This document shows, piece after piece, positions 1 through 64,000 of a DNA stretch of 64,000 nucleotides. The notes beneath the pieces are model-generated. The model ran no database searches. It saw only the letters and a list, made by a program, of their open reading frames with translations, and was not told the origin of the DNA. The stretch's first letter is position 1. Each line of letters opens with the position of its first letter. Source of the stretch: an uncultured bacterium (GTDB lineage Bacteria > Bdellovibrionota > JACOXK01 > 2-02-FULL-40-11); NCBI GenBank assembly GCA_964371555.1, contig CAYJMQ010000002.1, positions 5,521 through 69,520 on the forward strand, in the 5' to 3' direction. Made by a program: the position numbers and the translations under genes.

Positions 1-885
1 ACAGTGGCATTGATGAGAAAAAGGGATAAAAAAATTTACGCGACATTGCTCATTGAAGAAGTTTACAAAGTAGACAAATTGAAAATCTGTAAGAAATGGT
101 TTGGGACGACTCATCTTCATCATCCCGGTGTTTTTTATTTAATGTCGAGGGGTGATTATTTTATAGCGGGGAAAGTTAATTTATTGAAAAGGATTCCCAC
201 GCCCCACAAACATTATGAGCTTACCCCTTCCCAGACAAGAAAGATTTTTAAGGAAAAAGGGTGGTCGGTCATTGTCGGTTTTCATACGAGGAATCCGATT
301 CACCGGGCGCATGAATATATTCAACGCAAGGCTCTGGAAGAGATTCGGGGGGATGGCCTGTTTGTCCATCCTGTCGTGGGGCAAAAGAAAAAAGGGGATT
401 TTGAGACGCATATTATTGTGAAAAGCTATGAAATTATGATGAGGAATTATTATCCAAAGAAAAAAGTACTGATGGGGGCTTTTTGGACTTATCCGAGATA
501 TGGGGGTCCAAGAGAGGCCCTCTTTTCCGCTATTTGCAGGCAGAACTTTGGGTGCAGTCATTTCATTGTAGGCAGGGATCATACGGGGGTAAATCATCTT
601 TATCACAGCATGGCTTCGCATGAAATATTTGGAAAATTTCCGGAATTAAAAATCAGACCGGTTTTCTTTGATGAAGTATTTTATTCGAAGAAGCATAAAA
701 AATATCTTATCCATTCTGGGAAAAATGATGCCCATAAAATAAATTATTTTCCGATAAGTGGCACTGATATTAAGCAAACCCTGTCTGAGAATAAGACGCC
801 GCCGGTGTGGCTCATGAGACCTAAAATAGCCAAAATGATTTTTGATCAGAAAGAAAATGGGTCTAAAAGAATATTCGTCGAATAA
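1..885 (+). CDS. sat: sulfate adenylyltransferase (ATP sulfurylase), 5'-truncated by window edge
   Basis: ORF 4..885; motifs GFHTRNPIHRAHE (QTRN/HxxH) and IVGRDHTGV (GRD loop) are diagnostic of ATP sulfurylase. Confidence 0.8.
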   Translation, partial: TVALMRKRDKKIYATLLIEEVYKVDKLKICKKWFGTTHLHHPGVFYLMSRGDYFIAGKVNLLKRIPTPHKHYELTPSQTRKIFKEKGWSVIVGFHTRNPIHRAHEYIQRKALEEIRGDGLFVHPVVGQKKKGDFETHIIVKSYEIMMRNYYPKKKVLMGAFWTYPRYGGPREALFSAICRQNFGCSHFIVGRDHTGVNHLYHSMASHEIFGKFPELKIRPVFFDEVFYSKKHKKYLIHSGKNDAHKINYFPISGTDIKQTLSENKTPPVWLMRPKIAKMIFDQKENGSKRIFVE

Positions 886-1001
886 CCGAAAAAGGTAGAA
901 AAAATGTCATTCCGAGCACAAAGCCACTTGTGGCGTAGTGCGAGGAATCTCCGACGAGGAGATCCTTCACCGGAGCCTGCCCCCGACTCTGATCGGGGGG
1001 C

Positions 1002-1718
1002 TCAGGATGACCTCAGCCGGCTCAGGATGATCTCAGCCTTTTTGAGATCGGCTAATGTGTCGATATCGATAGATTCCTTTTCAGACATCGGATAATACAA
1101 TGTATTTTGGGTATAAAATCCTTCTTTTTTGAGTGTTCTTTCCGGAGCAATATAAATAGCGCCATTTGGCAGGTAATAGGTGGGGATCTGCTGTCGATTC
1201 ATTTCATTGTCTGAAATCCTGAAACAGAAATGAATATAGCCGCTCTTTTGCGCCGACATAAGCCAACCAAATTTTTTCGGGACTTCCTGCACGGAAACCA
1301 ATGTGTCATCGGGAGACTTTCGCTGTTTGAAATAGTATTCAATGGCGCTACGGATATGTTTTGAAGTTCTCAGCGGTGAAGTGGGTTGAAGTAAAATAAC
1401 ATAATCGTATCTTTTATTTTCATTCGAAAACAACCACTCCACACTATGCACGACTGCTTTATCAGCGGCAATTTTGTCACTTGCCAATGCTTTTGGGCGC
1501 AGAAATGGGACATCTGCCCCCGCTTTTCCGGCGATAGCCGCGATTTTGGAGGAGTCTGTTGAAACGACCACCCTGTCGATAAAAGGGACTTCAAGCGCCG
1601 CCTCAATCGACCAGGCAATGAGAGGCTTTCCGCAAAAATTGACAATATTTTTATCTTTCAGCCCTTTAGAACCCGATCTTGCTGGAATCACCGCCAAAAT
1701 TTTATTGCCTTTATACAT
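1002..1718 (-). CDS. nonulosonate/acylneuraminate cytidylyltransferase (CMP-sugar synthetase, CTP_transf_3; NeuA/PseF/LegF/KdsB-like)
   Basis: ORF 1002..1826 trimmed to Met at 1718 (MYKGNKILAVIPARSGSKGLKDKN), the typical N-terminal motif of CMP-NeuAc/CMP-Pse synthetases; starts right after the stop of the upstream gene. Confidence 0.75.
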   Translation of the reverse strand: MYKGNKILAVIPARSGSKGLKDKNIVNFCGKPLIAWSIEAALEVPFIDRVVVSTDSSKIAAIAGKAGADVPFLRPKALASDKIAADKAVVHSVEWLFSNENKRYDYVILLQPTSPLRTSKHIRSAIEYYFKQRKSPDDTLVSVQEVPKKFGWLMSAQKSGYIHFCFRISDNEMNRQQIPTYYLPNGAIYIAPERTLKKEGFYTQNTLYYPMSEKESIDIDTLADLKKAEIILSRLRSS

Positions 1719-1728
1719 CGTTGGGTCT

Positions 1729-3570
1729 CTAGATCCATTTTTTGAATTTATAGTAAGCGATGGCTGCATATTCATGAAATATCGCTTTGAGTTGTTGAAG
1801 ATTTGCATGATGAGATAGAGAATCAAAAAATAGGCTGCTTTCCACCGGTTTTAATAGAAAGGAAACATCGGATGGAAAATATTTTTCGGCCACAAGCCTT
1901 GCGCGTTTCATGTGATACGGGGAGCTCACAATAATGACTTTTTTTAGCCCCTCTCGCCGAATAAATTTTGAAAAATATTTGATGCTTTCATAGGTATTTC
2001 CTGAACGATCCTCGACAAAAATGTCTGTTTCTGGAACTCCCATCGCCAGGGCTAGGTTTTTCATCACCTGTGCTTCTTTCATCAAATAGACATAGCCGCT
2101 TGAAAAGATAATTTTTTTAACAAATCCCTGCTGGTAAAGACTGACGGCGGTTTTGACACGCTCCTGGTAACCCTGGCCGACAAGCCCCGATTCGCCTACC
2201 CCACCGCCGAGCGCCAGAACCGCATCGGCAGCGGCGAGCCTATCTTCGATTTTCAATGGTTGAGCGATGTAATAGGGGACTTTGGAATAAAAGAAGGTTG
2301 CATATCCTAAAATCAAGCAGGCGGATGCGAGAGCGATTTTTCGAGTGATTGCGTGATAAAGAATCTTGATCCGGTGTGACCAGTTCTTTTCAACCGCTTC
2401 ACTCTTTTCGAGAAGCTTTTGATCGATCAGCGAGAGCATCGATTCAATGCGTCGCTCCCATGAATTGGTTTTGGCGATTTCGACAAATTTTGGGGAGAAA
2501 GATATTTTTCCCCCAAGCTCATCCCGGATCATTACCACGAATTCTTCGGCTGTATCGGCAACCGAAACGACGTTGTCATGATTCTGATTAAAAAGCAGGA
2601 TTTCCTGGATCGGAGTCGAGATGACCTTTTTCCCCATGATGAGATATTCGTTGAGTTTTGTTGGATAGACGCTTTGAGTGTAAGGGGTAATGCGGTAGGG
2701 GATGAGACAGAGATCAGCATAAAATAGATAGTGTGACAGCTCCTCTTGGGACTTTTGAGGTATGAAGTGGAGATTTTTAAATCCCTTTAAATCTGAAACA
2801 TCTGTTTGAATCGGGCCAATAAAGACAAAGTTTATATCGGGTAGTTTTTTGAGAAGCTCTTTTACCAGGCGAAAGTCGATCCATCGATGGATTCCTCCGA
2901 TGTATACAATCCGGGGAGAGGGGATATCGGCAAGATCTATGGGTGGGGTGGAGAAGGTTTTTCCCAGATAATGAGTAAGGTCGACGCCAAAGGGGAAAAA
3001 AGAGACATTCGAATGATACTCAGAGCAGTAGTCGATGAGACGATGAGAGGTTGCAAAGACGAGATCAGCCTTTTTAAGCAGGGCGATTTCATCCCCCTTA
3101 ATTTTTTTCGCGCTTTTGGAGCTTTTTGAAAGATTGTCAATACAATAATAAATGAGAAGCTTCGGATCAATTTTTTTGACCATTTTCTGTGTCAGTCTTG
3201 TCGGAATGAAGGTCCAGACGATCGGTTTATGAAAAGAGAGCGCTTTTAACCATCGTTTAAGGCTGTTCCAAAAGATGATCGAATTTATGGCAAGCGCTCC
3301 CCTGGAGTATGGAAATGGCAGAAGAAGCGGTGAATAAATATAGAGATTTGGATGAATACGCCGGATGCCATAAACCCCTTTTCGAAAATTTTCAATTCGA
3401 TGTTTTAGACGACCCATGTCTTTAATTTTAGGCGATCGAATGCCGGTATTTTCAACGTAGAGAACCCGATGACCCTGTGAGGCGAGGGTTTGCATAATTT
3501 GTTGGTGACCTTGCCAGATGAACCCCCAGTCGATCGATGAAAAACAGATAATATCTTCTTTTGAAGGCAT
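1729..3570 (-). CDS. glycosyltransferase (GT-B-like N-terminal domain) fused through a TM helix to a C-terminal DUF218 (ElyC/SanA/YdcF-like) domain
   Basis: 613 aa ORF; the N-terminal 350 aa look like a GT1/GT4-type domain; a hydrophobic segment (LASACLILGYATFFY) is followed by DUF218-like motifs (IIFSSGY...VIIVSSPYHMKRA). Confidence 0.55.
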   Translation of the reverse strand: MPSKEDIICFSSIDWGFIWQGHQQIMQTLASQGHRVLYVENTGIRSPKIKDMGRLKHRIENFRKGVYGIRRIHPNLYIYSPLLLPFPYSRGALAINSIIFWNSLKRWLKALSFHKPIVWTFIPTRLTQKMVKKIDPKLLIYYCIDNLSKSSKSAKKIKGDEIALLKKADLVFATSHRLIDYCSEYHSNVSFFPFGVDLTHYLGKTFSTPPIDLADIPSPRIVYIGGIHRWIDFRLVKELLKKLPDINFVFIGPIQTDVSDLKGFKNLHFIPQKSQEELSHYLFYADLCLIPYRITPYTQSVYPTKLNEYLIMGKKVISTPIQEILLFNQNHDNVVSVADTAEEFVVMIRDELGGKISFSPKFVEIAKTNSWERRIESMLSLIDQKLLEKSEAVEKNWSHRIKILYHAITRKIALASACLILGYATFFYSKVPYYIAQPLKIEDRLAAADAVLALGGGVGESGLVGQGYQERVKTAVSLYQQGFVKKIIFSSGYVYLMKEAQVMKNLALAMGVPETDIFVEDRSGNTYESIKYFSKFIRREGLKKVIIVSSPYHMKRARLVAEKYFPSDVSFLLKPVESSLFFDSLSHHANLQQLKAIFHEYAAIAYYKFKKWI

Positions 3571-3666
3571 GAAGGGAATATAGCAATTTATTTCTGAGCG
3601 GCAAACCCTTTTTCAGGATACCCTCCGCTTCTTGCCTATTCATCAAAAAATAGATATGAACTCTCT

Positions 3667-4599
3667 ATGAACTGTCTCGTCACAGGGGGAGCTGGATTTA
3701 TCGGATCTCACATTGTTCATGCCCTGCTTAAAAGGGGGGAGAACGTTGTCTTAATAGACAATTTTGAGACAGGCAAAAGGGAGAATCTGCTCCCCTTTCA
3801 AGGAAAAACGGAGATCATTGAAGGGGATATCCTCGATAAAGGGCTCCTTAAAGAAGCAATGAAAGGGATAGAGGTGGTGTTTCATCAGGCGGCGCTCAAA
3901 TTAGTCCCCGAATCGTTCGGAAAACCAGATCGTTATAATGATGTGAATATTCAGGGGACACTTTATCTTTTAGAAGCGGCCAAACGGGAAGGGATTCGAA
4001 AATTTGTCTATGCCTCATCGAGCTCGGTCTACGGAGACAATGAAAAACTTCCCAAATGCGAATCTGATCTGACCTCGCCTATTTCCCCCTACGCAGTGGC
4101 AAAGCTTGCGGCCGAACATTATTGTCAGGTTTTTACCAAAAATCATGAACTTCCGACAGTCTCTCTTCGATATTTTAATGTCTTTGGCCCCAGACAAACA
4201 GTCAATGATGGCTATTCCAATGTGATTCCTAAATTTATCAGCTGTTTTTTAAACAATAAACCGCTTCCGATCTATGGAGACGGCAGACAATCACGCGATT
4301 TTACTTACATTGACAATGTGGTGAATGCCAATTTGTTGGCTGCGGAAAAGCGGGATGTGACAGGCGTTTTTAACGTGGGGATGGGAGAACGCCATGATCT
4401 TTTAACGATTATTGAGATTTTGAAAAAGATTTTTAATCGAAAGCCGGAGATCCAGTATCTGCCGCCGCAAAAGGGGGATGTCAGACAGACGCTCGCTTCT
4501 GTTGAGTCTATTGAAAGGGAGTTGGGTTATCGATCGGTCCTCTCATTTGAGGAAGGGCTCCGAAAAACGGTTGATTGGTTTACTTCAATTCCAAAATGA
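3667..4599 (+). CDS. NAD-dependent epimerase/dehydratase (UDP-hexose 4-epimerase family)
   Basis: N-terminal Rossmann VTGGAGFIGSH, catalytic YAVAK (YxxxK), SSSSVYG; typical extended SDR. Confidence 0.8.
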   Translation: MNCLVTGGAGFIGSHIVHALLKRGENVVLIDNFETGKRENLLPFQGKTEIIEGDILDKGLLKEAMKGIEVVFHQAALKLVPESFGKPDRYNDVNIQGTLYLLEAAKREGIRKFVYASSSSVYGDNEKLPKCESDLTSPISPYAVAKLAAEHYCQVFTKNHELPTVSLRYFNVFGPRQTVNDGYSNVIPKFISCFLNNKPLPIYGDGRQSRDFTYIDNVVNANLLAAEKRDVTGVFNVGMGERHDLLTIIEILKKIFNRKPEIQYLPPQKGDVRQTLASVESIERELGYRSVLSFEEGLRKTVDWFTSIPK

Positions 4600-4638
4600 G
4601 TTTGATTTTAAAACCCGCCTCCTGTAATAATAAAAGTT

Positions 4639-5196
4639 GTGAGCCGGTTGAGAGTTCTACTGGTCTATCCCAATTATATGATGGTCAATCTTCTTCCTAC
4701 CAATATTGGGATCCTGACCGCCTGTCTCGTTCGCGAAGGATACGAAGTCGATCTTTTTGATACCACATTCTACCGGACGGCCGAAAAAAGCATTGATGAA
4801 ATGCGGACTGAAAACCTTCAATTTCGGAAGTTTGATTTGTCCGAGGTTGGTATTTTTTATAATGAAAATCCAGTCGATGCCGATTTCGTAAAAAAGGTGA
4901 GAGCGTTTAAACCCGATCTGATCGGGGTTTCCACCGTTGAAGACACATGGCCGCAGGCGCTCAAACTCCTTCATGCAATCCCGGAAACAGAGCGCCCCAA
5001 AGTGATCGTGGGGGGGATTTTCCCCACACTTGCCCCGGACATGGTCATTGGCGACAGCGCTGTCGATTATATCTGTATCGGAGAGGGGGAGGAGGCGCTG
5101 CTTGAGGTCTGTCGTGAACTTGAAAAGGGAAATGAACCGACCCGTGTCAAAATACCTGGGGGAAATCGGGGGGGAAGATTTTCAAGAACTGTATGA
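4639..5196 (+). CDS. B12-binding domain fragment of a class B radical SAM enzyme (N-terminal part, interrupted by a frameshift)
   Basis: Cobalamin-binding-domain-like sequence (LLVYPNY...DLIGVSTVED...VIVGGIFPT); reading frame terminates just after the G7 run at 5168-5174. Confidence 0.6.
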   Translation: MSRLRVLLVYPNYMMVNLLPTNIGILTACLVREGYEVDLFDTTFYRTAEKSIDEMRTENLQFRKFDLSEVGIFYNENPVDADFVKKVRAFKPDLIGVSTVEDTWPQALKLLHAIPETERPKVIVGGIFPTLAPDMVIGDSAVDYICIGEGEEALLEVCRELEKGNEPTRVKIPGGNRGGRFSRTV

Positions 5197-6212
5197 GACC
5201 CCCCATTCCATTGGAAGAGGTTCCGTTTGCCGATTTTACATTGTTTGAAGAGAAGCGTTTTTTTCGGCCGATGCAGGGAAAGATTTTTCGCATGCTCCCG
5301 ATTGAAACCGATCGGGGGTGCCCCTACACCTGCCGGTTTTGTGAGGCCCCTCAATTAAACAGAATTTATAGGACTGAGACTGCTTCGAGATATTTCAGGC
5401 GCAAAGACTGGAAATTGGTGCATGAAGAGCTTGGGCATTACGTGGAAAAATACAATATGCAGTACGTCTATTTCAACGCGGAAACATTCCTCGCCATGTC
5501 GCAGGAAGAGTTTGATCAGTTCATTGAGATCTACTCGGACTTTAAAATCCCCTTTTGGTGCCAGACGCGAATTGAAACGATTAATCTCGAAAAGTTGCGC
5601 CTCATGGAAAAGGTAAACTGCAACCGGATTTCAGTCGGTCTTGAGCATGGGAATGAGGAATTTCGGCGCAAGGTGGTCGGAAAGGGATTTACGAACCAGA
5701 TGATGATTGAAAATTTTAAACTCTTTGACAAAGTTTCAGTTCCAGTGTCGATCAATAATATTCTGGGCTTTCCAGACGAAACGCGGGAGATGGTCTTTGA
5801 TACAATCGAACTCAACCGGCATCTGACTACTGATAGTGTTAACGCCTATTATTTTGTCCCTTACCGGGGGACCCCGTTTTACGAGATTTGTCTCGAAAAG
5901 GGATACATTAGTAAAGATACTGTAACGAAGCCTCTCACCATGGGATCGTGTTTAAATATGCCGTATCTTTCATCAGAGCAAATTCAGGGTTTGGTCAGGA
6001 CATTCAGTCTTTATGTAAAATTTCCAAAATTTGATTGGCCTAAAATCAGAAGAGCGGAGAAGATGGATGAAGAGGGGAACCGTATTTTTAAGGAGCTTGC
6101 GGAAAAATATTATGAATATTTCTTTGATGATGACTTTAAGGCATACAGAAGGGCATGCTTCAATTCCCATATCTATCACTACCAGGTTCCCCAATATCTT
6201 GCGGCGTCCTAG
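5193..6212 (+). CDS. radical SAM domain fragment (C-terminal part of the same B12-binding radical SAM enzyme)
   Basis: CPYTCRFC (CxxxCxxC) cluster; in-frame upstream sequence (PIPLEEVPFADFTLFEE) continues the B12-rSAM linker without a start; adding one G to the G7 run fuses it to the 4639 ORF. Confidence 0.6.
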   Translation: MRPPIPLEEVPFADFTLFEEKRFFRPMQGKIFRMLPIETDRGCPYTCRFCEAPQLNRIYRTETASRYFRRKDWKLVHEELGHYVEKYNMQYVYFNAETFLAMSQEEFDQFIEIYSDFKIPFWCQTRIETINLEKLRLMEKVNCNRISVGLEHGNEEFRRKVVGKGFTNQMMIENFKLFDKVSVPVSINNILGFPDETREMVFDTIELNRHLTTDSVNAYYFVPYRGTPFYEICLEKGYISKDTVTKPLTMGSCLNMPYLSSEQIQGLVRTFSLYVKFPKFDWPKIRRAEKMDEEGNRIFKELAEKYYEYFFDDDFKAYRRACFNSHIYHYQVPQYLAAS

Positions 6213-6215
6213 GAT

Positions 6216-7070
6216 TTGATGGTTGAAGATCGAAAGATAATCAGTATCGATGAACTCTACGGAGTCTATAAAGAGGCCCGGGGGGATGAGTTGATTGTCG
6301 ATTTGCGTCCGGGGACCGACTACCGTGAAATGCATATTGAAGATTCTTTAAATATCCCCTTCAATCGATTGCAATTGGGATCTTTCGATCTCAAAAAAAT
6401 TAAACGCGCCTATGTGATTTGTAAATCGGGGAGTGAGGCGCCGATGGCGGCAAAGCAGATGGGGCGTCGCTACCCGGAAATTGAAATTTATTTTATCGCC
6501 CATGGCGGATTTGACGAGTGGGTTGAAAAAAAATATCCGCTGGTATCCGCTAAAGTTTTAAAACTCAAGAATGCGGTTGAGCTGGAGCAGAATGAGCCAG
6601 ATTTTATCAATTTAAAAAAAACGACCCGGTTGATCACTCAAGAGTGGAGATCGCGAGTTGAGGGAATAAATTATTTTAAAGATCATGAAAGGAATTGTTA
6701 TCTGATTTCAGACGTTAAACGCGGGGAGTCGATCCTGATCAATCCGCTGATCGAAATACACCATCATATTATCGATCAGATCGTGAGGCTTGACTGCGAG
6801 TGTGTGGCGATCTTGTATGATGAGCATCTTCGTTGGAATTTCAGTCCGCCTCCATCCGTGCATGCCAAAGACTTTTCGCAGCTTGTCAGAGGGAAATGTT
6901 ATTCTTTCTCTTCGGTTCATGCCTCGTCCCTCTGGTCAGGCGATCTCATTTCTATGACGGATGACAAGGGACACAACGGGATTCTCTACAAAGGAATTGC
7001 ATTTCATTGCAAACAGTTCTCTTCCCAGTCCTTTTCAAAGAGATCCGGGCTCTCTCTGGAAATTTGTTAG
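6216..7070 (+). CDS. rhodanese-domain protein with a degenerate metallo-beta-lactamase-like C-terminal region
   Basis: The first ~100 aa have the rhodanese fold with an active-site Cys loop (YVICKSGSEAP); the downstream NCYLISDVKRGESILINP resembles an MBL N-terminus, but the HxHxDH motif is not intact. Confidence 0.45.
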   Translation: MMVEDRKIISIDELYGVYKEARGDELIVDLRPGTDYREMHIEDSLNIPFNRLQLGSFDLKKIKRAYVICKSGSEAPMAAKQMGRRYPEIEIYFIAHGGFDEWVEKKYPLVSAKVLKLKNAVELEQNEPDFINLKKTTRLITQEWRSRVEGINYFKDHERNCYLISDVKRGESILINPLIEIHHHIIDQIVRLDCECVAILYDEHLRWNFSPPPSVHAKDFSQLVRGKCYSFSSVHASSLWSGDLISMTDDKGHNGILYKGIAFHCKQFSSQSFSKRSGLSLEIC

Positions 7071-7071
7071 A

Positions 7072-8565
7072 ATGCTTACACCCGAGGTCAAAAAATTAAC
7101 AGATGAATGCGCGCATCTTAGCGTTCGCATGGCAAATCGCATGTCGAAGCTCCAGTGCGATTTTTTAATCTGGGCATCTCCCATTTGTGCCAGAAATTAC
7201 GATGGAAGCTGGCTCTGGCATCCGCGATTCCTGAATAAAGGGATCAGCTATAAATTAGCTGTTTTTGTCTATAGTTTATTGCGGTATTCCCTTTCAGGCA
7301 TCCGAAGATTTTTCACCTACGGCGGCTTTACATTCATATACGAAAAAAAGGGCTCTTCCATGCTTCTTGTCATGCCTTTGGAAATTACAAGCGATTCAAA
7401 AGAATTTAAAACCTCTTATCTTATGGAGGATGAAAACCATCCTGTCGACAAGATAGTTTTTTCTCAATCGAAAAACCTTGGCAAGAGATATACCGCATTG
7501 ACCCCCTATGTGCGTTTTAAAATAACCCTTATTCTTCTCTATTTTCTTGTATGCGACCTGGGGCAGACACTTTTTTCAACGAAGATTACTTCAACTTATC
7601 TCGTCAGTTTCATGATTTTGACCAGGTGGTGTCTCTCGCAGGGTTGGTTTTTTCACTGGGATTTTTATTACTTTCTCGATAACATCTTGTCTTCAGAAAA
7701 TCCAAAATACCGGCGATTGATTTCTCTTCACGAAATGTATTTTTACTCCCGTTCGATATGGAAACTGGCAAATAAGCATCAATTAATCGGGGTGACAGCG
7801 CAACACGCGCTGATTGTCCCTGAACGGTTTTTGTGGTTTCGCCATCCTGTCGAGATAGAAGCGGGCTGTCCCGAGCCCGATATCTTTTTTGTCTATAACG
7901 ATTGGTCGAGAGATCTCTTTCGTCCGTATTATAAGCAAACAAAATTTCTGTTCTGCTGCAGCCCGCGTTTTAGTCATTGGAAATCAGATCATCTGATGAT
8001 GAATAGAGGGGGAGATCAAAAAGATGTGATCTTGTTTATGGGGAGTTCTATGTTTTTAGATATGATCGTCATTCTTTGCGCCATGAAGCGGCTTCTCAAA
8101 GAAGCGACAGAGCGTCGTTTTGTCTTAAGATTGAGATTGCATCCTCACGTGCATCTTCGAAAGATCGATCGGCTATGGATTGATCGGGCAAAGAAAAGGG
8201 GCTGGATTGAAGTCTCCCGGAACTCGTTGAAAGAAGACCTCGAGCATGCGGCGATTGTGGTTGGATGCAATTCGGCCGCGCTTCCGGAGTGCGTTTTGCT
8301 TGGCATTCCGACCCTCTCTATTTTCGATCCGGATGTCATTTGCCCTTCGATGATAGAGTCTTCCCCTGAATGGGAGATTTCTGCCAGAGAGATTACCTGG
8401 GAACGAATATTTCAGCAGATGAAAAAGGGATTTGAGCCGGTAATGACCGAAAACTTCAGGGGAAAAATGGGGCTCTATCAGCGGGACTTGACGACGGGGG
8501 TTATCGCAGAAGCGACAACATTTGCGAAGCGAACGGGGGCAGGTCATCCCCATAAACCCACCTAA
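7072..8565 (+). CDS. hypothetical protein; C-terminal region GT-B/TagF- or capsule-synthesis(KpsS/KpsC)-like
   Basis: Met at 7072 immediately after the upstream stop; the C-terminal segment (RLRLHPHVHL...VVGCNSAALPECVLLGIPTL) resembles CDP-glycerol glycerophosphotransferase/capsule synthesis folds; no firm family assignment. Confidence 0.35.
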   Translation: MLTPEVKKLTDECAHLSVRMANRMSKLQCDFLIWASPICARNYDGSWLWHPRFLNKGISYKLAVFVYSLLRYSLSGIRRFFTYGGFTFIYEKKGSSMLLVMPLEITSDSKEFKTSYLMEDENHPVDKIVFSQSKNLGKRYTALTPYVRFKITLILLYFLVCDLGQTLFSTKITSTYLVSFMILTRWCLSQGWFFHWDFYYFLDNILSSENPKYRRLISLHEMYFYSRSIWKLANKHQLIGVTAQHALIVPERFLWFRHPVEIEAGCPEPDIFFVYNDWSRDLFRPYYKQTKFLFCCSPRFSHWKSDHLMMNRGGDQKDVILFMGSSMFLDMIVILCAMKRLLKEATERRFVLRLRLHPHVHLRKIDRLWIDRAKKRGWIEVSRNSLKEDLEHAAIVVGCNSAALPECVLLGIPTLSIFDPDVICPSMIESSPEWEISAREITWERIFQQMKKGFEPVMTENFRGKMGLYQRDLTTGVIAEATTFAKRTGAGHPHKPT

Positions 8566-8585
8566 ACTAACTACTAAAAGAATTT

Positions 8586-9005
8586 TCATATCAAGAGTTG
8601 GGTAATTTTCTGATGAAGCATTTTCCCTATTTGAAGCCAATCGTTAATTTCTTCTTCACTTAAAGACGGGGATTCAATACCATATTGGCTTTGATTTCTG
8701 AGATCTTTTAATACTTCCATCGTAGAAATCTCGCTTTTTAATGATTTGCCATAAATTTCCTTTACATAGAGGATAGTGCAATAATGAGAGCGTTCTTTAA
8801 TACCATCTTTATAGAGAAGAGCCTTGATCATATGGAAAAAAGCTTGATAAAGCCTTTGCTCGGTAACTTCTAAAAGTTTTGCATCCCTAAGCTTAGGAAT
8901 TTCATCCAAAATAGAAACCCCTCTTTTCAGAGATTTTTTGGCCAAAGATAAATCCGCAGTCATCTTTTTTAATTGTCCTGTGTCAAAGCATTTCTTAAGC
9001 GACAT
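8586..9005 (-). CDS. HEPN domain protein (toxin of a HEPN/MNT toxin-antitoxin pair)
   Basis: 139 aa all-helical protein; HEPN-like LRNQSQY motif region; overlaps the upstream MNT gene by 11 nt. Confidence 0.6.
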   Translation of the reverse strand: MSLKKCFDTGQLKKMTADLSLAKKSLKRGVSILDEIPKLRDAKLLEVTEQRLYQAFFHMIKALLYKDGIKERSHYCTILYVKEIYGKSLKSEISTMEVLKDLRNQSQYGIESPSLSEEEINDWLQIGKMLHQKITQLLI

Positions 9006-9531
9006 TAAAAACCTCTAGATATGTTGTTAAGGACTGTAGTTTTAACCGGTAAAAAAATTCTGAATCCTTTTGTTGCAAATCCTTTAAATACTGTTTTGTT
9101 AAATAAATAACATTGATTTGTCGAGAAAATTCTTTGGATAATGCGTCAATAATTGGTCGAATTCTATCACTCTCTCCTTTGGGCAAATAGACCCATATAT
9201 CGATATCTGAATTTTGGTCAAAGGTTCCTTGAGCAAAGCTTCCATAAATTCCACAGGGGCCAATTTTATTAAGCGCCTTCCAAGCTTTTGAATTTTCCAG
9301 TTTGGATTCTAAAATGAATTTTCTATATCCTATTAACTTTTGTGAAGATGGATTAACTGAATAAAAAACCCTTCGTAAATCACCTTTTTTTTTGATAATC
9401 ATCTTCTTTTTAAGAAGCCAAATGAGCCATTTTTGTGCTTGGGAAGGAGAAATTCTCAATTTTCTAGCAATTTCATTGGGATAACTTGGCCCATTTCCTA
9501 TGAGATCAATGATGTTAAAAGTAATTTTCAT
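8995..9531 (-). CDS. minimal nucleotidyltransferase (MNT) antitoxin with N-terminal winged-helix domain
   Basis: GIYGSFAQGTFDQNSDIDIWV is the GSx9-13DxD nucleotidyltransferase signature; N-terminal wHTH-like segment; gene order MNT then HEPN is canonical. Confidence 0.65.
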   Translation of the reverse strand: MKITFNIIDLIGNGPSYPNEIARKLRISPSQAQKWLIWLLKKKMIIKKKGDLRRVFYSVNPSSQKLIGYRKFILESKLENSKAWKALNKIGPCGIYGSFAQGTFDQNSDIDIWVYLPKGESDRIRPIIDALSKEFSRQINVIYLTKQYLKDLQQKDSEFFYRLKLQSLTTYLEVFNVA

Positions 9532-9553
9532 AATCAGAAAAGTAAGAATAAAT

Positions 9554-9592
9554 CATTCTTTTATAAGAATATAACATTCTTATAAAAGAATG
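9554..9592. promoter_or_regulatory. perfect 17-bp inverted repeat (cattcttttataagaat / attcttataaaagaatg, 5-nt spacer), putative operator of the HEPN/MNT operon
   Basis: Seen directly in the sequence, 23 bp upstream of the MNT start codon in an AT-rich intergenic region. Confidence 0.45.
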
Positions 9593-9749
9593 TAAAGGCA
9601 AATATGTTTAGGACTTAGCGTTTGGTATCAAAAATGCCATTCTTGCGGGAGAAGTAGACGCATTTACTATCAAAACGGTTCAAGTAGTTATTCCAATAAA
9701 AAATTTATTTCTTGCACCCTCTGCCCAGACATGGAAAAACTAAATATAG

Positions 9750-11441
9750 ATGGATCGTGTCAGTGATGTAACCCTTCTCGATTGCACCATCCGGGACGGG
9801 GGATTTTTTAATCAGTGGAATTTTGAAGACCGGGTTGTCAGGGATGTCTATCGCGCTGTGTCGGCGTCTGGGGTCGGAATTGCCGAGCTTGGATACAGAG
9901 TCAATGAGAAATTTTCTGAACCAGAAAGGCTCAAAGAGCCATATGGAAAATGGAGATTTTCTTCTGAAGAGGATCTGAGGCGGGCGACTGAGGGGCTCAA
10001 ATCCCAGGGTGGCGCCAGGATCGCCGTTATGTCAGATTTTGGAAAAGTCGATCTCACCGATTTCGCTCAAGCCAGAGAAAGTGTTGTCGATATTGTCCGA
10101 TTGGCCGCGCACAAAGATCAGCTCTTTAAAGCGATTCAGTTTTTGGAAAAAGTGAAGGAAAAGGGATACGAGGTTTCCTTAAATGCAATGGGGTGTGCCG
10201 ATCTTACAGAGATAGAACGGAAAGAATTGATCCTGGCGTTGAAACGCTCATCTATCGATATGATCTATCTGGCCGATAGCTACGGATCGATCCTTCCGCA
10301 CCAGGTCAGATCCCTCTTTGAGCCCTTTTTGGAGATTCAAAATATTAAAGTCGGATTCCATGCGCATAATAATTTACAAATGGCTTTTGCCAACGCGCTG
10401 GAGGCGATCGCCTGCGGGGTTCATCTTATTGATTCAACGCTCTACGGAATGGGGCGCGGCGCCGGAAATTTATGCACGGAAATCATCGTTCTCTATCTTC
10501 AACTCTTAAATCGTAAAAAATATAACGTGATTCCGGTTTTGAATTGTATCGATTCTTATTTTCTCAAGTTAAAACAAAAACTGAACTGGGGATATCAGCT
10601 CCATTTTATGCTCTCCGGGATGTATCAATGTCATCCCAACTTTGCCAAAGAGCTCGTCGAGTTTCGGGAATACGCGGCAGAAGATATCTGCCGGATTATG
10701 GAAAGAATTAAGGAGGCGCGGCCGATCGGCTATCGCCCCGATCTGATTCGCGGGATTATTGAAAAGGGATATGTTGAAACGCTGGCAAAAGACGCGGTTC
10801 CTTATGTCGGTCGCCATGAGGGGAGAGACTTTCTCATTCTCGCGAATGGACCTTCTTTAAAACAATTCAAATCTCAAATCGATCGTTTTATTGAAAAGTA
10901 TGATCCCGTGGTGATGGGGACGAATCACCTTTCTGGATTATTTGCTCCAGACTATCATGCTTTTAATAATAAAAAGCGATTTATGAGATATATTGATTCG
11001 GTGAGCCCATCTTCCCAGTTATTGCTCAGTCAATATTTTGATCAAAAAATGGTTCGGGATTATACGTCAAGACCCTACGAGAATCTTTATTATAAAGATA
11101 TGCTCGGGAATGAATTTAATATTAAAAATGGCGTGGTTCAGACGAACTGCAGGACCATTTCCGTTCTTCTGATCGGAATTGCAATTGTCATGGGGGCGAG
11201 ACAGATTTATATTGCGGGAATGGATGGATATCTGGGATCGGATATTGAAAATTCTCTTCATTATTATCGTGAAGATGATGAAAACCGAAGCTCCGAAATG
11301 CTTAAAGAGAGGCATTGTTCATGTCAAAACTTTCTTTCTCAGATCAACGACTATTTGCCGGCCGTTGGGCGTGAAAAGCCCTGTTTTCTCACCCCCACGA
11401 GCTACCAGGTTTCATACAGGGATATTAATACATACTTATGA
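9750..11441 (+). CDS. HMGL-like (DRE-TIM metallolyase) aldolase domain fused to a Maf/MptE-like (DUF115, MAF_flag10) domain
   Basis: The N-terminal LLDCTIRDGGF and HAHNN motifs are typical of the pyruvate carboxyltransferase/HMGL-like TIM barrel; the C-terminal 220 aa (ILANGPSL...YIAGMDGY) match the DUF115 architecture of Campylobacter motility accessory factors. Confidence 0.55.
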   Translation: MDRVSDVTLLDCTIRDGGFFNQWNFEDRVVRDVYRAVSASGVGIAELGYRVNEKFSEPERLKEPYGKWRFSSEEDLRRATEGLKSQGGARIAVMSDFGKVDLTDFAQARESVVDIVRLAAHKDQLFKAIQFLEKVKEKGYEVSLNAMGCADLTEIERKELILALKRSSIDMIYLADSYGSILPHQVRSLFEPFLEIQNIKVGFHAHNNLQMAFANALEAIACGVHLIDSTLYGMGRGAGNLCTEIIVLYLQLLNRKKYNVIPVLNCIDSYFLKLKQKLNWGYQLHFMLSGMYQCHPNFAKELVEFREYAAEDICRIMERIKEARPIGYRPDLIRGIIEKGYVETLAKDAVPYVGRHEGRDFLILANGPSLKQFKSQIDRFIEKYDPVVMGTNHLSGLFAPDYHAFNNKKRFMRYIDSVSPSSQLLLSQYFDQKMVRDYTSRPYENLYYKDMLGNEFNIKNGVVQTNCRTISVLLIGIAIVMGARQIYIAGMDGYLGSDIENSLHYYREDDENRSSEMLKERHCSCQNFLSQINDYLPAVGREKPCFLTPTSYQVSYRDINTYL

Positions 11442-12364
11442 ATATGGAACAGGTTTCAATCGTTTTCCCAGTCTATAATGAAGAAAATAATCTGGTTGTT
11501 CTGTATGAAAAAGTGAAAACAGCCTGCCAAATGGCAGGGGTTTCAAGCCAGATGGTTTTCGTGGATAACGGGAGCGAGGATGCGTCATTAGATATTATAA
11601 GACAGCTCAGCCGAAATGATCCCCAGGTAAGCTATATCTCTCTCTCCCGGAATTTTGGTCATCAGAACGCCCTCTTTGCGGGGCTCATGCACTGTAAGGG
11701 GGATGCCGTTATTACCATGGATGCCGATCTTCAACACCCCCCCTCCCTGATTCCCGAGATGATCCGTTTGTGGAGAGAGGGGAATGAAGTTGTTTATACC
11801 GTCAAAAAAAGTGAAAACATCCCCTATTTGAAACGCCTTGTTTTAAAAATTTTTTACAAGTTGATGACAAGGGTTTCCGGGCTTGAGTTTCGTTTTGGTC
11901 AGTCGGACTTCAGGCTGATCGATAAAAAGGTTCTGGAGATAGTCTTAAAGATGCCTGAGTATCATAAATTCCTGCGGGGGCAGATCCGCTGGGTCGGCTT
12001 TAAACAGACAGGCATCACCTTTGCCATTGAGCCAAGATACAGCGGTCAATCAAAATTTTCTGTTAAAGATTTGTTTGTATTTGCAATCGACGGTCTATTC
12101 GGTTTTTCCAGACACCCTCTGCATTTGATCATGCTGATCGGCTTAGTGGTTGGATTTTTTTCTTTCTTATACATGCTGGCTGAGGTTATTTTGCCATGGC
12201 TTTTCAATTCCCCAATGCCTCCAGGGTTTGTTACCCTGGCGGCTGCTATTTTTTTTCTAGGCAGCATTCAGTTGATAGCCATTGGCGTTTTGGGAGAGTA
12301 TGTGGGGAGAATATTTGATCAGACAAAACAACGCCCCAATTTTATTATAAAAGAGAGGTCTTAA
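11438..12364 (+). CDS. GT2 polyprenyl-phosphate glycosyltransferase (GtrB/ArnC/Dpm1-like) with C-terminal TM helices
   Basis: VSIVFPVYNEE...VFVDNGSEDAS...DADLQHPP GT2 motifs plus two C-terminal hydrophobic helices. Confidence 0.75.
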   Translation: MNMEQVSIVFPVYNEENNLVVLYEKVKTACQMAGVSSQMVFVDNGSEDASLDIIRQLSRNDPQVSYISLSRNFGHQNALFAGLMHCKGDAVITMDADLQHPPSLIPEMIRLWREGNEVVYTVKKSENIPYLKRLVLKIFYKLMTRVSGLEFRFGQSDFRLIDKKVLEIVLKMPEYHKFLRGQIRWVGFKQTGITFAIEPRYSGQSKFSVKDLFVFAIDGLFGFSRHPLHLIMLIGLVVGFFSFLYMLAEVILPWLFNSPMPPGFVTLAAAIFFLGSIQLIAIGVLGEYVGRIFDQTKQRPNFIIKERS

Positions 12365-12370
12365 AAATAG

Positions 12371-13111
12371 ATGACCCGGGCAAAGGTTTTCATTTTGTGT
12401 GGAGGGAGGGGGCGTCGCCTTGAGCCGAATCATCCCGGTCTTCCCAAAGTATTGGTGGAACTCCGGGGGAAACCGATCCTTCAGCATATTCTCGAATTTT
12501 ATATTCAGCGTGAGTGGCGTCAGTTTGTTATCTGCGCCGGTTACCGGAGCGATCTCGTTCGTGGTTTTCTATCCCAATTTCAATCCAATGCCGAAATAGA
12601 GATCTCAGACAGCGGCATCGATGCCGGAATGCTTGAGCGTCTTTATCGTGCGCGGCATCTCATCGGTGAGCGGGCGGTCATTACTTACGGAGATACGTTT
12701 ATCGATATCGATATCGATCAGATGCTCAAGGAACATCTGAAAGGAGGGAGAGATCTCACCTTGACAGTCGCCGACATCCGGACCCCTTTTGGCATTGTTA
12801 AAATAGACAAGGACCAAAAGGTCAAATCGTTTGAGGAAAAGCCGGTTTTCTCGTACTATATCGGGCACATGATTCTTGAGCGCAGGGTCCTCGACGAACT
12901 CGATGAACGATTGATTGTTACGCCGGATGGGGAAGGAATCGTCAAACTGTTTCAACTGCTTGCAAGACAAAAGAGACTACACGCCTATAAACATAAGGGG
13001 CTAAAATTGACATTCAATACCTGGGATGAACATAAGAGCGCGGAAGATGTATTTGTGAGGTTTTTTACTGAAGCCGCAAGTCCATTTCCGGAGGAAATGG
13101 ACGCGCAGTAA
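12371..13111 (+). CDS. sugar-1-phosphate nucleotidyltransferase, glucose-1-phosphate cytidylyltransferase-like (RfbF/DdhA family)
   Basis: ILCGGRGRRL (GxGxR) motif, ICAGYRSD; length and motif spacing match RfbF. Confidence 0.7.
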   Translation: MTRAKVFILCGGRGRRLEPNHPGLPKVLVELRGKPILQHILEFYIQREWRQFVICAGYRSDLVRGFLSQFQSNAEIEISDSGIDAGMLERLYRARHLIGERAVITYGDTFIDIDIDQMLKEHLKGGRDLTLTVADIRTPFGIVKIDKDQKVKSFEEKPVFSYYIGHMILERRVLDELDERLIVTPDGEGIVKLFQLLARQKRLHAYKHKGLKLTFNTWDEHKSAEDVFVRFFTEAASPFPEEMDAQ

Positions 13112-13136
13112 AGTCGCAAGCCATTTTCGAAAGAAA

Positions 13137-14153
13137 ATGGCGCGCAGCATGAATATAAGCCTTTTTATGATGTCATTTAGTGGAAAAAAAGTTCTGGTTA
13201 CCGGTGGGGGTGGATTTATCGCCTCTCATCTCACCCGGCGCCTGGTCAAAGAAGGGGCCGATGTCTGGATCACCGCAAAATATCACAGCATCATTGACAA
13301 TGTCCGGTTAGCGGATGTGTGGGGGAAGATCAACTGTCTTGAGGCCGATTTGAGAAATCCCGATGCGCTGAAAGAGATTGCCGCAATTCAACCAGAAATC
13401 ATTTATCACATGGCTGCCTATAATCATGTGGGAGATAGCTTCGCGAATGTTACAGAGGCGATTGATGTGAATGGAACAGGATCAGTGAATTTGCTGGAAG
13501 CGTATGGAGGCTATGAAAGATTTATTTATGTTTCTTCTTCTGAAATTTATGGGCATCAGGAGGCTGTTCCTTTTTGCGAAGAGGCGCTGCCATTTCCAAT
13601 CTCCCCCTACGCTGTCGGAAAATATGCCGGTGAATGTTACGCGCGGCTCAAATGGCATGTGGAGAAAAAACCGATTGTCGTTCTTCGCCCGTTTAATACG
13701 TTTGGCCCGTATCAGAGCCCGCGGGCGATTATTGGCGAGCTCATTATCAAATGTCTCAAAGGGGAAGATATTGTGACGACCGATGGAATACAGACCCGCG
13801 ATTTTAACTATGTTGAAAATATGGTTGAGGCGTTTATATTAGCGGCATTTCATGAAGAGGCGGTTGGGAAGATCATCAATGTCGGTTCAGGAAGGGAGAT
13901 CTCCATTCGGGAGCTTACGACAAAAATTCATGCCGTTGCGCAGTCCCGCTCAAGACTTCGAATCGGGGAGCTGCCGTACCGTCCGACAGAAATCTGGCGG
14001 ATGGCTGCGGACGCGAAGCGGGCAAAACAGATATTGGGATGGACGCCGGGAGTCGATTTTGAAGAGGGACTGAAAAAAACGATTGAATGGTATCGAAAAT
14101 TTATTGCCGTCTTCTACCACGAAAGTTCCGAACTGCGTCGTTTGAGTGAATAA
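13137..14153 (+). CDS. NAD-dependent epimerase/dehydratase (NDP-sugar dehydratase-like)
   Basis: VLVTGGGGFIASHL Rossmann, YAVGKYAGE (YxxxK); the start may instead be the Met at 13167; a hairpin (13120-13141, GAAA loop) overlaps the annotated start. Confidence 0.7.
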   Translation: MARSMNISLFMMSFSGKKVLVTGGGGFIASHLTRRLVKEGADVWITAKYHSIIDNVRLADVWGKINCLEADLRNPDALKEIAAIQPEIIYHMAAYNHVGDSFANVTEAIDVNGTGSVNLLEAYGGYERFIYVSSSEIYGHQEAVPFCEEALPFPISPYAVGKYAGECYARLKWHVEKKPIVVLRPFNTFGPYQSPRAIIGELIIKCLKGEDIVTTDGIQTRDFNYVENMVEAFILAAFHEEAVGKIINVGSGREISIRELTTKIHAVAQSRSRLRIGELPYRPTEIWRMAADAKRAKQILGWTPGVDFEEGLKKTIEWYRKFIAVFYHESSELRRLSE

Positions 14154-15780
14154 GAGGTTCCTACATCTCTCCGTTTTATTTTTGGTATTAATCTTGAGCC
14201 TTTTTCTGGTTCTTCCCACCATTCATAATCATATCAACGACCCCAATGCGATTGTCTATTTTAATCATGATGAAGGGTATCAGATGGATCTTATCTGGTC
14301 GTACTATCGCGGTGAAATTCGTCCGAGCTATGCGGGGAATGTCGATTATGGCCTGGAAATGGTTTACATCACCGATCTTTGCCGTCTCTTTTTTTCCAGA
14401 TTTATCGATTTTACTCCAGGTTTATTTGTTGTCATCATGAGATGGCTGCATCTCATGGGGTGGCTCTTTGCGTTGGTTGTCTTTTGGCGAATGGTCGGAC
14501 GTCATTTTAACAGGGGGTGGCAGCGATCGGCTTCAACCCTTCTGCTTTCGGTTCATCCGGCCTTTGCCTATTTTTCAAATAACAATAAACCCGATTTTTT
14601 GGTCCTCTTATTTATGATCATCGGACTTGACTATTCTCTGCGATTGGTTGAGCGCCCTTCAAAGAAGGCGCTCCTCATCTCTGTCGCTTCAGCGGCGATC
14701 GCTGTTATCATAAAGTTTGCCGGTGTTTTTCTTCTGCCTGCGATTGTTGCAGCGCTCTACTTGGGAAAGGAGGGGGGCAAAGGGGGCAAGGGGGAAGAAC
14801 GGGAGGGGGGCGTTGCAAAGAAAGTACTCTCAGATGGCTTAATCGTCTTTGCCATCTTTGTCTCGGCTATGTTGATCTTTGGTTTTCGATGGTTTCTGGA
14901 CCCTGCCCATTTGATCAATACGTACGTTCAGAATGGACTCGATTTTTCGGGTGGTTTTATGATCAGGGATCTTTCTGTCCCGGCAGCGTTTGTAAAAACA
15001 TATTTGTCGACTCTTGTTAAGAGATTTGTCTCTTTCGATCTGATTATTCTTTCCCTGTTTGGAATATATCTCTTTATGGAGATTTTCTTTAAAAGAGAAG
15101 GATTTTCCTTTAGGCCCGACCAAAGGAAGAAGAAGAAAAGGCTTGTACTGATCATCTATCTTGTCCCCTTTCTTTTATCAATCTTTACCCCTGGCCGTTT
15201 TACCCGGTACCATGCCCTCCCCTTTTTTGCGGCGATCTACATTCTCATTTTCGAGGGGATGGGGATCATGATGTTTGTATTTCGTGACTATCAGATCGCA
15301 AAGGGGATTGCAAAAATTGCGCTGACACTTCTCGTTCTGTTCGACATCTCCGTAAATGCCGCAAGGACAGTCAGGGAAAGGGTTACTCAGTTTCATCAGC
15401 GGGAAGGTGTGTCATTTGAGATCTCTCAATGGTGGCGGCGGCATATTCCCCCGGAAGAAAAGGTCGTAACCGATCATATGACACGCGTCTATGTTCCGCC
15501 CGAACACAAGAACATCACGATTTTTAGAGGATATCAGATTAGCCGGCTCGAACAACTTCGCGGCATCATAAAAGAGGGGGTAAAGGAGGGGGTGAAAGAG
15601 AGTCGGCCACGCTACCTCTATTATAATGAAGGGCCGAGTGGAGGTAAGGCATTTCCGCCGATCGATCTCATGCTTCCGGGTCAAAGGGTAAAATTAGCTA
15701 AATTATTTGAAACTGAGGGGCGGAAATATCAGAGACGGGAAGGAGACAGATTTCTGATCTATGAACTGATGTATGAGTAG
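14146..15780 (+). CDS. polytopic membrane protein, GT-C-like glycosyltransferase (ArnT/PMT-like) with Gly/Lys-rich low-complexity loops
   Basis: More than 10 hydrophobic segments; low-complexity GKEGGKGGKGEEREGG and KEGVKEGVKE loops encoded by G-rich repeats. Confidence 0.45.
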   Translation: MNKRFLHLSVLFLVLILSLFLVLPTIHNHINDPNAIVYFNHDEGYQMDLIWSYYRGEIRPSYAGNVDYGLEMVYITDLCRLFFSRFIDFTPGLFVVIMRWLHLMGWLFALVVFWRMVGRHFNRGWQRSASTLLLSVHPAFAYFSNNNKPDFLVLLFMIIGLDYSLRLVERPSKKALLISVASAAIAVIIKFAGVFLLPAIVAALYLGKEGGKGGKGEEREGGVAKKVLSDGLIVFAIFVSAMLIFGFRWFLDPAHLINTYVQNGLDFSGGFMIRDLSVPAAFVKTYLSTLVKRFVSFDLIILSLFGIYLFMEIFFKREGFSFRPDQRKKKKRLVLIIYLVPFLLSIFTPGRFTRYHALPFFAAIYILIFEGMGIMMFVFRDYQIAKGIAKIALTLLVLFDISVNAARTVRERVTQFHQREGVSFEISQWWRRHIPPEEKVVTDHMTRVYVPPEHKNITIFRGYQISRLEQLRGIIKEGVKEGVKESRPRYLYYNEGPSGGKAFPPIDLMLPGQRVKLAKLFETEGRKYQRREGDRFLIYELMYE

Positions 15781-15809
15781 CAAGTCCATTTCCTTTGGCA
15801 ATGGACTTG
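15781..15809 (+). terminator. hairpin (10-bp stem caagtccatt/aatggacttg, 9-nt loop) followed by a pyrimidine-rich stretch; possible terminator
   Basis: Starts right after the stop codon of the 14146..15780 gene; shares a 14-mer with the 3' end of the 12371..13111 gene. Confidence 0.3.
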
Positions 15810-15858
15810 CTGCTTCTCTCTTGCCATTTCTAACGGTTTTGATACGGCTATCCTTAGT

Positions 15859-16398
15859 ATGAAAAAGATCCTCGATTCCCATGGCAGGGTTTTTGGTATC
15901 ATTAATATTTTCGATTTTCTGTTCCTCCTCTTTCTGATCCTTCTTCTTCCAATGATTTATCATGGCTATAGGCTCACCCATGTAAAACAGGAATTTGTGA
16001 AAGCGGGATATCATCCGGCCAGTGATGTGCCGGCGTCAAAGATTTTGCTGGAGAAAGAGATCCCTCTTGTCCTGCAGATGAGAAATCTCACCCATGAAGA
16101 AGCTTCTTTTATTAAAAAAAGAATAAATAAGATTGAGTGGGAGAACGATGTCAGATTTATAAGGCTGCTCAAAAAGCAAACAGAGCCCCTGATGCTTGGT
16201 ACGAGATCCCTTATGCAGGTACATGGACTCGAGTTTCTGGTTTCTGTTCGGATTTCAGTTTTGAGAAGAAATTATTCCGTGCCAGATGTATTATTTCGAA
16301 ACGCAAAGATCCCGGAGCAGATTGTGAACATCATTATAGGCGAGAGGAGATTTAAGGGGTTTCTTCAGCCCCTAAATTCTAATGAGCAGAATATATAG
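15859..16398 (+). CDS. hypothetical membrane-anchored protein
   Basis: ORF with a single N-terminal hydrophobic helix; no recognisable family. Confidence 0.35.
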   Translation: MKKILDSHGRVFGIINIFDFLFLLFLILLLPMIYHGYRLTHVKQEFVKAGYHPASDVPASKILLEKEIPLVLQMRNLTHEEASFIKKRINKIEWENDVRFIRLLKKQTEPLMLGTRSLMQVHGLEFLVSVRISVLRRNYSVPDVLFRNAKIPEQIVNIIIGERRFKGFLQPLNSNEQNI

Positions 16399-16807
16399 AG
16401 AAAGTTTCATCTATCGGCTTTTTTTTCAGCGCCCCCTGATCGAGAATGGAGGAGAGACATTTCTCGAGCGATCAGTTGTTTTCCGGCGTTATCTTTTATT
16501 TTTTGAAAAAATGAGACTATTTTTATTTCAAAGCGTCGGCTATAGGCTTATAAAAAGGGGACACGATTTTTTTGTGAGATATGGTTTCAGAATAGTCGGA
16601 GTCCTTGTCCTCTTTTCTTCTTTTTACTTCTTTCTATCCAGGTTTATAGTCGAGGATTCTCGTTTTACCCTCTTTGAATTTTTCTTTTATTTAGATTTAT
16701 TCTTTTTAGGTTTTTTTTTCTTTATTCCCCTAAACCATTTGCCAGGCTATTATGAGAGAAGCTGGCTCAAAAAATATCTCTTTTCAAAAAAATTGTTCGC
16801 GCGTTAG
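16382..16807 (+). CDS. hypothetical small membrane protein
   Basis: Hydrophobic, Phe-rich 141 aa ORF in an AT-rich stretch; may be spurious. Confidence 0.25.
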   Translation: MSRIYRESFIYRLFFQRPLIENGGETFLERSVVFRRYLLFFEKMRLFLFQSVGYRLIKRGHDFFVRYGFRIVGVLVLFSSFYFFLSRFIVEDSRFTLFEFFFYLDLFFLGFFFFIPLNHLPGYYERSWLKKYLFSKKLFAR

Positions 16808-17807
16808 CGTCATTATTCCGACTTATAACCGCGCAGCCTATTTAAAAGAAGCGATTGAGAGCGTCCTACAGCAAAGATTCTCCCCCCCCCTATCCCCAAC
16901 TGATGTTGAGCTGATTGTTGTCGATGATGGTTCCACAGATGAAACCGGGAATCTGCTCTCTTTTTATAAAGAGAGAATAAAATGTCTTTATCAGAGAAAC
17001 CGGGAACGGGGAGCGGCAAGAAATCTCGGCATTCTCTCGTCTCTAAATGACCATGGGGATGACAATGGGGATGACCATGGGGGGGAATATATCGCCTTCC
17101 TCGACTCTGATGATCTTTGGCTTCCGGACCATTTACAACTCTGCGTTTTGGCCCTTGAGAAGGAGCCCGATTATGGGGTCGCCTTTTCAAACGCCTATCA
17201 GATCGATGCCTGCGGAAAAATCATCGCTAAAAATGCAAAAAATGTTTGGAAGGGAGATGTTCTTGAAAAACTGATTAAAAAATACTCATCTGTGGGGTGT
17301 AATTCATCCTCTTCTGTCGTGAGAAAAGGGGTGTTCAGTCAAGGGGGTCTCTTTTGTGAAGATCCAGAGCTTTCTGGATCGGAAGACTGGGAGATGTGGG
17401 TGAGGCTTGCGAATCGCGCTCGTTTTCTTCCCGTCGATGCCTATACGGTAAAACTAAGATGTCATGCTGAACAGTCATCACGGAGGATTGAGAAGATGGA
17501 AAAATCAATGACGCTTGCCCTCGATCTCGTTTTTCAGAATAAAGCGCTGATACCTAAAATCGAAAAATGGAAAAGAGAAGGGTATAGCAGTCTCTATACC
17601 ATTATCGCAACGAACTATTGCGGAGCAGCTCATTTTTCGAGAGCTTCGTATTTCTTAAAAAGAGCTGTTTTAGAGTATCCTTTGGCCCTGATTTTCAATA
17701 AACTGGTTTTATATACATTCTTTAGAATGCTTTTGGGAAAGCGTTTGGTTGCGCTTTTGAGAAAGCTCAAATTGCTGGCATATCGTCTTCGATATGGAGA
17801 AAGATGA
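16752..17807 (+). CDS. GT2 family glycosyltransferase containing C9 and G7 homopolymer tracts and a 12-bp tandem repeat
   Basis: VSVIIPTYNRAAYL...VVDDGSTDET...AFLDSDD GT2 motifs; C9 at 16882-16890 encodes SPPLSP; 12-bp repeat at 17047-17087 encodes DHGDDNGDDHGG. Confidence 0.7.
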   Translation: MREAGSKNISFQKNCSRVSVIIPTYNRAAYLKEAIESVLQQRFSPPLSPTDVELIVVDDGSTDETGNLLSFYKERIKCLYQRNRERGAARNLGILSSLNDHGDDNGDDHGGEYIAFLDSDDLWLPDHLQLCVLALEKEPDYGVAFSNAYQIDACGKIIAKNAKNVWKGDVLEKLIKKYSSVGCNSSSSVVRKGVFSQGGLFCEDPELSGSEDWEMWVRLANRARFLPVDAYTVKLRCHAEQSSRRIEKMEKSMTLALDLVFQNKALIPKIEKWKREGYSSLYTIIATNYCGAAHFSRASYFLKRAVLEYPLALIFNKLVLYTFFRMLLGKRLVALLRKLKLLAYRLRYGER

Positions 17808-17851
17808 AAACTGTTTGTTGCAAGCATTATTTTATGATTAGCTGAAGGTAA

Positions 17852-19603
17852 ATGGGTATCAAGGTTGTCATTTGCAATGTTCCGCTCCGTTCTGAAGATG
17901 CCCGGACTACCTATCCCCCGCTTGGCGCGATGTTTATCACGCAGGCGTTAAAATTGAGGGGATTTAATGCCGCATTTTACGATATCAACTATTTTCGCCC
18001 CCCTTTTGAAGAGATTAGAGACTATTTCTTGCGTCATCGGCCAGATGTCATTGGCATCAGTGCTACAGTTTCGACAACGTATGCATATCTGAAAAGGCTC
18101 AGTTCGCTGATTAAAGAAATACTCCCCGATTCAATGATCGTTGTCGGGGGGGCTATTACCGCCTCTTCGGACATTATTCTTAAATTCACAAAGGTCGATA
18201 TTTGTGTGACCGGGGAAGGGGAGCAGGTGATCGTGCATCTGCTCGATTATTTTTCGAAACAGGGGTTGGTAAAGATCGATGAAGAGTTAAAAAAGGTTCT
18301 TGGTATCTGTTTCCTCAATCAAATGGGAGAGATGGTCTTTACCGGCTACGAGATACAGATCCCGGCGCACGAAATACCAGATCCTGATTATGAGATTTTA
18401 AGGGAGTATTCGGAGTTGGATGGCTATATCATCGATCCGAAGTATTATCCCCAATTTAAGTACGATCGACGGACGAAGGAAATGAAAAGACAGGGAAAAA
18501 AGATGGCAACCGTTGTGACCTCGCGTGGCTGTATCGCCCGATGCACCTTTTGTCACAGATGGCAAAAAGGGCTTCGGATTTTTCCGGTAGACCGGGTGAT
18601 CAATCATATTAGATTTCTGATGGAGCGCCACGATGTTGGTTTTATATCATTCGGGGACGAAGATTTTGGGGCTTCACAGAGATGGGTTGAGGAGTTCGTC
18701 GAAAAAATTTCGACTTTGGACATATTATATCGGATTGGCGCGATCCGGGTCGATCATGTTACTCTCCCCGTCCTTAAAAGATATCAAGAGAGCGGCTGCG
18801 TTGCCATTCATTACGGAATGGAATCGGGGAGCGATCGAATCCTTTCTGTGATGGAAAAGAGAGCCACTGTCCAGATGAATCGCGATGCCGCAATGATGAC
18901 ATTCCAGGCAGGTTTGCAGACCGTTCCGGCAGCGGTTGTCGGAATGCCGGGGGAAACTTATGAGACGATAGAGGAGACCGCTGAGTTTCTTAAGGATATT
19001 ACAGAATTTTATCCCTACGACCCGGTTATCAGCCCCAATCTGCTCGTTGCGCTTCCGGGAACCCCCGTCTATGAGTACGCGAGATTTAAGGGTTTCCTCG
19101 GTCAAACGCCGGAAGATGAGGAGAAGTACCTCGTCCGGATTTCAGATCATGGGGGTGATTCCCCCGTTCAGTTTAATTTTACCGATTATCCCTATTTTGC
19201 GGTTCAGTCGTGGGTGCGGTGTCTGATTATCTCTGTTTTGTATAATTATTATAAGAAAAATAATCTTTTGACACTCTCCAATGGAATGTTTGTTGTTTCT
19301 TTATTTCAATTTTTCCTAGGGATAAGGAGGGGACATTCTTTCTCCTGCAGTCTGATGAGTCATCCCCTTTTCTATCGCTTCAGATATGTATTGACACTGA
19401 TTCAGGTGATGATTGTAAATTTTAAAGAGTGCGATACAAAGTTGTTTCTCGAAAGATGCGTCGAACTTCTGGTTTGGCCATTTAAAAGAAAGGCATTCAC
19501 AAAATATATTTCTCTCAGGCAGTTTATGAATGAACGAACCTCCGGTCTCCAGGCAATCAAAGCAAATCTGACAAACCCGCTGCAGCTGCGATTAGGTCGT
19601 TAG
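17852..19603 (+). CDS. B12-binding radical SAM protein (class B rSAM), copy 2
   Basis: N-terminal cobalamin-binding domain (DVIGISATVS...VVGGA), CIARCTFC CxxxCxxC cluster. Confidence 0.8.
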   Translation: MGIKVVICNVPLRSEDARTTYPPLGAMFITQALKLRGFNAAFYDINYFRPPFEEIRDYFLRHRPDVIGISATVSTTYAYLKRLSSLIKEILPDSMIVVGGAITASSDIILKFTKVDICVTGEGEQVIVHLLDYFSKQGLVKIDEELKKVLGICFLNQMGEMVFTGYEIQIPAHEIPDPDYEILREYSELDGYIIDPKYYPQFKYDRRTKEMKRQGKKMATVVTSRGCIARCTFCHRWQKGLRIFPVDRVINHIRFLMERHDVGFISFGDEDFGASQRWVEEFVEKISTLDILYRIGAIRVDHVTLPVLKRYQESGCVAIHYGMESGSDRILSVMEKRATVQMNRDAAMMTFQAGLQTVPAAVVGMPGETYETIEETAEFLKDITEFYPYDPVISPNLLVALPGTPVYEYARFKGFLGQTPEDEEKYLVRISDHGGDSPVQFNFTDYPYFAVQSWVRCLIISVLYNYYKKNNLLTLSNGMFVVSLFQFFLGIRRGHSFSCSLMSHPLFYRFRYVLTLIQVMIVNFKECDTKLFLERCVELLVWPFKRKAFTKYISLRQFMNERTSGLQAIKANLTNPLQLRLGR

Positions 19604-19624
19604 CGGGAGAGCGCCGAGATTTGG

Positions 19625-21400
19625 GTGATGAAGCTAAGTTTTTTAGATGCCCTGCCGACCGATCCTCATGATCTGGCCATCAATGACGGAATGGTTATTG
19701 CCATGAAGCCTACGGTCCATGCCTGGCTTTTGAGACAGAACATAGCGGCGCAAAATACGCTCCCCTATTTTTCCAATGCATCCCACGAGTCTGCCCTTCT
19801 CTCATCTCAAGTTGCTGCCCAATGGCTGAGAGCCGAGGCGAAGTTTTTAGAGACAACATTTGGCATCGAATATGCCTATCGTGAAATGTTTGTCTTTCTT
19901 ACCCGATTTGCGATTCATTATTGTCTTTGGGCGATCGATGTTGTTCAACACGCGCTTGATAGGCACCAACCGACAGGGCTTCTTGCCTCGTGTCAACCTT
20001 ATCGGCAGACCCCCTCTTTTTATATTGAATCTTTCGAAAACTATTTGGCGAAACTTGTGCAAAGAATTGCAAAGAAACGGGGAATTCCGTTTGAAGTTGT
20101 CTCAGCTTGTGAGAATGGCATTTCTCCAAAATCTCGAAACTTGACCTCTTCGTTTTTTCGAGAGGTTATTCGCCCCATGCTTGCCACAGCAAGATACAGG
20201 TGGCTGAAAAAACGCCATCCCAAAAGGAAAAAAATTTTATATACCACCACAGCTTATCAGATGGATCTTGTGATTGGGGATTTGAAAGAGAGATTTCCGA
20301 ATATCGATTTTGAACTTTTAGCAGAATCGTCCGTCGTTTCTTCGGGCAGATTGCCTGCTCAATGGAGCGCCTTTCAGACTCTTGTAGCAAAACTTCGTCA
20401 AAATCCCCCTCCTTTTTCTTATTTGGGCATTTCCTTTGGCGATCTCATTGCGCAAAAAATAGAAAATAATATTGCCCCTTATCTGGTTGGCTATATGCGT
20501 TCGGCCCCGGTGCTCGATCGATGGCTCGATCTATTAAACCCGGCTGCGATCTTATCGAACGCGAATCGCTCCGATGACAAATTGTTGGCTGAGCTTTGTC
20601 GAAAAAAGGGGATCCCAAATGTCGTAATCAGTCACGGCTCTCACATCTCACCAAAGAACGATTTCGAGCGGATCGAATGGGGGGAGCATGGAAAACAATT
20701 CTTAAGCGCTCCTTATTCACATATCGCGCTTCAATCCCCGGTTACAGAAGGCTACATTGATGCCTTTAAACCCGACGCTCTGACGTTAAAAACCGGGCCT
20801 CTCATTTGGGGGAGAAAAATCAGGCGCGCACACCGCAGGCGCGCCCGCATGGCTGAAAAAATCGTTCTTCACGCGGGGACCCCAAAAATAACATCGAGCC
20901 TGAGATTTCAGATCTATGAAACCCCCGACGAATATATTCAATCGCTAAAAGACCTTTCCAATGTCATTCTCAAGATGGAAAATGTAAAACTCGTCATTAA
21001 ATTTAGACCGATGGAAGAGATTTCTTTAGAAACATTGACCACCCTTTTGCCCAGTGCCCCAAATATCATTGTTGAAACGAAACAGGCATTCAGAGAAAGC
21101 CTTTCATGCGCCGACCTCCTTATCAGTTTTTCTTCAACCACCATAGAAGAGGCGCTGCAGAATCAGATTCCTGTGCTCCTCTATGGCGGGAACGGGCGTT
21201 ATCAGCATATTCCAGCTCAGACGGTAAAAAATGGCGTACCGCTTTCAAAAAGCGCTCTCTATTTTGCTCCCGATTTTTCAGATCTTGAATTTGCAGTCCG
21301 GGGGATTCTTGCCGCCGCGCCCTCTCTTGATGAAAAAATTTTTGAGCCTTATATCTATGGGGAGTCAGAACGCGAGTCGCTTCTCGAAAGAATTTTATGA
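19625..21400 (+). CDS. hypothetical protein with a GT-B/TagF-like C-terminal region
   Basis: The C-terminal LLISFSSTTIEEALQNQIPVLLYGG resembles the donor-binding end of GT-B glycosyl- or glycerophospho-transferases; otherwise no recognisable family. Confidence 0.35.
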   Translation: MMKLSFLDALPTDPHDLAINDGMVIAMKPTVHAWLLRQNIAAQNTLPYFSNASHESALLSSQVAAQWLRAEAKFLETTFGIEYAYREMFVFLTRFAIHYCLWAIDVVQHALDRHQPTGLLASCQPYRQTPSFYIESFENYLAKLVQRIAKKRGIPFEVVSACENGISPKSRNLTSSFFREVIRPMLATARYRWLKKRHPKRKKILYTTTAYQMDLVIGDLKERFPNIDFELLAESSVVSSGRLPAQWSAFQTLVAKLRQNPPPFSYLGISFGDLIAQKIENNIAPYLVGYMRSAPVLDRWLDLLNPAAILSNANRSDDKLLAELCRKKGIPNVVISHGSHISPKNDFERIEWGEHGKQFLSAPYSHIALQSPVTEGYIDAFKPDALTLKTGPLIWGRKIRRAHRRRARMAEKIVLHAGTPKITSSLRFQIYETPDEYIQSLKDLSNVILKMENVKLVIKFRPMEEISLETLTTLLPSAPNIIVETKQAFRESLSCADLLISFSSTTIEEALQNQIPVLLYGGNGRYQHIPAQTVKNGVPLSKSALYFAPDFSDLEFAVRGILAAAPSLDEKIFEPYIYGESERESLLERIL

Positions 21401-22443
21401 ACGAATCGGTATATATTTCTCATCATAAATTGTCCTCATTTATGCGAGATGTTCTTAAACGGACCGATGTCAGAGACGATGTCGCCGCCCATCTTACAGA
21501 GGCTCTTATCGAATCCTCCCTTCGTGGTGTCGACTCTCATGGCGTCCGGCTCTTTCCTCATTATGTGAAGGGGGTATTGGGGGGGCGGATCAATCCAAAT
21601 CCGTCATATCGTCGTACGCGAACCTCCCCATCAACAGCCCTTTTTGATGCCGATCATACGTTCGGACATGCGGCCTGCATGGAAGCGGCCAAATATGCGA
21701 TCGCTTTGGCAGATGAGGCAGGAAGCGCGCATGTGGCGGTCTATCACTCAAGTCATTTTGGCGCGGCGGCGACCTACGCGCTGGAAATCGCAAGATGTAA
21801 TATGATCGGCATGAGTTTTACCAATACCGACGCGCTTATTAAGAGCTATGGCGGGAAGAAAGCTTTTCTTGGGAACAATCCGATTTGCATCACTGTGCCA
21901 TGTGAGGGGGAAGAGCCGATTTGTCTGGATATGGCAACCAGTATTGTTACCTTTAACAAAATTAAACAGCTGCGTGAGCATGGTCTTTTTGCGCCGCCAG
22001 GTGTCGGAGCTGATGACGAAGGAAGAGAAACAATCGATCCCCATCGCATTTCAATGTTAAATCCGATCGGTGGATATAAAGGGTACGGTTTGAGTTTTAT
22101 GGTTGAAGTCTTATGCAGTCTGCTCACCGGGATGCCATACGGACCGCAGATTCCAAAAATGTTTGAAGCGCCAATGGATGAAAAAAGAAATCTCGGGCAA
22201 TTTATTATCGCGCTCCGGATTGAGAACTTTCAGGATATCCATTTGTTTAAAAAGAGAATGGCGATGTTTGTCGGGGACTTGAGAAAGAGCCCTCCCTTTC
22301 ATCCGGACCAACCGGTCCATGTTCCCGGTGATCCTGAAAAAGCAAAACAAAAAGAACGATTAAAGACCGGCATCCCCCTCTCTGACACCGAACTCATCCA
22401 CCTTCGCAATATAGGACGGCAATGGGGGATTCAAATTGAATGA
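21397..22443 (+). CDS. Ldh_2 family oxidoreductase (malate/L-sulfolactate/ureidoglycolate dehydrogenase-like)
   Basis: GVDSHGVRLFPHYV and HSSHFGAAATY motifs are typical of PF02615. Confidence 0.65.
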   Translation: MNESVYISHHKLSSFMRDVLKRTDVRDDVAAHLTEALIESSLRGVDSHGVRLFPHYVKGVLGGRINPNPSYRRTRTSPSTALFDADHTFGHAACMEAAKYAIALADEAGSAHVAVYHSSHFGAAATYALEIARCNMIGMSFTNTDALIKSYGGKKAFLGNNPICITVPCEGEEPICLDMATSIVTFNKIKQLREHGLFAPPGVGADDEGRETIDPHRISMLNPIGGYKGYGLSFMVEVLCSLLTGMPYGPQIPKMFEAPMDEKRNLGQFIIALRIENFQDIHLFKKRMAMFVGDLRKSPPFHPDQPVHVPGDPEKAKQKERLKTGIPLSDTELIHLRNIGRQWGIQIE

Positions 22444-22560
22444 AGAGATTTGATTCTTCACTTGAGCATCTGTCCAGCTACTATTTTCAGAGCCCAGGCT
22501 GCATTTTCCTTGGCCTTTTCGGCATCTGGTTCTTTATAAAATTGTGAAGGGGTTAAATCT

Positions 22561-24369
22561 TCACTTCCATTTTATCCAATAAGGGTGTCCATGAGAATAT
22601 TTTCTCTGGATTTTTCCTTCAGAAATAATGCGCCTGATATTTATTAATATATCGAGAAAATAGCCAGGTTTCATTTGGGGTGAAAAATGAAGCAGGTATC
22701 TGCTTCTCAGGAGGTAAGCAATTCCTCCCCCCATCAGAACATGCGTCAAGGGGACGATCGTAAAGCGATACCAGTCTTTGAACTCCTGAATGAAGATCCC
22801 GTCCACCGGGTCGTACATGGTTTGCGAAGTCGTTAACGCATAGGAGATCATTTTGAAAAGAATTAGAAATAACAATGGCATTGAGTATCTCCATTCTTTT
22901 TGTGACAAGAAGATGCCGGCAACCATAAAACAGTAGAGATAAAAGCATAAGACCATGTTATAGGCGGAACTCTTAGGCTGCAAAAAAATAAAGGCAGGGG
23001 TAAAAAAAATGTCATAGTCCCAAAATCTCATGATTTGACCCGCAAGATGCGGCCAAATAATTTGCAGGGTGATTAAGGGATGATGGAAAATCTGTGCAAG
23101 CATCTGTTGAAAATCGTTTACTGGAATTCCAGCGGCCTCAAATTTTTTAAATTCATAAAACCAGGTCTGGTGCAACAATAATTGCTGTGTCGATTCTGAG
23201 GCCGAAACAATCGATGATAAAGTAAAATCACCAAACGTTAGAAAATTGCGATACATCCACGGAAGGGCAATAACCATAAAGCCGAATGAAAAGAAAAGAA
23301 TCTTTATTTTGGATTTTCTCCACGAAAAGGCAATCCATGGGAAGATAAGGAATAAGCTATAATAATATTCTGGCCTTGCCATGATCAATAACGTTAAACC
23401 GAGGCCGGAAATAAATGCGGCGATTTGAGAGGTGAAGTCCTTGCGTTTCATTGCGATAAATAAGGCGAGTAAGAAGAGCTCCAGTGTAAAGAGCCCAAAT
23501 GCCTCGGAGCCGATATATCCCCCATATTGAATCAGAAAACCGTAGCCGGCGCTAAGGATCGAGGCAATTTTTGCGGCTGTTTCATCAAATATGAATCTCG
23601 CAATGGCGTATGTGAATAAGATACAGATTGCCCCCAAAAGGGCGTTAAAGAGCCGTGCGATCAGCGGGTAATATCCAAATATCTTATAAATGGTTGCGTA
23701 AAATATGACGACTGAACCTTTCTGCGATAGAAAAGGCCTGGTTGCGTCAAATAGGTTTCCGGTTTGAGCCAGGTAGAGGGCATCTTCATTATATTGACTG
23801 TCAGGGCCTTCCATGACCCCAGGAGGGAGATTGATCGTAAGCTGAACCGCAAAGAGGGTTCTCACAGCCAAACCAAACAAAAAAATAAAAAGAATAAATC
23901 GCTTGCCTTTCCAAAAATTAAGAATGACAGAGGGGAGAATGGAAAGTTCCCACACTGAAATGCCATGTCCCTTTTTAAAAAAGATCCAAAAAAGAGTCTT
24001 TATGAGGTAGTAAAAAGAAAAATAAAGAATAGTTATAAAAAAAATAAAATAATAGATTTTTTGCATATTGAAAGAAAAGGCATACCCGATCAGCTGATCG
24101 CTAAGTCTTATCAGGGAGAAAATGAGGCTGAATGAAATGACGATGAGCGCTCCCCGGGGCCAGATACGGTCAAAGGGAAATTTGAAGAGCCGGCTGATCG
24201 AGAAAAAGTAGACAAAGGAAAGGAGGAGGTAAAAGATGAGATAGGGGGTTTCAGTCCATCTGGGGGAGAGATGAGACAGTAAAAATACCGAAAGAATTGC
24301 GTAGATAATAGAACCGCATAGCGCGCAACTGTATTTGAACTTTGATATTACCATCCCAAGAAAATTCAC
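22561..24369 (-). CDS. GT-C membrane glycosyltransferase (ArnT/PMT, GT39/GT83-like)
   Basis: 602 aa, many TM helices; the N-terminal region has an acidic loop motif (YNEDALYLAQTGNLF) resembling PMT/ArnT first-loop DE motifs. Confidence 0.55.
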   Translation of the reverse strand: MNFLGMVISKFKYSCALCGSIIYAILSVFLLSHLSPRWTETPYLIFYLLLSFVYFFSISRLFKFPFDRIWPRGALIVISFSLIFSLIRLSDQLIGYAFSFNMQKIYYFIFFITILYFSFYYLIKTLFWIFFKKGHGISVWELSILPSVILNFWKGKRFILFIFLFGLAVRTLFAVQLTINLPPGVMEGPDSQYNEDALYLAQTGNLFDATRPFLSQKGSVVIFYATIYKIFGYYPLIARLFNALLGAICILFTYAIARFIFDETAAKIASILSAGYGFLIQYGGYIGSEAFGLFTLELFLLALFIAMKRKDFTSQIAAFISGLGLTLLIMARPEYYYSLFLIFPWIAFSWRKSKIKILFFSFGFMVIALPWMYRNFLTFGDFTLSSIVSASESTQQLLLHQTWFYEFKKFEAAGIPVNDFQQMLAQIFHHPLITLQIIWPHLAGQIMRFWDYDIFFTPAFIFLQPKSSAYNMVLCFYLYCFMVAGIFLSQKEWRYSMPLLFLILFKMISYALTTSQTMYDPVDGIFIQEFKDWYRFTIVPLTHVLMGGGIAYLLRSRYLLHFSPQMKPGYFLDILINIRRIISEGKIQRKYSHGHPYWIKWK

Positions 24370-24436
24370 ACCAATATTTAGCCAAAAGCAATAAGATTGA
24401 CATTCGTGGGAGGTTGCCAGTAACCTTGATTAATAC

Positions 24437-25912
24437 GTGTGTTCCACTGATCTTCGAGTCACAAAAGCGCTAATCCCCGCCGCTGGGAGAGGGCTGAGAT
24501 CGTATCCTAAGAGCAAACATCTCCCCAAAGGGATGTTTGAAATCGAAAACAGACCGATTCTTGAGAACACGCTTATCCTGCTCAGGGATAAGATGAATAT
24601 TCGCGACATTTTTATGATCGTGGGGCATCAGAAAGAAAAAATAATAAATTATTTTAAAAATGGAGAGCGATGGGGGATCGATATTTCTTATATCGATTGC
24701 CCGGATCCTGAAGAAGGGATAGGGAGGGGGATTCTCTATGCTGAACAGTCGTTGCAAGAGCCTTTCATCTGCATTCTCGGTGATGAATATTACAGCCGTT
24801 CCAATCACGATCTTTGTCTGACATTACCGGATCAGATCTTTGCGGTCTGCGCGATTAAATATTCGAATGATATTAAATCAATAAAAAAAAATTATACAGT
24901 GGAGATCGGGGATGGTCTGATTCGGAAAATTATTGAAAAACCGGCTGTCAACCCGTCATCGCATTTAAGATATCTGGGATGCGGAACCTGGTTATTCAGA
25001 CCGGAAATTTTTGAGTGGATTAGAAAAACAGGGCATTCGGGGAGATCCGGAAAAGTCGAACTGATGGATGCCCTCGATCTGGCAATACAAAACGGGCGCC
25101 TGATCAAACCGTTTTATCTTGAGGGGGACTATTTCAATATCAATTCAATCGAAGACATCAACCAGTGCAATTATGTCGTTCGCTCGTCACACTTTTCTGA
25201 AAAAAGGATCAGTTTGATTATCCCTTCCCGCAATGAAGAGCAGACGATAGCGGCTGTCATTCAGGATGCCCTGCCGCATGTAGACGAAGTTATGGTAGTC
25301 GATAACCGATCGACCGATCAAACAGTGGAGGCAGCTCTTTCAGCGGGGGCGAGGGTAGAGAGAGTCAACCTCAAAGGGTATGGGGATACGATCCGACATG
25401 GTCTCGATCATGCCACTGGAGATATTCTGATTGTCATGGAGGCCGATTATTCATTTCGTGCAAAAGATTTGGGGAAGTTTCTCGAATATATTAAGGATGC
25501 TGATATGGTCATTGGAACCCGGACCACACGACAACTCATTGAACAAGGGGCCAACATGAATGGCTGGCTCCGGTTGGGGAATTTGATTGTTGCCAAACTG
25601 GTTGAGCTTTTATGGTGGGAGAGTGAGCCGCGTTTTACAGATGTCGGCTGTACTTACAGGGCAATCTGGAAAGAGGCGTATCAAAAAATCCGAAACGACC
25701 TCCATTCAACGGGACCGGAATTTTCGCTGGAAATGATGATAAAAATGTTAAAGTATAAACAACGGATCTTAGAGATTCCCATTTCGTATTATCCGCGTTT
25801 GGGAGGAATTTCAAAACACTCGAACCAGTGGTTTGGGATCTTTAAAACGGCGGCAAGAATGTTGCATCTTACCTTCATGGAAAGATTTTTTACAAGAGGA
25901 CGCCCGAGATGA
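24437..25912 (+). CDS. bifunctional sugar-phosphate nucleotidyltransferase / GT2 (Dpm1-like) fusion protein
   Basis: N-terminal ALIPAAGRGLR nucleotidyltransferase fold (~260 aa), then ISLIIPSRNEE...VVDNRSTD...MEADYSF GT2 domain. Confidence 0.7.
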   Translation: MCSTDLRVTKALIPAAGRGLRSYPKSKHLPKGMFEIENRPILENTLILLRDKMNIRDIFMIVGHQKEKIINYFKNGERWGIDISYIDCPDPEEGIGRGILYAEQSLQEPFICILGDEYYSRSNHDLCLTLPDQIFAVCAIKYSNDIKSIKKNYTVEIGDGLIRKIIEKPAVNPSSHLRYLGCGTWLFRPEIFEWIRKTGHSGRSGKVELMDALDLAIQNGRLIKPFYLEGDYFNINSIEDINQCNYVVRSSHFSEKRISLIIPSRNEEQTIAAVIQDALPHVDEVMVVDNRSTDQTVEAALSAGARVERVNLKGYGDTIRHGLDHATGDILIVMEADYSFRAKDLGKFLEYIKDADMVIGTRTTRQLIEQGANMNGWLRLGNLIVAKLVELLWWESEPRFTDVGCTYRAIWKEAYQKIRNDLHSTGPEFSLEMMIKMLKYKQRILEIPISYYPRLGGISKHSNQWFGIFKTAARMLHLTFMERFFTRGRPR

Positions 25913-27363
25913 GTTCCAAACTGAAAAAGGCTTTTTTGTGTTATTTGCCGATTGGCCGGTATCAGAGAGGGGAGGATCGTTGCCAGGCCGATATTGATGG
26001 ATCGACCACACAGGCCCCGCACGCGCCAAACGATTTGGGGTACATCGCCGCGCAATTGGAAAAATTCTCTGTAAAAAGTTTTATCAGGGATTATCCCGCT
26101 GAAGGATTATCTGAAGAACAGTTGATAGAAGATGTTAAAGCGTTTGAGCCGGACATTTTTTTTATCAGCACAACCTTTCCGACATTTGAAAAAGACGCCT
26201 TATTCTTAAAAAAAATAAAATCTTTAAAGCCGGACATCCTGACGATCGCAAAAGGGAGTTGCTTTTTTTCACTCCCGCTCAAAGATTTGAAAAATGAAAA
26301 TTACGCCTCTCTTGATATCGCAGTTTATGGGGAATCGGAGTTTATTATTGTAGATATTATCGAAAGCCTGCGGGGGGGAATGCCCCTTACAGATGTTTCC
26401 GGATTGCTTCTCTACATCGGGAGTCCGGAGGTTCGGCGCACCCCTCAGCCAGCTTTTGAGGAGAATCTCGATCTTCTTCCATTTCCAAAAAGAGAGTTGA
26501 TAAAGAATGAATTATATACCTGCCCCAATACGGGAAAGCCGATGGCAACGATTGTGGTATCAAGAGGGTGTCCTTTATCGTGTATATTTTGTCTGACTCC
26601 GATTATTTCCGGCCAAAAATTAAGAAAGCGTTCGGTCCAGAATGTGCTGGAGGAAGTAAAGGAGTGTGTCCATCATCATGGAATCAGCGATTTTTTTATG
26701 AGGGCTGATACATTTACCATGGATAGAGGATACGTAAAGGAATTCTGTCGGCAATTGCTTTCCGAACGTCTTTCTATTTCATGGGTTGCAAACAGTACGA
26801 CCACAGCGGCGCTCGACCGGGAAATGCTCGGTCTCATGAAAGCGGCCGGCTGCTGGCTTATCGCGTTTGGCATAGAGTCTGGCAATGAAGAGATCCAAAA
26901 AAGAATCAAACCCGGAATTCCGGTTGAAAACAGCTTTAAAGCTGTCCGACTCTGCAAGGATCTGGGAATTAAAACCTTCGGATTTTTTATGATAGGACTC
27001 CCCCACGATTCAAAATCAACGATGAACGACACTTTTCATCTTATGAAAGAGCTAGACTGCGATTTTATTGAGGTCCATATTGCCCTCCCTTATGACGGGA
27101 CCCCCTTAAATCGCTTGTCGAAAGAATTGGGGTTGCTTAAAGATTCTGTTCTCGGTCATAATTATTTTTCAATTCCCTATACCAGCGGTACTCTTCATCT
27201 GACAAGAAAAGAGATTATTCAGTTCAGAAAAAAAATGCTTGCGCACCATTATTTGCGTCCAACCTACATGTATCGAACGTTAAAGGGCTGCCGCTCCACG
27301 CACGAAGCGTTGAATTATCTCAAATATGGGACAAGGCTCCTTTATAATCTGGCTGTAAAATAG
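25909..27363 (+). CDS. B12-binding radical SAM protein (class B rSAM), copy 3
   Basis: Cobalamin-binding region (DIFFISTTFPT...ILTIAKGS), CPLSCIFC cluster, ELP3-like barrel. Confidence 0.8.
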   Translation: MSSKLKKAFLCYLPIGRYQRGEDRCQADIDGSTTQAPHAPNDLGYIAAQLEKFSVKSFIRDYPAEGLSEEQLIEDVKAFEPDIFFISTTFPTFEKDALFLKKIKSLKPDILTIAKGSCFFSLPLKDLKNENYASLDIAVYGESEFIIVDIIESLRGGMPLTDVSGLLLYIGSPEVRRTPQPAFEENLDLLPFPKRELIKNELYTCPNTGKPMATIVVSRGCPLSCIFCLTPIISGQKLRKRSVQNVLEEVKECVHHHGISDFFMRADTFTMDRGYVKEFCRQLLSERLSISWVANSTTTAALDREMLGLMKAAGCWLIAFGIESGNEEIQKRIKPGIPVENSFKAVRLCKDLGIKTFGFFMIGLPHDSKSTMNDTFHLMKELDCDFIEVHIALPYDGTPLNRLSKELGLLKDSVLGHNYFSIPYTSGTLHLTRKEIIQFRKKMLAHHYLRPTYMYRTLKGCRSTHEALNYLKYGTRLLYNLAVK

Positions 27364-28643
27364 GCTGCATGGTCGGTTTTCTTATGATGCAGTGTCTGTA
27401 CAAACCCGATGCCAAAAAAGAAGAGATAACAGGGGAGAAATAAGTCTCTATGACGAAAAGCGGCGCCAATGTTTCCTTCTGAAAGCGAAAATCCGACGAC
27501 AAAAATGAAAATCGTCAAAACAATCGGGAAAAAGAACCGTGCGTAGGAGGTTAATGAAAGGCAGACGCCTCTCAGAAGAAAAAAGCAACCAAGCAGCATG
27601 AAAAGGCTTTGAGGGTATGCCATCAGTTGGTTTTTTGATTGTATGTCCCATAAAAAGGGGGAAAAGAGGGCATAGGCAAGCCCTTTCAGTAGGATGAAGA
27701 GCCACGAAGAGAAAATGGGGCGATCTCCCGAAAAAAGCCCTTCTTGAATGGCATAAGGAGCGCCTGACCTGTCTATTACATGAGGGTACAAAAAGTAACC
27801 TGCGCTATCAGATAAGGCTACGTTCAACTGTTTGTCAACGAAAGGGTTCAGATGACGGTTTTTGACCAGAAAAGGGGTAATGGTAAACGCACCGACCAGA
27901 AGGGAGATGAAAAGCTTCTGCCGCCCTTCAAATGTTCTAAATAGGGCTACCAGTAGGGACAATAGAAGGAATAGTGAAAAAAAAACGGATTTATGGGCAA
28001 TGAAATACATCAGAAGTAAGGGAGGAGCCAGATAAAGTAATGGCCACTTCGGTTTTTCAAACAGAAGAAGGCAGATTCCAAGCAATACAACTACCAAGAG
28101 CAATAGGTAGGGCTCCTTAAATCCCCCCAACGAGTAATAAAAATAGCTTGGCCAAAATGAGAATAGTACTGAGACGAGTTTTGCTGTTTTTTTCCCAGAG
28201 AGCCTTAAACAGATAAAGTAAAAAATAATGGGGGTGAGGGATCCGACCAATATAGCAGTCATTTTTGTATAGATGATGGAAACCGAAAAAAAACAAAATA
28301 TGAAATAATGAAGAAAGGACAAGATGGTTAAAGGGTTCATGAATCCAAAGCCATAAGGGTCATTATAGTCGGGCAATATGAGGTAGAGTAAATTTACGTT
28401 TGTCGTGTTGCTAATGTCATAGAGTTCGAGTCCCTTATAAAAGTAAAGGGCTTCGTCGCTGGAAATAAAACCTTCCGCTCCGCGCTGTTGTGCCTGGTAA
28501 TAGAGATAACCCGCTATGACGAGGCGGGCAAGGAGCGAGAGAGAAAAAAGCATTATCAGAAATGGGGCATGATTCCCTCCTTTGAGATAAAGAGCGGTAA
28601 AGAGAATTAAAAGACAAATAAGAAAGAAAAGATAAAAAGTCAT
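27342..28643 (-). CDS. polytopic membrane protein (putative GT-C glycosyltransferase or polymerase)
   Basis: 433 aa, 10 or more hydrophobic helices; no soluble domain. Confidence 0.4.
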   Translation of the reverse strand: MTFYLFFLICLLILFTALYLKGGNHAPFLIMLFSLSLLARLVIAGYLYYQAQQRGAEGFISSDEALYFYKGLELYDISNTTNVNLLYLILPDYNDPYGFGFMNPLTILSFLHYFIFCFFSVSIIYTKMTAILVGSLTPIIFYFICLRLSGKKTAKLVSVLFSFWPSYFYYSLGGFKEPYLLLLVVVLLGICLLLFEKPKWPLLYLAPPLLLMYFIAHKSVFFSLFLLLSLLVALFRTFEGRQKLFISLLVGAFTITPFLVKNRHLNPFVDKQLNVALSDSAGYFLYPHVIDRSGAPYAIQEGLFSGDRPIFSSWLFILLKGLAYALFSPFLWDIQSKNQLMAYPQSLFMLLGCFFLLRGVCLSLTSYARFFFPIVLTIFIFVVGFSLSEGNIGAAFRHRDLFLPCYLFFFGIGFVQTLHHKKTDHAAYFTARL

Positions 28644-30202
28644 AATTTCAATCTCTTTCCATCATTAAAATTATTTCCAAAGACATCATAAAAATCGATC
28701 ATGAGCGTGCCTGCGACCGGCAGTGTAATTGTTTCTGGCGCCACATTCCGATATCCGGAAAGCTTTGTGACCGAAAAGATCATTCTACCTTCGGTCTGTC
28801 TCGGAGTCTCTACGGCGACATATGTCCCCTTTTTCATCTCGCCGGTGACAAGCCGAACCATTGAGATCAATCCCCAATCTTCGATTGCTTGGGCCCCATA
28901 GTAGGTATTTAAATAGTTCTCGCGTTTTCGGAGCCAACTATAATCGATTTGACGCGTAAAGCTTTCTATGTCGATTACAATATTCTTTGCCTGCATGAGC
29001 TTTTCTCTTTTTTCTATCAGCGTTTCATAGATAGCGCGGTTGAGCCGGCAAGCCACAACCTGCGTCCAGGCTCCCCCCTGGCATGTGATCATAAAAATGA
29101 TAAGCAGTGTCAAGAGAACCGGCTTTTGATACCTCTTCATCCGGCTAAAGACCCAGAGAAGAAACGAGCCTATACCGATAGAAGGTAAAACAAGATGCCT
29201 TGCCCCCACCCCACCCCAGGAATTAATGAGAATCGGTAAAGCAAAGGAAAAGAATATGATCACTGAAAGCGGAAGGAATCTGGCATCTATTTTTTTGAAA
29301 GAGCGATTTTTGATCGCTGCCATAAAGATCGCAATGGCAAGGAAATTCAAGAGAATGATGATCAAAAGCCATGGGCTTTCGATTGTGAAGAATTTGTAAA
29401 GACCATATAGGAGATTTCTTGCCATATAGCGCCCCGTGTAATGATGTGCGAGATCAACCAGATTGAAAGGGATCATTGAAAATGAGGGCGAGTGCGTATG
29501 AACGGGACTGAGAGCGCCCAAGCCAAAAACATTCGTAAGCTTAAATAAAAGGTAAAAAGCGGATGGAATAATAAAAAGGAGGGAGACTTTGAGCTTTTCC
29601 CTCTTGAAGAGAAAAACATAGCTTATGAGGATGATCGGTAAAAAGAAGCCGGGTTCATAGAAAAAGATCGCAAAAGAATATGAGGCGATTGAATACCAGA
29701 GGTATTTTCTTTTTTCGGATTGGGTATAATAAACGGTGAAAAGAAAGCTCAGGACATGAAAAATATTGGCAATGTCCATCACGGTGTAAACGGGAATATG
29801 GTACATCTCAAGCTTATTCGGAAGCAGACAAAAAATAATGGCGCCAACGACCGCTAAGAAGGAATCGTTCAAGAGCGCCTCTAATAATAGAAAAATAGCG
29901 ATGAGAAGAGCGGAGCTCAAAATTACCATCAACATGAATCCGATTTGCGGCTCGCCGTAAGAGAGTTTTTCCTGAAGCATCAGGAAAATAAAAGAGAGGG
30001 GACGGTCTGGCTGCCTCAAGGCATTGGAGAAGATCTCCTGATATGAGAGTTCATCTGCCTTTACCGATAAGGCGTAATCGTCGTTACCGATCGATGCGCG
30101 TTCAAATGGCAGAAAGTGCGCTAAAATATTGAGACAGATCAGAAAAACAAAAACCTTAGTTCTGTTAAACATTTTTTTGAGCGATGACCAGCATAATATC
30201 AA
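28640..30202 (-). CDS. polytopic membrane protein with C-terminal soluble domain (putative GT-C-like)
   Basis: 520 aa; N-terminal 370 aa multi-TM; C-terminal 150 aa soluble; translationally coupled to 27342..28643. Confidence 0.4.
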   Translation of the reverse strand: MILCWSSLKKMFNRTKVFVFLICLNILAHFLPFERASIGNDDYALSVKADELSYQEIFSNALRQPDRPLSFIFLMLQEKLSYGEPQIGFMLMVILSSALLIAIFLLLEALLNDSFLAVVGAIIFCLLPNKLEMYHIPVYTVMDIANIFHVLSFLFTVYYTQSEKRKYLWYSIASYSFAIFFYEPGFFLPIILISYVFLFKREKLKVSLLFIIPSAFYLLFKLTNVFGLGALSPVHTHSPSFSMIPFNLVDLAHHYTGRYMARNLLYGLYKFFTIESPWLLIIILLNFLAIAIFMAAIKNRSFKKIDARFLPLSVIIFFSFALPILINSWGGVGARHLVLPSIGIGSFLLWVFSRMKRYQKPVLLTLLIIFMITCQGGAWTQVVACRLNRAIYETLIEKREKLMQAKNIVIDIESFTRQIDYSWLRKRENYLNTYYGAQAIEDWGLISMVRLVTGEMKKGTYVAVETPRQTEGRMIFSVTKLSGYRNVAPETITLPVAGTLMIDFYDVFGNNFNDGKRLKL

Positions 30203-31058
30203 ATAGATTCATTTTTAAAGCGATTTTTGAAAAGCGGGACTGTGAAAAGCGTTGATACCAGGCCGAGGCAAATGACCATTTGTATGAAGTGATAAACCGA
30301 AAGAATAAGTAGTCGAGTGTCAAATGGAGACCGGGATAGCAGATCTCTTTTGCCGTAAAACCCCCTTGTTCCAGTAATTTTCGAATCGTATCTGTGTCGA
30401 AGTAGGAAAGATGCTGGGGAATATTATAGAGGTGCCATTTCCGTCCAGAAAGTCTGGCCACAAGGCTTCCGACATCGCCTGTTGTCAGTGCGACGATCCC
30501 TCCCGGTTTTACGATATTTCCGATCAATTTGATCGTTTTAACCGGCTGAGCAACATGCTCTATGACATCCCACATTGTGACAACATCAAATTGTGTTGTC
30601 AGATGTTTAAGTTCCTCTACCCCCCCTTCATAAACCTCGAATCCCTTTTGTCTTGCCATCTTTGCGGCGTATGCGGATATTTCAGAGCCGGATACATCCC
30701 AATATTTTGAGGCTGCTTCGAGAAATGTACCCGTTGCGCACCCCACATCGAGCAGGGAGCCCCCATCGCTGAATTTTCTGATCTGTTTGATTCTCTCAAG
30801 AAACGTGGCATGAAAGCTCTTCGATTCATTTTCGTAGTGACTGTACCCATGTTTTTTCCCGGTATCGTTGAAAAAATCCTCTGCGTAATACTCTTTTAAA
30901 AATGTGGGGGTAGGATCAAAATTTAAGAAAACAAGGTTGCACGCTTTGCAACGGCAAACTTCGTGTTGATCCTTTACAAAAAGAGGGATCAGTTGCCCGG
31001 TGGTATCAGATGAGCCGCAGAGTCTGCAAAAATCGAGTTTTTTAATGGTATTTTCCAA
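30165..31058 (-). CDS. class I SAM-dependent methyltransferase with N-terminal C4 zinc ribbon
   Basis: CRLCG...CRCKAC zinc ribbon; LDVGCATGTF motif I; DVVTMWDVIEH. Confidence 0.7.
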   Translation of the reverse strand: MENTIKKLDFCRLCGSSDTTGQLIPLFVKDQHEVCRCKACNLVFLNFDPTPTFLKEYYAEDFFNDTGKKHGYSHYENESKSFHATFLERIKQIRKFSDGGSLLDVGCATGTFLEAASKYWDVSGSEISAYAAKMARQKGFEVYEGGVEELKHLTTQFDVVTMWDVIEHVAQPVKTIKLIGNIVKPGGIVALTTGDVGSLVARLSGRKWHLYNIPQHLSYFDTDTIRKLLEQGGFTAKEICYPGLHLTLDYLFFRFITSYKWSFASAWYQRFSQSRFSKIALKMNLFDIMLVIAQKNV

Positions 31059-31791
31059 GATAGTAGTTCAATTTTATTTTTATTAAATCACGAAACGATC
31101 CAAAGGTATCGACAACGGGAGAGACTTTACTCCCCTCCATATGATACCACCGGACTGGCAATTCAAAGGTTTTATAATTGAAAAGCTTTGCCAGGAAAAG
31201 AATCTCTGAATCATAAGACCAGCGTTCAACCGCTGCCCGCTTAAACAAATTTTTCGCAACAGGCGTCCGAAATCCTTTGAAGCCGCAGGTAATATCTGTA
31301 AACCGGAGCCCCAGGAAAAAATTTGTCATCATCGTGAAGCCCTTGCCTAAAATTCTTCTTGGAATTCTTTGTTTGACCATCGTTTGTGTCAGCAGATGTT
31401 TTTTGGTTCCGACAACAATGTCGTATGAGTCGAGTAAGGCGAGGCATCTTTCGATTTCATCCAAATGAATTGAAAAATCGGCATCCATGACGATTACTTT
31501 GTCCCCTCCTGCCTGCAGGATCCCTTGTTTTACAGCGCAGCCCTTTCCCCGGTTGGGTTGATAACTTACGATTTTAACAGACGGCTGGAGCAGATTTTTT
31601 TTAAATTCTTCCAGAATATTCAATGTTTGGTCGGTCGATCCGTCATTGACAAAGACGATCTCAGCGCGCTCCGGGAGTTTTTTTTGAATATGTGTCTGAA
31701 ACGAGGAGAGATTTGGTTTAAGGCGCTTTGCCTCATTGAAACAGGGGATGACAATACTCAATTCATCTCTTTCAAGAGGGGCCATACTCAT
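31042..31791 (-). CDS. GT2 glycosyltransferase (dolichyl/polyprenyl-phosphate beta-glucosyltransferase-like)
   Basis: LSIVIPCFNEAKR...VFVNDGSTDQT...MDADFS motifs. Confidence 0.75.
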   Translation of the reverse strand: MSMAPLERDELSIVIPCFNEAKRLKPNLSSFQTHIQKKLPERAEIVFVNDGSTDQTLNILEEFKKNLLQPSVKIVSYQPNRGKGCAVKQGILQAGGDKVIVMDADFSIHLDEIERCLALLDSYDIVVGTKKHLLTQTMVKQRIPRRILGKGFTMMTNFFLGLRFTDITCGFKGFRTPVAKNLFKRAAVERWSYDSEILFLAKLFNYKTFELPVRWYHMEGSKVSPVVDTFGSFRDLIKIKLNYYLGKYH

Positions 31792-31860
31792 TAAACGGCT
31801 ATCTTAAAGAGAAACGCATGGCAAGATTAAATTAGACTTGCATGATATCCAAAGAGCCTT

Positions 31861-32643
31861 CTATGTTGGAAGGGATCCTTCTTTGTTCGCGTGATTTCTC
31901 AAGGGGCTGATCGGTTGGGGAAAGGGGGGGGAAAGAGGGGGAGAAAGGGGAGGGCGCAAACCGTGATCCGGCATACCGAGTTCCTGAAAGCCGATCGTAT
32001 ATTTTGAATTCTTCGTTACGCGGAAGGGAAAAAAGTTCATGACGTTCGCAGCCGATATATCATGATGCCGGGCATATTTTAGCTCGATGACGGTGTCATA
32101 GCATTTAGCCCAATGAAACATTTGTTGGGATAATTTAAATATTCTTGCGGTTATTAATTCTGAATCAACCGTCAAACGAAATTGTCTATCAAAAGATTGA
32201 TAATATTTTCGTTTGTAGCGATTGACCAAAACTGGCATGAGAAGTTCCATGAGATTTTTTGTTGTCAGGCCGATTTCGGATTCTAGAATAGTCTCTTTTA
32301 GAATGTCAGCCATCTTATCATCTTTAAGGAAAGAAAAGGGCTTCAAATCATATTGTTTCTTAACTGTCAGAGAATTCTTTTTTATTTTGAGTTCCAATAC
32401 GGGTTTTGAAATATCACCCCACAATTGGCCATACCAACGAACCCGGATCTTTTGGCGATAGGGATGCCCCTCAATGGAATCTCGATAACACTCACTGTCA
32501 TGGGTGTCAAAATAGATATTGTTAATATATCGTTCATGATAGATTTCAGAAAATGCCAGTGGATGTAGTCGGATCAGTAATTCTATTTGGGGACGTGTTA
32601 ACTCTTTTGTAACAAATTTATTCTCGTATCGTATGTCACTCAT
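31861..32643 (-). CDS. VTC domain protein (CYTH-like, polyphosphate-polymerase-like) with Pro-rich C-terminal tail
   Basis: N-terminal RYENKF (ExK), NIYFDT and KIRVRWYG motifs characteristic of the VTC domain; PPLSPPLSPPFPQP tail encoded over a G8 tract (31924-31931). Confidence 0.6.
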   Translation of the reverse strand: MSDIRYENKFVTKELTRPQIELLIRLHPLAFSEIYHERYINNIYFDTHDSECYRDSIEGHPYRQKIRVRWYGQLWGDISKPVLELKIKKNSLTVKKQYDLKPFSFLKDDKMADILKETILESEIGLTTKNLMELLMPVLVNRYKRKYYQSFDRQFRLTVDSELITARIFKLSQQMFHWAKCYDTVIELKYARHHDISAANVMNFFPFRVTKNSKYTIGFQELGMPDHGLRPPLSPPLSPPFPQPISPLRNHANKEGSLPT

Positions 32644-35254
32644 TTGCGTACAATAATTTCTTTATGTTGCTCTGTTTTTCATTTAGGGGAATCTCTTTGC
32701 CATTCAATGTCAGAGAGGAATCATTCTCAACGAGATGGTTTCGCACAACATTGTTTATTGTAAGTTTGTTACACTCCATCGATGCTGGCCCAAATTCAGG
32801 TTTTTTGCGGAAGACAGCTATGCCAATCTCACTGTTTTTAATAGAACTATCAAATAGAGAGACTCGGCTTAAATCCTTGCTCGCTATCCCTATTTTTGAG
32901 CTTTCTATTTCAATATGTCTGGCTTGAACAAGGCTATTTTCACCCGCACTGATCCCTTTATCCCGGATATGCGACATAAAAAGCCGATCTAATTCGATCA
33001 CACTTCCAGAAAAATCGAGGGCATCCCCACCGATGTTTGTAAACATTGTATCTATAATTTCCCCTTTAGTGAAATCCCCATCCACTGCGTCGCTCAAGAT
33101 ATTGCTAAATAGGGATGAATGGATTTTAAATTCCGAGCGAAAGATATTCAGGTAATCATCCCCCTTTTTATTATTCAGAAATTTTGTGTGATAAATTTCA
33201 ACCGGGGATTCGTAAAACGTAATGGCCCCGGTTAAGATCCAATTCTTTTCAGAGGGAGCATTTAAACCATGAAAGACGAGATGTTTTAGTATCGATTTTT
33301 CACGGGCTTTTAAAACCACAAGCCCCTCACCTGTAAAATCAGATGAATGAATCGAAATCGGTTCTTGAACAGAACCCAAAAAATAGAGGGGTGAATAAGA
33401 AATAATTTTTGCTCTCTTCCTTAAGTCAATTTTTGTTCCGGGAAAGCAATAAACGGTATATCCAGGCGGTATAATAAGGGGATGATTGAGGTTCCAAGAT
33501 CCCTGTCGAATCAGGATTTCCTTTTTGGAATCATTCATCGTCATAAAAGGGACCGTATGGCTGTTGGGGTCTTGACGAAGTAGATCGCTGCTCACATCAA
33601 CAAGAGCTTCTTGCCGTTGGGGCGAGATCGGCGCAATTTTCTCTTCTTTTCCACCCAACATTTTGTATGCCAGTTTAAAGTGATCGATGTTTTTATCTAA
33701 AGTCGCTTTTGGATGCTCTTGGGGATAGAACGTGAAGTTATGAAATTCGAGAGGTTGCGCTTCTTTTTTTGGATCTAAAATGATTCTTGTTTTTGGTGTG
33801 AGTTTTAAGGAGCCTTTATAGAGGAGATGGGATATTTCGACCGGCAGGGCTTGAATATTGGCGACCTCTAAAATGAGATGGTTATCATCAATTCCTCTCT
33901 CATATGCCAAAAGCCCGTTCAAGGGGTTCAGTAATTGTTTGATAAACGCTTGATTTGCATAGAGGTACTTCGTTGTATAGTGGAAATAGGGGAAATCTTT
34001 ATAGAGGATGGAAAGTTTTTTCTGTAACTCTGCATTCAAATCCTTAAGAAGACGATCTAAGTATTCCTTTTCAGAAATTCGATATAGTTCTGATAAATAT
34101 TTTTCCAACAAAATCGGATTGCTAAAAATGCGACGATGATGCTCTTTTGAAATATAACTATCACGATTTTCCAAATAGTGAATGGTTTGAATATAAAAAC
34201 CCCTCCCCTTATCGAAAGCAATCGGTTCTAGCTTGGAAGTGATTGGGTTGTAATAAAATCGTAGATTTGGCCACCCCAATGCATGTGATCCATCCATAAG
34301 ATCGCTGATGGCATAAAAAGTAGCCAGTTTATCTACGTCGATCAATTTGTGAACTGCAAGAGCGCCATTTCGAAATTCATTTAAGAGGGCTTTAGCCTGA
34401 ATCATTTCTGAGGCGGGGGTATTTTTCTTATCATAATCTAAAATGGGCGCCGACATAATATATTCATCAAAAAGTCTATTGGCGGCGTCAGGGATGCGGT
34501 TCGAACTGTAGCGAGCTCCAAAATAAGTATCAAAAAAAAGATTTTCATCGAAACGTACAATAGCGCCTGTACGTCGGGCATTGCTCTCAATCGTCAATTT
34601 ATCAAAATGTTCTTCTAGTGCATAAATGCCCAGTGTTTTTCCATTTAAAATAACTTTAACAAAATCATATCTCAATGCTGCGATGCCCTCCCTCTTTAGG
34701 GCCTCATGATAGATCCATTCATAGATATAATTTCGTGTCTTTGGGTGTTGGAGAGAAATTTTTTTCATTCCTCTCCATGTTTCGTTTCCTTTGATCTTTA
34801 CACGAAATGACCACCGATCTCCTTGCCAATGATCTGACAGATCCCCTTTGAGTCGCAGTTCTATATTGTAGGTCTTATCGTTGTAACGGAGTTTGGCATT
34901 TACAAAGTCATCGTCTTTGCTGTCAAGTTGGCCTGTCTTTAACGCAATATCCCGTTTTTTTTCCAATTTTTGATAATTTACAAAACTGATATCAATATAA
35001 ATCGTTTTAACATCTGCAAATAACCCCCTTAGAAAATTAAGGGGGACCTTTATATTTTCCAAAAAGAGGGGTTTTAACACATCACTTGTTGATCCCAGTT
35101 TTGTTGAAAATACCCCCAAGATATAAGAGACTAGAAACCCACCCACAACAAAGACAAGGATGAGAAACCGTCGAATCTTTTGTATGTATTTCCAGCCAGA
35201 GAAGATAGTCTTGCGCCAGAATAGATAATCAGGGGGCTCATTTTTGAGGAGCAT
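32636..35254 (-). CDS. CotH family atypical protein kinase with C-terminal parallel beta-helix-like region
   Basis: AKLRYNDKTYNIELRLKG...SFRVKIKG...LNGKTLGIYALEEHFD matches the CotH (PF08757) core; N-terminal TM anchor; C-terminal ~350 aa repeat-rich. Confidence 0.7.
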   Translation of the reverse strand: MLLKNEPPDYLFWRKTIFSGWKYIQKIRRFLILVFVVGGFLVSYILGVFSTKLGSTSDVLKPLFLENIKVPLNFLRGLFADVKTIYIDISFVNYQKLEKKRDIALKTGQLDSKDDDFVNAKLRYNDKTYNIELRLKGDLSDHWQGDRWSFRVKIKGNETWRGMKKISLQHPKTRNYIYEWIYHEALKREGIAALRYDFVKVILNGKTLGIYALEEHFDKLTIESNARRTGAIVRFDENLFFDTYFGARYSSNRIPDAANRLFDEYIMSAPILDYDKKNTPASEMIQAKALLNEFRNGALAVHKLIDVDKLATFYAISDLMDGSHALGWPNLRFYYNPITSKLEPIAFDKGRGFYIQTIHYLENRDSYISKEHHRRIFSNPILLEKYLSELYRISEKEYLDRLLKDLNAELQKKLSILYKDFPYFHYTTKYLYANQAFIKQLLNPLNGLLAYERGIDDNHLILEVANIQALPVEISHLLYKGSLKLTPKTRIILDPKKEAQPLEFHNFTFYPQEHPKATLDKNIDHFKLAYKMLGGKEEKIAPISPQRQEALVDVSSDLLRQDPNSHTVPFMTMNDSKKEILIRQGSWNLNHPLIIPPGYTVYCFPGTKIDLRKRAKIISYSPLYFLGSVQEPISIHSSDFTGEGLVVLKAREKSILKHLVFHGLNAPSEKNWILTGAITFYESPVEIYHTKFLNNKKGDDYLNIFRSEFKIHSSLFSNILSDAVDGDFTKGEIIDTMFTNIGGDALDFSGSVIELDRLFMSHIRDKGISAGENSLVQARHIEIESSKIGIASKDLSRVSLFDSSIKNSEIGIAVFRKKPEFGPASMECNKLTINNVVRNHLVENDSSLTLNGKEIPLNEKQSNIKKLLYANE

Positions 35255-35256
35255 TT

Positions 35257-35943
35257 TTAGAAAATACCTTTGTTATCTAAAAAGGTGAATCTAAGGGAGG
35301 TGTCCAACGTCTGAAGGGATTTTTTGGTTTCTTCAATTTTTTGAGGATCATTAAACTCAACGAGGAACGAGGCATCGATTGTGCGATTGTTCTCATCGAA
35401 ACGTTTTAAATTGACGGTTGTGCAGTGTTTTTTGAGGATGAAGATGATTTGACTGAGTGTGACATCTGTTTGAGAGGGGCTCGAAACGGTTAAGAAGAGA
35501 TTCTGAGAATCAAATGACTGTGAATAGAGATTTTTTATATAAATGACGGCAACAATAAAAAGAAAAGCAACAAGGGTGATCGTTCTTTGGCCAGCTCCCA
35601 ATCCAAGTCCAATAGCTATGGCCAAAAAAAGATAAGAAAGCTCTTCGGGTTCCTTGATTGCCGCACGGAATCTCACAATAGAAAGGGCTCCAACCAGACC
35701 GAGCGATAGAGCCAAGGATGATTTAACGATCATAATGACCACAAGTGTTGTCAGCGTGATCAGCACAAAATTGCTTGCAAAGAATCTCCTGTTAGAGAGC
35801 GAACGACCATATTTGGTATAGATGATGGCCAATGTATAGGCCAATATCGCAGCAAGGGACAGATTAATCAAGAAATCAGGAAGTGAAAGGGCGCTGGATC
35901 CTGCAGCTTCTGATTGAATGAGAGAGTCAATTTTTGGATTCAT
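35257..35943 (-). CDS. DUF4956-like membrane protein (partner of VTC/CotH)
   Basis: Three or four TM helices and a soluble C-terminal domain; gene order and 2-nt spacing with the CotH gene. Confidence 0.45.
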   Translation of the reverse strand: MNPKIDSLIQSEAAGSSALSLPDFLINLSLAAILAYTLAIIYTKYGRSLSNRRFFASNFVLITLTTLVVIMIVKSSLALSLGLVGALSIVRFRAAIKEPEELSYLFLAIAIGLGLGAGQRTITLVAFLFIVAVIYIKNLYSQSFDSQNLFLTVSSPSQTDVTLSQIIFILKKHCTTVNLKRFDENNRTIDASFLVEFNDPQKIEETKKSLQTLDTSLRFTFLDNKGIF

Positions 35944-36028
35944 TTCTATTAAATGCAGAGAAATCCTATTTTAAAAGATACTGGGAGTCAATGCTAACTT
36001 ATTTTATGGGCCTAGATGGGAGCGTCCG

Positions 36029-36478
36029 CTATCTGTCCACCCGTTCCCAGCGGTAGGGGACACTATCGCCGTATGGGGGATAGCGTTTCATCTCTTTCGG
36101 GTCGTGTGGAAAGTTTGCGCAGTTTGCGACAATGGCAGTCTCCCTCCCGATGACCTTGTAGCCATTGATCACTCCAGGCGGGATCCGGGTGAGCTGATAA
36201 TTGTTTTCACCGGTAAAAATTTCCATGAGAGTTTTGTATGTTTTGGAATCGGCCCTGTTGTCATAGAGCACAAGTTTAATCATCCCTTTTATCACGGCAT
36301 AAAATTGGGTCTGATAGGTATGTTCGTGCCATCCCTTGATGACGCCCGGATAGGCGGTCGAAAAATATATTTCCCCAAACTTTTCGAAATGGGGGTCGTT
36401 TGCGCGAAGCATGTGCAGGATGCTCCCCCTCTCATCGCAAATCCTTTTAAGCGGAACAATCAGGACGTCTTGAATCAT
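36029..36478 (-). CDS. cupin-fold sugar-nucleotide isomerase/epimerase (WxcM-like, FdtA/QdtA or RmlC-like)
   Basis: 149 aa; GSILHMLRANDP...GEIYFSTAYPGVIKGWHEH...RIPPGVINGY pattern typical of TDP-4-keto-6-deoxysugar 3,4-ketoisomerases. Confidence 0.6.
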   Translation of the reverse strand: MIQDVLIVPLKRICDERGSILHMLRANDPHFEKFGEIYFSTAYPGVIKGWHEHTYQTQFYAVIKGMIKLVLYDNRADSKTYKTLMEIFTGENNYQLTRIPPGVINGYKVIGRETAIVANCANFPHDPKEMKRYPPYGDSVPYRWERVDR

Positions 36479-37512
36479 GGTTTTATCCAGAAATAATCTG
36501 AATCCAGTTTCTTATCCCGGATGAGGGATTGAATTTTTTTTGTCCGAAAATATCGATCCGATTTAAAAGTGTTCATTGTGAGATCATATTTTTGATAGGC
36601 ATCAATCAACTCCCTAATCCCCTGTTTCAGATTCCATTGTGGCTCAAATTCGCTGAACGATTGACGAATTTTTGTGAAATCAACCCGGTATGTCCGCTCA
36701 TCCTTCTCATTTTCATTGAGAATTTTTAAGCGGGTTCCAGGCAGCTCTCTCTGGATTTGAACAGCAATGTCTTTAATTTGATAATTTTCATTGTTGAATC
36801 CCACATTAAATGTCTGATTGTCAATTTTTTCGATGGGCGCCTTTAGCACCGTTAAAAACGCCCTGCAAAAATCTGCAATATGAATCAGCGGTCTCCAGGG
36901 GGTGCCATCGCTTTTGACGACAATTTCTCCGGTCAAAAGCGCCATTGCGACAAGTTGGTTCACAACCAGATCGAGCCGAAGTCTTGGGGAAACGCCATAG
37001 ACGGTGGCGTTTCGAAGGAGCGTCGGATGAAAATCGCAAGTGGCAAGCTGGCTTAAAGCGCCTTCCGCGGCGACCTTGCTCTTTGCGTAAGCGGTCTGGG
37101 GATTGAGGGCGTCGTTTTCTGTCAAAAAATCGCCGCGCGATGCAATTCCATATAAACTGCAGGAGGAGGCAAAAATGAATCTTTTAATTTTTAGTTCCCT
37201 GCAATAAGAGGCAAGTCTCAGCGTTGCTTTATAATTGATCTCATTTGTCAATGCCTCATTCATTTCTCCAAGCGGATCATTTGACAGGGCTGACAGATGG
37301 ATAACAGCTTGGACTCCATCAAGATCTTTTGCGTCGATATGACGAATATCTTTCTTGATCTGCCTGTCTGGCTTCGATTGAGCATCGGTCTTAAAAAAAA
37401 CGGATTCCTGAAAAAAACCGGTATCGAGTCCAATGACTTCATACGATGCCTTTTTCAGGATTTTTGTCATGACGGTTCCAATATATCCGAGATTGCCGGT
37501 TAAGAGGATCAT
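36475..37512 (-). CDS. NAD-dependent epimerase/dehydratase family protein
   Basis: ILLTGNLGYIGT Rossmann, YAKSKVAAE (YxxxK). Confidence 0.75.
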   Translation of the reverse strand: MILLTGNLGYIGTVMTKILKKASYEVIGLDTGFFQESVFFKTDAQSKPDRQIKKDIRHIDAKDLDGVQAVIHLSALSNDPLGEMNEALTNEINYKATLRLASYCRELKIKRFIFASSCSLYGIASRGDFLTENDALNPQTAYAKSKVAAEGALSQLATCDFHPTLLRNATVYGVSPRLRLDLVVNQLVAMALLTGEIVVKSDGTPWRPLIHIADFCRAFLTVLKAPIEKIDNQTFNVGFNNENYQIKDIAVQIQRELPGTRLKILNENEKDERTYRVDFTKIRQSFSEFEPQWNLKQGIRELIDAYQKYDLTMNTFKSDRYFRTKKIQSLIRDKKLDSDYFWIKP

Positions 37513-38594
37513 CCCTTTCTCCCTCCTGCATTTTTAAAAAGTGTTACAAATTTGGGTGCCTGAACTTTGAGTGAATAGAATTGCTCAACCGTTTTTCTTC
37601 CTGCCTCGGCCATCCGATTTCTCAGATCGGGCGAAGAGAGTAAAAGGGAGAGTTTTTCTATCCATTCTTCCTTACGCTTTACGAGAAAACCGTTGTGGCC
37701 GTTCCGGATGATTTCCCTGTTTCTACCGATATCGGAAGCGACGCAAACGGCATGCGCGGACATATACTGAACCGGCTTAAATCCGGTTTTTCCTTTCACC
37801 CATTCGTTGTCAGGAAGGGGATAGACGCCGATATCGAGACTTTGAAATTCCCCGATTTCATCTTCCAGTCTCCATTCAGGTTGATCGAGATCGACGTTCA
37901 AGAGCGCTATTTTCTTTGGCGCGCCGACAATTTTTAAAACAAAATCGTGGTTTTTAGAAAGCGTCGGAAAGAGATCCAAAATTTCTTCAAGATATGGAAA
38001 TGTCGTGTGGCTCCCAATCCATCCAATAACCGGCTTTTGACGCGGCCTGCTCTCTCTTTTTTGATAGAGAGAGGTATCAACAGAGGTGGGAATAATCGTT
38101 ATATTTTGGGGATCCTGAAATCCTGAGGCGTAATTTTTTAAATAGTCATTACAGACAATGGTGTGAGAACTCATCGACGCAAGCCTCGCGATTTTCCTGT
38201 CGGATTTAAAGATTTTTCGAATGAAAGAAACCGATCCCTCTTTCTTCATAAAAATCGCGTCATCGAGGTCGTAAATCAGCGGCTTCTTTAGAAATCTTGC
38301 GAGACGCTCAAGGAGAAGAATGGGGAAAGGGGAAGATTCAAGATGAACGCAAATGATGTCGTACCTTGGAAGATTGATGAGATCGAGGAGCCTTCTTGCA
38401 ATCGCCCCCCCAAGGTAGAATATCTTCTTTGCCAAATACCCTTTTTTGTAAACGATCTTATAGAATCGCGAAGAAATAAATGAGCTGACTTTATAATCTA
38501 TATTCTCTTTTTTGAGATAGGGTAGAAATTGATGAATCCGGTATCTGTAGCTTGCGCCTTCAATTGGATATGGAACGAGAAAAAGAACCCGCAT
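37509..38594 (-). CDS. GT4 family glycosyltransferase (GT-B)
   Basis: The C-terminal region (MSAHAVCVASDIGRNREIIRNGHNGFLV) is the GT4 EX7E region; translationally coupled to its neighbours. Confidence 0.7.
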   Translation of the reverse strand: MRVLFLVPYPIEGASYRYRIHQFLPYLKKENIDYKVSSFISSRFYKIVYKKGYLAKKIFYLGGAIARRLLDLINLPRYDIICVHLESSPFPILLLERLARFLKKPLIYDLDDAIFMKKEGSVSFIRKIFKSDRKIARLASMSSHTIVCNDYLKNYASGFQDPQNITIIPTSVDTSLYQKRESRPRQKPVIGWIGSHTTFPYLEEILDLFPTLSKNHDFVLKIVGAPKKIALLNVDLDQPEWRLEDEIGEFQSLDIGVYPLPDNEWVKGKTGFKPVQYMSAHAVCVASDIGRNREIIRNGHNGFLVKRKEEWIEKLSLLLSSPDLRNRMAEAGRKTVEQFYSLKVQAPKFVTLFKNAGGRKG

Positions 38595-38601
38595 AACAAA
38601 A

Positions 38602-39708
38602 CTATTTGTTCATGGTTAATGAATTACGGTCATCTGTCAAGTATCTGAATGTTCTTACGCAGGCCTCGAGATGATGAACCGAGTTGGAATAAAATCGATT
38701 TTTGAAGCACTTCAGGCGATAGAGCGGTTCCCTAAGATTGCACCATTGATGTTTGTAAAATCGCTGATAGCCATACCAGTTATAGTAGCTATCGCCATGT
38801 TCATCGATCTCCCGAATGATCTCTTCAATTAATAAATATCCGGGTCTCAGATGTTTAAAGCGATAATTAAAGGCGGTCAGCGCCCAGTGAAATCCCTTTC
38901 CAAAGCGATAGGCAAAACTTACGGCCAATATTTCATTCCCGGCTTTCAAAATATGGGCATCCAATCTCTGATTTTTTTCCATGATTTTCAAAAAATCTTT
39001 AAAAAAACTTACATATCTTGAATCGAGAAAAGCGCTTTTCTTCCCCCTGTTGTGAAAAGATTCTTGTGATAGGCGGACATATACTTCGAAATATTTCTCT
39101 ATCTCTTTTTCACCGGAGATTCGGATCAGAATAGGGGCCCCTAATTCCCTTGTCGCGCGTCTTCTTCGTGATCGTAAATCGCGTTTCAGTTTTCCTGGAA
39201 TTGTGCTCAAATACGCCTCTCTCCCCTGTTCCAAACCGATCGCCCAGTTGTCATGGTCGTGAATTGCCCGAACTACCATCTGGTTATCATCAAACGTTTT
39301 TAAATTGTAAGACATTAAGGGATGAGAGTGGCGAACATCTTTTAAATAGAGCAGATCGACATCGCCTCGAAGTCCAATCGTTTTAAAGAATAGAGATGGC
39401 GAAACCGATTTGGAAAGGCACGGTTCCGTGTAGTTTGCGGCCCCATCTCCAATGTAAGCCAGTGTGCGAAGAAACCCATATCGAAAAGAGCGTTTCCCCA
39501 TGTAGAGAGGGATCCCCCCCTGAATCCGGTTGTCTTCAGAAAAAATGAGAAACCGAAATGACAGGCCTGTCTGGTAATATTTCCAGCACGTCAAAATAAA
39601 ATCCGACAACAAAAATGGATTATAGACATTCTCTTGAATTAAAAATTTATCCCACGACGATGCAATCTCTTCAAATTGTCTGGGATTCTCTAACCAGATA
39701 GATTCCAT
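38602..39708 (-). CDS. FemAB/CelD-like GNAT acyltransferase (Acetyltransf_6 family), paralog 1
   Basis: 368 aa; architecture and motifs (ANYTEP, LRPGYLLIEEIIRE) shared with the paralog at 42371..43504. Confidence 0.55.
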   Translation of the reverse strand: MESIWLENPRQFEEIASSWDKFLIQENVYNPFLLSDFILTCWKYYQTGLSFRFLIFSEDNRIQGGIPLYMGKRSFRYGFLRTLAYIGDGAANYTEPCLSKSVSPSLFFKTIGLRGDVDLLYLKDVRHSHPLMSYNLKTFDDNQMVVRAIHDHDNWAIGLEQGREAYLSTIPGKLKRDLRSRRRRATRELGAPILIRISGEKEIEKYFEVYVRLSQESFHNRGKKSAFLDSRYVSFFKDFLKIMEKNQRLDAHILKAGNEILAVSFAYRFGKGFHWALTAFNYRFKHLRPGYLLIEEIIREIDEHGDSYYNWYGYQRFYKHQWCNLREPLYRLKCFKNRFYSNSVHHLEACVRTFRYLTDDRNSLTMNK

Positions 39709-39844
39709 TCTTTTTTCTCAGCTTTCTAATAAGCAGCGCCATAATCACAATAATAATGAATGTGCGCAAATGCTTTTTACCGCTCATCTGCCCCTTCTTA
39801 ATGCTTTCCCTTTGGCACAATTTTCGATATACCGATTAAGAAAA

Positions 39845-40732
39845 ATGTCTTTGGTCAAAAAGAGAATGCTTGTGACTGGAAGTGCGGGGATGGTCGGCGC
39901 CTATGCTTCCGCTCTCTTCGCTGACTATGAGCTTTATTTAACGGATCTCTACTTTGAAGATTGGGAAACTTCCAAACTGGATGTGACAAACAAAGAAGAG
40001 ACGCTCTCCACCGTTAAAAAAATAGATCCCGACGTTGTGCTTCATCTTGCCGCGGCAACAGATGTCGACCGGTGCGAAAGGGATCCTTTTTATGCCTACC
40101 TCTCAAATGTGGTTGGAACCCAGCATGTTGCCGAAGCATGCAGGGAAAACGATTCTATGATGGTCTATATCAGCACCGGGGCGGTGTTTGACGGCGCCCG
40201 CAGGGAGCCCTATACGGAAAATGATCTTGCCAATCCGTCAACCGTTTATGGTCTTTCGAAATGGCTTGGAGAAAAAATGACCTCATTCATTCTACGGAAA
40301 TATTTGATTATCCGGGCCGGCTGGATGTTTGGCGGCGGGGTGAAAGACAAGAAGTTTGTTGGAAAAGTCGCGCAGATGATATTAAAGGGAGAGAAGAGAT
40401 TGAAGGTGGTCGATGATAAATTTGGGAGTCCGACCTATGCGAAAGATTTGTTAAAAACGGTCAAATCACTATTGGATCAAGAGAGTTTTGGGATCTTTCA
40501 CGCGGTGAATGGAGGGGGATGTTCGAGATACGATATTGCAAATGAAATCAGGGCTATTTTGGAAGCGAATGATGTGACGATTGAGCCGGTTAAATCGGAC
40601 GCATTTAAACTCGATGCCCCCAGAGGGTTCTCTGAACAGCTATTGAATTGCAGACTGGCAGATGTGGCGGGTGTTTCGATGAGGGGATGGCAGGAGGCGC
40701 TAAAAGAGTATCTCAGTCTGGAATGGATGTGA
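39845..40732 (+). CDS. dTDP-4-dehydrorhamnose reductase-like NAD(P)-dependent oxidoreductase (RmlD family)
   Basis: MLVTGSAGMVG, YGLSKWLGE (YxxxK in RmlD context); ORF 39770..40732 trimmed to Met at 39845. Confidence 0.65.
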   Translation: MSLVKKRMLVTGSAGMVGAYASALFADYELYLTDLYFEDWETSKLDVTNKEETLSTVKKIDPDVVLHLAAATDVDRCERDPFYAYLSNVVGTQHVAEACRENDSMMVYISTGAVFDGARREPYTENDLANPSTVYGLSKWLGEKMTSFILRKYLIIRAGWMFGGGVKDKKFVGKVAQMILKGEKRLKVVDDKFGSPTYAKDLLKTVKSLLDQESFGIFHAVNGGGCSRYDIANEIRAILEANDVTIEPVKSDAFKLDAPRGFSEQLLNCRLADVAGVSMRGWQEALKEYLSLEWM

Positions 40733-41433
40733 AGTATAAAGGGTTTAAAATCTTTTTGGTTATTTTTGTTTCTCTGCTGTTTCTTTTGATCCTCAATTTC
40801 AAGGTAACCACGAAACAGGGGATCAATACCGTTGTCACAAAGAGGAAAACCCCGCTTTATTTGAAAGGGATATCATTTCTTGCCCGTCATTATGAGACCC
40901 AATATCTCGCAGAATCGATCACTGCATCTCAAAATTCTGATCAAAGAAAAATCGAAGCCATTTTTGAATGGACTCTGAAAAATGTCAGGCATCAGCCGGG
41001 CAATTTACCGGTGATAGATGATCATCCGTGGCATATCATTGTCCGGGGATATGGGGCGTCTGATCAGATCAACGATGTTTTTTCTTTGTTGTGCGTCTAC
41101 AATGGCTTTAAATCGTATTATCAATTACTCAAAGACCGTGAGCAACGAAGACATCCGATCTCTTTTGTGTTTGTGGAAGGACGGTGGGTGCTCTTTGATG
41201 TTTGCCATGAAACGTATTTTCTCAATGAGCAGTCGCGCTGGGCATCGCTATCGGAATTGCGTGTTGGCCGGTTTCGGGTCGTTTCCGGGCATCCCAGCGA
41301 TATAGATAAATCGGAATATTCCTATATGTTCCGGTTTGTGGAATTCGATGCGTCGGGATTAAAACGAAATTATATGCAGATGCCGGTGGAAAGAATCTGG
41401 ATCGGCATGAAATTGTTGTTTACTAAAAGTTGA
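40723..41433 (+). CDS. hypothetical membrane-anchored protein
   Basis: ORF trimmed to MDVKYKGFKIFLVIFVSLLF (signal anchor); weak resemblance to transglutaminase-like folds, catalytic Cys not evident. Confidence 0.3.
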   Translation: MDVKYKGFKIFLVIFVSLLFLLILNFKVTTKQGINTVVTKRKTPLYLKGISFLARHYETQYLAESITASQNSDQRKIEAIFEWTLKNVRHQPGNLPVIDDHPWHIIVRGYGASDQINDVFSLLCVYNGFKSYYQLLKDREQRRHPISFVFVEGRWVLFDVCHETYFLNEQSRWASLSELRVGRFRVVSGHPSDIDKSEYSYMFRFVEFDASGLKRNYMQMPVERIWIGMKLLFTKS

Positions 41434-42371
41434 TTTTCATCATGGGCGACAAAACATTTACAGTGATTCTTGCCACCTTTAACCGGCGGGATCTTTTGCC
41501 AAGAGCGATTCAGAGTGTTTTACATCAGTCTTATGAAGATTTTGAGCTTTTGGTGATTGACAACGGATCAACGGATGACACACGGTCTATTGTGGAACGG
41601 ATAAAAGATGAAAGATTGAGCTACCTTCTAAACTCCCCGCCGACCCGATCGTGCGACGCGCCCAGAAATTTGGGGATCGCGGCGGCAAATGGCAATTATA
41701 TCTGCTTTCTCGATGATGACGATATCTGGTATCCCCAAAAATTGGAAAAAGTGAAGCGGGTGTTTGATCAATATCCCGATGTTGGCGTCGTTTGCCATTA
41801 CGAAAATCAGCGTAACAACGGCAGGATAGATCGTGTTTTGAAACATGGGCCGTTTCGCCCCCATTTTTATGAATACCTGCTTTATGAAAGGAATTGTCTC
41901 TCCCCATCTGCGATGGTGATCAGGAAAGAAATTCTTGTGAGGCTTGGCGGCTTTGACTTGCGGCCAGAGATTGAACTCGCTTCTGATTATGAATGCTGGC
42001 TTCGGATGGCAGAAAAGGGAATAAAAATTCATTTTATCCCAGAGCCTTTGGGTGAGTTTTCACTGACCGGCTACAATGGGTATAGCGTAAATGCCGATTT
42101 TCACCTTCGGGTCGCTTATTTTGTGAGAGAACAGATATTGCGGCATGAAAAAAAGCCCTATTTCCGAATCTCAAAAAGGGGAGCGAAGAGATTGGCCGGG
42201 CTCTATCTGACCGCAGCTTTGGACCTCTTTAAGGCAAGGTGTTACCGGGCTTCCCTCAAGACGATTCTTCGCATTGTCGGTTTAATTTCTTTTAGACCCC
42301 AGCTTACGATCGAATTCTTTTTAAAACTGGGGAAACTGGGCCAAAAAGTTGTCCAGAGGGTTTCCATATAA
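41430..42371 (+). CDS. GT2 family glycosyltransferase
   Basis: FTVILATFNRRDLL...VIDNGSTDDT...CFLDDDD motifs. Confidence 0.75.
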   Translation: MIFIMGDKTFTVILATFNRRDLLPRAIQSVLHQSYEDFELLVIDNGSTDDTRSIVERIKDERLSYLLNSPPTRSCDAPRNLGIAAANGNYICFLDDDDIWYPQKLEKVKRVFDQYPDVGVVCHYENQRNNGRIDRVLKHGPFRPHFYEYLLYERNCLSPSAMVIRKEILVRLGGFDLRPEIELASDYECWLRMAEKGIKIHFIPEPLGEFSLTGYNGYSVNADFHLRVAYFVREQILRHEKKPYFRISKRGAKRLAGLYLTAALDLFKARCYRASLKTILRIVGLISFRPQLTIEFFLKLGKLGQKVVQRVSI

Positions 42372-43504
42372 TGATCAGCTACCGATGGATAGATCGGATT
42401 GAAGATTTTCATGAAATAGCGAATGAGTGGGACAGCCTTCTTCTTTCTAAAAGGGCTAAAAGGGCTAAAGTGGCCGAAGAGGATAATTTTTTCCTCCTTT
42501 CCGATTTTATATTAACCTGGTGGAAATACTATCAGAGTGGGCGACGGCTCAGCATATTGGCCTTTTATGAAAAACAAAAATTAATCGGTGGAATTCCCCT
42601 GTGCATTAAAAGAGAGGGGATAAAGTGCGGGGGGCTTCGATTTATGACCCATCTTGGAGAGGTTGCGGCCAATTATACAGAGCCCTTTTTTTGCGCCCCA
42701 AAAGACATTTTTTTTTCTGTCTTTGAAAAGGCGCTTCAGGCGAGAGGGGATTGGGATATTCTTTTTTTGACCGATCTCAGGCATCGGCATTTTTGTGTTT
42801 CCGGTTTTCAGACAAGAGCCTATCCCTTTATTTTTCCATACCATGAGGCTGAACAGGGAATGAATTGGTCGATCGATATCTCTTGCGGTTTCGAAAAATA
42901 TCTTCAGTCGCTCAGCGGGAGATTTAAGAAAGATCTGCGATTAAGACGGAGACGCCTTTTGGAACAGCGGGGGGAGATTCGGCTGGTCGAGATATCTGGA
43001 AGGGGAGATATTGAAAAACATTTTGATATGTATGCCGATTTTTCAAAGACGAGTTTTGATGGCCGCGGGGGGGAGAGCAATTTTACAGATCCGTTATACC
43101 GCGCCTTTTTCAGGGAATTTCTGGTTTTAATGGATGAAAAAAAGAGACTGAGCTGCCATGCCCTTTTGGCAGGGGATCAGGTTTTGGCGATAGCCTTTGG
43201 CTATCGGTTACGGAACGAATTGAACCTCGTGCTCACAAGCTTTAATCTGCATCTTAAAGAATACCGACCCGGTTATCTCCTCATTGAAGAGATGATTAAA
43301 AAAGTCGATGCCACTCAGGAGACCTCTTTCAATATGTTTGGCGGCGAACGGTTTTATAAGCGGCAATGGGGTAATCGCGTTGAACCGCTTTATCAGATAA
43401 AAATTTATAGAAACCGCGGGATTCAGTATATAGATGAAGGCCTCCAGTGGGGAAAAAAAGTAAAAAATGCAATATTAAAGAAGTCTCAAGAGAGATGGGT
43501 ATAA
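42371..43504 (+). CDS. FemAB/CelD-like GNAT acyltransferase, paralog 2
   Basis: About 35-40% identical by eye to 38602..39708 (LLSDFILTWWKYYQ, ANYTEPF, RPGYLLIEE). Confidence 0.55.
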   Translation: MISYRWIDRIEDFHEIANEWDSLLLSKRAKRAKVAEEDNFFLLSDFILTWWKYYQSGRRLSILAFYEKQKLIGGIPLCIKREGIKCGGLRFMTHLGEVAANYTEPFFCAPKDIFFSVFEKALQARGDWDILFLTDLRHRHFCVSGFQTRAYPFIFPYHEAEQGMNWSIDISCGFEKYLQSLSGRFKKDLRLRRRRLLEQRGEIRLVEISGRGDIEKHFDMYADFSKTSFDGRGGESNFTDPLYRAFFREFLVLMDEKKRLSCHALLAGDQVLAIAFGYRLRNELNLVLTSFNLHLKEYRPGYLLIEEMIKKVDATQETSFNMFGGERFYKRQWGNRVEPLYQIKIYRNRGIQYIDEGLQWGKKVKNAILKKSQERWV

Positions 43505-44250
43505 GTATGCCGAAATCTCTGATAATAGGTGTAGCAACTTAAGATTGCGACAATAGAGATTCCAACCGATGCCAGAAATGTTGTTGAAATCGGAACGAGA
43601 TAATTTGAGCCAGCTGAAAAAAGTGGGCTGAGTATCGACGTTACCCCGATCCAGACAATCCGTTCCGATCGCTGCATGATGCCAATTCTTCCAGCCACAT
43701 CCATTCCTTCCGAGCGCGCTTTTGAATAGCTCACCATCAAAGAGCCTGTGAAGGCGACAAAAACGACATAAAAAAAGAGGGTATTTGCGTAAAAATTAAA
43801 AAGCCCCAAAAACCAAAGGCACTCGCTCAGCCGATCAAGGTTGGAGTCTAAAAATTCTCCCCGCTGGCTTGTCATTCTCAATCTTCGCGCCACCCGTCCA
43901 TCGAGCATGTCACAAAAGCCGCTGATGACAACAGACCATCCTGCCAGAACAAACCCGCCGAAACTATAGAAAATGCAGGCGAGCAGCGCAAAAAAGAGAC
44001 CCGCCCAACTGATGTGGATCGGGGCTACTTTTCTTTTGACGAGAAACTCTTCGATTGGAGATACAAGCTGAACCCCCCATTCCCTGCTTGTCCGGTTGAG
44101 CATAAAGGAATCGGGGATATTGGCGAGCTCGGAATCGCGCCTGTGTTTTTCTTTCTGAAAGAAGAGAAAATAGAGAAAGTGTCCGCCAAAACCGATTGTA
44201 ATAACAGCATAAACCCAGAACAGAATGTTCAAATTCCAGCCTGCAAACAT
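43486..44250 (-). CDS. CDP-alcohol phosphatidyltransferase family protein
   Basis: DMLDGRVARRLRMTSQRGEFLDSNLDR matches D(x)2DG(x)2AR...G(x)3D(x)3D; six TM helices. Confidence 0.65.
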   Translation of the reverse strand: MFAGWNLNILFWVYAVITIGFGGHFLYFLFFQKEKHRRDSELANIPDSFMLNRTSREWGVQLVSPIEEFLVKRKVAPIHISWAGLFFALLACIFYSFGGFVLAGWSVVISGFCDMLDGRVARRLRMTSQRGEFLDSNLDRLSECLWFLGLFNFYANTLFFYVVFVAFTGSLMVSYSKARSEGMDVAGRIGIMQRSERIVWIGVTSILSPLFSAGSNYLVPISTTFLASVGISIVAILSCYTYYQRFRHTYTHLS

Positions 44251-44391
44251 TGAAAAAAGTCTACCGCTTGAGGACGGGAAAAATCAAGAGGGAAAATTCC
44301 TCATTAGAACCCCACGGAAGACTGCCATGATATCGAAATCCACTATGATTTTGCAGTACTCAATAATATCACATTACGCTATATTAAAAGC

Positions 44392-44877
44392 ATGAGGGAT
44401 CTTTTTAAGAAGTTACTTACTCTCTCTTGTTTTTTAATCCTCATTTTTCTCGCCTACTATTTCATAGAACGTCCCGCTTCAGAGCGCTATTTCCTAACCA
44501 TTAACGGATCAACTCTGGAAGTAGAAATTGCCGATAATCCTTATTTGCGGCAGCAAGGACTGATGGGGAGACAGCTATTATCTGAAAATCGCGGGGTTCT
44601 TTTTATTTTCCCGATGGAGGTGATCCAAAAATTCTGGATGAAAAATACAATCATTCCCCTTTCAATCGCTTTCATCCGAAACGATGGGAATATTTCACAG
44701 ATTCTTCAGATGAAACCAGACTTGTGGAACGGCATTCTTCCAGAATATCGCTCGAATGAAAAGGTACGATTCGCGCTGGAGGTCAATCAGGGATGGTTCG
44801 AAACGCGGGGAATTAAGTCCGGTCACAAGATTCATTTTTCACGTGCTATTCAGAAACGACTTTTGGTTTCTGAATAG
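44392..44877 (+). CDS. DUF192 domain protein
   Basis: 161 aa with signal anchor; LEVEIADNPYLRQQGLMGR and PMEVIQKFWMKNTIIPLSIAF are typical of DUF192. Confidence 0.5.
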   Translation: MRDLFKKLLTLSCFLILIFLAYYFIERPASERYFLTINGSTLEVEIADNPYLRQQGLMGRQLLSENRGVLFIFPMEVIQKFWMKNTIIPLSIAFIRNDGNISQILQMKPDLWNGILPEYRSNEKVRFALEVNQGWFETRGIKSGHKIHFSRAIQKRLLVSE

Positions 44878-45925
44878 CTCCCATCGGTATTCTTCTGCAT
44901 CGCCCGATCCCTTCAATTAAAATCCACTCAAGTTTGGAACCGACCCTTTTTTTATCGTTCTTCATGAATGAAAAGGCCTGTTTTGGAATGGCTTGCCTGT
45001 AAAAATCATATCTCTTGAGGAGATTGTAGATCTTTTGGGCTGTCTTTGGAGAGCAGAGTTTTCTCTGAACTGAGAGATCTGCTGCAAAGTAGAGCCCCTG
45101 AGCGACGGCTTCCCCGTGCGAAAGTTTTTTATAAGCGTTTGATGCCTCGAGCGCGTGCGCCATCGTATGTCCCAGATTTAATAATTTTCGATCTCCATGA
45201 TCTTTTTCGTCTTTTTCAATGAATTCCTTTTTTATTTTCAGACATTCGAGAATCAATGTTTGAAGAGACTCAGGGGATCTCTGGAAATCGCCGATCTGAT
45301 ACCGATGCAGTAGAGACCAGAGTTTCCCGCCATCGAGTATCGCGTATTTAATGATCTCGGCAAAACCCGATCGCCATTCACGCTGAGGGAGTGTTTCCAA
45401 TAAAGAAGTATCTGTAAAAACCGCTTTTGGCTGGTGAAATGAACCGATCAGATTTTTCCCAATGGGCAAATTGACACCACATTTTCCGCCAATCGAACTG
45501 TCTATGGAGGATAATAATGTCGTTGGAATAACTATATGTGGGAGACCGCGCATATAAATGGAAGCGGCAAAGCCAGCTAAATCGCCGATCATCCCTCCGC
45601 CGACTGCAACAAGGATGGTTTTGCGATCGGCGCCAAATTTAAGGAGTTTTGAGATCAGGGTATTGACACTCTTTAAAGTTTTATGCCTCTCAGCGTCTGA
45701 AACGACGATTTTTGAAATAGTCCATTCTTTTTGAAAGCTATTTTTAATCTTCTCCCAGAAGAGTTTGTGAACATTGGGGGATGTGACAAAAATGAGATTC
45801 CTTTGAGGGGTGATATCTTTCAAGAGGCGGTCGATATTTGAGAGAACAGAGTGGTGACCAAGAAAGAGGGGGTATCTTTGGTGAGGGGCGCCCCCCGCAG
45901 GCGTGTCAATCAGAAGTTTTTTCAT
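44846..45925 (-). CDS. aroB: 3-dehydroquinate synthase
   Basis: GGGMIGDLAGFAASIYMRG, IPTTLLSSIDSSIGGK, GHTMAHALE motifs. Confidence 0.85.
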   Translation of the reverse strand: MKKLLIDTPAGGAPHQRYPLFLGHHSVLSNIDRLLKDITPQRNLIFVTSPNVHKLFWEKIKNSFQKEWTISKIVVSDAERHKTLKSVNTLISKLLKFGADRKTILVAVGGGMIGDLAGFAASIYMRGLPHIVIPTTLLSSIDSSIGGKCGVNLPIGKNLIGSFHQPKAVFTDTSLLETLPQREWRSGFAEIIKYAILDGGKLWSLLHRYQIGDFQRSPESLQTLILECLKIKKEFIEKDEKDHGDRKLLNLGHTMAHALEASNAYKKLSHGEAVAQGLYFAADLSVQRKLCSPKTAQKIYNLLKRYDFYRQAIPKQAFSFMKNDKKRVGSKLEWILIEGIGRCRRIPMGAIQKPKVVSE

Positions 45926-47004
45926 ATCTCTTTTTTAGAAAGTTTCAATTTAAGATAGTTGTCAAAGTTGCGTTTTACTTCTTTAAAAGAATCCCCCCCG
46001 AATTTTTCCAAAAAGGCTTTTGCAATTTCAATGGCGACGACATTTCTTGCGATGATGGCAGCCGGAGCGACAGCGCAGCTATCCGTTCGCTGTGAAAATG
46101 CACGGGCATTTTCCAGCGTGAATATATTGACGGTTCTCAATGGTTTTTTTGACAAAGTAGAGAGGGGTTTCATCGCCGCGCGAATAATAATTTCTTCTCC
46201 CGTTGTCATCCCTCCTTCCAATCCGCCGCTTCGATTGGTTTTTCTGTAAAAGCCAAAACTCTTTTTATTTTTGCCGTCATAGAAAATTTCATCGTGGCAT
46301 TGAGATCCGGTCAGCGCTGCCGATTTAAAACCATGACCGATTTCGACCCCTTTAATGGCAGGGATCGACATGATAGCCTGCGCGATGCGTCCGTCGAGCC
46401 TCAAGTCCCATTGACCATAGCTTCCGAGGCCAACGGGGATTCCCTGCCCCCGGACTTCAAAGATTCCGCCGACCGTTTCCCCCTTTTTCTGACAGGCCTG
46501 GATGTGACGGGTCATTTTATTTTTTGCGCGAACAGAACCGATCTCTGTGACGAAAGATAAAAAAGAGATGTCAAAATTTTTTAAAAAATTTTGACAAACG
46601 GCGCCTACCGCTGTTCGGATTGCCGTTTCCCGGGCGCTCGCCCGCTCGAGCGTGTTTCGAATGTCATCATGTTGAAATTTAAGAGTTCCCACAAGGTCTG
46701 CATGGCCCGGGCGGGGAGTTTCGAGACGGGGGGGATGGCTGTGAATTGTAAAATCTTTATTTTTAATCAGAAGGGCAATCGGCGATCCAATGGTTTTCCC
46801 ATTTCTTATGCCAGAAAGGATCTGGATCGTATCTGTTTCAATTTTCATTCGACCGCTTCGGCCATAGCCTTTCTGTCGAAGGGAGAGTTCAGTCTGGATT
46901 TTTTCTCTGTTGAGAAAAAATCCGGATGGCAGGCCTTCCACAATCGCGAGCAATGCCTCTCCATGCGATTCCCCTGAAGTTAAAAAACGAAGTGTCATAA
47001 GCAA
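45922..47004 (-). CDS. aroC: chorismate synthase
   Basis: FLTSGESHG N-terminal motif, RSSARETA, GGMTTGE. Confidence 0.85.
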   Translation of the reverse strand: MLMTLRFLTSGESHGEALLAIVEGLPSGFFLNREKIQTELSLRQKGYGRSGRMKIETDTIQILSGIRNGKTIGSPIALLIKNKDFTIHSHPPRLETPRPGHADLVGTLKFQHDDIRNTLERASARETAIRTAVGAVCQNFLKNFDISFLSFVTEIGSVRAKNKMTRHIQACQKKGETVGGIFEVRGQGIPVGLGSYGQWDLRLDGRIAQAIMSIPAIKGVEIGHGFKSAALTGSQCHDEIFYDGKNKKSFGFYRKTNRSGGLEGGMTTGEEIIIRAAMKPLSTLSKKPLRTVNIFTLENARAFSQRTDSCAVAPAAIIARNVVAIEIAKAFLEKFGGDSFKEVKRNFDNYLKLKLSKKEI

Positions 47005-47010
47005 TTTTAT

Positions 47011-48555
47011 CTATTTTGTGTCGAGTGAAGCGATAAAGCTTTTGGCTCGATCGAGGACACTCGGAATGTCGCTCATAATAATCGTGTTTGATGACCTGTC
47101 AACCGAGATCGAGCCGCGATCTGAAAGAAGTGGATAAAGATGCTGTTTGAGTTCCGAGGCCTTTCGGTATCTGACCGGGAGAAAGAGAATCCTGACAGGC
47201 GTAAGACGATCTTTGGCGAGCAGCGCCGCGCGCGCTTTTTCTTTTTCCTTTCGCAAACCATCCAGGCTTGCAATACGAAGAATATTCCCCTGTTTTACAA
47301 ATCCCAATTGATGGGCTTCCAGTATCGCAATCAATGCTTCATCCCATGGGACGCGAAGCAGCCTTAAATTCAGGGATGCTTTGATCCCTTTTCCGATAAT
47401 AATGTTATAGTCGCTTGCCTCCGAGAGCATTTGAAGGAGATCTTCAATGGGAGTATCTTTTGCATGCAATGAAAGTTCTTTTCCCTGAAGTCGCGAGGGA
47501 GACGTAAGATAGCGACCGAAGTCGGTAACTTCATCTGCCGTCACCCCTTCCAAAAATCTGGGGGGTTTCTTTTTTTCAAATTCCACATAAATCTCATTTG
47601 CCTTTTGGACTACCGTCGGAGATACCGTGTCATTAAACTGAATAGAAACTTTCGCGCTCTTATACGGAGCGTCTGTTGTTGCCGCTGTAACTTTTGACAG
47701 ATAGCTCTCTTCCTCGTTAATATCCAAAGGGGCTATCTCCTCCCCCAGTTCCGTTTCTTTGAATTCTAAAATGATCTCGCGATCGAAAATTGTTTTTTCA
47801 AACGATACCGGAAGAGAACTGAAGAGAGTGAGTTTTTCTCTGTTTTTCTCCTGGCTCCGACTGATTTTTTCAAGTTTCCCCCCTTTTACCCCCTCTTCTG
47901 TTCCCCATTCTGTTCCCAAAACAGGTTCGAGAGCCGGGGTTTCTGCCTGACTCTCTGGTATGGACTCTTCAGGCCTTTTTCCAAGTTCTTTTATGTCCTC
48001 TTCGGAGACAATCTTGTCTTTTTCTTCTGTTCGTGCAAGTTCAGCCAGATCCTTTTCGATCTCATTCGGAGATGTGGCGGCGGAGGGCGGCGCTGTCCGT
48101 TCTTTAGGTTTTTCTGGGATTTCTTCCGGGGTTTCTTCCTGAACAGGGCGGATATCAAGTCTTAAACCATATTCGGTCTGCCTTGCCGTAAAATCAGCAT
48201 CTTGTTTGAGGTTTAGGAAAAGCTGTCCATAAGTTTTGCCTTCAATGGGCGTATTTTTGGCTGAGAATGATTTGATAGCCTTGCTCTTGAATCGCTTTGG
48301 GAAACTAACTTGAGATGTATCCACAGCATCAGCTGTCACAAGGATGGCGTCATCTGTTTTTGTGACCGCGTAATTTTGAAGGGGGTGTGTGGTAAAAACA
48401 CCGACATATTCAAGTCCCCCTTTTTCAAGATGTTTTACTTCATCAATATAGATGCGGTTAGGATCTCTGGGCTGTTTTCCTGAACAACCGGAAGCCAAAA
48501 TGGCGCCCATCAGGCAACTCAGGCAACCGATCACAACAACAGCTTTTTTTGTCAT
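47011..48555 (-). CDS. pilQ: type IV pilus secretin PilQ, N-terminal domains only (lipobox, two AMIN-like domains, N0 and N1 secretin-N domains); C-terminal secretin domain absent
   Basis: LASGC lipobox; N0 (NIIIGKGIKASLNLRLLRVPWDEALIAILE) and N1 (PVRYRKASELKQHLYPLL...SNTIIMSDIP) motifs; ORF stops 6 nt before aroC. Confidence 0.6.
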   Translation of the reverse strand: MTKKAVVVIGCLSCLMGAILASGCSGKQPRDPNRIYIDEVKHLEKGGLEYVGVFTTHPLQNYAVTKTDDAILVTADAVDTSQVSFPKRFKSKAIKSFSAKNTPIEGKTYGQLFLNLKQDADFTARQTEYGLRLDIRPVQEETPEEIPEKPKERTAPPSAATSPNEIEKDLAELARTEEKDKIVSEEDIKELGKRPEESIPESQAETPALEPVLGTEWGTEEGVKGGKLEKISRSQEKNREKLTLFSSLPVSFEKTIFDREIILEFKETELGEEIAPLDINEEESYLSKVTAATTDAPYKSAKVSIQFNDTVSPTVVQKANEIYVEFEKKKPPRFLEGVTADEVTDFGRYLTSPSRLQGKELSLHAKDTPIEDLLQMLSEASDYNIIIGKGIKASLNLRLLRVPWDEALIAILEAHQLGFVKQGNILRIASLDGLRKEKEKARAALLAKDRLTPVRILFLPVRYRKASELKQHLYPLLSDRGSISVDRSSNTIIMSDIPSVLDRAKSFIASLDTK

Positions 48556-48557
48556 GG

Positions 48558-48893
48558 TCAGTGTCCCCGTATGGTAAATACCTTTTTCCCGAAGTCCCCT
48601 TGAATGATAACTATTTTATCATCAATCTTTGTAATTTTGCCACCATTTTTGCCAACCGAAGTCCCAACTTTAGCGATGAAACTTTTTCCGTCATTGGCTT
48701 GAAAAAGGGCAATGTTTGCGTCTATTCCCCAAATAACCGCCTTCAATTCGAGTTCATTAAACGGATAATCGGTCAGGCTTTCTTTTTTCGGGGGTTTTTC
48801 TATCGGAAGAGGGAGCGGTGTAAAGGGATTTTTTGCCCCATGGCAGACAGGCGCAGTCAATAGCAACAGACACAATGAAATCACTATTTTCAT
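48558..48893 (-). CDS. pilP: pilus assembly protein PilP
   Basis: 111 aa lipoprotein-like ORF between pilO and pilQ; LKAVIWG...IALFQANDGKSFIAKVG pattern. Confidence 0.55.
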   Translation of the reverse strand: MKIVISLCLLLLTAPVCHGAKNPFTPLPLPIEKPPKKESLTDYPFNELELKAVIWGIDANIALFQANDGKSFIAKVGTSVGKNGGKITKIDDKIVIIQGDFGKKVFTIRGH

Positions 48894-49441
48894 GGTTTGT
48901 CTCCAGTTCTTCGAAATGTTGTCATCTTTGCCGCGGTTGAAATAACAAATACCTCTCCCCGTTTTTGGGGAGAGGTCATTTCAATGTTTGAGAGGAGGAT
49001 TCTTCTTTGGAGTTGAGATAAATAACGGAAGAATTCGACTGTTTGCGGGAATGTTCCCTTCAGTTGAATTTCAATCGGCATTTCAACAACGGGGCCAATG
49101 GTCTGTTCTTCAAGGGGTTTAAAGAGCAAAAATTCAATCCCCATTTTTTTTCCTTCTTCGCTCAGACCTGCCAAGAGCTCTGCGGTGTCATCTATTGAAG
49201 GGAGTTGGTTGAGAGTGGCGCCTGGAATGTCTACGATTTCTTCTTCCCGGAACAGCCTTTGAGCAGAGTCCAACTGTTGTTTCAGAGAGAGAAATTTAAC
49301 TTCTGTTTCCTGAATTTCTTTCCGCAACGCTTCGAAGGATTGCTTTTTGGGGGCATAAATTCCTATATAGAAGAATAGAAGCAAAAAAACACCGAGAAGA
49401 AAAATCAGGACCAGCCGAATCATTGAAGAAAGGGGTGTCAT
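48890..49441 (-). CDS. pilO: pilus assembly protein PilO
   Basis: N-terminal TM, coiled coil, position in the pilMNOPQ operon. Confidence 0.6.
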   Translation of the reverse strand: MTPLSSMIRLVLIFLLGVFLLLFFYIGIYAPKKQSFEALRKEIQETEVKFLSLKQQLDSAQRLFREEEIVDIPGATLNQLPSIDDTAELLAGLSEEGKKMGIEFLLFKPLEEQTIGPVVEMPIEIQLKGTFPQTVEFFRYLSQLQRRILLSNIEMTSPQKRGEVFVISTAAKMTTFRRTGDKP

Positions 49442-49989
49442 TGGCTGTAGTTACACGCGATTGTGAATTTTTTTAATAGTCCTTCTTTTTGAGAAAGCTG
49501 TTCGATTGCAACAATTTTTACGGTTTCAAAAAATTTTGAATTTTCAAGCCCCGCAAGAAAGCGTGAAATGATCTGATGGTTCAACGCGAAACCCTGGAGT
49601 ATCATTTTGTTTTCTTTTTGAGAAAGCGCGTGCAGCCATGCTTTGTCAGGGAGCGAAGAACTGATCGCTTCAAGAATTTTAAGTAGTGTCTGATTGTCCT
49701 GCTTCAAGCGCTCCAAAACCGCAGCCTCGGGTTTCATTTTCCTTTGCGATTTTATCTTGATGATCTCCCGCTGAAGGGATGTTTGTTGACTGCCGAGGTC
49801 TGATAAATATTTTTCTGATACCCTGATTTCTCTTGCCAGATTGTTGTAGAAGGTTGCCAGAAACGCAATCTCAAAACCGATGAGAATGAAAGCAAAGATG
49901 GTAAGGAAAAGAGAGGGGCGGTAGGGGATTTTCTCAAACAGCGATGGTTTGGTTTTTGCCGGTTGTCTTAAGAGGTTGAGTCTTTTCAT
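49438..49989 (-). CDS. pilN: pilus assembly protein PilN
   Basis: Bitopic protein with N-terminal TM; position and overlaps within the pilMNOPQ operon. Confidence 0.6.
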   Translation of the reverse strand: MKRLNLLRQPAKTKPSLFEKIPYRPSLFLTIFAFILIGFEIAFLATFYNNLAREIRVSEKYLSDLGSQQTSLQREIIKIKSQRKMKPEAAVLERLKQDNQTLLKILEAISSSLPDKAWLHALSQKENKMILQGFALNHQIISRFLAGLENSKFFETVKIVAIEQLSQKEGLLKKFTIACNYSQ

Positions 49990-51035
49990 CGGGTTGCCAA
50001 TCCTACGGCGACAGGAACCAAAGGCTCCAGCTCTTCGACATATTTCGGATTCAGATTTTGTTTATTATAAGTAAGTTTCTCCAGTAATTTCAGCGGGTGT
50101 GTTTCAATGGCGGTTTTTTGAGAAATCCAGCCTGCCAGCGGAACAATTTTGGCGGTTCCCCCTGAAAGATAGATTTTTTCGATCGCAAGCTCCGGGAATT
50201 GAGTGAGCGCATGATGGATGGCGGTCTGAACCTCATGACAAAGCTGATCACAAGACTTCTCGATGATTTCTGTTGTTTCCTCTGGCAGGTGTTTTTCTTT
50301 AAAACAGCTTACTTTTAAAGATTCGGCTTCCGTAAGGCTTATTTTAAGTGTTTCTCTTAACGCATCCGTGATGTGGTTTCCTCCAAATGGGAGATGCCTG
50401 TGAAATGCAAATCCCCCATTGTGAAGGACAATCGCCTCTGTTGAATAAGCGCCCGCATGAATGAGCAACACATTTTTTTCTTCGGGATAGAGGAGGGTGA
50501 AGAGATTGGCCAGCGTCGTAGAAACCGGCTCAACCGCAACGGTTTTGAGATCTGCGCCTTCGATGACATTTTGGCAAATTTCCAGAAATTTTTTTTTCAC
50601 GGCTACCATGAGGAGAGGCGTTTTCTGCGCCTGTCCCGGCTCGGGGGGGAGGATCTGGTAGTCGATATTTGTTTCGTCAATTGAAAACGGGATATATTGG
50701 GATGCGATGATTGGGAGTTGATCTTCAATTTCCTCTTCGGCCAACTTTGGCAATGTAATCCTTTTTGCGATCACCGCAGATCCTGAGACCGCGTAAGCTA
50801 CCTCTTTTTGGGGGAGTTTTTCTTTTGAAAAAAGCTCTTTGATGGATTCCTCAAGTGTGTAGGCATCCATAATGTCACCGTCCACAACTGTCCCGCGCGG
50901 GAGTCCAATATAACTTAATGTTTCGATTTCAAGCTGGGATTTCTTTTTTTTAAGAGATACCGCCTTTAGAGTATGCGAGCCAATATCCAATCCGATGACG
51001 TTTGAGGACCCCTTCCATCTGTTTAGAAATGACAT
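49986..51035 (-). CDS. pilM: type IV pilus assembly ATPase-fold protein PilM
   Basis: Actin-like fold; IGLDIGSHTLKAV N-terminus. Confidence 0.8.
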   Translation of the reverse strand: MSFLNRWKGSSNVIGLDIGSHTLKAVSLKKKKSQLEIETLSYIGLPRGTVVDGDIMDAYTLEESIKELFSKEKLPQKEVAYAVSGSAVIAKRITLPKLAEEEIEDQLPIIASQYIPFSIDETNIDYQILPPEPGQAQKTPLLMVAVKKKFLEICQNVIEGADLKTVAVEPVSTTLANLFTLLYPEEKNVLLIHAGAYSTEAIVLHNGGFAFHRHLPFGGNHITDALRETLKISLTEAESLKVSCFKEKHLPEETTEIIEKSCDQLCHEVQTAIHHALTQFPELAIEKIYLSGGTAKIVPLAGWISQKTAIETHPLKLLEKLTYNKQNLNPKYVEELEPLVPVAVGLATR

Positions 51036-51124
51036 CGATCTTGCTCCAGTGAAAGCCTAAAAAAATAAGATAAGTTACTAATTTTATAACAAATTTTAGC
51101 AATGACAGCAAGGAAATGACACTT

Positions 51125-51170
51125 GGAGTCTGTCGGAGTACTGGACGAAACGAGTACTCCGACAGACTCC
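51125..51170. promoter_or_regulatory. 46-nt perfect palindrome (18-bp stem ggagtctgtcggagtact, 10-nt loop) in the divergent pilM-gatC intergenic region
   Basis: Seen directly in the sequence; lies between two divergent start codons, so more likely an operator or RNA element than a terminator. Confidence 0.4.
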
Positions 51171-51217
51171 TTGGCAATTTTGACGATAAATGCTAGAGCA
51201 ATGGCTAAAGGAATAGA

Positions 51218-51517
51218 ATGACGCGATTGACCAAAGCAGAGGTCGAACATGTGGCGAAACTTTCGTATTTGGAACTGACTCCGGAAGAGCTTGAGCGCCA
51301 CACAAAAGATTTGGCTTCCATTGTGCGCTATGTTGAGAAGTTGAATGAGCTCGACACAACACGGGTTCAGCCGACATACCAGGTGAATGCGGTAACAAAC
51401 GCCATGCGGGAAGACGAGGTCACAGATTCACTGAATACTCAGGAATTGCTTAAAATGGCTCCCGAGCATGATGACCACTCGATTCAGGTCCCAAAAATTA
51501 TTGATCTGGAACCCTAG
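51218..51517 (+). CDS. gatC: Asp-tRNA(Asn)/Glu-tRNA(Gln) amidotransferase subunit C
   Basis: 99 aa; EVEHVAKLSYLELTPEE start typical of GatC; followed by gatA. Confidence 0.8.
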   Translation: MTRLTKAEVEHVAKLSYLELTPEELERHTKDLASIVRYVEKLNELDTTRVQPTYQVNAVTNAMREDEVTDSLNTQELLKMAPEHDDHSIQVPKIIDLEP

Positions 51518-51520
51518 CCA

Positions 51521-52978
51521 ATGTCCGTTTACGAACTAAGTTTATCTGAACTCTCTCAAAAACTTTCCAAAAAAGAGATCAGTTCGAGAGAACTCACAGC
51601 GTCTGTTCTCAAACGGATTCACAATACCAATGCCGCTCTTAATACATTTGTGACGATTACGGAAGAAGAAGCTATTTCCGATGCCAAAAGGGTAGATGAA
51701 AAAAGGGGAAGGGGGGAAACACTTTCCCCGTTGGCCGGGATTCCGATTGGACTCAAGGATATATTTCTCACAAAAGGGATTAAAACCACCTGCTGCTCAA
51801 AAATTTTGTCAAATTTTGTCCCTCCTTACGACGCAACCGTTGTCCGGAGGCTCAAAGAAAATGATTATGTGCTCGTTGGCAAACTCAATATGGATGAGTT
51901 TGCCATGGGATCGTCCAACGAAAATTCATATTATGGCGCCGTAAAAAATCCGTGGGATCTTGAGAGAATTCCCGGTGGCTCAAGCGGGGGATCGGCGGCC
52001 GCGGTTTCTGCTTCCCAGTGTATCGGATCTTATGGAACTGACACGGGGGGATCGGTGAGACAACCCGCCGCTTTATGCAGTGTGGTGGGACTAAAACCAA
52101 CTTATGGACGTGTGAGCCGTTATGGAATTATTGCCTTTGCGTCGTCTCTGGATCAGGTGGGGCCCTTTGGAAAAACAGTTAAAGACACCGCGCTTCTTTT
52201 ACAGGCGGTAGCCGGCTACGATCCCCTCGATTCAACATCGGCTTCACTTGCGGTTCCGGACTATGCAAAATTCCTTAAAAATGACGCAAAGGGGCTGACG
52301 GTTGGGATTGCAAAAGAATATTTCACAGAAGGGATGCAGAAAGAGGTTGAACGATCGGTCAGAGACGCGATTGACCAACTTAAAAAACTCGGCGCAAAGA
52401 TCGTTGATGTTTCTCTCCCTCATACCCCCTATGCCATTCCAACTTATTATATTGTGGCGACCGCTGAGGCGAGTTCGAACCTCGCCCGTTATGATGGAGT
52501 TAAATATGGGTACCGCGCGAAGGGTGAGACGCTGCTTGAAATGTACCGAAAGACAAGGGGGGAAGGTTTTGGCAGAGAAGTGAAGAGAAGAATCATGTTG
52601 GGGACATTTGCCTTAAGCAGTGGGTACTACGAAGCCTATTATAAAAAAGCAGGCCAGGTGAGGACACTCCTTAAAAACGATTTTCATGATGCCTTTAAAA
52701 AATGCGATGTCATTGTAACCCCAGCCTCTCCGACCACCGCTTTTAAGTTGGGAGAGAAGATGGAAGATCCGCTTACGATGTATCTGTCAGATATTTTTAC
52801 GATTTCTGCCAATCTGGCCGGAATTCCGGGATTGGTTCTTCCATGCGGTTTTGACCGGAAGGGACTTCCGATCGGTCTTCAGATTTTGGCCCCCCATTTC
52901 AAAGAGGAATCGTTGTTTCATTTGGCCCATGCCTATGAAAAATCGACGGAATGGCATTTGAGAAAACCCGCTCTATGA
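51521..52978 (+). CDS. gatA: Asp-tRNA(Asn)/Glu-tRNA(Gln) amidotransferase subunit A
   Basis: Amidase signature [16 protein letters not shown], 485 aa. Confidence 0.9.
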
Positions 52979-52985
52979 AGACGCC

Positions 52986-54428
52986 ATGAAAATGAAAGAT
53001 AAGAGAGAAGATCGGTTTGAAGCGGTCATTGGACTCGAAGTCCACGCGCAGCTGCGGACAAAGAGTAAAATTTTTTGCGGCTGCTCAACCAAATTTGTTT
53101 CTGAAGAAAATGTTCATGTTTGTCCTGTCTGTGCGGGGCTTCCGGGGACCCTCCCTGTTTTGAACCGCAAGGCTGTCGATTTTGCGATGAAGATGGCGTT
53201 GGCGGCGCATTGTCATATCAATGAAACGTCTATTTTTGCCCGGAAGAATTATTTTTATCCCGATCTTCCGAAGGGGTATCAAATTTCCCAGTATGACAAA
53301 CCGCTGGCCGAAGAAGGGTGGGTGGAGATTCAGACAGATGGTCAAAGCAAGAAAATACGGATTCAGCGCATTCATATGGAAGAAGATGCCGGAAAAAATG
53401 TGCATGGGAAAAGAGGGAGTTATGTCAATCTCAATCGTGCCGGGGTTCCACTGATTGAAATTGTTTCGTATCCCGATTTGGCGACCAGCGGGGAGGCAAG
53501 TCAGTATGTGAAAAAACTTCGTTCTATTCTCCGGTATACGGGGGTTTCAGATGGAAACATGGAAGAAGGGAATTTAAGATGCGATGTCAATGTTTCCGTG
53601 AGACAGCGCGGGGAAAAGAAGTTGGGGACCCGGTCGGAAGTAAAAAATATTAATTCTTTTCGGTTTATTGAAAAGGCGATTGAGTTTGAAATTCAGAGGC
53701 AAACGGAAATTCTGGAAGGCGGCAATCAGGTGATTCAGGAAACGCGGCTTTTTGACGCCAACCGGGGGGAGACGTTTTCCATGCGAAGCAAAGAAGAGGC
53801 GCACGATTATCGCTATTTTCCTGAACCGGATCTCGTTTCACTCAATGTAGAAAAATCGTGGATTGAAGATTGTGAGAGCAAGCTTCCTGAACTTCCAGAT
53901 GAGAAAGCAAAGAGGTTTGCGGCTCAATACCAGCTTTCACATTATGATGCCGCGCTTTTGGTTCAGGAAAAAGAGCTGGCAGAGTATTATGAAGAGGTTG
54001 CCCACGCCTCTCATCAACCCAAACTTGCGAGCAATTGGATTCTTACAGAGCTTTTGCATGTTGTCTCTGCCGATCAAATCGAAACATCGCCGGTTTCTTC
54101 CAAACATCTTGGTGAATTGATCCAGTTAATTACAAGCGGGGTTATTTCCGGAAAAATTGCCAAAACTGTTTTTGAGAAGATGATGATTTCTCGACAAGCG
54201 CCAAAAATCATTGTAGAAAAAGAGGGTCTTTGGCAGGTTTCAGATGAGGGTGTTGTGATAGAGGCTGTGGAAAAGATTCTGACGGAGCGAAAAGAAGAAG
54301 TCGAAAAATACAGGGCTGGAAATGAAAAACTTTTTGGTTTTTTTGTTGGGCAAATTATGAAACTGACCGAAGGAAAGGCAAATCCCGCTTTGGTAAATCA
54401 GATCTTGAAGAAAAAATTGGGAAAATAA
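52986..54428 (+). CDS. gatB: Asp-tRNA(Asn)/Glu-tRNA(Gln) amidotransferase subunit B
   Basis: VIGLEVHAQL, CPVCAGLPG, C-terminal YqeY-like domain. Confidence 0.9.
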   Translation: MKMKDKREDRFEAVIGLEVHAQLRTKSKIFCGCSTKFVSEENVHVCPVCAGLPGTLPVLNRKAVDFAMKMALAAHCHINETSIFARKNYFYPDLPKGYQISQYDKPLAEEGWVEIQTDGQSKKIRIQRIHMEEDAGKNVHGKRGSYVNLNRAGVPLIEIVSYPDLATSGEASQYVKKLRSILRYTGVSDGNMEEGNLRCDVNVSVRQRGEKKLGTRSEVKNINSFRFIEKAIEFEIQRQTEILEGGNQVIQETRLFDANRGETFSMRSKEEAHDYRYFPEPDLVSLNVEKSWIEDCESKLPELPDEKAKRFAAQYQLSHYDAALLVQEKELAEYYEEVAHASHQPKLASNWILTELLHVVSADQIETSPVSSKHLGELIQLITSGVISGKIAKTVFEKMMISRQAPKIIVEKEGLWQVSDEGVVIEAVEKILTERKEEVEKYRAGNEKLFGFFVGQIMKLTEGKANPALVNQILKKKLGK

Positions 54429-54438
54429 GGAGGAATCG

Positions 54439-56451
54439 ATGAAGACAGCAGTAACAGTTCTGGGGGTATTGTTGGTCCTGGGGATCATAGGGGTTGTTAC
54501 TTTGCCGTTTGTGGTCGATCTCAATAAATACCGCGCTCAAATTAAACAAGAGGTTGAAAAGAAGATCGATGGTGAAATTGATTTTGAGAGCATTCGTTTT
54601 AGGGGGCTGGGGATTCAGATTAAGAAACTTTCCATCCGGTCAAAAGGGGCATTTGAAAACAAGAATCTTCTTGAAGTGGGTGAGGCGCGGCTCAAGATTT
54701 CTTTGGGATCGCTGCTCACCGGGCATCCAAAAGCGACATTTATTTTTAGGCAGCCAAAAATTACGTTGGTGAAAAATGAAAAGGGGGCGCTCAATCTGAC
54801 AGAGCTTCCCAAAAAAACCGAAGAACCCGAAAAAGAACTTAAAGAAGCAGAGTCGCCCAGGAAAAAATCGAAACTCCCAGGTCTTCTTTTAGGGGCAAAG
54901 CTTTCTTTTCAGGTTGAGCAGGCCTCTTTGAAATATATTGATGAAAAGAAACATTCCACAAGCGCTGTTGAAAACCTGAACGCAACACTGAGCAATGTCG
55001 CCCTTAACTCACCGATCGATTTTTCGGTCAATGCCGAATTACAGTCTTCGGAGGGGGCCAGGCGGTTATTTCAAGGGGAGCTATCGCTCAAGGGGCGGGC
55101 AAAGGTCGAAGCCGAACGGTCAAAAAAGATTTCAGCGATAGAGCTTGATACCCAATTTGCCTTGGGAGAACTCAAGGCTTCCCTTGAGGGGAAGGTGACA
55201 GATCTCGACTTGATACAGGTTGATCTTAAAATAAAAACCCCCCTTCTTTCTCTTTCGAAAATCAAAAGTTCTTTTGAGGCATTGGGGCAATATCCATTCG
55301 ATGGGACGATGTCACTCGATGGGAGTATAAAAGGTCCTCTCAAAAAGTTGGATCAATGTCGGGTAGGGGGGAATCTGAATATTCATCTGAAATCGGGTTC
55401 GACCGATTTGAAATTCAAATCTGAGATATCTGATACCCTTGCCTCGCTCAACGGGCGCTTTACATTGGATGCCCCTCTCCTGCATTTAGATGAGCTCCTC
55501 CCCGGGAAGCGAGGGGGAATGGCCTTTTTTAGACTCCCTTCGGCTTATGCGGATGCCGGAATGTCGCAAGATCCGTTAAAAACATTGAGAGAATCGCCCA
55601 TTTTTAAGGGGCTCAGAGCTTCAGGAAAAGTCGATATTCAAAAAATCGTTCTGCGCGGTTCAGAGATGACACACCTCTCATCAAAGCTTGATTTGGAAAA
55701 TCTTGGCTTCTCCATTTCTCAATTTGCAATGAATGCATTCGGAGGAAAACTCAATCTCAAGGGGGGGATTAAGATGTCCACGCCGAAACCTCAATTTCAG
55801 CTGTCTACAGTTATTGAGAAGTTTAATCTCAATTCGCTTCTGACGTTTGCGTCTCCGACAATGAAGAATGTCGCCCATGGAACCGTGACGGCAAATCTTG
55901 ATCTCGAAGGGAAGGGGACGACGCTTTCGGATGCAAAGCAAAATCTTTTCGGAAATGGAAAAATGGAAATGAGGGAGATCGAGCTGAAAGGGCTTAATAT
56001 GGGAAAATCGCTGCAGGATCAATTGCGACTCATTGCGATATTTGCGGGTTCCGACATTCTTAATGAAGACCTGACGGGGCGTTTTGATTCCTTTAAATCT
56101 TCTTTGCTCATCAAAGGGGGGAGACTTTACACGCCGGACGCCGTTCTTTCGGCTCCTCAATATGGGGCGACACTTAAAGGATTTGCGTCGTTTGATAAAG
56201 AAATCCAATATGATGGCAAGGTTTTGCTGCCGGCAAAGAAATTCAGTTCCAAGGCGCTTCAATCCCTTGCCGATAATCGGGGGATGATCGGTTTTCCGTT
56301 TAAATTGAGCGGGGTTCTCCCGAAATTTTCATTTACTGTCGATGCGGCTGAAATCACAAGGATGGCGGCCAAGTCAGTGTTGACCGATACGGCAAAACAG
56401 AAACTAAAAGAAAAACTGGGGATCGATCTGCCGGTCGATCTTCCATTCTAA
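54439..56451 (+). CDS. AsmA family outer-membrane biogenesis protein
   Basis: N-terminal signal anchor, 670 aa beta-rich repetitive sequence typical of the AsmA/DUF3971 architecture. Confidence 0.6.
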   Translation: MKTAVTVLGVLLVLGIIGVVTLPFVVDLNKYRAQIKQEVEKKIDGEIDFESIRFRGLGIQIKKLSIRSKGAFENKNLLEVGEARLKISLGSLLTGHPKATFIFRQPKITLVKNEKGALNLTELPKKTEEPEKELKEAESPRKKSKLPGLLLGAKLSFQVEQASLKYIDEKKHSTSAVENLNATLSNVALNSPIDFSVNAELQSSEGARRLFQGELSLKGRAKVEAERSKKISAIELDTQFALGELKASLEGKVTDLDLIQVDLKIKTPLLSLSKIKSSFEALGQYPFDGTMSLDGSIKGPLKKLDQCRVGGNLNIHLKSGSTDLKFKSEISDTLASLNGRFTLDAPLLHLDELLPGKRGGMAFFRLPSAYADAGMSQDPLKTLRESPIFKGLRASGKVDIQKIVLRGSEMTHLSSKLDLENLGFSISQFAMNAFGGKLNLKGGIKMSTPKPQFQLSTVIEKFNLNSLLTFASPTMKNVAHGTVTANLDLEGKGTTLSDAKQNLFGNGKMEMREIELKGLNMGKSLQDQLRLIAIFAGSDILNEDLTGRFDSFKSSLLIKGGRLYTPDAVLSAPQYGATLKGFASFDKEIQYDGKVLLPAKKFSSKALQSLADNRGMIGFPFKLSGVLPKFSFTVDAAEITRMAAKSVLTDTAKQKLKEKLGIDLPVDLPF

Positions 56452-57473
56452 TGTCTGATTTTTTTACGATTCAATGGCGGGTCGACCATCTCTTGATGAT
56501 CGATCAGAGAAAACTCCCGCACGAAGAAATCTACTTAAAGTGTGACAACTATGACGATGTTTCCGAAGCTATTCAAAAGATGGTCATTCGCGGCGCCCCG
56601 GCCATTGGGGTTGCGGCTGGCATGGGGGTTGCTCTCGGCGTAAAAAAATCGAAGGCAAAAAATCGCCCCGATTTTCAAAAAGAATTTCTTAAAATTTATG
56701 ACACCCTTTACCTGTCCCGTCCTACGGCTATCAACCTCCGCTGGGCGCTCGATCGTATGAAGGCCTCATTTGACGAATCTCTTTCTCAAGGGATCCCAAA
56801 GACCAAAGAGCGTCTCGAGAGAGAAGCCCTGAAAATCTATGAAGAAGACATTCAAATCAACCAGGCGATGGCCAATCATGGCGAGCCGCTGATTAAGGAA
56901 GGGTTCCAGCTCTTGACCTATTGTAATACAGGAGCGCTTGCCACTGCGGGCTATGGAACAGCGCTGGGTGTGATCCGAAAGGCGCATCGGGGAGGGAAAA
57001 AAATTCATGTTTATGTTTCTGAGACGCGCCCCTATTTTCAGGGATTGAGACTTACCTCATGGGAATGTTGGAAAGAAGGGATCCCGCATACGGTCATTGC
57101 AGATAATATGGCGGCCTCGCTCATGTCTCAAAAAAAAATCGATGCTGTTTTTGTCGGCGCCGACCGCGTTGCCCGCAATGGCGATGTCGCAAACAAAATC
57201 GGGACTTATAATTTGGCAGTGCTTGCCAAACATCATCATATCCCTTTTTATGTCGTTGCCCCCGCTTCAACGATCGATCGAACATGTAAAACCGGAAGCG
57301 AGATACCCATTGAGGAAAGAGATCCCAAAGAAATCACGCATTTTAGAAATGAAGCGGTCGGTTTAGACAGCGTCTCAGTATATAATCCCGCCTTCGATGT
57401 CACCCCCCACACGCTGATTACCGCTATCATTACTGAAAAGGGAATCTTTCATCATCGTGTATGGCAGATGTGA
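56451..57473 (+). CDS. mtnA: S-methyl-5-thioribose-1-phosphate isomerase (eIF-2B alpha/beta/delta-like)
   Basis: RGAPAIGVAAG, VGADRVARNGDVANKIGTY motifs. Confidence 0.8.
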   Translation: MSDFFTIQWRVDHLLMIDQRKLPHEEIYLKCDNYDDVSEAIQKMVIRGAPAIGVAAGMGVALGVKKSKAKNRPDFQKEFLKIYDTLYLSRPTAINLRWALDRMKASFDESLSQGIPKTKERLEREALKIYEEDIQINQAMANHGEPLIKEGFQLLTYCNTGALATAGYGTALGVIRKAHRGGKKIHVYVSETRPYFQGLRLTSWECWKEGIPHTVIADNMAASLMSQKKIDAVFVGADRVARNGDVANKIGTYNLAVLAKHHHIPFYVVAPASTIDRTCKTGSEIPIEERDPKEITHFRNEAVGLDSVSVYNPAFDVTPHTLITAIITEKGIFHHRVWQM

Positions 57474-57586
57474 CAGCGCCCTCGCTGTGCAAAACCAAGA
57501 TAGATCACGCGTGGACATCATAGACTAAATTCCTCGGAGAGAGATGATTTGAATTGATTTAAAATGAAGAGTTGCAATTCTTTAAT

Positions 57587-57608
57587 CTAATGGTATTATT
57601 ACCATTAG
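57587..57608. promoter_or_regulatory. perfect inverted repeat ctaatggta-ttat-taccattag abutting the start codon of the 57609 ORF
   Basis: Seen directly in the sequence. Confidence 0.35.
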
Positions 57609-57914
57609 ATGCCTTCCGAACTTGTTTTTCATGAGAAGATCATATTGAAACATCGAGATCCAGAAAGACAAGGCATCTTTGAATTTGTTGTTTGGGAGGT
57701 AGAGAAATCGAAGGGTTACCCTGAAGGTTTGAAATATCGTGCTTGGCTTTCAGAAAGAGACGAGACCATCTTTGGTTTTGATAACCACAAACCCAAAGGC
57801 CCTCATCTACACATTGGGGAACAAGAGGTCGGATATGTATTCCGAGGACTTAAAGCTTTGAAAGAAGACATAATCGCTATGATTAAAAAGGAGGGATTTA
57901 TTTATGAAGACTAA
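57609..57914 (+). CDS. small conserved protein, putative toxin component of a two-gene cassette (resembles TumE/DUF6516-type proteins; assignment tentative)
   Basis: 101 aa; overlaps the downstream wHTH gene by 11 nt; preceded by a palindromic operator. Confidence 0.4.
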   Translation: MPSELVFHEKIILKHRDPERQGIFEFVVWEVEKSKGYPEGLKYRAWLSERDETIFGFDNHKPKGPHLHIGEQEVGYVFRGLKALKEDIIAMIKKEGFIYED

Positions 57915-58263
57915 AAGAGCATTTTTAATGGTGGAACCCACAAAGAAAGCATTTGATCGTGCATTTCGAGTTCTTTCACGCCCATCTAAGAAATACGCGG
58001 GAACAACGATTTTGAGCTTTCCCGATTATGAAACATTGGGGAAGGCTATTTCAGCAACACGAATAGAACTCCTAAATGTCATTCGTACTCAACGCCCAAG
58101 ATCGATTCAGCATTTAGCAAAACTTGTGAAAAGAGATTTCAAGAATGTTTATACAGATGTCAAATTTTTACAAGAATTTGGGCTTATTGATTTAGAAGAG
58201 CGCGGCGCCAGGCGTTCTTCTGTTCCTAAAACAAAATTTGAAGAATTTGTGCTGGCTGCATAA
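57904..58263 (+). CDS. winged-helix DNA-binding protein (HVO_A0114-like putative antitoxin/regulator)
   Basis: 119 aa; LSFPDYETLGKAISATRIELLNVIRTQRPRSIQHLAKLVKRDFKNVYTDVKFLQEFGLI HTH pattern. Confidence 0.45.
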   Translation: MKTKRAFLMVEPTKKAFDRAFRVLSRPSKKYAGTTILSFPDYETLGKAISATRIELLNVIRTQRPRSIQHLAKLVKRDFKNVYTDVKFLQEFGLIDLEERGARRSSVPKTKFEEFVLAA

Positions 58264-58439
58264 TCATTCTTGACAATATCTCCCCAGAGTCCTGTTCCAC
58301 CAGCTGCTCAAGAAGATAATTTCGAAATAACCGACATTCCTCCAGGGTCCCACATACGGGATCAGCTAAAGCATTGCCAGTGGAAAACAATCCAACAGAT
58401 GTGCTGAACGTTTAGGCAGTCTTCTCACTCACTCTATTT

Positions 58440-59825
58440 CTAAACACGATGGCGGATTTCAATAATGCATTTCTTTTCGGATAATTGATCGATGAGGTGG
58501 GAGAGTTCCTGTTGATTCGAATGATCGAGGTTGGAGTCCCATTCGTCCAATAACAAAATGTCTGTATTGACCTTTTCGCTCAGTTCCTTAAGCCGTGCTC
58601 TCAAGAGCTCCCCCGTGGATAAACCCTGAGCGCTTTCAAATTCGAGATGATGCTGGGCCGGTAAATAATAAGCTTTTTCTCCCCACTGATCTTTGAGCAG
58701 CATAAGGAGGGTCGATTTCCCGGAGCCGTTTTCTCCGCGGAGGGTGATTCTACCAGCCTTTGGAAGAGTGCGATGCATGTCATCGATGGATTTCAGTTCA
58801 GTAACCTTATCTTGAACGTGGAGTCTTAATTTGTTCCACTGAATGCGGGAAGCGAGATCAAAGATGGGTGTTGAGAAGATTGAGTTATGAAGACCTCGAA
58901 GTCGATTTTTGTGGGTGGTCCATTGTGAGAGAAGCCAGAGAATTTCGTGAGTAAACCCTAAGATCATAAACAGTCGCGGTAAAGTGACTACAAATGTTGA
59001 AAGCATCACCTTGTTATCCATATTTTGTACGAGTGAAGTGATAAGAATCACGATGGTCGGAAGCAGTGTCAACAGAGCAATGGCAATGGAGACACTTTGT
59101 CGAAATGTTTCTGAACGAATATTGTCTTTTTCGGCCCTGGAAAAATTTCTGAAGGTTTTATTCCACCAGAGCTTGAGGTTATAGATATTGCCAATGAGGA
59201 CATTGTCCCAGGCAGAGAGAAGGGATTGCCCAAGTTTGACTCGTGATTCCTGGGCCCGTGTCGCCAGCGCCCCCTGTTTTTTGCTTTGAAGCTTAAGAAG
59301 CAAAGCGACAAGAATGAGGCTTAGTCCATATCCTAGAACATACTTCGGTTCAACAACAAAAGAGAGCACCGTAATATTGAAGAGGACATTTAAGGCGCAT
59401 GAAGAGAGATCATAAAGATACCCTATAGAATCTGATAGTGTACTTTGCCCTTCAGAGGTGAGATAAGCAATTTTCTCTTCTCTCTCTTGCCGCTGACTCC
59501 ATGCTGATATCTGTTTTTGATTGAACTTGGTAAATTTTTCGATGAGATGGCCAAGACTTCTCTGTTTCCATTTTGCGGCAAAGATAAGAGCGATTCCCCC
59601 TGGTACATAGGGGAGAGTGAGCGATAGAAGATAAAGGCCAAGATTATTCCAAATCGGGTAATTCGCATGAATATCTTGTACGAGCCTTGCCAACCACACG
59701 GTGGAAGAAGCCACAATGATTTGTTGAATCAGAAGGCACAGAAAACAATAGAGCCCTTCTCGGCCCATTAAAATTTTATATATTCGAAACTGCATGGACC
59801 TTCTCATTTTTAAAATTTTGATCAA
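58440..59825 (-). CDS. ABC transporter, fused permease/ATP-binding protein (exporter type)
   Basis: Six TM N-terminal domain; Walker A GENGSGKST, signature LSTGE, Walker B ILLLDEWD. Confidence 0.75.
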   Translation of the reverse strand: MIKILKMRRSMQFRIYKILMGREGLYCFLCLLIQQIIVASSTVWLARLVQDIHANYPIWNNLGLYLLSLTLPYVPGGIALIFAAKWKQRSLGHLIEKFTKFNQKQISAWSQRQEREEKIAYLTSEGQSTLSDSIGYLYDLSSCALNVLFNITVLSFVVEPKYVLGYGLSLILVALLLKLQSKKQGALATRAQESRVKLGQSLLSAWDNVLIGNIYNLKLWWNKTFRNFSRAEKDNIRSETFRQSVSIAIALLTLLPTIVILITSLVQNMDNKVMLSTFVVTLPRLFMILGFTHEILWLLSQWTTHKNRLRGLHNSIFSTPIFDLASRIQWNKLRLHVQDKVTELKSIDDMHRTLPKAGRITLRGENGSGKSTLLMLLKDQWGEKAYYLPAQHHLEFESAQGLSTGELLRARLKELSEKVNTDILLLDEWDSNLDHSNQQELSHLIDQLSEKKCIIEIRHRV

Positions 59826-60013
59826 TTTCTTCTATTTTCTCGCTGCATGATTCTATGAGCATGAGGGCGCGAGGTGTTAAAAGTTTCTCAAAGCGAGACA
59901 TATCGCAAATGGAATTCACGGAGTTCCGGGTTTTTTCTATAACAGACTCCGATGGAGGATGAAGTTTGGGATTTTGGGGATGACCTAAAAATCGATCTCG
60001 CAGGAGTAAAATT

Positions 60014-60130
60014 TCAGTGGCGACAACGAGACTGTGGAGAACCTTTGGCCGTTTCGATCGCTTGTTGAATGTCGTTGTCTTGAACATTTTCAGAAATTTG
60101 CGCGATCAGTGAGTTGCAGTTGTTCTTCAT
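60014..60130 (-). CDS. small ORF (38 aa, MKNNCNSLIAQISENVQDNDIQQAIETAKGSPQSVCRH) with a strong Shine-Dalgarno, between a GT2 gene and the ABC exporter
   Basis: AGAAAGGAAcaatcATG; below the 60-aa cutoff of the ORF track; speculative. Confidence 0.2.
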   Translation of the reverse strand: MKNNCNSLIAQISENVQDNDIQQAIETAKGSPQSRCRH

Positions 60131-60201
60131 GATTGTTCCTTTCTAACCTGGCAATGTTGGTCCAGGGACTATTCTTTTATGGGGGGAAATTGAGGGCACT
60201 T

Positions 60202-61185
60202 CTATCTTTTTTGGAGGGGGCTGTCAAGTCGCGATTTTACACTTAATGATTTAGACAAAGCGAATATTTCGCGATCGCTGACGAGGGATAATTCATTTCT
60301 CATTCGAATGCGTCTTATCATTGCCTCCGGAAAGCGCATGAGGGCGTCCTTAAATCCCAAGATGAAATCCCATTCCCCGAAAGCGATATATTTTAGAAGG
60401 TGTAATGGCATGAAAAATATATGTTGAATCAGGAGCCATGGATCCCGAATGTTTTTCCATACAAAAAGGTATAAATTTCTCCGATTCATTCTTCTTAGAC
60501 CTGAGATTCCAAATTCCTTTTTAAAACTCATCTGTCCATAGTGATATACAATGCTTTCAGGGCAATAAAATGCCCGCCATCCTTTACGATAAGCCCTGAA
60601 ACAAAGATCTGTGTCTTCCACGGTGCCCGGCAGATAGAGTGTGTCGAAACCGCCAAGGCTGACAAACATATCCCTTCTAAATGCCCCGTAACCGGCCTGC
60701 ATCGTCAACTTTTTCGCGGCAATCTTTTTTTCATGTCCGATGAACCGGCTTGTCCCCCAGATAAGGCCATTTTTCATTTCCATTTTTGAAAGGGAGCCAT
60801 GATAGGCGCCGTCATCCATGTTTCTTGATTGAGAGGCGGCCAGAAAACAGTTTTTGTCTTCCATGAGAACATCCATAAGAGGATCGATAAATTTCGGATC
60901 GACTTTGATGTCGTTATTGAGGAGAATCGCGAAGGGCTCATTGATTTTTTTTAAGTAATCATTAAATGAACAATAGACGAGATTTTGAGGGCACTTCACA
61001 AAGTCGACCAGAGAGGCGTAATTTTCTTCTATAAATTTCTGGCTGTTATCACGGCTCTGATTATCTAAAATCGTAATTGATGAGAAGTATCTGCTGTGAT
61101 GAGCCGCATCAATGATTGACGGCAGACACTCTTTGAGGAGCGTTTCGCCATTATAATTCAGAATGATAATTCGGCAGACCGGCAT
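60202..61185 (-). CDS. GT2 family glycosyltransferase
   Basis: RIIILNYNGETLL...ILDNQSRDNS...LNNDIKV and VEDTDLCFRA (DxD-like) motifs. Confidence 0.75.
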   Translation of the reverse strand: MPVCRIIILNYNGETLLKECLPSIIDAAHHSRYFSSITILDNQSRDNSQKFIEENYASLVDFVKCPQNLVYCSFNDYLKKINEPFAILLNNDIKVDPKFIDPLMDVLMEDKNCFLAASQSRNMDDGAYHGSLSKMEMKNGLIWGTSRFIGHEKKIAAKKLTMQAGYGAFRRDMFVSLGGFDTLYLPGTVEDTDLCFRAYRKGWRAFYCPESIVYHYGQMSFKKEFGISGLRRMNRRNLYLFVWKNIRDPWLLIQHIFFMPLHLLKYIAFGEWDFILGFKDALMRFPEAMIRRIRMRNELSLVSDREIFALSKSLSVKSRLDSPLQKR

Positions 61186-61314
61186 GAATCCTTATATCCT
61201 CAAGATCTTTTGACCGTCAATGGAGTTCCATTAAAAGCATGAGTGTAAGGCCTTACACATTGTTGATAAAAATTGTTTGACGAGGGATGAGTTCCGTGGC
61301 ATGGGCTTTGCGAT

Positions 61315-62367
61315 ATGCCGCACAAAAATAAAGACCGGGCGGAACGAATTGAGATCCTGGGGGCCGTTCATAATTTCAGCAATTTTATTGGCGCCATCCT
61401 TTCCCGGACAGAGCTTCTGCTGAGTAAAATTCAGGATTCTGATCTTGTTCGTGACATTGAAGTGATTCGATCGGCTGCCAAAGAGGCAGTGACTATTGCC
61501 AATCGCTTACAGTCTCCGAAGTCGGTTCGATCCGTTAAAAAGGATTGGGTCAATCTCAATGAATTGATTACGACGGTCATTGAGATGGTGAAACCAAAAT
61601 GCCTTGATTCATCCGGCAGGCCAAAAATTCTTATTCGTTTTGAAACCACCTCCATTCCAAAAATTTATGGCTGGTCTTCGCTCTTGCTTGAGGCGCTCTT
61701 GAATCTCCTTCTCAACGCGATTGAAGCGGTTCCTCAGGAGATGGGGGGAGAAATTGTGATTCAATCCTTTGTAGATGGCAATTGGCTTAAAATTCGCATT
61801 TCGGATTCCGGTATCGGAATGTCGGAGAAGACCCTTCGGCATCTTTTTAAACCTTTTTTTACCACTAAAAAAGAAAGTGGGCATGGGCTGGGACTGGCCA
61901 GTTCACAAAATTTTGTAAAGAAACATGGGGGTTCTATTGAGATAGAAAGCGCCGCCGAAATGGGGACAAGAGCGCTCATCTGCCTCCCCCTCCCCCGTAC
62001 TTTCCAACGGAAAAAAAGATCGGTGAAAGGAAGAAAAATCATGCTCATTGATGATGAAAAAGACTATCGGGAAGCGACGGCCGAATTACTTTCGCTGCAG
62101 GGGTATAAAGTGGAACAGGCGGCGAATGGCTTTGAGGCGCTTAAAAAATTAAAACGAAATAATTTTGACATCATTTTGTCAGATCTTAAGATGCCGAAGC
62201 CTTCTGGAAATGATCTTTTAAAAAAGATCAAAGCGAGAAATAAGAATACAAAAGTCATATTTGTTTCTGGCTATTCAAATAAAAATGCGATTAAGGCGGA
62301 TGGTTGGCTTGTAAAGCCATGTCTGTTTGAGGATATTTCCGAGGCCATTCGAAAAACATGTCATTAA
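61315..62367 (+). CDS. hybrid sensor histidine kinase/response regulator (HisKA-HATPase_c-REC), no sensor domain
   Basis: H-box LGAVHNFSNFIG, N-box LLNLLLNAIEA, G-boxes DSGIGM and GHGLGLA; REC domain IMLIDDE...ILSDLKMP. Confidence 0.7.
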   Translation: MPHKNKDRAERIEILGAVHNFSNFIGAILSRTELLLSKIQDSDLVRDIEVIRSAAKEAVTIANRLQSPKSVRSVKKDWVNLNELITTVIEMVKPKCLDSSGRPKILIRFETTSIPKIYGWSSLLLEALLNLLLNAIEAVPQEMGGEIVIQSFVDGNWLKIRISDSGIGMSEKTLRHLFKPFFTTKKESGHGLGLASSQNFVKKHGGSIEIESAAEMGTRALICLPLPRTFQRKKRSVKGRKIMLIDDEKDYREATAELLSLQGYKVEQAANGFEALKKLKRNNFDIILSDLKMPKPSGNDLLKKIKARNKNTKVIFVSGYSNKNAIKADGWLVKPCLFEDISEAIRKTCH

Positions 62368-63005
62368 GAGTGATTCGTCCGGAAAATGATGAAAGGTTGG
62401 GTTGGCTTGCCGCGACCTTTGAATCGGTTTCTGATCTTGTTTTTATTTCGGATCTTGAAGACCGGTTTATTTATGCCAATCCGGCCGCCTTAAGGAAACT
62501 TGGCTATACTCGCGAGGAGATCATTGGAAAAACAGCAAGTCTTATTATGTCTCCAAATAATCCAAAGGGACTTCGTGAAGAGATTATCAAAGCCACACTT
62601 CAAAATCCGAGCGGATGGGAGGGAGAGGTTTTAAACGTCAGAAAAGATGGAACCGAGTATTGCGCGCATCTGAAAACCGCGCTGGTGCGCAATAAACGGC
62701 AGGAACCGATAGGGATGACCGGAATTTCCCGTGACATTACTGAACTGGTTGCCAAAGAGAAGATGGCCGCAATTGGAATGCTTTCTTCAGCGCTTGCCCA
62801 TGAAATAGGAAATCCCCTGGCTTCTATTTCTTCTCTTGTTCAGCTTCTTGAAAGAAGAATTGAGGACGAAAAGACACTCAAGAATCTAAAACTGATGCGA
62901 ATTCATATTCAAAGAATCAGTCAACTCATTCACAGCGTAGAAGAGTCAAGCCTTTTGGGTGTCATGGAGGGGCAGGAGAAATATGAAAAACGAAAAAAGA
63001 GCTAG
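62358..63005 (+). CDS. PAS domain-HisKA (DHp) protein lacking a catalytic ATPase domain
   Basis: PAS (FISDLEDRFIYANPAALRKLGYTREEIIGK), H-box ALAHEIGNPLASI; ORF ends about 70 aa after the H-box with no N/G boxes. Confidence 0.6.
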   Translation: MSLRVIRPENDERLGWLAATFESVSDLVFISDLEDRFIYANPAALRKLGYTREEIIGKTASLIMSPNNPKGLREEIIKATLQNPSGWEGEVLNVRKDGTEYCAHLKTALVRNKRQEPIGMTGISRDITELVAKEKMAAIGMLSSALAHEIGNPLASISSLVQLLERRIEDEKTLKNLKLMRIHIQRISQLIHSVEESSLLGVMEGQEKYEKRKKS

Positions 63006-64000
63006 TATACTCATCGTAGATGATGAGCGGACACTTTGCGAAACCTTATCTGAAGTATTAAAAGAAGAGGGATATGAAACAGATCTTGCGTTTGATGGCG
63101 ATGAAGCCATTTCAAAAATAGAAACAAATAAATTTGATCTGATTTTTTGTGATCTTCGGATGCCGCGCGTAGATGGTCTCAAGGTTCTCAAAAAAGTGGA
63201 GGGAATTACTCCCGAAACTTATTTCATTGTGATGACAGCGTATAATTCGATGGAAACGACAATCGAAGCGTTGAAATTGGGCGCATATGACTATGTCGTT
63301 AAGCCGCTTATTTTTGATGATGTTCTTTTAAAACTGAAACGGCTGCTTGCCTTTAAAAATCTGAGCGTTGAAGATCAGGTGACAAAGGGGATGATTACCG
63401 AACAATTTGCTCTGGATAATCTTTTGGGTCAGGGGCGTGAAATGAAGGCGATCTATTCGTTGATACAAAAAGTTGCTCCGACATCAGAGACGATTTTGAT
63501 CACCGGGGAAATTGGGGTTGGGAAAGGAAGGCTTGCGAAGGCGATTCATTACGCATCCCATCAGAAAGAAAACCCTTTTTGGGACATTCGTTGCAGCAGC
63601 GTTCGGGAAAAACAGATTGAGGCATCGCTTTTTGGTGAGGAAGGGATCTTTAAAAAAAACAAGAGGGGCACTCTCTATTTGTCTGAGATTTCGGAATTGA
63701 CGCCCCGTCTTCAGACAAAATTGTTGGAAGTCCTTTCAGGAAAAGAGGAGAGTGGAACAAGACTCATTGTTTCTGCCACAAAAGATTTATCTGAAGATCT
63801 CCTCTATCGGGTTAATGTGATTGAGATTAAGGTGCCGCCCCTTCGGGCAAGACGGGGGGATATTCCTTTTCTTATTAAATATTTTGTTCAGATGTTTGCT
63901 GGGGGGCTTGGAAAAAAGGCCCGGTTTGTTGAAGAGGGTATGGTTGAAGCGCTGATGAATTATCCATGGCGGGGGAATGTGCGGGAACTTCAGAATGTTT
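62983..64000 (+). CDS. NtrC-family response regulator (REC + AAA+ sigma-54-interaction-like domain, degenerate), 3'-truncated by window edge
   Basis: REC ILIVDDE...DLIFCDLRMP; AAA+ region GEIGVGKG (Walker A), TLYLSEI (Walker B with D to S), no GAFTGA motif; ORF runs off the window. Confidence 0.65.
   Translation, partial: MKNEKRASILIVDDERTLCETLSEVLKEEGYETDLAFDGDEAISKIETNKFDLIFCDLRMPRVDGLKVLKKVEGITPETYFIVMTAYNSMETTIEALKLGAYDYVVKPLIFDDVLLKLKRLLAFKNLSVEDQVTKGMITEQFALDNLLGQGREMKAIYSLIQKVAPTSETILITGEIGVGKGRLAKAIHYASHQKENPFWDIRCSSVREKQIEASLFGEEGIFKKNKRGTLYLSEISELTPRLQTKLLEVLSGKEESGTRLIVSATKDLSEDLLYRVNVIEIKVPPLRARRGDIPFLIKYFVQMFAGGLGKKARFVEEGMVEALMNYPWRGNVRELQNV

Follow-up and report, generated by a model that had tools for sequence, protein, structure and literature searches.

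A composite glycan-type biosynthesis region with three different class-B-architecture radical SAM genes in an uncultured diderm bacterium

Results

A 43-kb glycan-type region surrounds three radical SAM genes

The window analysed here is a 64,000-nucleotide stretch of DNA from an uncultured diderm bacterium; its closest relatives carry the labels Oligoflexia or 'Deltaproteobacteria'. At positions 1002–44250 (43 kb), about 30 sugar-pathway genes surround three radical SAM (rSAM) genes of class-B architecture, henceforth rSAM1, rSAM2 and rSAM3 (Table 1). A Pfam screen covering nearly all open reading frames (ORFs) of at least 100 aa in the window showed the gene counts of the original prediction to be roughly right: rather than more than seven GT2/GT4 glycosyltransferases, there are seven, of which five are GT2 and two GT1/GT4-type, and two large GT-B-like proteins come in addition; of the four to five proposed GT-C-like proteins, four polytopic membrane proteins are present, but only one passes the PMT_2 cut-off and a second falls just below it; and the four epimerase/dehydratases reduce to three of the SDR type, alongside the expected RmlD reductase, which exceeds its NCBIfam cut-off. 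The cupin (RmlC-like), the cytidylyltransferase (PseF-like) and the methyltransferase are each present once, as claimed. Genes beyond that earlier list comprise a HEPN/MNT toxin–antitoxin pair, a VTC/CotH/DUF4956 triad, an HMGL-aldolase/DUF115 fusion, an Ldh_2 dehydrogenase, a rhodanese-domain protein, two FemAB-like acyltransferases and a gene resembling phosphatidylinositol-phosphate (PIP) synthases.

Table 1 Features of the region at 1002–44250 of the window
Feature	Position	Strand	Remarks
PseF-like CMP-ulosonic/nonulosonic acid cytidylyltransferase	1002..1826	-	Pfam CTP_transf_3 91.5 bits
GT1/GT4-type glycosyltransferase + DUF218 fusion	1729..3570	-	Pfam DUF218 93.9 bits, Glyco_trans_1_4 26.5 bits
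SDR sugar epimerase/dehydratase (TviC/GalE-like)	3667..4599	+	Pfam Epimerase 229.6 bits; opens rSAM1 block
rSAM1, B12-binding radical SAM gene	4639..6212	+	split into ORFs 4639-5196 and 5193-6212
Rhodanese-domain protein	6216..7070	+	Pfam Rhodanese 36.2 bits; candidate active-site loop C69-KSGSEA
534-aa protein	6961..8565	+	weak DUF6716 (putative glycosyltransferase) match, Pfam E=0.0033
HEPN / MNT-nucleotidyltransferase toxin–antitoxin pair	8586..9531	-	Pfam HEPN 38.3 bits, NTP_transf_2 39.8 bits; between two cassettes
DmpG-type (HMGL-like) pyruvate aldolase domain + MptE-like/DUF115 domain fusion	9750..11441	+	opens 11-gene plus-strand block
GT2 (two C-terminal TM helices), sugar-1-P nucleotidyltransferase, LegB-like 4,6-dehydratase	11438..14153	+	
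GT-C type (PMT_2) polytopic glycosyltransferase	14146..15780	+	PMT_2 39.5 bits (cut-off 26.1); 12 hydrophobic segments
Two small membrane proteins + GT2	15859..17807	+	
rSAM2, B12-binding radical SAM enzyme, 583 aa, intact	17852..19603	+	B12-binding 64.6 bits, Radical_SAM 66 bits
GT-B-fold protein, 591 aa, no Pfam family	19625..21400	+	conserved rSAM2 partner
Ldh_2-family 2-hydroxy/2-oxo-acid dehydrogenase	21397..22443	+	Pfam Ldh_2 345.9 bits; conserved rSAM2 partner
GT-C-like membrane protein, 602 aa	22561..24369	-	PMT_2 24.9 bits, just below cut-off (26.1)
Sugar-1-P nucleotidyltransferase + AglJ/dolichyl-P-hexose-transferase-like GT2 fusion	24437..25912	+	
rSAM3, radical SAM enzyme with Rossmann-like N-domain, HpnJ/AprD4-like, intact	25909..27363	+	
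Two polytopic membrane proteins without family (433 aa; 520 aa)	27342..30202	-	
SAM-dependent methyltransferase + GT2	30165..31791	-	
VTC-domain protein, CotH-like 872-aa protein, DUF4956 membrane protein (triad)	31861..35943	-	
RmlC-like cupin, SDR epimerase, GT4, FemAB-like acyltransferase (Acetyltransf_6)	36029..39708	-	
RmlD reductase, transglutaminase-like protein, GT2, second Acetyltransf_6	39770..43504	+	RmlD 233 bits (cut-off 224)
CDP-alcohol phosphatidyltransferase	43486..44250	-	resembles (archaetidyl/phosphatidyl)inositol-phosphate synthases; NCBIfam 134 bits (cut-off 180)

No hpn, shc or bch families occur among the Pfam matches, in line with the earlier view that this is a glycan-type locus, neither a hopanoid nor a bacteriochlorophyll cluster. 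The gene set of canonical O-antigen or capsule loci (initiating enzyme, flippase or exporter, polymerase, chain-length regulator) was likewise not found: there is no Bac_transf, Glycos_transf_4, Polysacc_synt, Wzy_C, Wzz or ABC2 Pfam match in 1–44250, and Pfam detected no initiating phosphoglycosyltransferase, Wzx/Wzy or ABC exporter in the region, which holds two polytopic proteins outside any family. The window contains no cobalamin riboswitch. We set the right border at the CDP-alcohol phosphatidyltransferase gene, whose membership of the locus is uncertain.

The three rSAM proteins belong to different families

The three B12-binding rSAM genes originally predicted are all in place, but rSAM1 is frameshifted and rSAM3, closest to AprD4, stays below the PF02310 cut-off. 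Profile searches found Radical_SAM (PF04055) in each (67.4 bits in rSAM1, 95.3 bits in rSAM3; Table 1 for rSAM2), and all carry a CxxxCxxC motif (C228/232/235 in rSAM1, C227/231/234 in rSAM2, C221/225/228 in rSAM3). The B12-binding domain (PF02310) was clear in rSAM1 (62.7 bits) and rSAM2, whereas rSAM3 reached 22.5 bits against a gathering score of 32.1. To our knowledge, no sequence motif is diagnostic of cobalamin binding in class-B rSAMs.

Pairwise identity among the three proteins is only 23–24%, and each has more than 1000 strong homologues; they represent three different, widespread and uncharacterised families. None reached an NCBIfam cut-off, each best match lying far below. HpnJ (TIGR03471; cut-off 577.6) is the best curated match of both rSAM3 (213 bits over nearly the full length) and the rSAM1 core (88 bits), and BchE (TIGR02026; cut-off 481) that of rSAM2 (129 bits, with 125 and 59 bits for the other two). 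The AprD4 family (NF033070; cut-off 500) gave 95 bits with rSAM3 and 57 and 40 bits with the others, the HpnR model 20–71 bits (cut-off 650) and the PhpK model 57–103 bits (cut-off 600). All three are also non-members of the B12-binding rSAM family TIGR04295, a hypothetical equivalog (48–59 bits; cut-off 400), the short name of which, 'B12_rSAM_oligo', may point to an oligosaccharide context—in which case curators are already aware of such an association.

As a rough inference, about 0.2 such genes would be expected by chance per 40 genes, and at least three with a probability of about 0.001, given an assumed, unmeasured frequency of 15 per 3000. That the three lie together beyond chance is supported by the conservation of their neighbourhoods in other genomes.

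Cassette A: a frameshifted rSAM1 with a rhodanese-domain partner

Cassette A (3667–8565) would consist of the epimerase gene, rSAM1, the rhodanese-domain gene and the DUF6716-like gene. The halves of rSAM1 lie in different frames, the first ORF carrying the B12-binding and the second the Radical_SAM domain. According to protein and DNA alignments, one A has been lost from the run at 5149–5152 (GTC-AAAATA here, GTCAAAAATA in the sister-species locus L009), where the 93% identical gene is intact; homologues are single polypeptides of 520–575 aa. On this sequence evidence, rSAM1 would either be inactivated here by a one-base deletion or have been mis-sequenced. The repaired protein has AprD4 as its top PDB match.

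Within the closest clade, the rhodanese-domain protein appears to be a conserved partner, as its gene directly follows the rSAM1 orthologue in L009, L010 and L011. Syntenic counterparts in L009 also exist for the epimerase (86% identical) and the 534-aa protein (76%), which probably starts later than annotated.

Cassette B: rSAM2 beside an Ldh_2 dehydrogenase and a putative ulosonic-acid pathway

The 11-gene block of cassette B (9750–22443) would include the aldolase/DUF115 fusion, a nucleotidyltransferase, the LegB-like dehydratase, a GT-C protein, two GT2s, rSAM2, the GT-B-fold protein and Ldh_2. The fusion combines an HMGL-like domain (Pfam, 78.3 bits) with an MptE-like one below its cut-off (23.2 bits), matches the 'putative aldolase' of PDB 3dxi (5e-40) as well as 4-hydroxy-2-oxovalerate aldolases, and retains RDG and HxH motifs. 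rSAM2 has a conserved, hydrophobic C-terminal region, and the PDB sequence that it matches best is that of the methylase QCMT/MgmA (4.6e-12). The order 146-aa protein, GT2, rSAM2 is shared with the sister contig L047. Ldh_2 adjoins rSAM2 orthologues in six independent contexts (L001, L002, L032, L033, L043 and L047), four of which (L001, L002, L032 and L047) also contain the 591-aa protein, a candidate transferase or NeuC-like hydrolysing epimerase, with its predicted fold fitting either.

Together with the PseF-like cytidylyltransferase (NCBIfam PseF 151 bits; cut-off 205.7), cassette B may make and install a tailored CMP-activated (non)ulosonic-acid-type sugar, with rSAM2 and Ldh_2 as the putative tailoring pair. 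Shared with nonulosonic-acid (NulO) pathways are the PseF-like cytidylyltransferase, the LegB-like dehydratase, the DUF115-like domain and a GT-B protein with a weak match to BFO_1060, of the Tanf_01245/BFO_1060 transferases. Among described enzymes, Tanf_01245 transfers a Pse derivative (PMC5420450) and Maf4 is a putative legionaminyl transferase (PMC9298399). In contrast to such pathways, no NeuB-type synthase or NeuC was found in the window (Pfam screen, nearly all ORFs of at least 100 aa), and its NulO-type matches are all sub-threshold, so that it lacks the pairing of a NeuB-type synthase with an above-cut-off CMP-NulO synthetase that marks a nonulosonic-acid locus. The ulosonic-acid reading, with no NeuB and with PseF and DUF115 below threshold, therefore draws on the relative L032, where the rSAM2 module lies beside NeuB, a NeuC-type 2-epimerase, a PglD-like acetyltransferase and CTP_transf_3, and on the aldolase: the DmpG-type enzyme might stand in for NeuB. 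We know of no rSAM in described NulO pathways.

Cassette C: rSAM3 coupled to a nucleotidyltransferase–GT2 fusion

Cassette C spans 22561–31791 and 36029–43504. The stop codon of the nucleotidyltransferase–GT2 fusion overlaps the start of rSAM3 (ATGA), and counterparts 63–65% identical to the fusion lie directly upstream of rSAM3 orthologues in L005, L048, L049 and L050. The fusion resembles AglF plus AglJ, dolichyl-P-hexose transferase or PpgS; its GT2 half recalls polyprenyl-P-sugar/GT-C systems (ArnC/ArnT, GtrB/GtrC, AglJ, PpgS), ArnC included, and PMT_2/ArnT-type GT-C proteins are present in the window. Scores for this pairing are 96.6 bits for the AglJ-like GT2 (cut-off 325) and, for PMT_2, those in Table 1. 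Unlike in the known systems, the window enzyme has a nucleotidyltransferase as fusion partner and shows translational coupling to an rSAM.

Companions of rSAM3 in relatives comprise PMT_2, a 510–520-aa membrane protein (37–45% identical in L004, L005 and L049), Acetyltransf_6, GT2 and an RmlD-like gene; the 602-aa GT-C-like protein has counterparts in L004 and L049 (38–45%). Four relatives additionally carry, 3′ of rSAM3, a DegT aminotransferase and a polysaccharide deacetylase, a likeness to the Arn pathway. Because both are absent from the window, cassette C must here be incomplete or work differently. Conversely, the VTC/CotH/DUF4956 triad is absent from the syntenic L004, L005, L049 and L050 and, by this comparison, appears to be an insertion into cassette C.

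The AlphaFold model of rSAM3 (pLDDT 90.9) shows an N-terminal alpha/beta domain. By sequence (6e-25) and by fold (TM 0.75/0.80), the closest solved structure is the two-domain AprD4 (PDB 6FD2), the 1,2-diol dehydratase of apramycin biosynthesis, which has the same Rossmann-like plus rSAM architecture and also acts on a sugar; comparison with TsrM, OxsB, TokK and CysS gave TM 0.62–0.71, and fold says nothing on cobalamin occupancy. AprD4 itself shares this fold but binds no cobalamin (PMC12931638) and is cobalamin-independent. It differs from rSAM3 in its free aminoglycoside substrate and its place in secondary metabolism; fold likeness is not membership, as the AprD4-family score illustrates. 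No AprD3-like partner was identified.

The cassettes recur independently in other genomes

Synteny comparison showed that, across MAGs from many phyla, each rSAM keeps a set of partners of its own: orthologues at least 50% identical lie within blocks of sugar-nucleotide genes in which stop and start codons often overlap, and, among 31 related loci at least 10 kb long, 20 hold two or more sugar-pathway homologues. The proposed single island is thus better described as a mosaic glycan-type region, built of cassettes that recur independently and lie on alternating strands. Nor is it unusual, as had been supposed, since at least two B12-type rSAMs occur in 7 of about 22 related loci; L001 has four plus one SPASM rSAM. 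The view that no described capsule or O-antigen pathway looks like this did hold, as the searched literature ties no class-B-type rSAM to an O-antigen, capsule or nonulosonic-acid pathway. The arrangement of several rSAMs in sugar loci is undescribed, not rare.

Could the enrichment reflect a chimeric MAG contig joining unrelated fragments? The rSAM1 frameshift, a pilQ without secretin domain abutting aroC, and an rSAM2 protein whose exact sequence is on record nowhere else would fit an assembly artefact. However, the sister-population contigs L009, L047 and L048 (92–93% identity) reproduce the local gene order at each of the three rSAMs, the region is uniform in GC content, the junctions lack repeats or tRNA, and other loci fit as many as four such genes into 17 kb, making a chimera highly improbable.

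It is also improbable, though less so, that the rSAMs are not glycan enzymes but have membrane lipids (hopanoid-, ladderane- or ether-lipid-like), cofactors or peptides as substrates and only happen to sit near sugar genes. Their best curated matches (HpnJ, BchE and a ladderane-lipid rSAM), the hydrophobic C-terminal region of rSAM2, the PIP-synthase-like gene at the border, and an rSAM3 homologue (45% identical) outside any sugar locus in the Melainabacteria MAG L006 all point that way. Against this, the curated-family scores are all 3–5-fold under their cut-offs, families for squalene-hopene cyclase, hpn, bch and RiPP precursors or peptidases are all missing from the window, and the orthologues are placed in sugar-nucleotide blocks across many phyla.

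Discussion

The analysis shows the domain content, the frameshift, the conserved partnerships and the folds; substrates, chemistry and cobalamin use are inferences. We propose that 1002–44250 is probably a composite cell-surface glycan biosynthesis region of at least three cassettes, each with one class-B-architecture rSAM of a different uncharacterised family. Judging from the sequences, the three rSAMs most likely perform oxygen-independent tailoring of activated sugars. In cassette C, the fusion would make an NDP-sugar and then a polyprenyl-phosphate sugar, which the translationally coupled rSAM3 would alter by AprD4/HpnJ-type radical chemistry—dehydration/deoxygenation or a rearranged ring, not methylation—before GT-C-type membrane enzymes pass it on at the periplasmic side.

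The original prediction favoured a heavily C-alkylated sugar. Methylation is the most frequent class-B reaction (PMC9204698), and GenK, GenD1, Fms7 and MoeK5 are class-B rSAMs that C-methylate sugars in antibiotic pathways (PMC9204698). The clear B12-binding domains of rSAM1 and rSAM2, the QCMT/MgmA match of rSAM2, and partial matches to PhpK, RiPP C-methyltransferase and KedN5 models would suit three methylcobalamin-dependent C-methyltransferases of the GenK/Fom3/HpnP type acting jointly on one branched sugar. Yet their separate cassettes, different partners and low mutual identity argue that the three are not a team on one sugar. Moreover, rSAM3 and the rSAM1 core best match the non-methylases AprD4 and HpnJ, the B12 domain of rSAM3 is sub-threshold, rSAM1 is broken here, and no methylase family cut-off was attained. 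We therefore regard joint C-methylation as unlikely; the families and structures matched best are those of HpnJ, AprD4 and BchE, and methylation is just one of the options. Unlike GenK, GenD1, Fms7 and MoeK5, the window enzymes reside in loci of the primary surface-glycan type.

HpnJ has been proposed to contract the glucosamine ring of bacteriohopanetetrol glucosamine, a lipid-linked sugar (PMC9204698). rSAM3 and the rSAM1 core score far below its cut-off, and the partners in the window are a nucleotidyltransferase–GT2 fusion and GT-C proteins rather than hopanoid genes.

Tentatively, the three rSAMs may define three new families of radical enzymes that tailor sugars without oxygen and serve the primary cell-surface glycans of uncultured bacteria, most of them anaerobic. 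If true, rSAM3 would be without precedent as an AprD4/HpnJ-like radical dehydratase or ring-rearranging enzyme whose substrate is a sugar linked to NDP or polyprenyl phosphate, rSAM2 and its partner Ldh_2 would for the first time bring radical SAM tailoring to a CMP-activated (non)ulosonic-acid-type sugar, and the resulting monosaccharides would be ones absent so far from every glycan database.

Three divergent radical SAM genes in one glycan region

Pfam searches returned a Radical_SAM core in all three candidate enzymes and a B12-binding domain in two of them, and each protein carries the CxxxCxxC motif. The original prediction of three B12-binding radical SAM genes thus holds for the cores, but rSAM1 is broken and the B12-binding match of rSAM3 (22.5 bits) lies under the gathering score of 32.1; several close rSAM3 homologues carry PF04055 alone in precomputed annotation. 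Pairwise identities are 23–24%, arguing that the three genes are old paralogues rather than a local amplification. None reached an NCBIfam cut-off, the best matches (score/cut-off) being HpnJ for rSAM1 (88/577.6, core ORF only), BchE for rSAM2 (129/481) and HpnJ, over nearly its full length, for rSAM3 (213/577.6). By sequence, the best PDB matches were AprD4 for the repaired rSAM1 (4.8e-12), QCMT/MgmA for rSAM2 (9CCB; 4.6e-12) and again AprD4 for rSAM3 (6FD2; 6e-25).

An AlphaFold model of rSAM3 with 34 homologues as input (pLDDT 90.9, pTM 0.90) has a predicted alpha/beta domain at the N-terminus, followed by a TIM-barrel core and by helices at the C-terminus. Foldseek ranked AprD4 first (TM 0.75/0.80), followed by MgmA, TsrM, OxsB, CysS and TokK (TM 0.62–0.71); the cobalamin-binding fold on which the original prediction depended is present in this model. 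Cysteines outside the triad that are kept in 91–100% of ~120 homologues per family are C29, C146, C328 and C507 in rSAM1, C8, C118 and C316 in rSAM2, and C25, C253, C280 and C315 in rSAM3.

Layout of the region

Features of the glycan region (1002–44250) and its surroundings; blocks were set by strand and gene spacing
Feature	Coordinates	Strand	Remarks
ATP-sulfurylase gene	4–885	+	window left edge
Divergent pair	1002–3570	-	
rSAM1 block (cassette A)	3667–8565	+	
rSAM1	4639–6212	+	two ORFs, 4639–5196 and 5193–6212
Rhodanese-domain protein	6216–7070	+	
534-aa protein	6961–8565	+	
HEPN/MNT-nucleotidyltransferase toxin-antitoxin pair	8586–9531	-	exactly at junction of rSAM1 block and 9750–22443 block
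11-gene block (cassette B)	9750–22443	+	gaps ≤78 nt
Aldolase-DUF115 fusion	9750–11441	+	first gene of cassette B
rSAM2	17852–19603	+	
591-aa protein	19625–21400	+	GT-B fold
Cassette C	22561–31791, 36029–43504		
Block of cassette C	22561–24369	-	
Block with rSAM3	24437–27363	+	ATGA overlap
Nucleotidyltransferase-GT2 fusion	24437–25912	+	
rSAM3	25909–27363	+	
11-gene block	27342–39708	-	
VTC/CotH-kinase-like/DUF4956 triad	31861–35943	-	inserted in glycan operon
Block	39770–43504	+	
Single block	43486–44250	-	CDP-alcohol phosphatidyltransferase
pilQ-like gene	47011–48555	-	
TumE toxin-like and HVO_A0114-family ORFs	57609–58263	+	in this order

The accessory genes came near to the expected inventory, but glycosyltransferases numbered five GT2 plus two GT1/GT4-type genes, not "more than 7". 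Alongside them we found three SDR epimerase/dehydratases, a true RmlD (233 bits versus a cut-off of 224), a cupin resembling RmlC, one methyltransferase, a PseF-like cytidylyltransferase (151 bits versus a cut-off of 205.7) and four polytopic membrane proteins, one above the PMT_2 cut-off and one slightly under it. A lenient Pfam search gave no family for the unassigned membrane and small proteins. The CDP-alcohol phosphatidyltransferase matched best to archaetidylinositol-phosphate (134 bits, cut-off 180) and phosphatidylinositol-phosphate synthases (100 bits, cut-off 170), which hints at inositol phospholipid synthesis adjoining the glycan region.

Hopanoid, bacteriochlorophyll and RiPP clusters were each ruled out by a complete lack of companion genes in Pfam searches of nearly all ORFs of at least 100 aa, in line with the expectation that this is no routine hopanoid or bacteriochlorophyll cluster. 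A canonical Wzx/Wzy or ABC O-antigen/capsule locus was rejected as well, since the Pfam hits up to position 44250 include no family of initiating transferases, flippases, polymerases or exporters.

The host is a diderm bacterium. Beyond the right border of the glycan region, the window has pilMNOPQ, an AsmA-family gene, gatA/gatB, aroB and aroC; GC content is even (~0.39–0.47), with no step at the borders of the region, and a tRNA scan and repeat search revealed no flanking tRNA genes, long repeats or mobile-element borders. An Rfam scan gave no hit in the window, and thus no cobalamin riboswitch. The pilQ-like gene stops just past Secretin_N (residues 459–513 of 514) and misses the C-terminal secretin domain, with the aroC start 6 nt beyond it; either pilQ is truncated or the assembly has a join here. 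The TumE-like and HVO_A0114-family ORFs probably form a second toxin-antitoxin pair. By marker genes, the closest relatives are metagenome-assembled genomes (MAGs), namely "uncultured bacterium binchicken_co248_740" (93% identity), a "Deltaproteobacteria bacterium" (91%, partial protein only) and "uncultured Oligoflexia bacterium" (71% and 62%).

Cassette A and the disrupted rSAM1

The two ORFs of rSAM1 lie in different frames and overlap by ATGA, the first with the B12-binding domain (62.7 bits) and the second with the Radical_SAM core (67.4 bits). Homologues number more than 3,400; each of the 120 listed is a single polypeptide, in nearly all cases of 520–575 aa, and the nearest among them, P0241 (523 aa), shares 93% identity. 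At the junction, homologues read "...VKNIWGK...", and the window has "RVKIPGG" (frame 1) and "QNTWGKSGGKIFKN" (frame 3). At the DNA level, GTC-AAAATA of the window aligned with GTCAAAAATA in L009—a related locus of another genome, where the orthologue is intact—leaving rSAM1 one A short in the run 5149–5152. Because the break comes down to this one absent A and the orthologue of 93% identity is intact, a naturally split gene or a programmed frameshift is ruled out, and rSAM1 is therefore a pseudogene or carries a homopolymer sequencing error. A second family member, in a Gammaproteobacteria MAG (L027, 9866–11547), is also split into two overlapping ORFs; breaks in rSAM1-family genes thus occur outside the window, too.

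L009 shows synteny for the epimerase, rSAM1, the rhodanese-domain protein and the 534-aa protein (76–93% identity), and the rhodanese-domain protein follows rSAM1 in Oligoflexia MAGs as well. More distant homologues (57–61% identity) occur in Acidobacteriota, Nitrospirota, Dehalococcoidia and Chloroflexota beside epimerases, CTP_transf_3, a SPASM radical SAM protein, SDRs, 2-hydroxyacid dehydrogenases, FkbM-type methyltransferases, GT2 and nucleotidyltransferases. The rSAM1 profile found 21 species-representative genomes, every one of them a MAG and none from a cultured organism. The rhodanese-domain protein has a rhodanese-like candidate active-site loop (C69-KSGSEA) and a C-terminal half of ~180 aa for which no family was found; sulfur transfer beside a radical SAM enzyme is conceivable.

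Cassette B and a putative ulosonic-acid route

Ldh_2, two genes downstream of rSAM2 in the window, adjoins rSAM2 orthologues of at least 53% identity in six related loci (L001, L002, L032, L033, L043 and L047), with L039 (50% identity) as the exception. An exact look-up found no protein on record identical to the rSAM2 of the window. The 591-aa protein recurs in L001, L002, L032 and L047; profile searches gave its family no PDB sequence match, Pfam returned nothing for 40 members other than weak DUF6716 in 12, and hhalign comparisons with the 534-aa and 614-aa neighbours were not significant. On L032, a 1.87 Mb contig, the order is polysaccharide deacetylase, formyltransferase, another B12-radical SAM protein, NeuB, UDP-GlcNAc 2-epimerase, PglD-like acetyltransferase, an unknown, GFO_IDH_MocA, Ldh_2, rSAM2, CTP_transf_3, KARI, SDR, 2-Hacid_dh, GT2-CTP_transf_3, the 591-aa homologue, an ABC transporter and a SPASM radical SAM protein—a nonulosonic-acid locus.

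In the first gene of cassette B, a DmpG-type pyruvate aldolase is, unusually, fused to an MptE-like/DUF115 domain. Its aldolase domain matches PDB 3dxi (5e-40) as well as 4-hydroxy-2-oxovalerate aldolases and has intact RDG and HxH motifs, and its DUF115 match is sub-threshold; DUF115 is a domain of Maf proteins, putative legionaminyl/pseudaminyl transferases (PMC9298399). No NeuB was found in the window. We infer an as yet unproven route in which the aldolase would join pyruvate to a sugar aldehyde to give a 3-deoxy-2-ulosonic acid, the PseF-like enzyme would activate this product, and rSAM2 with Ldh_2 would tailor it. Similar HMGL-like proteins of 572–637 aa occur in L002 and L005. L002 also carries a sulfotransferase and a PK/APS-kinase fusion (276–5669) beside its rSAM2 module, and the window has the ATP-sulfurylase and no sulfotransferase; sulfated glycans are possible in this group.

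Cassette C and the chemistry of rSAM3

In four related loci (L005, L048, L049 and L050), the nucleotidyltransferase-GT2 fusion (63–65% identical) lies directly upstream of the rSAM3 orthologue, surrounded by a PMT_2-type protein of 600–625 aa, membrane proteins of ~510 and ~450 aa, a methyltransferase, a small GT2, DegT, one or two Acetyltransf_6, Polysacc_deac_1, several GT2/GT4 and an RmlD-like reductase; L004 has most of these genes. The window retains the PMT_2-like protein, the fusion, rSAM3, a 520-aa membrane protein, the methyltransferase, GT2s, one GT4, both Acetyltransf_6 genes and RmlD, rearranged over two strands, whereas DegT and the deacetylase are missing. The inserted triad comprises a VTC-domain protein, a CotH-kinase-like protein of 872 aa and a DUF4956 membrane protein, and the syntenic cassettes of L004, L005, L049 and L050 lack it.

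The fusion resembles AglF joined to AglJ/dolichyl-P-hexose transferase/PpgS/ArnC, and its output is likely a polyprenyl-phosphate sugar. Such sugars are the donor type for GT-C enzymes. The ATGA overlap couples the fusion to rSAM3; together with the affinity of rSAM3 to AprD4 and HpnJ, this suggests that rSAM3 may act on the fusion-made activated sugar by radical dehydration or rearrangement. In the relatives, DegT would aminate the keto group that rSAM3 leaves.

The original prediction had suggested a heavily C-alkylated or otherwise radical-modified sugar. AprD4 is the nearest structure to rSAM3, yet it is the one member known without cobalamin binding (PMC12931638); HpnJ, BchE and OxsB do not methylate, and the role proposed for HpnJ is contraction of the glucosamine ring on a lipid-linked sugar (PMC9204698). 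C-methylation is thus just one option, and not the leading one for rSAM3, for which dehydration or rearrangement is more likely than methylation.

Recurrence and significance

Across the contexts of its homologues, each radical SAM gene of the window has its own conserved neighbours, and the glycan region is a mosaic of recurring cassettes. Seven of ~22 distinct related loci, each no shorter than 14 kb, have at least two B12-type radical SAM genes within ~21 kb. On L001, a metagenomic contig of 146 kb, four B12-binding and one SPASM radical SAM genes fall within 17 kb (1049–17794) of a sugar locus rich in CTP_transf_3, a density above that of the window. By a conservative count, 20 of 31 loci with a length of 10 kb or more contain two or more genes homologous to sugar genes of the window; the loci that run counter to this belong to more distant homologues, for example L006 (45% identity, Melainabacteria). 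No paper in the literature searched ties enzymes of this kind to a polysaccharide, a capsule, an O-antigen, LPS or nonulosonic acid, or to surface glycans in general. The configuration is therefore recurrent in nature and, within that literature, undescribed.

On balance, we favour a composite surface-glycan region whose three radical SAM enzymes of class-B architecture represent separate, conserved, uncharacterised sugar-tailoring families. The original observation is thereby confirmed in part and its interpretation partly supported, with one enzyme disrupted and rSAM3 less likely a methylase.

Class-B radical SAM enzymes form a very large and mostly uncharacterised group, and to our knowledge its sugar-modifying members so far known come from antibiotic or hopanoid pathways. 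The window and its relatives (Omnitrophota, Nitrospirota, Chloroflexota, Acidobacteriota and Oligoflexia-like MAGs) point to three conserved families in surface-glycan loci, each with a fixed partner gene: the fusion for rSAM3, Ldh_2 for rSAM2 (together with the GT-B protein), and the rhodanese-domain protein for rSAM1. These pairs offer expressible systems for concrete tests. On confirmation, they would yield new monosaccharide chemistry and would show an anaerobe route to modifications that aerobes make with oxygenases.

What the first reader, a model, noticed from the sequence alone, without database searches (positions are those of the whole stretch)
9750..11441. Novel fusion of an HMGL-like pyruvate aldolase domain to a Maf/DUF115 (putative nonulosonate transferase) domain, in a locus that also carries a NeuA-like CMP-sugar synthetase
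The N-terminal 330 aa carry DRE-TIM metallolyase motifs (LDCTIRDGG, HAHNN), the fold used for aldol chemistry between pyruvate and an aldehyde. The C-terminal 220 aa match the DUF115/MptE-like domain of Campylobacter/Aeromonas Maf proteins, which have been implicated as pseudaminic/legionaminic acid transferases. A CMP-nonulosonate synthetase homolog lies at 1002-1718, but I found no NeuB/PseI-type synthase in the window. The fusion protein could make and/or transfer a 3-deoxy-2-ulosonic acid by a non-canonical route, though this is speculative.
Basis: partly seen in the sequence, partly recalled or inferred. Interest (0 to 1): 0.7.

Follow-up and report, generated by a model that had tools for sequence, protein, structure and literature searches.

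The report
Aldolase fused to sialyltransferase-like domain
This gene encodes a real two-domain enzyme (a pyruvate-aldolase-type barrel fused to a Maf/sialyltransferase-like nucleotide-binding domain) from a widespread but uncharacterised family that in most genomes sits next to, or is fused with, the enzyme that CMP-activates acidic sugars, so it probably marks an undescribed route to a surface-glycan sugar acid rather than a one-off novel fusion.

Summary

The fusion is not novel. All of the top 120 database hits are full-length, 567 stretches in species-representative genomes encode relatives, and PDB 3dxi (2008) is the N-terminal domain of a family member. I found no functional study.

Across 80 loci, a CTP_transf_3 cytidylyltransferase (KdsB-type or NeuA/PseF-like) lies immediately adjacent in 46, within six genes in 55, and is fused as a third domain in 5. 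A HAD phosphatase is nearby in 47, and polysialyltransferase-like genes recur. Stand-alone copies of the C-terminal domain also sit beside CTP_transf_3, once with NeuB.

Best reading: a pyruvate-dependent synthase for a CMP-activated ulosonic-type acid, with a CMP-sugar-binding, probably transferase, domain.

The window copy is atypical. It has no HAD, KdsB-like or NeuB gene in 64 kb, and it carries Phe at positions 19 and 298 where the family has Tyr.

The parts
9750..11441 (+). Complete ORF (563 aa plus stop) of the two-domain protein
   Evidence: full-length homologs at 48-94% identity
9768..10511 (+). DRE-TIM / HMGL-like metal-dependent barrel (res 7-254). R15 and D16 lie in LDCTIRDGG (9777-9803); H204 and H206 lie in HAHNN (10359-10373)
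   Evidence: Pfam 78.3 bits; 3dxi E=5e-40 and alignment to 4lrs; D16, R15, H204 and H206 invariant in 81 family members; fold match
10530..10766 (+). Helical domain after the barrel (res 261-339), equivalent to the C-terminal helical part of 3dxi and the DmpG-type aldolases; contains family-invariant W280, G281, H295 and P296
   Evidence: secondary structure of the model; 3dxi alignment reaches res 324; conservation
10821..11438 (+). MptE/Maf/sialyltransferase-fold nucleotide-binding domain (res 358-563). ANGPSL loop at 10842-10859; GMDGY motif at 11217-11231
11438..12364 (+). GT2 with C-terminal membrane segments, PgfS/ArnC-like polyprenyl-phosphate glycosyltransferase; its start overlaps the fusion's stop by 4 nt
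   Evidence: 272 bits to PgfS and 169 to ArnC, both below cutoff
12371..13111 (+). Sugar-1-phosphate nucleotidylyltransferase (weakly glucose-1-P cytidylyltransferase-like)
13137..14153 (+). NDP-sugar 4,6-dehydratase (LegB/RmlB-like)
14146..15780 (+). PMT_2 / ArnT-like GT-C glycosyltransferase
19625..21400 (+). 591-aa protein with no Pfam domain; homologous (28% identity) to the gene directly upstream of the fusion gene in the Brocadiaceae locus L001
21397..22443 (+). Ldh_2 family 2-oxoacid/2-hydroxyacid dehydrogenase, 58% identical to the one in L001
1002..1826 (-).

Best explanation
The gene encodes an intact bifunctional-looking enzyme from a large, functionally uncharacterised family.

Shown: (a) The N-terminal half is a DRE-TIM metallolyase barrel plus helical domain, closest to 3dxi and to the DmpG/BphI pyruvate aldolases. 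It keeps the metal ligands (D16, H204, H206) and the enolate-stabilising Arg (R15). (b) The C-terminal 206 residues adopt the Rossmann-like fold shared by Maf, GT42/GT29 sialyltransferases and the pyrophosphokinase MptE, with the GxGPS loop and the G-x-D-G-Y motif. (c) Across bacteria and archaea the family is tightly coupled to CTP_transf_3 (KdsB/NeuA-type) cytidylyltransferases, which are adjacent or even fused. It is also coupled to HAD-IA phosphatases, often with polysialyltransferase-like or GT-B-like proteins, inside surface-polysaccharide loci.

Inferred mechanism: the barrel generates a metal-bound pyruvate enolate and adds it to the carbonyl of a sugar or sugar phosphate, giving a 4-hydroxy-2-oxo (3-deoxy-2-ulosonic-type) acid. 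This would be functionally analogous to KdsA or NeuB but independent of PEP. The HAD enzyme removes the phosphate, and the cytidylyltransferase makes the CMP-acid. The C-terminal domain binds that CMP-linked product and most likely transfers it to an acceptor in a sialyltransferase-like way. Less likely, it acts as a kinase or a sensor.

In this window the gene is the first gene of a conserved block: polyprenyl-P glycosyltransferase, sugar-1-P nucleotidylyltransferase, 4,6-dehydratase, GT-C. The product is therefore probably destined for a lipid-linked, extracytoplasmic glycan. This copy lacks the usual partners nearby and has Phe instead of Tyr at positions 19 and 298, so its substrate or role may have diverged.
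For: ORF and domains.

Family size and conservation: the top 120 hits are all full-length; 567 genomic relatives in species-representative genomes; catalytic and nucleotide-binding residues are invariant in 81 members.

Coupling to CMP activation: CTP_transf_3 is immediately adjacent in 46 of 80 loci, within 6 genes in 55 of 80, and on the same strand in 70 of 72 copies. Partners pass NCBIfam's KdsB-subfamily cutoff (262-278 bits vs 255) or are NeuA/PseF-like. Five members from three phyla are triple fusions HMGL-like + MptE-like + CTP_transf_3. A PGAP-annotated Leisingera plasmid shows the triad aldolase-domain protein / KdsB / HAD.

Other neighbours: HAD-IA phosphatases lie near the gene in 47 of 80 loci. 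A PF07388 polysialyltransferase-family gene sits directly downstream in Bacteroidales loci (49 bits vs 23.3), and there are weaker polyST/GT52-like hits. Loci with both NeuB+CTP3 and fusion+CTP3+HAD modules indicate a distinct second CMP-acid.

Stand-alone copies of the C-terminal domain (about 210-260 aa) lie within 5 genes of CTP_transf_3 in all 3 contigs longer than 5 kb that I looked up, once with NeuB and never with an HMGL-like gene. This ties the domain to CMP-acid metabolism independently of the aldolase.

Window operon.
Against: There is no biochemical data for any member, and I found no literature.

The residue aligned with the catalytic His of DmpG/BphI is Tyr in 91% of the family and Phe in the window protein, so aldolase chemistry is inferred, not shown.

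The window has no HAD, KdsB-like, HpcH or LdpA-like partner and no NeuB within 64 kb. Its only CTP_transf_3 is non-syntenic.

Nineteen of 80 loci, the window's included, show an NDP-hexose context, and 15 of those 19 (again including the window) lack CTP_transf_3.

The C-terminal domain is nearly as similar to the pyrophosphokinase MptE as to Maf. Foldseek ranked SteA and MptE first and did not list Maf. The candidate catalytic residues H403, R468, Y506 and H522 are conserved only in the clade at or above 41% identity.

The identity of the aldehyde substrate is unknown.
Confidence: 0.5

Rival explanations
1. Nucleotide-sugar C-branching or chain-extending aldolase. The C-terminal domain binds the nucleotide handle of an NDP-4-keto-6-deoxyhexose (or a CMP-sugar). 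The DRE-TIM domain adds a pyruvate-derived three-carbon unit to the sugar carbonyl, making a C-branched or higher-carbon sugar. That sugar is then passed to polyprenyl phosphate and a GT-C enzyme.
For: The window's gene heads an operon with a sugar-1-P nucleotidylyltransferase, a 4,6-dehydratase, an ArnC/PgfS-like GT2 and a GT-C, and the block is conserved in L006. Nineteen of 80 loci share this NDP-hexose context, 15 of them without CTP_transf_3. Eight loci add a YerE/acetolactate-synthase-like TPP enzyme, and 7 of those 8 lack CTP_transf_3. Fusing an aldolase to a nucleotide-sugar-binding fold would make sense for a nucleotide-linked substrate. The high pTM (0.83) suggests a fixed inter-domain arrangement.
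Against: Sixty of 80 loci link the family to CTP_transf_3, by proximity or fusion. HAD phosphatases imply free phosphorylated intermediates, and they occur even in TPP-context loci. The window protein is 50-58% identical to members in classic CTP3/HAD contexts, which suggests the same chemistry.
Confidence: 0.2
2. The C-terminal domain is not a transferase. It is either an ATP-dependent (pyro)phosphokinase like MptE, supplying a phosphorylated aldol substrate, or an allosteric sensor of the CMP-linked end product that feedback-regulates the aldolase, as regulatory domains do in LeuA and CimA. The N-terminal domain is still the ulosonate-type synthase.
Confidence: 0.2
3. Catabolic DmpG/BphI-type 4-hydroxy-2-oxovalerate aldolase, as JGI annotates many relatives, or a Claisen-type synthase (isopropylmalate, homocitrate or citramalate synthase-like) that uses acetyl-CoA.
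For: The best characterised sequence and structure relatives are 4-hydroxy-2-oxovalerate aldolases. There are weaker hits to homocitrate and isopropylmalate synthases.
Against: Scores are far below the curated cutoffs (94.9 vs 286; 110.8 vs 229). The catalytic His is replaced. No acylating aldehyde dehydrogenase partner and no aromatic-degradation genes lie nearby. The context is consistently glycan biosynthesis. The protein is fused to a sialyltransferase-fold domain.
Confidence: 0.05
4. A Maf-type flagellin glycosyltransferase that has acquired an aldolase domain.
Against: The domain is only about 206 aa and lacks Maf's N- and C-terminal flanking domains. No flagellar genes or Pse/Leg pathway genes lie in the 64-kb window. 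Family contexts are mostly capsule or O-antigen-like, for example an ABC-transporter locus in Leisingera.
Confidence: 0.03

Closest known systems
BVU_2661 of Bacteroides vulgatus (PDB 3dxi, 'N-terminal domain of a putative aldolase', structural genomics 2008)
   Same: Same family. E=5e-40 (1.8e-62 with the profile) over res 7-324, with the same RDGGY-x-N-W signature. The entry title shows the parent protein also has a further C-terminal part.
   Different: Only the N-terminal domain was solved, and I found no function assigned. About 29% identity by Foldseek.
DmpG/BphI/HsaF 4-hydroxy-2-oxovalerate aldolases (1nvm, 4lrs, 4jn6, 8ih7)
   Same: DRE-TIM barrel plus helical domain, the same metal ligands, and the Arg of the RDG motif.
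   Different: Scores are far below the family cutoffs. The catalytic His is replaced by Tyr (Phe here). There is no dehydrogenase partner. The context is glycan biosynthesis, not aromatic catabolism. An extra C-terminal domain is present.
Maf glycosyltransferase of Magnetospirillum magneticum (5mu5) and GT42/GT29 sialyltransferases (Cst-I 2p56, Cst-II 1ro7, ST3Gal 2wnf)
   Different: It lacks Maf's flanking domains and has no flagellar context. Sequence similarity is only borderline (E about 1e-3 with a broad profile). A catalytic-His equivalent is conserved only in one clade. Transferase activity is untested.
Archaeal 6-hydroxymethyl-7,8-dihydropterin pyrophosphokinase MptE (8sd5) and SteA (9hmy, 9hmz)
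   Different: No pterin or folate context. The alignment is shorter (151 vs 186 residues for Maf). A different C-terminal half.
KdsA-KdsC-KdsB (CMP-Kdo) and NeuB-phosphatase-NeuA (CMP-Neu5Ac / CMP-Kdn) pathways
   Same: The same three-step logic is suggested by gene neighbourhood: a synthase, a HAD phosphatase and a CTP_transf_3 cytidylyltransferase. Partner cytidylyltransferases pass the KdsB-subfamily cutoff.
   Different: The synthase is a DRE-TIM (pyruvate-type) enzyme, not a PEP-dependent KdsA or NeuB. The HAD is type IA (phosphoglycolate phosphatase/PpaX-like), not KdsC-like. The product is unknown, and the synthase carries a sialyltransferase-fold domain.

Membership tests
DRE-TIM metallolyase / Pfam HMGL-like (PF00682) | Profile score above the curated gathering score | tested here: met
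   78.3 bits vs 29, res 7-254
DRE-TIM metallolyase / Pfam HMGL-like (PF00682) | Metal-binding Asp plus two His, and the Arg of the N-terminal R-D-G motif | tested here: met
   R15, D16, H204 and H206 align with RDG and H-x-H of 4lrs and are invariant in 81 family members
DRE-TIM metallolyase / Pfam HMGL-like (PF00682) | TIM-barrel fold | tested here: met
   AF2 model pLDDT 86; Foldseek probability 1.0 to 3dxi, 4lrs, 1nvm and homocitrate synthases
DmpG/BphI-type 4-hydroxy-2-oxovalerate aldolase (TIGR03217, NF006049) | Score above the NCBIfam cutoff | tested here: not met
   94.9 vs 286 and 110.8 vs 229
DmpG/BphI-type 4-hydroxy-2-oxovalerate aldolase (TIGR03217, NF006049) | Catalytic His in R-D-G-S-H | tested here: not met
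   The aligned residue is F19 (Y in 91% of the family; H only in a small subclade)
DmpG/BphI-type 4-hydroxy-2-oxovalerate aldolase (TIGR03217, NF006049) | Adjacent acylating aldehyde dehydrogenase partner (DmpF/BphJ) | tested here: not met
   None among the window neighbours or the recurrent neighbour clusters
Pfam MptE-like (PF01973; formerly DUF115 / MAF_flag10) | Profile score above the gathering score | tested here: not met
   23.2 bits (26.3 for the isolated domain) vs 34.6. However, E=7.6e-6 and 19 of 21 relatives match
Pfam MptE-like (PF01973; formerly DUF115 / MAF_flag10) | Fold of solved members (MptE 8sd5, Maf 5mu5), with the GxGPS loop and the G-x-D motif | tested here: met
Maf flagellin glycosyltransferases | Central PF01973 domain flanked by N- and C-terminal domains (about 600 aa or more) | tested here: not met
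   The domain is the C-terminal 206 aa of an aldolase fusion
Maf flagellin glycosyltransferases | Linkage to flagellin and pseudaminic/legionaminic acid genes | tested here: not met
   None in the 64 kb window
GT42/GT29 sialyltransferases | GT-A-variant sialyltransferase fold with a CMP-binding motif | tested here: met
GT42/GT29 sialyltransferases | Conserved catalytic general-base His | tested here: inconclusive
   H522 is invariant in the clade at or above 41% identity but is mostly Asn in distant members. No residue-level structural superposition was available
GT42/GT29 sialyltransferases | Transfer from a CMP-ulosonate donor | not testable with these tools
   Indirect only: fused, adjacent and stand-alone forms all sit with CTP_transf_3
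NeuB / KdsA PEP-dependent ulosonate synthases | NeuB (PF03102) or DAHP_synth_1 domain | tested here: not met
   No such Pfam hit. At most a functional analogue, not a member

The most novel reading that the evidence does not exclude
The family defines a widespread, PEP-independent, class-II-aldolase route to a previously undescribed CMP-activated acidic sugar, with the transferase built into the synthase. In some lineages the cytidylyltransferase is built in as well. In the window's lineage (Tyr replaced by Phe at positions 19 and 298, no HAD or KdsB partner) the enzyme would have been re-wired to act on a nucleotide-linked 4-keto-6-deoxyhexose. That would create a pyruvate-derived C-branched or chain-extended sugar, delivered through polyprenyl phosphate and a GT-C enzyme.
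Probability: 0.25. Interest if true: 0.8.

Novelty: new variant of a known kind. Interest (0 to 1): 0.55.

Why it matters
CMP-activated ulosonic acids (Kdo, sialic, pseudaminic, legionaminic acids, Kdn) are central to bacterial surface biology, immune evasion and vaccine targets. All known routes use PEP-dependent KdsA or NeuB synthases.

A family present in hundreds of bacterial and archaeal species replaces that step with a DRE-TIM aldolase-type domain and carries a sialyltransferase-fold domain. Carriers include gut Firmicutes and Bacteroidales, Campylobacterota, anammox bacteria and DPANN archaea. This would mean an unrecognised acidic sugar, or an unrecognised route to a known one, is common on microbial surfaces.

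It is directly testable. Cultured carriers exist (Pseudomonas flexibilis, Methylobacillus flagellatus, Polaribacter porphyrae, Leisingera caerulea, Pseudogracilibacillus auburnensis), and the minimal cassette is only three genes.

For genome annotation, the current labels ('4-hydroxy-2-oxovalerate aldolase', 'aldolase catalytic domain-containing protein') are uninformative or misleading.

Tried and rejected
- Seven literature searches found nothing on this architecture or on 3dxi/BVU_2661: HMGL-like + MptE-like; aldolase/DUF115/cytidylyltransferase; 3DXI/BVU_2661; 4-hydroxy-2-oxovalerate aldolase + cytidylyltransferase + capsule; MptE/HPPK; MAF_flag10/HMGL; pyruvate aldolase/ulosonic acid/CMP.
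- Sequence-profile searches of the PDB for the C-terminal domain gave nothing with the close-clade profile. The broad profile gave only borderline hits (E about 1e-3).
- tblastn of the typical partners (LdpA-like Fe-S protein, HAD, HpcH aldolase, KdsB-like enzyme, NeuB) against the window found none.
- Promoter and terminator scans around the operon were no better than shuffled sequence.
- I rejected the catabolic DmpG reading and the Maf-flagellin reading on the membership tests.
- I had favoured an allosteric-regulator reading for the C-terminal domain, but down-weighted it after finding stand-alone copies in aldolase-free loci.
Full report
**1. The observation.** An uninterrupted ORF runs from 9750 to 11441 on the + strand (ATG start, 563 aa). 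Pfam places HMGL-like on residues 7-254 at 78.3 bits (cutoff 29). It places MptE-like (PF01973, formerly DUF115/MAF_flag10) on residues 356-492 at only 23.2 bits, E=6.6e-5, below the gathering score of 34.6. NCBIfam's best models are the 4-hydroxy-2-oxovalerate aldolases, but far below their cutoffs (110.8 vs 229; 94.9 vs 286). A CTP_transf_3 gene lies at 1002-1826 on the minus strand. No NeuB was detected in the window by tblastn or by Pfam scans of 41 ORFs, the target included. So the descriptive part of the finding is correct.

**2. The two domains.**
- An AlphaFold2 model built on 40 homologs is confident (pLDDT 86.4, pTM 0.83). It shows a barrel (res 7-255), a helical domain (261-339), a short linker, and an alpha/beta domain (358-563).
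- The N-terminal half matches PDB 3dxi at E=5e-40 (1.8e-62 with the family profile). It then matches the DmpG/BphI/HsaF aldolases and, more weakly, homocitrate, isopropylmalate and citramalate synthases.
- In the alignment to 4lrs, R15 and D16 align with the R-D of RDGSH, and H204/H206 align with the H-x-H metal ligands. The catalytic His position of the DmpG type is F19 here.
- The C-terminal domain was modelled separately (pLDDT 87.4). Foldseek found only SteA and the archaeal pyrophosphokinase MptE as significant matches (E about 1e-5 to 1e-4).
- A broad family profile of this domain gives borderline sequence hits (E about 1e-3) to two groups. It matches Cst-I/Cst-II through '...SG...A...G...IYL-G-I-D-F-Y'. 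It matches MptE/SteA through the 'G-R-x-x-x-I-x-G-x-G-P-S' loop.
- Nineteen of 21 close relatives match PF01973.
- The fold assignment is therefore secure. Which activity it has (transferase, kinase, binder) is not settled by fold.

**3. The fusion is not novel.**
- The protein-database search returned more than 3,500 hits. The best 120 are all 557-611 aa, cover 95-100% of the query and are 48-94% identical. They come from Brocadiaceae, Dehalococcoidales, Chloroflexota, Omnitrophota and Pacearchaeota. Where named, they are called 'aldolase catalytic domain-containing protein' or '4-hydroxy 2-oxovalerate aldolase'.
- A scan of one genome per species found 567 stretches encoding relatives. The best 80 loci include cultured organisms: Pseudomonas flexibilis, Methylobacillus flagellatus, Polaribacter porphyrae, Saccharospirillum salsuginis, Pseudogracilibacillus auburnensis and Anaeromicropila herbilytica.
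- In those loci plus the earlier ones, 81 ORFs of at least 524 aa carry both domains.
- The 3dxi entry is titled 'N-terminal domain of a putative aldolase (BVU_2661)', so a member of this family was a structural-genomics target in 2008.
- Seven literature searches found no functional work.

**4. Conservation.**
- Across 81 members down to 24% identity, the invariant or near-invariant residues in the first half are D11, R15, D16, G17, G18, N21, E46, G48, R117, D176, G179, H204, H206, D228, G233, G235, G239, N240, W280, G281, H295 and P296.
- In the second half they are G367, N392, R410, G490, D492, G493 and T548.
- Both halves are therefore under purifying selection as enzymes or ligand binders.
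- H403, R468, Y506 and H522 of the C-terminal domain are invariant only in the clade at or above 41% identity.
- Position 19 is Tyr in 91% of members and His in a small subclade. It is Phe only in the window protein and its 95%-identical relative L006. The same two sequences, plus L011, are the only members with Phe at position 298, which is Tyr in 96% of the family.

**5. Gene neighbourhoods.** I called ORFs in 86 sources (85 fetched loci plus the first 32 kb of the window), clustered the proteins, and annotated the recurrent clusters.
- The dominant neighbour is a CTP_transf_3 cytidylyltransferase of about 245 aa. It occupies the position next to the gene 48 times (27 upstream, 21 downstream), and 70 of 72 copies are on the same strand. 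It is immediately adjacent in 46 of 80 non-redundant loci and within six genes in 55 of 80.
- Partners are of two kinds. KdsB-subfamily proteins pass NCBIfam NF009905 (262-278 bits vs 255). Divergent NeuA/PseF-like proteins score 59-75 bits.
- HAD-IA phosphatases, in three subfamilies that are phosphoglycolate-phosphatase/PpaX-like, are within six genes in 47 of 80 loci.
- Five members from three phyla are triple fusions HMGL-like + MptE-like + CTP_transf_3 (132-160 bits for the third domain). They are Pseudogracilibacillus auburnensis, three Campylobacterota MAGs and a Verrucomicrobia MAG.
- A gene immediately downstream in Bacteroidales loci belongs to the alpha-2,8-polysialyltransferase family (PF07388, 49 bits vs 23.3).
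- Other recurrent neighbours are weaker polyST/GT52-like and GT-B-like proteins of about 600 aa, an HpcH/HpaI aldolase, an LdpA-like Fe-S protein, B12-radical SAM enzymes, a PfkB sugar kinase and ABC exporters.
- A RefSeq plasmid of Leisingera caerulea shows, in PGAP's own words, 'aldolase catalytic domain-containing protein / 3-deoxy-manno-octulosonate cytidylyltransferase / HAD family hydrolase' inside an ABC-transporter polysaccharide locus.
- Thirteen loci also contain NeuB. In L034 and L068 a NeuB + aminotransferase + CTP_transf_3 module sits beside a separate fusion + CTP_transf_3 (+ HAD in L068) module. The fusion module therefore appears to make a second, distinct CMP-activated compound.

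**6. Stand-alone C-terminal domains.** An exhaustive search with the close-clade C-terminal profile found 547 clusters at 50% identity (225 at E<=1e-10). They include fused proteins of about 560-590 aa and many stand-alone proteins of about 210-260 aa that cover the whole domain. In the three stand-alone cases on contigs longer than 5 kb, the gene lies within five genes of a CTP_transf_3 gene. Once it is with NeuB and a NeuA-HAD fusion, and never with an HMGL-like gene. The domain is thus tied to CMP-acid metabolism in its own right. That favours a role in using (or otherwise handling) the CMP-linked sugar over a role as a mere regulatory appendage of the aldolase.

**7. The window's copy is atypical.**
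- The first 44 kb of the window is one large glycan region. It holds many GT2/GT4 genes, epimerases/dehydratases, RmlD, two FemAB-like acyltransferases, methyltransferases, three B12-radical SAM enzymes, a CotH-like kinase and ATP sulfurylase.
- The fusion gene's stop overlaps by 4 nt the start of a PgfS/ArnC-like polyprenyl-phosphate GT2. After that come a sugar-1-P nucleotidylyltransferase, a LegB/RmlB-like 4,6-dehydratase and an ArnT/PMT-like GT-C.
- The MAG contig L006 (88% nucleotide identity) is syntenic only from window position 9692, which is 58 bp upstream of the start codon, and onward. The upstream HEPN/MNT pair and the PseF-like cytidylyltransferase at 1002-1826 are not shared.
- The window has no HAD, KdsB-like, HpcH or LdpA-like gene.
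- Nineteen of 80 loci share this NDP-hexose context, and 15 of them, the window included, lack CTP_transf_3. Eight loci add a YerE/acetolactate-synthase-like TPP enzyme.
- The window does share with the Brocadiaceae locus L001 an Ldh_2 dehydrogenase (58% identity) and a domain-less protein of about 600 aa.

**8. Interpretation.**
- The best-supported model is that the family supplies a CMP-activated 3-deoxy-2-ulosonic-type acid. The DRE-TIM domain would make the C-C bond from a pyruvate-type enolate and a sugar (phosphate) carbonyl. The HAD enzyme would dephosphorylate, and the cytidylyltransferase would activate. The Maf/sialyltransferase-fold domain would bind the CMP-acid and probably transfer it.
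- Shown: the folds, the conserved ligand residues, and the genomic coupling including fusions.
- Inferred: the aldol chemistry, the nature of the substrate, and the transferase role.
- Rival 1: the enzyme acts on a nucleotide-linked keto-sugar, with the C-terminal domain binding the nucleotide handle. This fits the window's own operon best.
- Rival 2: the C-terminal domain is a kinase or an end-product sensor.
- Rival 3: a DmpG-type or Claisen-type role. This fails the membership tests.
- Rival 4: a Maf-type flagellin transferase. There are no flanking domains and no flagellar context.

**9. Novelty and verdict.** The 'novel fusion' claim is wrong as a statement about sequence space. The family is nonetheless functionally uncharacterised, and it implies a variant of the known CMP-ulosonate pathways that uses a different synthase. 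I rate it as a new variant of a known kind, with interest 0.55.

Noticed in passing
window 8586-9531 (-) and 9554-9592: A HEPN (139 aa) plus MNT-type nucleotidyltransferase (178 aa) toxin-antitoxin-like pair. An 18-bp-stem perfect palindrome lies just upstream of it, a likely operator. The pair sits exactly at the synteny break with the close relative L006.
   Followed up: partly
window 4639-5196 and 5193-6212 (+): A B12-binding-domain ORF and a radical SAM ORF overlap by 4 nt. This is a B12-radical SAM enzyme split into two genes, or a frameshift. Two further intact B12-rSAM genes lie at 17852-19603 and 25909-27363 in the same glycan region.
   Followed up: no
window 9804-9806 and 10641-10643 (codons 19 and 298 of the fusion gene): The window protein and L006 are the only two of 81 family members with Phe at position 19 (Tyr in 91%; it aligns with the catalytic His of DmpG/BphI), and two of only three (with L011) with Phe at position 298 (Tyr in 96%). 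A subclade (L019, L021, L023, L028, L040) has His at position 19, and three of these five (L021, L028, L040) have an acetolactate-synthase-like TPP enzyme nearby.
   Followed up: partly
L033, L048, L058, L077, L081 (fusion ORFs of 767-787 aa): Triple-domain proteins HMGL-like + MptE-like + CTP_transf_3, found in Bacillota, Campylobacterota and Verrucomicrobiota.
   Followed up: yes
L090 8001-8744; L093 8001-8756; L095 1668-2417: Stand-alone copies of the C-terminal domain (about 250 aa) lie in loci with CTP_transf_3, D-2-hydroxyacid dehydrogenase, a PF04199 'cyclase', B12-rSAM genes and, in L090, NeuB. A 2-oxoacid reductase (2-Hacid_dh there, Ldh_2 in the window and L001) recurs with this domain.
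   Followed up: partly
window 31861-35254 (-): An 872-aa CotH kinase-like protein sits next to a VTC-domain protein inside the glycan region.
   Followed up: no
window 24437-25912 (+): A single ORF fuses a sugar-1-P nucleotidylyltransferase to an AglJ/dolichyl-phosphate-hexose-transferase-like GT2.
   Followed up: no
window 4-885 (+) and 6216-7070 (+): An ATP sulfurylase (cut off at the window start) and a rhodanese-domain protein flank the glycan genes, which hints at sulfated glycans.
   Followed up: no
L087 6983-7942 (Priestia megaterium plasmid NZ_CP071469): A stand-alone N-terminal-domain homolog (319 aa, 36% identity) lies about 3 kb from a divergently oriented set of aromatic meta-cleavage genes. 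The aldolase domain therefore also exists unfused, in a non-glycan neighbourhood.
   Followed up: no

Follow-up and report, generated by a model that had tools for sequence, protein, structure and literature searches.

Does a glycosyltransferase gene with a run of nine cytosines near its start act as a phase-variable switch, or do the run and a nearby tandem repeat stem from ordinary insertions into a functional gene? An initial annotation of a 64-kb stretch of DNA (hereafter referred to as the window) had named the gene a candidate for glycan phase variation. The features of the locus are as follows.

16382..16807, + strand: 141-aa ORF upstream of the GT2 gene, overlapping its start by 56 nt; syntenic in relatives
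16752..17807, + strand: intact GT2 (GT-A fold) glycosyltransferase gene, 351 aa
16879..16904, + strand: loop-1 insertion region, net +12 nt versus closest relatives (alignments)
16882..16890, + strand: C9 homopolymer, codons 44-47 (S-P-P-L), between helix 28-39 and strand 52-58
17045..17080, + strand: loop-2 insertion (~33-36 nt), between helix 85-96 and strand 113-116
17047..17082, + strand: 12-nt tandem repeat ATGACCATGGGG x3.0, TRF score 65; in frame, encodes DHGDDNGDDHG
17079..17085, + strand: G7 run (G110-G111-E112), overlapping the 3' end of the array

An intact GT2 gene in a surface-glycan island

The ORF at 16752..17807 matches Pfam family PF00535 (Glycos_transf_2) with E=2.1e-29 and 103 bits (cut-off 23.3); the sequence and this match bear out the initial annotation in placing C9 within a GT2 gene. 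A profile of 88 homologues matches GT2 structures, e.g. K4 chondroitin polymerase at 1.7e-68. The AlphaFold2 model of the protein (pLDDT 91.5, pTM 0.89) was matched by Foldseek to the GT-A enzymes 6p61, 2z86 (K4 chondroitin polymerase) and SpsA, with a probability of 1.00 for 6p61, 2z86 and 1qg8; identity to the solved enzymes is 20-24%, too low to infer donor or acceptor. In the DxD motif (D118-S-D120-D121), D118, D120 and D121 are invariant in 88/88 homologues. On sequence and structural modelling, the protein is a member of the GT2 family with a predicted GT-A fold and a DxD motif, and sugar transfer is its predicted activity. Purifying selection acts on the gene: dN/dS versus orthologues is 0.15-0.16, compared to 0.11-0.34 for neighbouring genes. 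This value and the intact frame rule out a pseudogene or a gene under relaxed constraint.

The nearest relatives are ~78-82% identical in protein, and the 90% protein cluster of this enzyme has a single member. No second sequence of the source species was found by exact-protein look-up, a GTDB genome scan or a JGI metagenome scan. Groundwater metagenomes are the source of the closest relatives, and the named relatives are Omnitrophota-like.

The gene lies within a surface-glycan biosynthesis island more than 40 kb long. Gene order is kept in relatives (epimerase, PMT_2, two small ORFs, GT2, B12-rSAM, a 591-aa ORF and Ldh_2). Within the syntenic region, divergence peaks in the GT2 block, where nucleotide identity is 75% versus 88-89% in the flanks. 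The 141-aa upstream ORF has no Pfam match and evolves with dN/dS of 0.31-0.34; T9 lies within it, at 16711-16719. Fusion of this ORF to GT2 through slippage at T9 is blocked by a TAA codon at 16731-16733 in the GT2 frame. No mismatch-repair gene was detected among 36 larger ORFs in a Pfam scan of the window up to ~40.7 kb.

Recent insertions in two loops of the enzyme

The C9 run is located 13% into the ORF and is read as tCC CCC CCC Cta within F-S-P-P-L-S-P. The loop that it encodes, loop 1, is 13 aa long in the window's enzyme and 7 aa long in 85/88 homologues (loop-length census); the mean pLDDT of residues 41-50 is 77. At the orthologous site, in orthologues with 82% amino-acid identity, the run is C5 in L001-L005, C6 in L006 and L052 and C3 in L007, in frame in every case. 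No out-of-frame (OFF) allele was detected among five distinct orthologous alleles, and a long C-tract is not kept in the related lineages, where only C3-C6 occurs. With the observed codon usage, S-P-P-L would be encoded as C9 only ~1% of the time (TCC 0.17 x CCC 0.31^2 x CTN 0.71), which suggests that the tract arose as DNA and the peptide followed from it.

The annotated expectation that a single-base slip in C9 truncates the enzyme holds: the predicted products of C8/C10, like those of C7/C11, are 49-54 aa long and stop short of the DxD motif, and C6/C12 preserve the frame. The sequence prerequisite for phase variation is, therefore, present; phase variation proper would in addition call for ±1 heterogeneity inside a population.

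The second insertion is formed by the 12-nt array. Three in-frame copies of ATGACCATGGGG ending in G7 were found as initially described. The units are near-identical, with 1 mismatch in 36 nt, and the array is therefore very young. Four TRF arrays scoring at least 65 were observed in the window versus 0.025 expected from 40 dinucleotide shuffles; the array is far beyond chance. The repeat is absent from 87/87 other GT2 homologues. Since the unit length is a multiple of three, the array itself is unable to switch phase. For the G7 at its 3' end, predicted slips to G6 and G8 yield products of 173 and 119 aa, respectively; orthologues have G3-G6 at this site, in frame. A G-quadruplex was considered, and the motif G4-N8-G4-N8-G7 is there, but the structure is absent from the minimum-free-energy fold (ViennaRNA with G-quadruplex energies).

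Loop 2, which accommodates the array, is 17 aa long in the window's enzyme and 5 aa long in 86/88 homologues (loop-length census). Model confidence is lower here than in any other internal part, with a mean pLDDT of 53 for residues 101-110 and values below 50 for residues 100-102. Length does vary among close relatives and the window at both sites, in agreement with the initial annotation: C3, C5, C6 or C9 at the first, and a loop of 5, 9 or 17 aa at the second.

Among the 88 homologues, the only loop lengths that deviate are those of the window's enzyme, at 13 and 17 aa, and of its nearest relatives, at 9 aa; neither insert is conserved in any homologue. The two inserts are the sole internal low-pLDDT stretches of the model, each linking a helix to the strand that follows; from GT-A topology, both loops should lie away from the nucleotide/DxD side of the sheet. 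That they are family-wide indel hotspots was rejected, their lengths being fixed in 85-86/88 homologues. A similar 12-nt tandem-duplication insertion (EGVKEGV, 15569-15598) is present in the neighbouring PMT_2 gene, and the process is therefore lineage-wide rather than specific to GT2.

G/C runs in the window probably reflect codon usage

C9 had been singled out as the longest homopolymer in the window. It is the longest among G/C runs only, as it ties with three A9 and four T9 runs. We compared G/C runs in the ORFs of the 64-kb window with a codon-shuffle null, in which amino-acid sequences are fixed and synonymous codons are shuffled. CCC accounts for 31% of Pro codons and GGG for 34% of Gly codons in the window. 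Runs of at least 9 number 1 versus 0.81 expected (P(>=1)=0.56), and a single C9 is thus unsurprising and within what this codon usage yields by chance. Runs of at least 8 number 2 versus 2.26 expected. Relative to this null, neither of these two classes is over-represented in the window; runs of at least 7 are the only size class in excess (17 observed versus 7.4 expected, ~2.3-fold).

All 17 G/C tracts of at least 7 lie in frame inside ORFs. The other G7/C7 tracts of the cluster have unchanged length in relatives at 10-15% nucleotide divergence. The whole genome of C. jejuni NCTC11168 has 29 G/C tracts of at least 7 (PMC4965091). Against that number, 17 in 64 kb point to a compositional feature of this DNA and not to a switch marker.

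Tracts in the radical SAM and VTC genes

Two other genes of the window had been brought in as support for phase variation. The first, a B12-binding radical SAM (rSAM) gene, was said to be frameshifted at a G7 run. The gene is indeed split, into 4639..5196 (B12-binding) and 5193..6212 (Radical_SAM), and the G7 run exists; the lost base lies elsewhere.

5149..5152, + strand: A4 run, one base lost versus A5 of intact relatives (DNA alignment); upstream of G7
5168..5174, + strand: rSAM linker G7 run, where the downstream frame is already in use; not the frameshift site

Intact relatives P0244 (96% identical to ORF 5193..6212) and P0245 read VKNIWGK across the junction. An A restored at 5149-5152 gives VKNTWGKSGGKIF, which matches both relatives, while a G restored at 5168-5174 does not match. 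In the window, TGG GGG AAA TCG GGG GGG AAG is in the downstream frame already. A frameshift at G7 was rejected, since the missing base maps to the A-run against the intact relatives.

The second is a VTC gene, whose tract had been cited as a parallel.

31910..31931, - strand: C8 run and flank, near-identical in DNA to the GT2 C9 segment; part of the Pro-rich tail encoded by the VTC gene (31861..32643)

The tract is present, as G8 at 31924-31931. Its position, codon 238 of 260, is beyond the VTC domain, which spans residues 5-220; the tail in question is not conserved and is missing from every homologue found (~230 aa each). Predicted products of C7, C8 and C9 are 247, 260 and 270 aa long and differ in the tail alone. 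We therefore rejected the tract as a related switch: it is past the domain, in a dispensable tail without a counterpart in homologues.

Comparison with known phase-variable systems

In C. jejuni, tract-length polymorphism and ON/OFF alleles are documented, and cj1139c encodes a GT2-family beta-1,3-galactosyltransferase. To our knowledge, C. jejuni has no mismatch repair. The window's gene resembles wlaN/cj1139c in that a G/C run of 8-9 nt is located in the 5' part of a glycan glycosyltransferase gene and a single-base change truncates the product. In contrast to wlaN/cj1139c, its orthologues lack a long tract. The background also differs: tracts are strongly over-represented in the AT-rich C. 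jejuni genome, whereas G/C runs of at least 7 appear here to be a by-product of codon usage. The modal length of phase-variable polyC/G tracts in C. jejuni is 9, and G8/G9 tracts show high switching rates (PMC3401435).

The H. pylori genes futA/futB/futC and beta-(1,3)galT combine a frame-setting poly-C tract with in-frame amino-acid repeats whose copy number is strain-variable; in beta-(1,3)galT the tract is C14-C16, with intrastrain length heterogeneity revealed by clone sequencing (PMC2806470). Like futA/futB/futC, the window's gene carries a poly-C tract and an in-frame tandem repeat together. Unlike the Fut type, with 7-aa repeats in a separate region and tracts of ~C12-C16, this GT2 gene has three 4-aa units in a catalytic-domain loop and C9, and it lacks the combination of a poly-C switch and a heptad-repeat ruler. 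The H. pylori fucosyltransferases belong to other GT families.

In Neisseria lgtA/lgtC/lgtD/lgtG and Haemophilus influenzae lic2A/lgtC, simple-sequence repeats within the ORFs produce reversible ON/OFF LOS glycan variants. Haemophilus uses tetranucleotide repeats, and both genera are host-adapted pathogens with documented switching. We know of no comparable switching in this environmental lineage.

As at this locus, ordinary slippage-derived low-complexity insertions comprise young, near-perfect tandem duplications whose length is a multiple of three, as well as short expanded homopolymers, and they are found only in disordered surface loops, the domain being otherwise conserved. PMT_2 supplies a second case. 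We see no essential difference between such insertions and the locus, and this is the category that the evidence favours.

Origin of the tracts and alternative explanations

We consider it probable that the gene encodes a functional GT2 enzyme with recent slippage-derived loop insertions, which it probably tolerates, and that its mutability is incidental and not a selected ON/OFF switch. Two helix-to-strand loops would have gained recent in-frame insertions at the DNA level in this lineage: loop 1, with a net gain of 12 nt, by expansion of a Pro-rich C-tract or by a templated patch that took C5/C6 to C9, and loop 2 by a 12-nt unit that was triplicated in tandem. Both runs, C9 and G7, would be by-products of these insertions combined with CCC/GGG-favouring codon usage, and may make the gene likelier to suffer frameshift inactivation than its orthologues. 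Several observations run against incidental mutability. C9 has the modal length of C. jejuni tracts with proven phase variation (PMC3401435), and its early position in a surface-glycan ORF is the classic location of a switch. The ~2.3-fold excess of runs of at least 7 indicates that homopolymers are not avoided, and the low identity of the GT2 block relative to its flanks could reflect diversifying pressure on the glycan step.

A rival reading is a genuine contingency locus, where C9 undergoes frequent reversible single-base slipped-strand mispairing, a subpopulation without the enzyme shows another surface glycan (e.g. to escape phages or predators) and the array adds in-frame length variation. 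The length of the tract and its position at codons 44-47, where slips lead to stubs without DxD, fit known switches. Tracts of this kind usually encode a dispensable loop, and this one does too; the gene sits in a large glycan island and in a region diverged beyond its flanks. In C. jejuni, 9 is the modal tract length and the switching rates of G8/G9 tracts are high (PMC3401435). Against this stand the five distinct orthologous alleles, of which 0 are OFF, the C3-C6 runs of all relatives, the agreement of runs of at least 8 and at least 9 with the codon-shuffle expectation, the unchanged length of other G7/C7 runs in relatives, the 17 runs of at least 7 in 64 kb set beside the 29 of the whole C. 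jejuni genome (PMC4965091), and the 12-nt unit, which does not shift phase. The VTC and rSAM cases, moreover, fail as support. The initial proposal of a phase-variable candidate thus retains its sequence prerequisites, but the differences seen are only in frame, the long tract is not kept in orthologues and runs of at least 8 are not in excess. A genuine contingency locus is, in our view, unlikely, and that C9 is a selected ON/OFF glycan switch in a free-living or episymbiotic groundwater bacterium of an Omnitrophota-like candidate phylum is quite unlikely. Should C9 prove to switch, this would be an early hint that bacteria of uncultured environmental lineages vary surface sugars by the contingency-locus trick of pathogens; homopolymer glycan phase variation, so far found mainly in host-adapted pathogens, would extend to such lineages, presumably as a bet-hedge versus phages or predators.

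The inserts might instead be adaptive additions, with the Pro-rich and Asp/His/Gly-rich loops forming a new interaction or metal-binding surface and the homopolymers being mere encoding. Both inserts occur in loops of invariant length in 85-86/88 homologues of an enzyme under purifying selection, DHGDDNGDDHG is rich in metal-ligand residues, and from GT-A topology the two loops should be on the same face of the domain. However, both loops are predicted to be disordered, the near-identical units mark a very young array, the inserts of the nearest relatives at the same spot are unrelated (DLFP, DVSP) and neither insert has been kept in any homologue, which makes an adaptive role very unlikely. 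Finally, sequencing or assembly error could have produced tract lengths without biological meaning, as the window derives from a single contig of a metagenome-assembled genome (71 kb, one NCBI sequence) and the rSAM gene is short of one base in a homopolymer (A4 versus A5), the commonest type of assembly error. A miscount in GT2 would break the frame, yet the frame is intact through C9, the array and G7 into conserved GT2 sequence, and every G/C tract of at least 7 in the window (17/17) is in frame within an ORF; an artefact is extremely improbable.

On present evidence, coding G/C runs of 7-9 nt are common under CCC/GGG-favouring codon usage, their length is kept across related species, and alone they are no marker of phase variation. 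Before a nearby homopolymer is blamed for a frameshift in a neighbouring gene, the frameshift should be located by comparison with intact relatives.

A C-tract module shared by two genes

The GT2 C9 and VTC C8 tracts, the two longest G/C tracts of the window, have ~22 nt of flank in common. Their flank match is the best among 13,366 tract pairs, and a search of 51 of the 52 related loci retrieved gave no further copy of the module. On a quite unlikely reading, the shared module (C8-9 TWT CCCCAAC), present in GT2 and in the VTC tail, could be a small dispersed, copyable and mutable cassette that seeds hypermutable sites in different genes.

The GT2 gene and its repeat tracts

The GT2 ORF (16752..17807, + strand) encodes a 351-aa protein with a Pfam match to PF00535 Glycos_transf_2 (E=2e-29). 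AlphaFold2 modeling with 88 homologues as input gave a confident model (pLDDT 91.5, pTM 0.89), which is matched by GT-A fold GT2 enzymes, namely Leptospira GT 6p61, E. coli K4 chondroitin polymerase 2z86 and SpsA. Residues D118, D120 and D121 of the DxD motif are invariant in the homologues. The dN/dS ratio is 0.15 and 0.16 relative to orthologues in the related loci L001 and L006, respectively, with adjoining genes ranging from 0.11 to 0.34; by this measure the gene is predicted to be functional and constrained. Alignments with the same orthologues contain 16-22 gap columns, a number approached only in the PMT_2 gene.

The tracts on which a phase- or length-variable glycosyltransferase had been proposed in the initial annotation were all found by direct reading of the sequence:

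16882-16890, +, C9 (tCC CCC CCC Cta), codons 44-47, within F-S-P-P-L-S-P
17047-17082, +, 12-nt tandem repeat ATGACCATGGGG x3.0 (Tandem Repeats Finder, 91% matches, score 65), encoding DHGDDNGDDHG
17079-17085, +, G7, 3′ end of the 12-nt array

C9 is the longest G/C run of the window but not, as had been stated, its longest homopolymer, since three A9 and four T9 runs equal it in length. The window's 17 G/C runs of at least 7 nt are all within ORFs, most encoding GG or PP dipeptides; CCC makes up 31% of Pro codons and GGG 34% of Gly codons. Synonymous codons were shuffled 500 times with all amino-acid sequences kept fixed. Against this null, no excess of long G/C tracts was found in the 64-kb window, with one run of at least 9 nt observed and 0.81 expected (probability of at least one, 0.56) and two of at least 8 nt observed and 2.26 expected. 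The statistical weight of C9 is small. Runs of at least 7 nt numbered 17 with 7.4 expected, and those of at least 6 nt in ORFs 44 with 27 expected. Homopolymers of 6-7 nt in ORFs are thus ~1.6-2.3-fold above the amino-acid and codon-usage expectation, while runs of at least 8 nt are at expectation. The source genome does not avoid short G/C runs in coding sequence. The 12-nt array is far beyond chance: four arrays with a Tandem Repeats Finder score of at least 65 are present in the window versus 0.025 per dinucleotide shuffle.

On the coding strand, 17055-17085 (+) reads G4-N8-G4-N8-G7, which fits a loose G-quadruplex motif; a G-quadruplex was not chosen there in the ViennaRNA minimum-free-energy fold with G-quadruplex energies.

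Two loop insertions

Protein alignments placed both C9 and the 12-nt array inside insertions, and loop lengths were counted in 88 GT2 homologues (33-81% identical).

Loop lengths in the GT2 protein and its homologues
Loop 1 (C9), anchors Q41 to I55: 7 aa in 85/88; 9 aa in two of the nearest relatives; 13 aa here
Loop 2 (12-nt array), anchors G93 to G111: 5 aa in 86/88; 9 aa in one nearest relative; 17 aa here

In the model, loop 1 joins helix H28-39 to strand E52-58 and loop 2 joins H85-96 to E113-116. Inside the model, confidence drops in these two loops only, to a mean pLDDT of 77 over residues 41-50 and of 53 over residues 101-110. Strands of the GT-A fold have the nucleotide and DxD site at their C-terminal ends. 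Because both loops enter their strands at the N-terminal ends, secondary-structure order and the established topology would place them on the opposite face.

The loop-1 site is in frame in every orthologue:

L001-L005: TATCCCCCTTCC (C5)
L006 and L052: GTCCCCCCTTCC (C6)
L007: GTCCCTTCTTCC (C3)
Window: TTCTCCCCCCCCCTATCCCCAACT (C9)

Under the genome's codon usage, S-P-P-L would be spelt as C9 only ~1% of the time, which argues that the DNA tract came first and the peptide after it. For loop 2, comparison of orthologue DNA gave the ancestral state S-S-H/Q-G-E-Y (TCT CAC GGG GAA TAT). L006 and L052 carry there a 12-nt insert (DLFP and DVSP, respectively) unrelated to that of the window, which has ~33 extra nt built of the tripled 12-nt unit. 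We conclude that the two insertions are young and of DNA-slippage type.

The PMT_2-like (GT-C) gene (14146-15780) carries a G-rich 9-nt repeat and a window-specific insertion formed by a 12-nt tandem duplication:

14773-14794: GGGGGCAAA x2.4, in-frame tandem repeat
15569-15598: TAAAGGAGGGGG x2.4, 7-aa insertion EGVKEGV relative to the L001 orthologue

The presence of such a duplication in a second, neighbouring gene suggests that the lineage habitually acquires short tandem duplications, in frame and within loops, and that they are not specific to GT2.

A segment shared with the VTC gene

A G8 tract in the VTC gene (31861..32643, - strand) had been cited as a related case. The tract exists, as C8 on the coding strand, but its position, codon 238 of 260, is past the VTC domain (residues 5-220) and within a tail rich in Pro (RPPLSPPLSPPFPQPISPL). 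This tail is absent from the best-matching homologues, which are ~230 aa long and no more than 48% identical. C7, C8 and C9 versions would encode 247, 260 and 270 aa, with the tail alone altered. No close VTC orthologue was found in the homologue search. The tail is a lineage-specific (PPLS)n sequence made of 10-12-nt repeats (31917-31954).

GT2 C9 and VTC C8 exceed all other G/C tracts of the window in length and have ~22 nt in common (C8-9 T W T CCCCAAC Y GAT):

16882-16904, +, GT2 C9 segment, CCCCCCCCC TATCCCCAACTGAT
31910-31931, -, VTC-tail C8 segment, CCCCCCCC TTTCCCCAACCGAT

Their downstream flanks match at 12/14 positions, the single best of 13,366 pairs of C tracts of at least 5 nt; the next-best match among 136 pairs of tracts of at least 7 nt is 8/14. 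The likeness does not depend on reading frame, and the frames differ beyond the run; a C9 allele of the VTC gene would give the tail PPLSPPLSPPLSPTDQ, with the SPPLSPTD of the GT2 insert. The two tracts are paralogous at the DNA level. Since GT2 orthologues already have CCCCCCTTCC-GAT at the C9 site, C9 may plausibly have arisen by a short templated patch or by gene conversion between C-rich microhomologies. Alternatively, the segments may be copies of a dispersed motif; no further copies were found in related loci (51 of 52 covered).

Slippage and phase variation

As the initial annotation had anticipated, ±1 slippage at C9 would truncate the protein: C8, C10, C7 and C11 alleles were computed to stop after 53, 50, 49 and 54 codons, respectively, before strand 2 and the DxD motif, and are predicted to be null. 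With C6 the protein would lose one proline and with C12 gain one, in frame. At G7, a G6 allele would encode 173 aa and a G8 allele 119 aa. Gain or loss of a 12-nt unit changes 4 aa in frame, so the array cannot switch phase. C9 renders the gene more mutable than its orthologues.

The B12-binding radical SAM gene at 4639-6212, said to be frameshifted at a G7 run, is indeed split, into 4639..5196 (B12-binding) and 5193..6212 (Radical_SAM), which overlap at a stop/start ATGA. In the intact relatives P0244 and P0245 (523 aa; 96% and 81% identical to ORF 5193..6212), the DNA reads GTC AAA AAT ATC TGG GGG AAA (VKNIWGK), while the window reads GTCAAAATACCTGGGGGAAA, one A fewer than their A5 run. Restoring the A gives VKNTWGKSGGKIF, in agreement with the relatives, and restoring a G in G7 gives VKIPGGNRGGKIF, which disagrees; the frameshift therefore lies at the A-run 5149-5152 and not in poly-G. 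Either an assembly error or a genuine lesion, with the gene a pseudogene, may account for the missing A. At the position of the G7 itself (5168-5174), the window and locus L050 differ by a 6-nt in-frame indel.

A contingency locus is defined by ±1 heterogeneity within populations or between strains. H. pylori fucosyltransferases belong to GT families other than GT2. The nearest architectural analogues of the GT2 gene, H. pylori futA/B/C and beta-(1,3)galT, combine poly-C (C14-C16) with heptad repeats and display intrastrain tract heterogeneity (PMC2806470); tract lengths and repeat placement differ from those seen here. In C. jejuni, phase-variable polyC/G tracts are most often 9 nt long and G8/G9 tracts switch at high rates (PMC3401435); by that measure, the length of C9 would suffice in a permissive background. 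The window holds 17 G/C runs of at least 7 nt in 64 kb, compared with only 29 in the whole C. jejuni NCTC11168 genome (PMC4965091).

The sequence prerequisite of a selected phase switch at C9, null ±1 alleles, is present. Maintenance of the tract is not: no long tract is kept at this site in relatives (C3, C5 or C6). Other G6-G7 and C7 runs of the syntenic block, such as C7 at 11737 and G7 at 21579, are unchanged in length in relatives 10-15% different in DNA; G7 at 18146 is present in L006 and broken by a substitution in L001. Long tracts are not over-represented either, and neither corroborating example (radical SAM G7, VTC G8) holds. We therefore consider a true contingency locus unlikely, and the tracts are probably incidental slippage scars. 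That the loop additions are adaptive is more doubtful still, and an artefactual tract is very improbable.

The glycan-biosynthesis island

Pfam scanning covered the first 40 kb, most of which is occupied by a glycan-biosynthesis island that includes the GT2 gene. The island contains:

several GT2, GT4 and PMT_2-like transferases; four epimerase/dehydratase genes; nucleotidyltransferases
three B12-binding radical SAM genes; a methyltransferase; an acetyltransferase; a CotH-VTC-DUF4956 trio

The closest relatives are metagenome sequences, including Hainich groundwater contigs and one MAG, whose identical protein is labelled 'Deltaproteobacteria bacterium' in one source. They share the gene order epimerase, PMT_2, two small ORFs, GT2, B12-rSAM, 591-aa ORF, Ldh_2. 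Remoter homologues (44-49% identity) are mostly from Candidatus Omnitrophota. The block 15814-17771 (two small ORFs and GT2) is 75% identical in DNA to L001, compared with 88-89% for the flanks 9692-13092 and 17852-19279, and is a local divergence hotspot, the most diverged part of the syntenic cluster. For its two small ORFs (179 and 141 aa, unannotated), dN/dS is 0.28-0.34. Synteny with L001 does not extend upstream of 9692.

The CotH-kinase-like (872 aa), VTC-domain and DUF4956 protein genes are adjacent (31861-35943, -), and GT2 and methyltransferase genes adjoin them. A HEPN/nucleotidyltransferase (MNT-type) gene pair, of a kind typical of toxin-antitoxin modules, lies inside the island (8586-9531, -). 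A hairpin-forming repeat, GCAAGTCCATTTCC-GGA-GGAAATGGAC, and its variants occur at gene junctions (13071-13147, 15780-15806), two in tandem between nucleotidyltransferase and epimerase genes and one after the PMT_2 gene; these may be terminators or REP-like elements. The three radical SAM genes (4639-6212, 17852-19603 and 25909-27363) are paralogous, one being directly downstream of GT2, and may act on the glycan by methylating sugars or through other radical chemistry.
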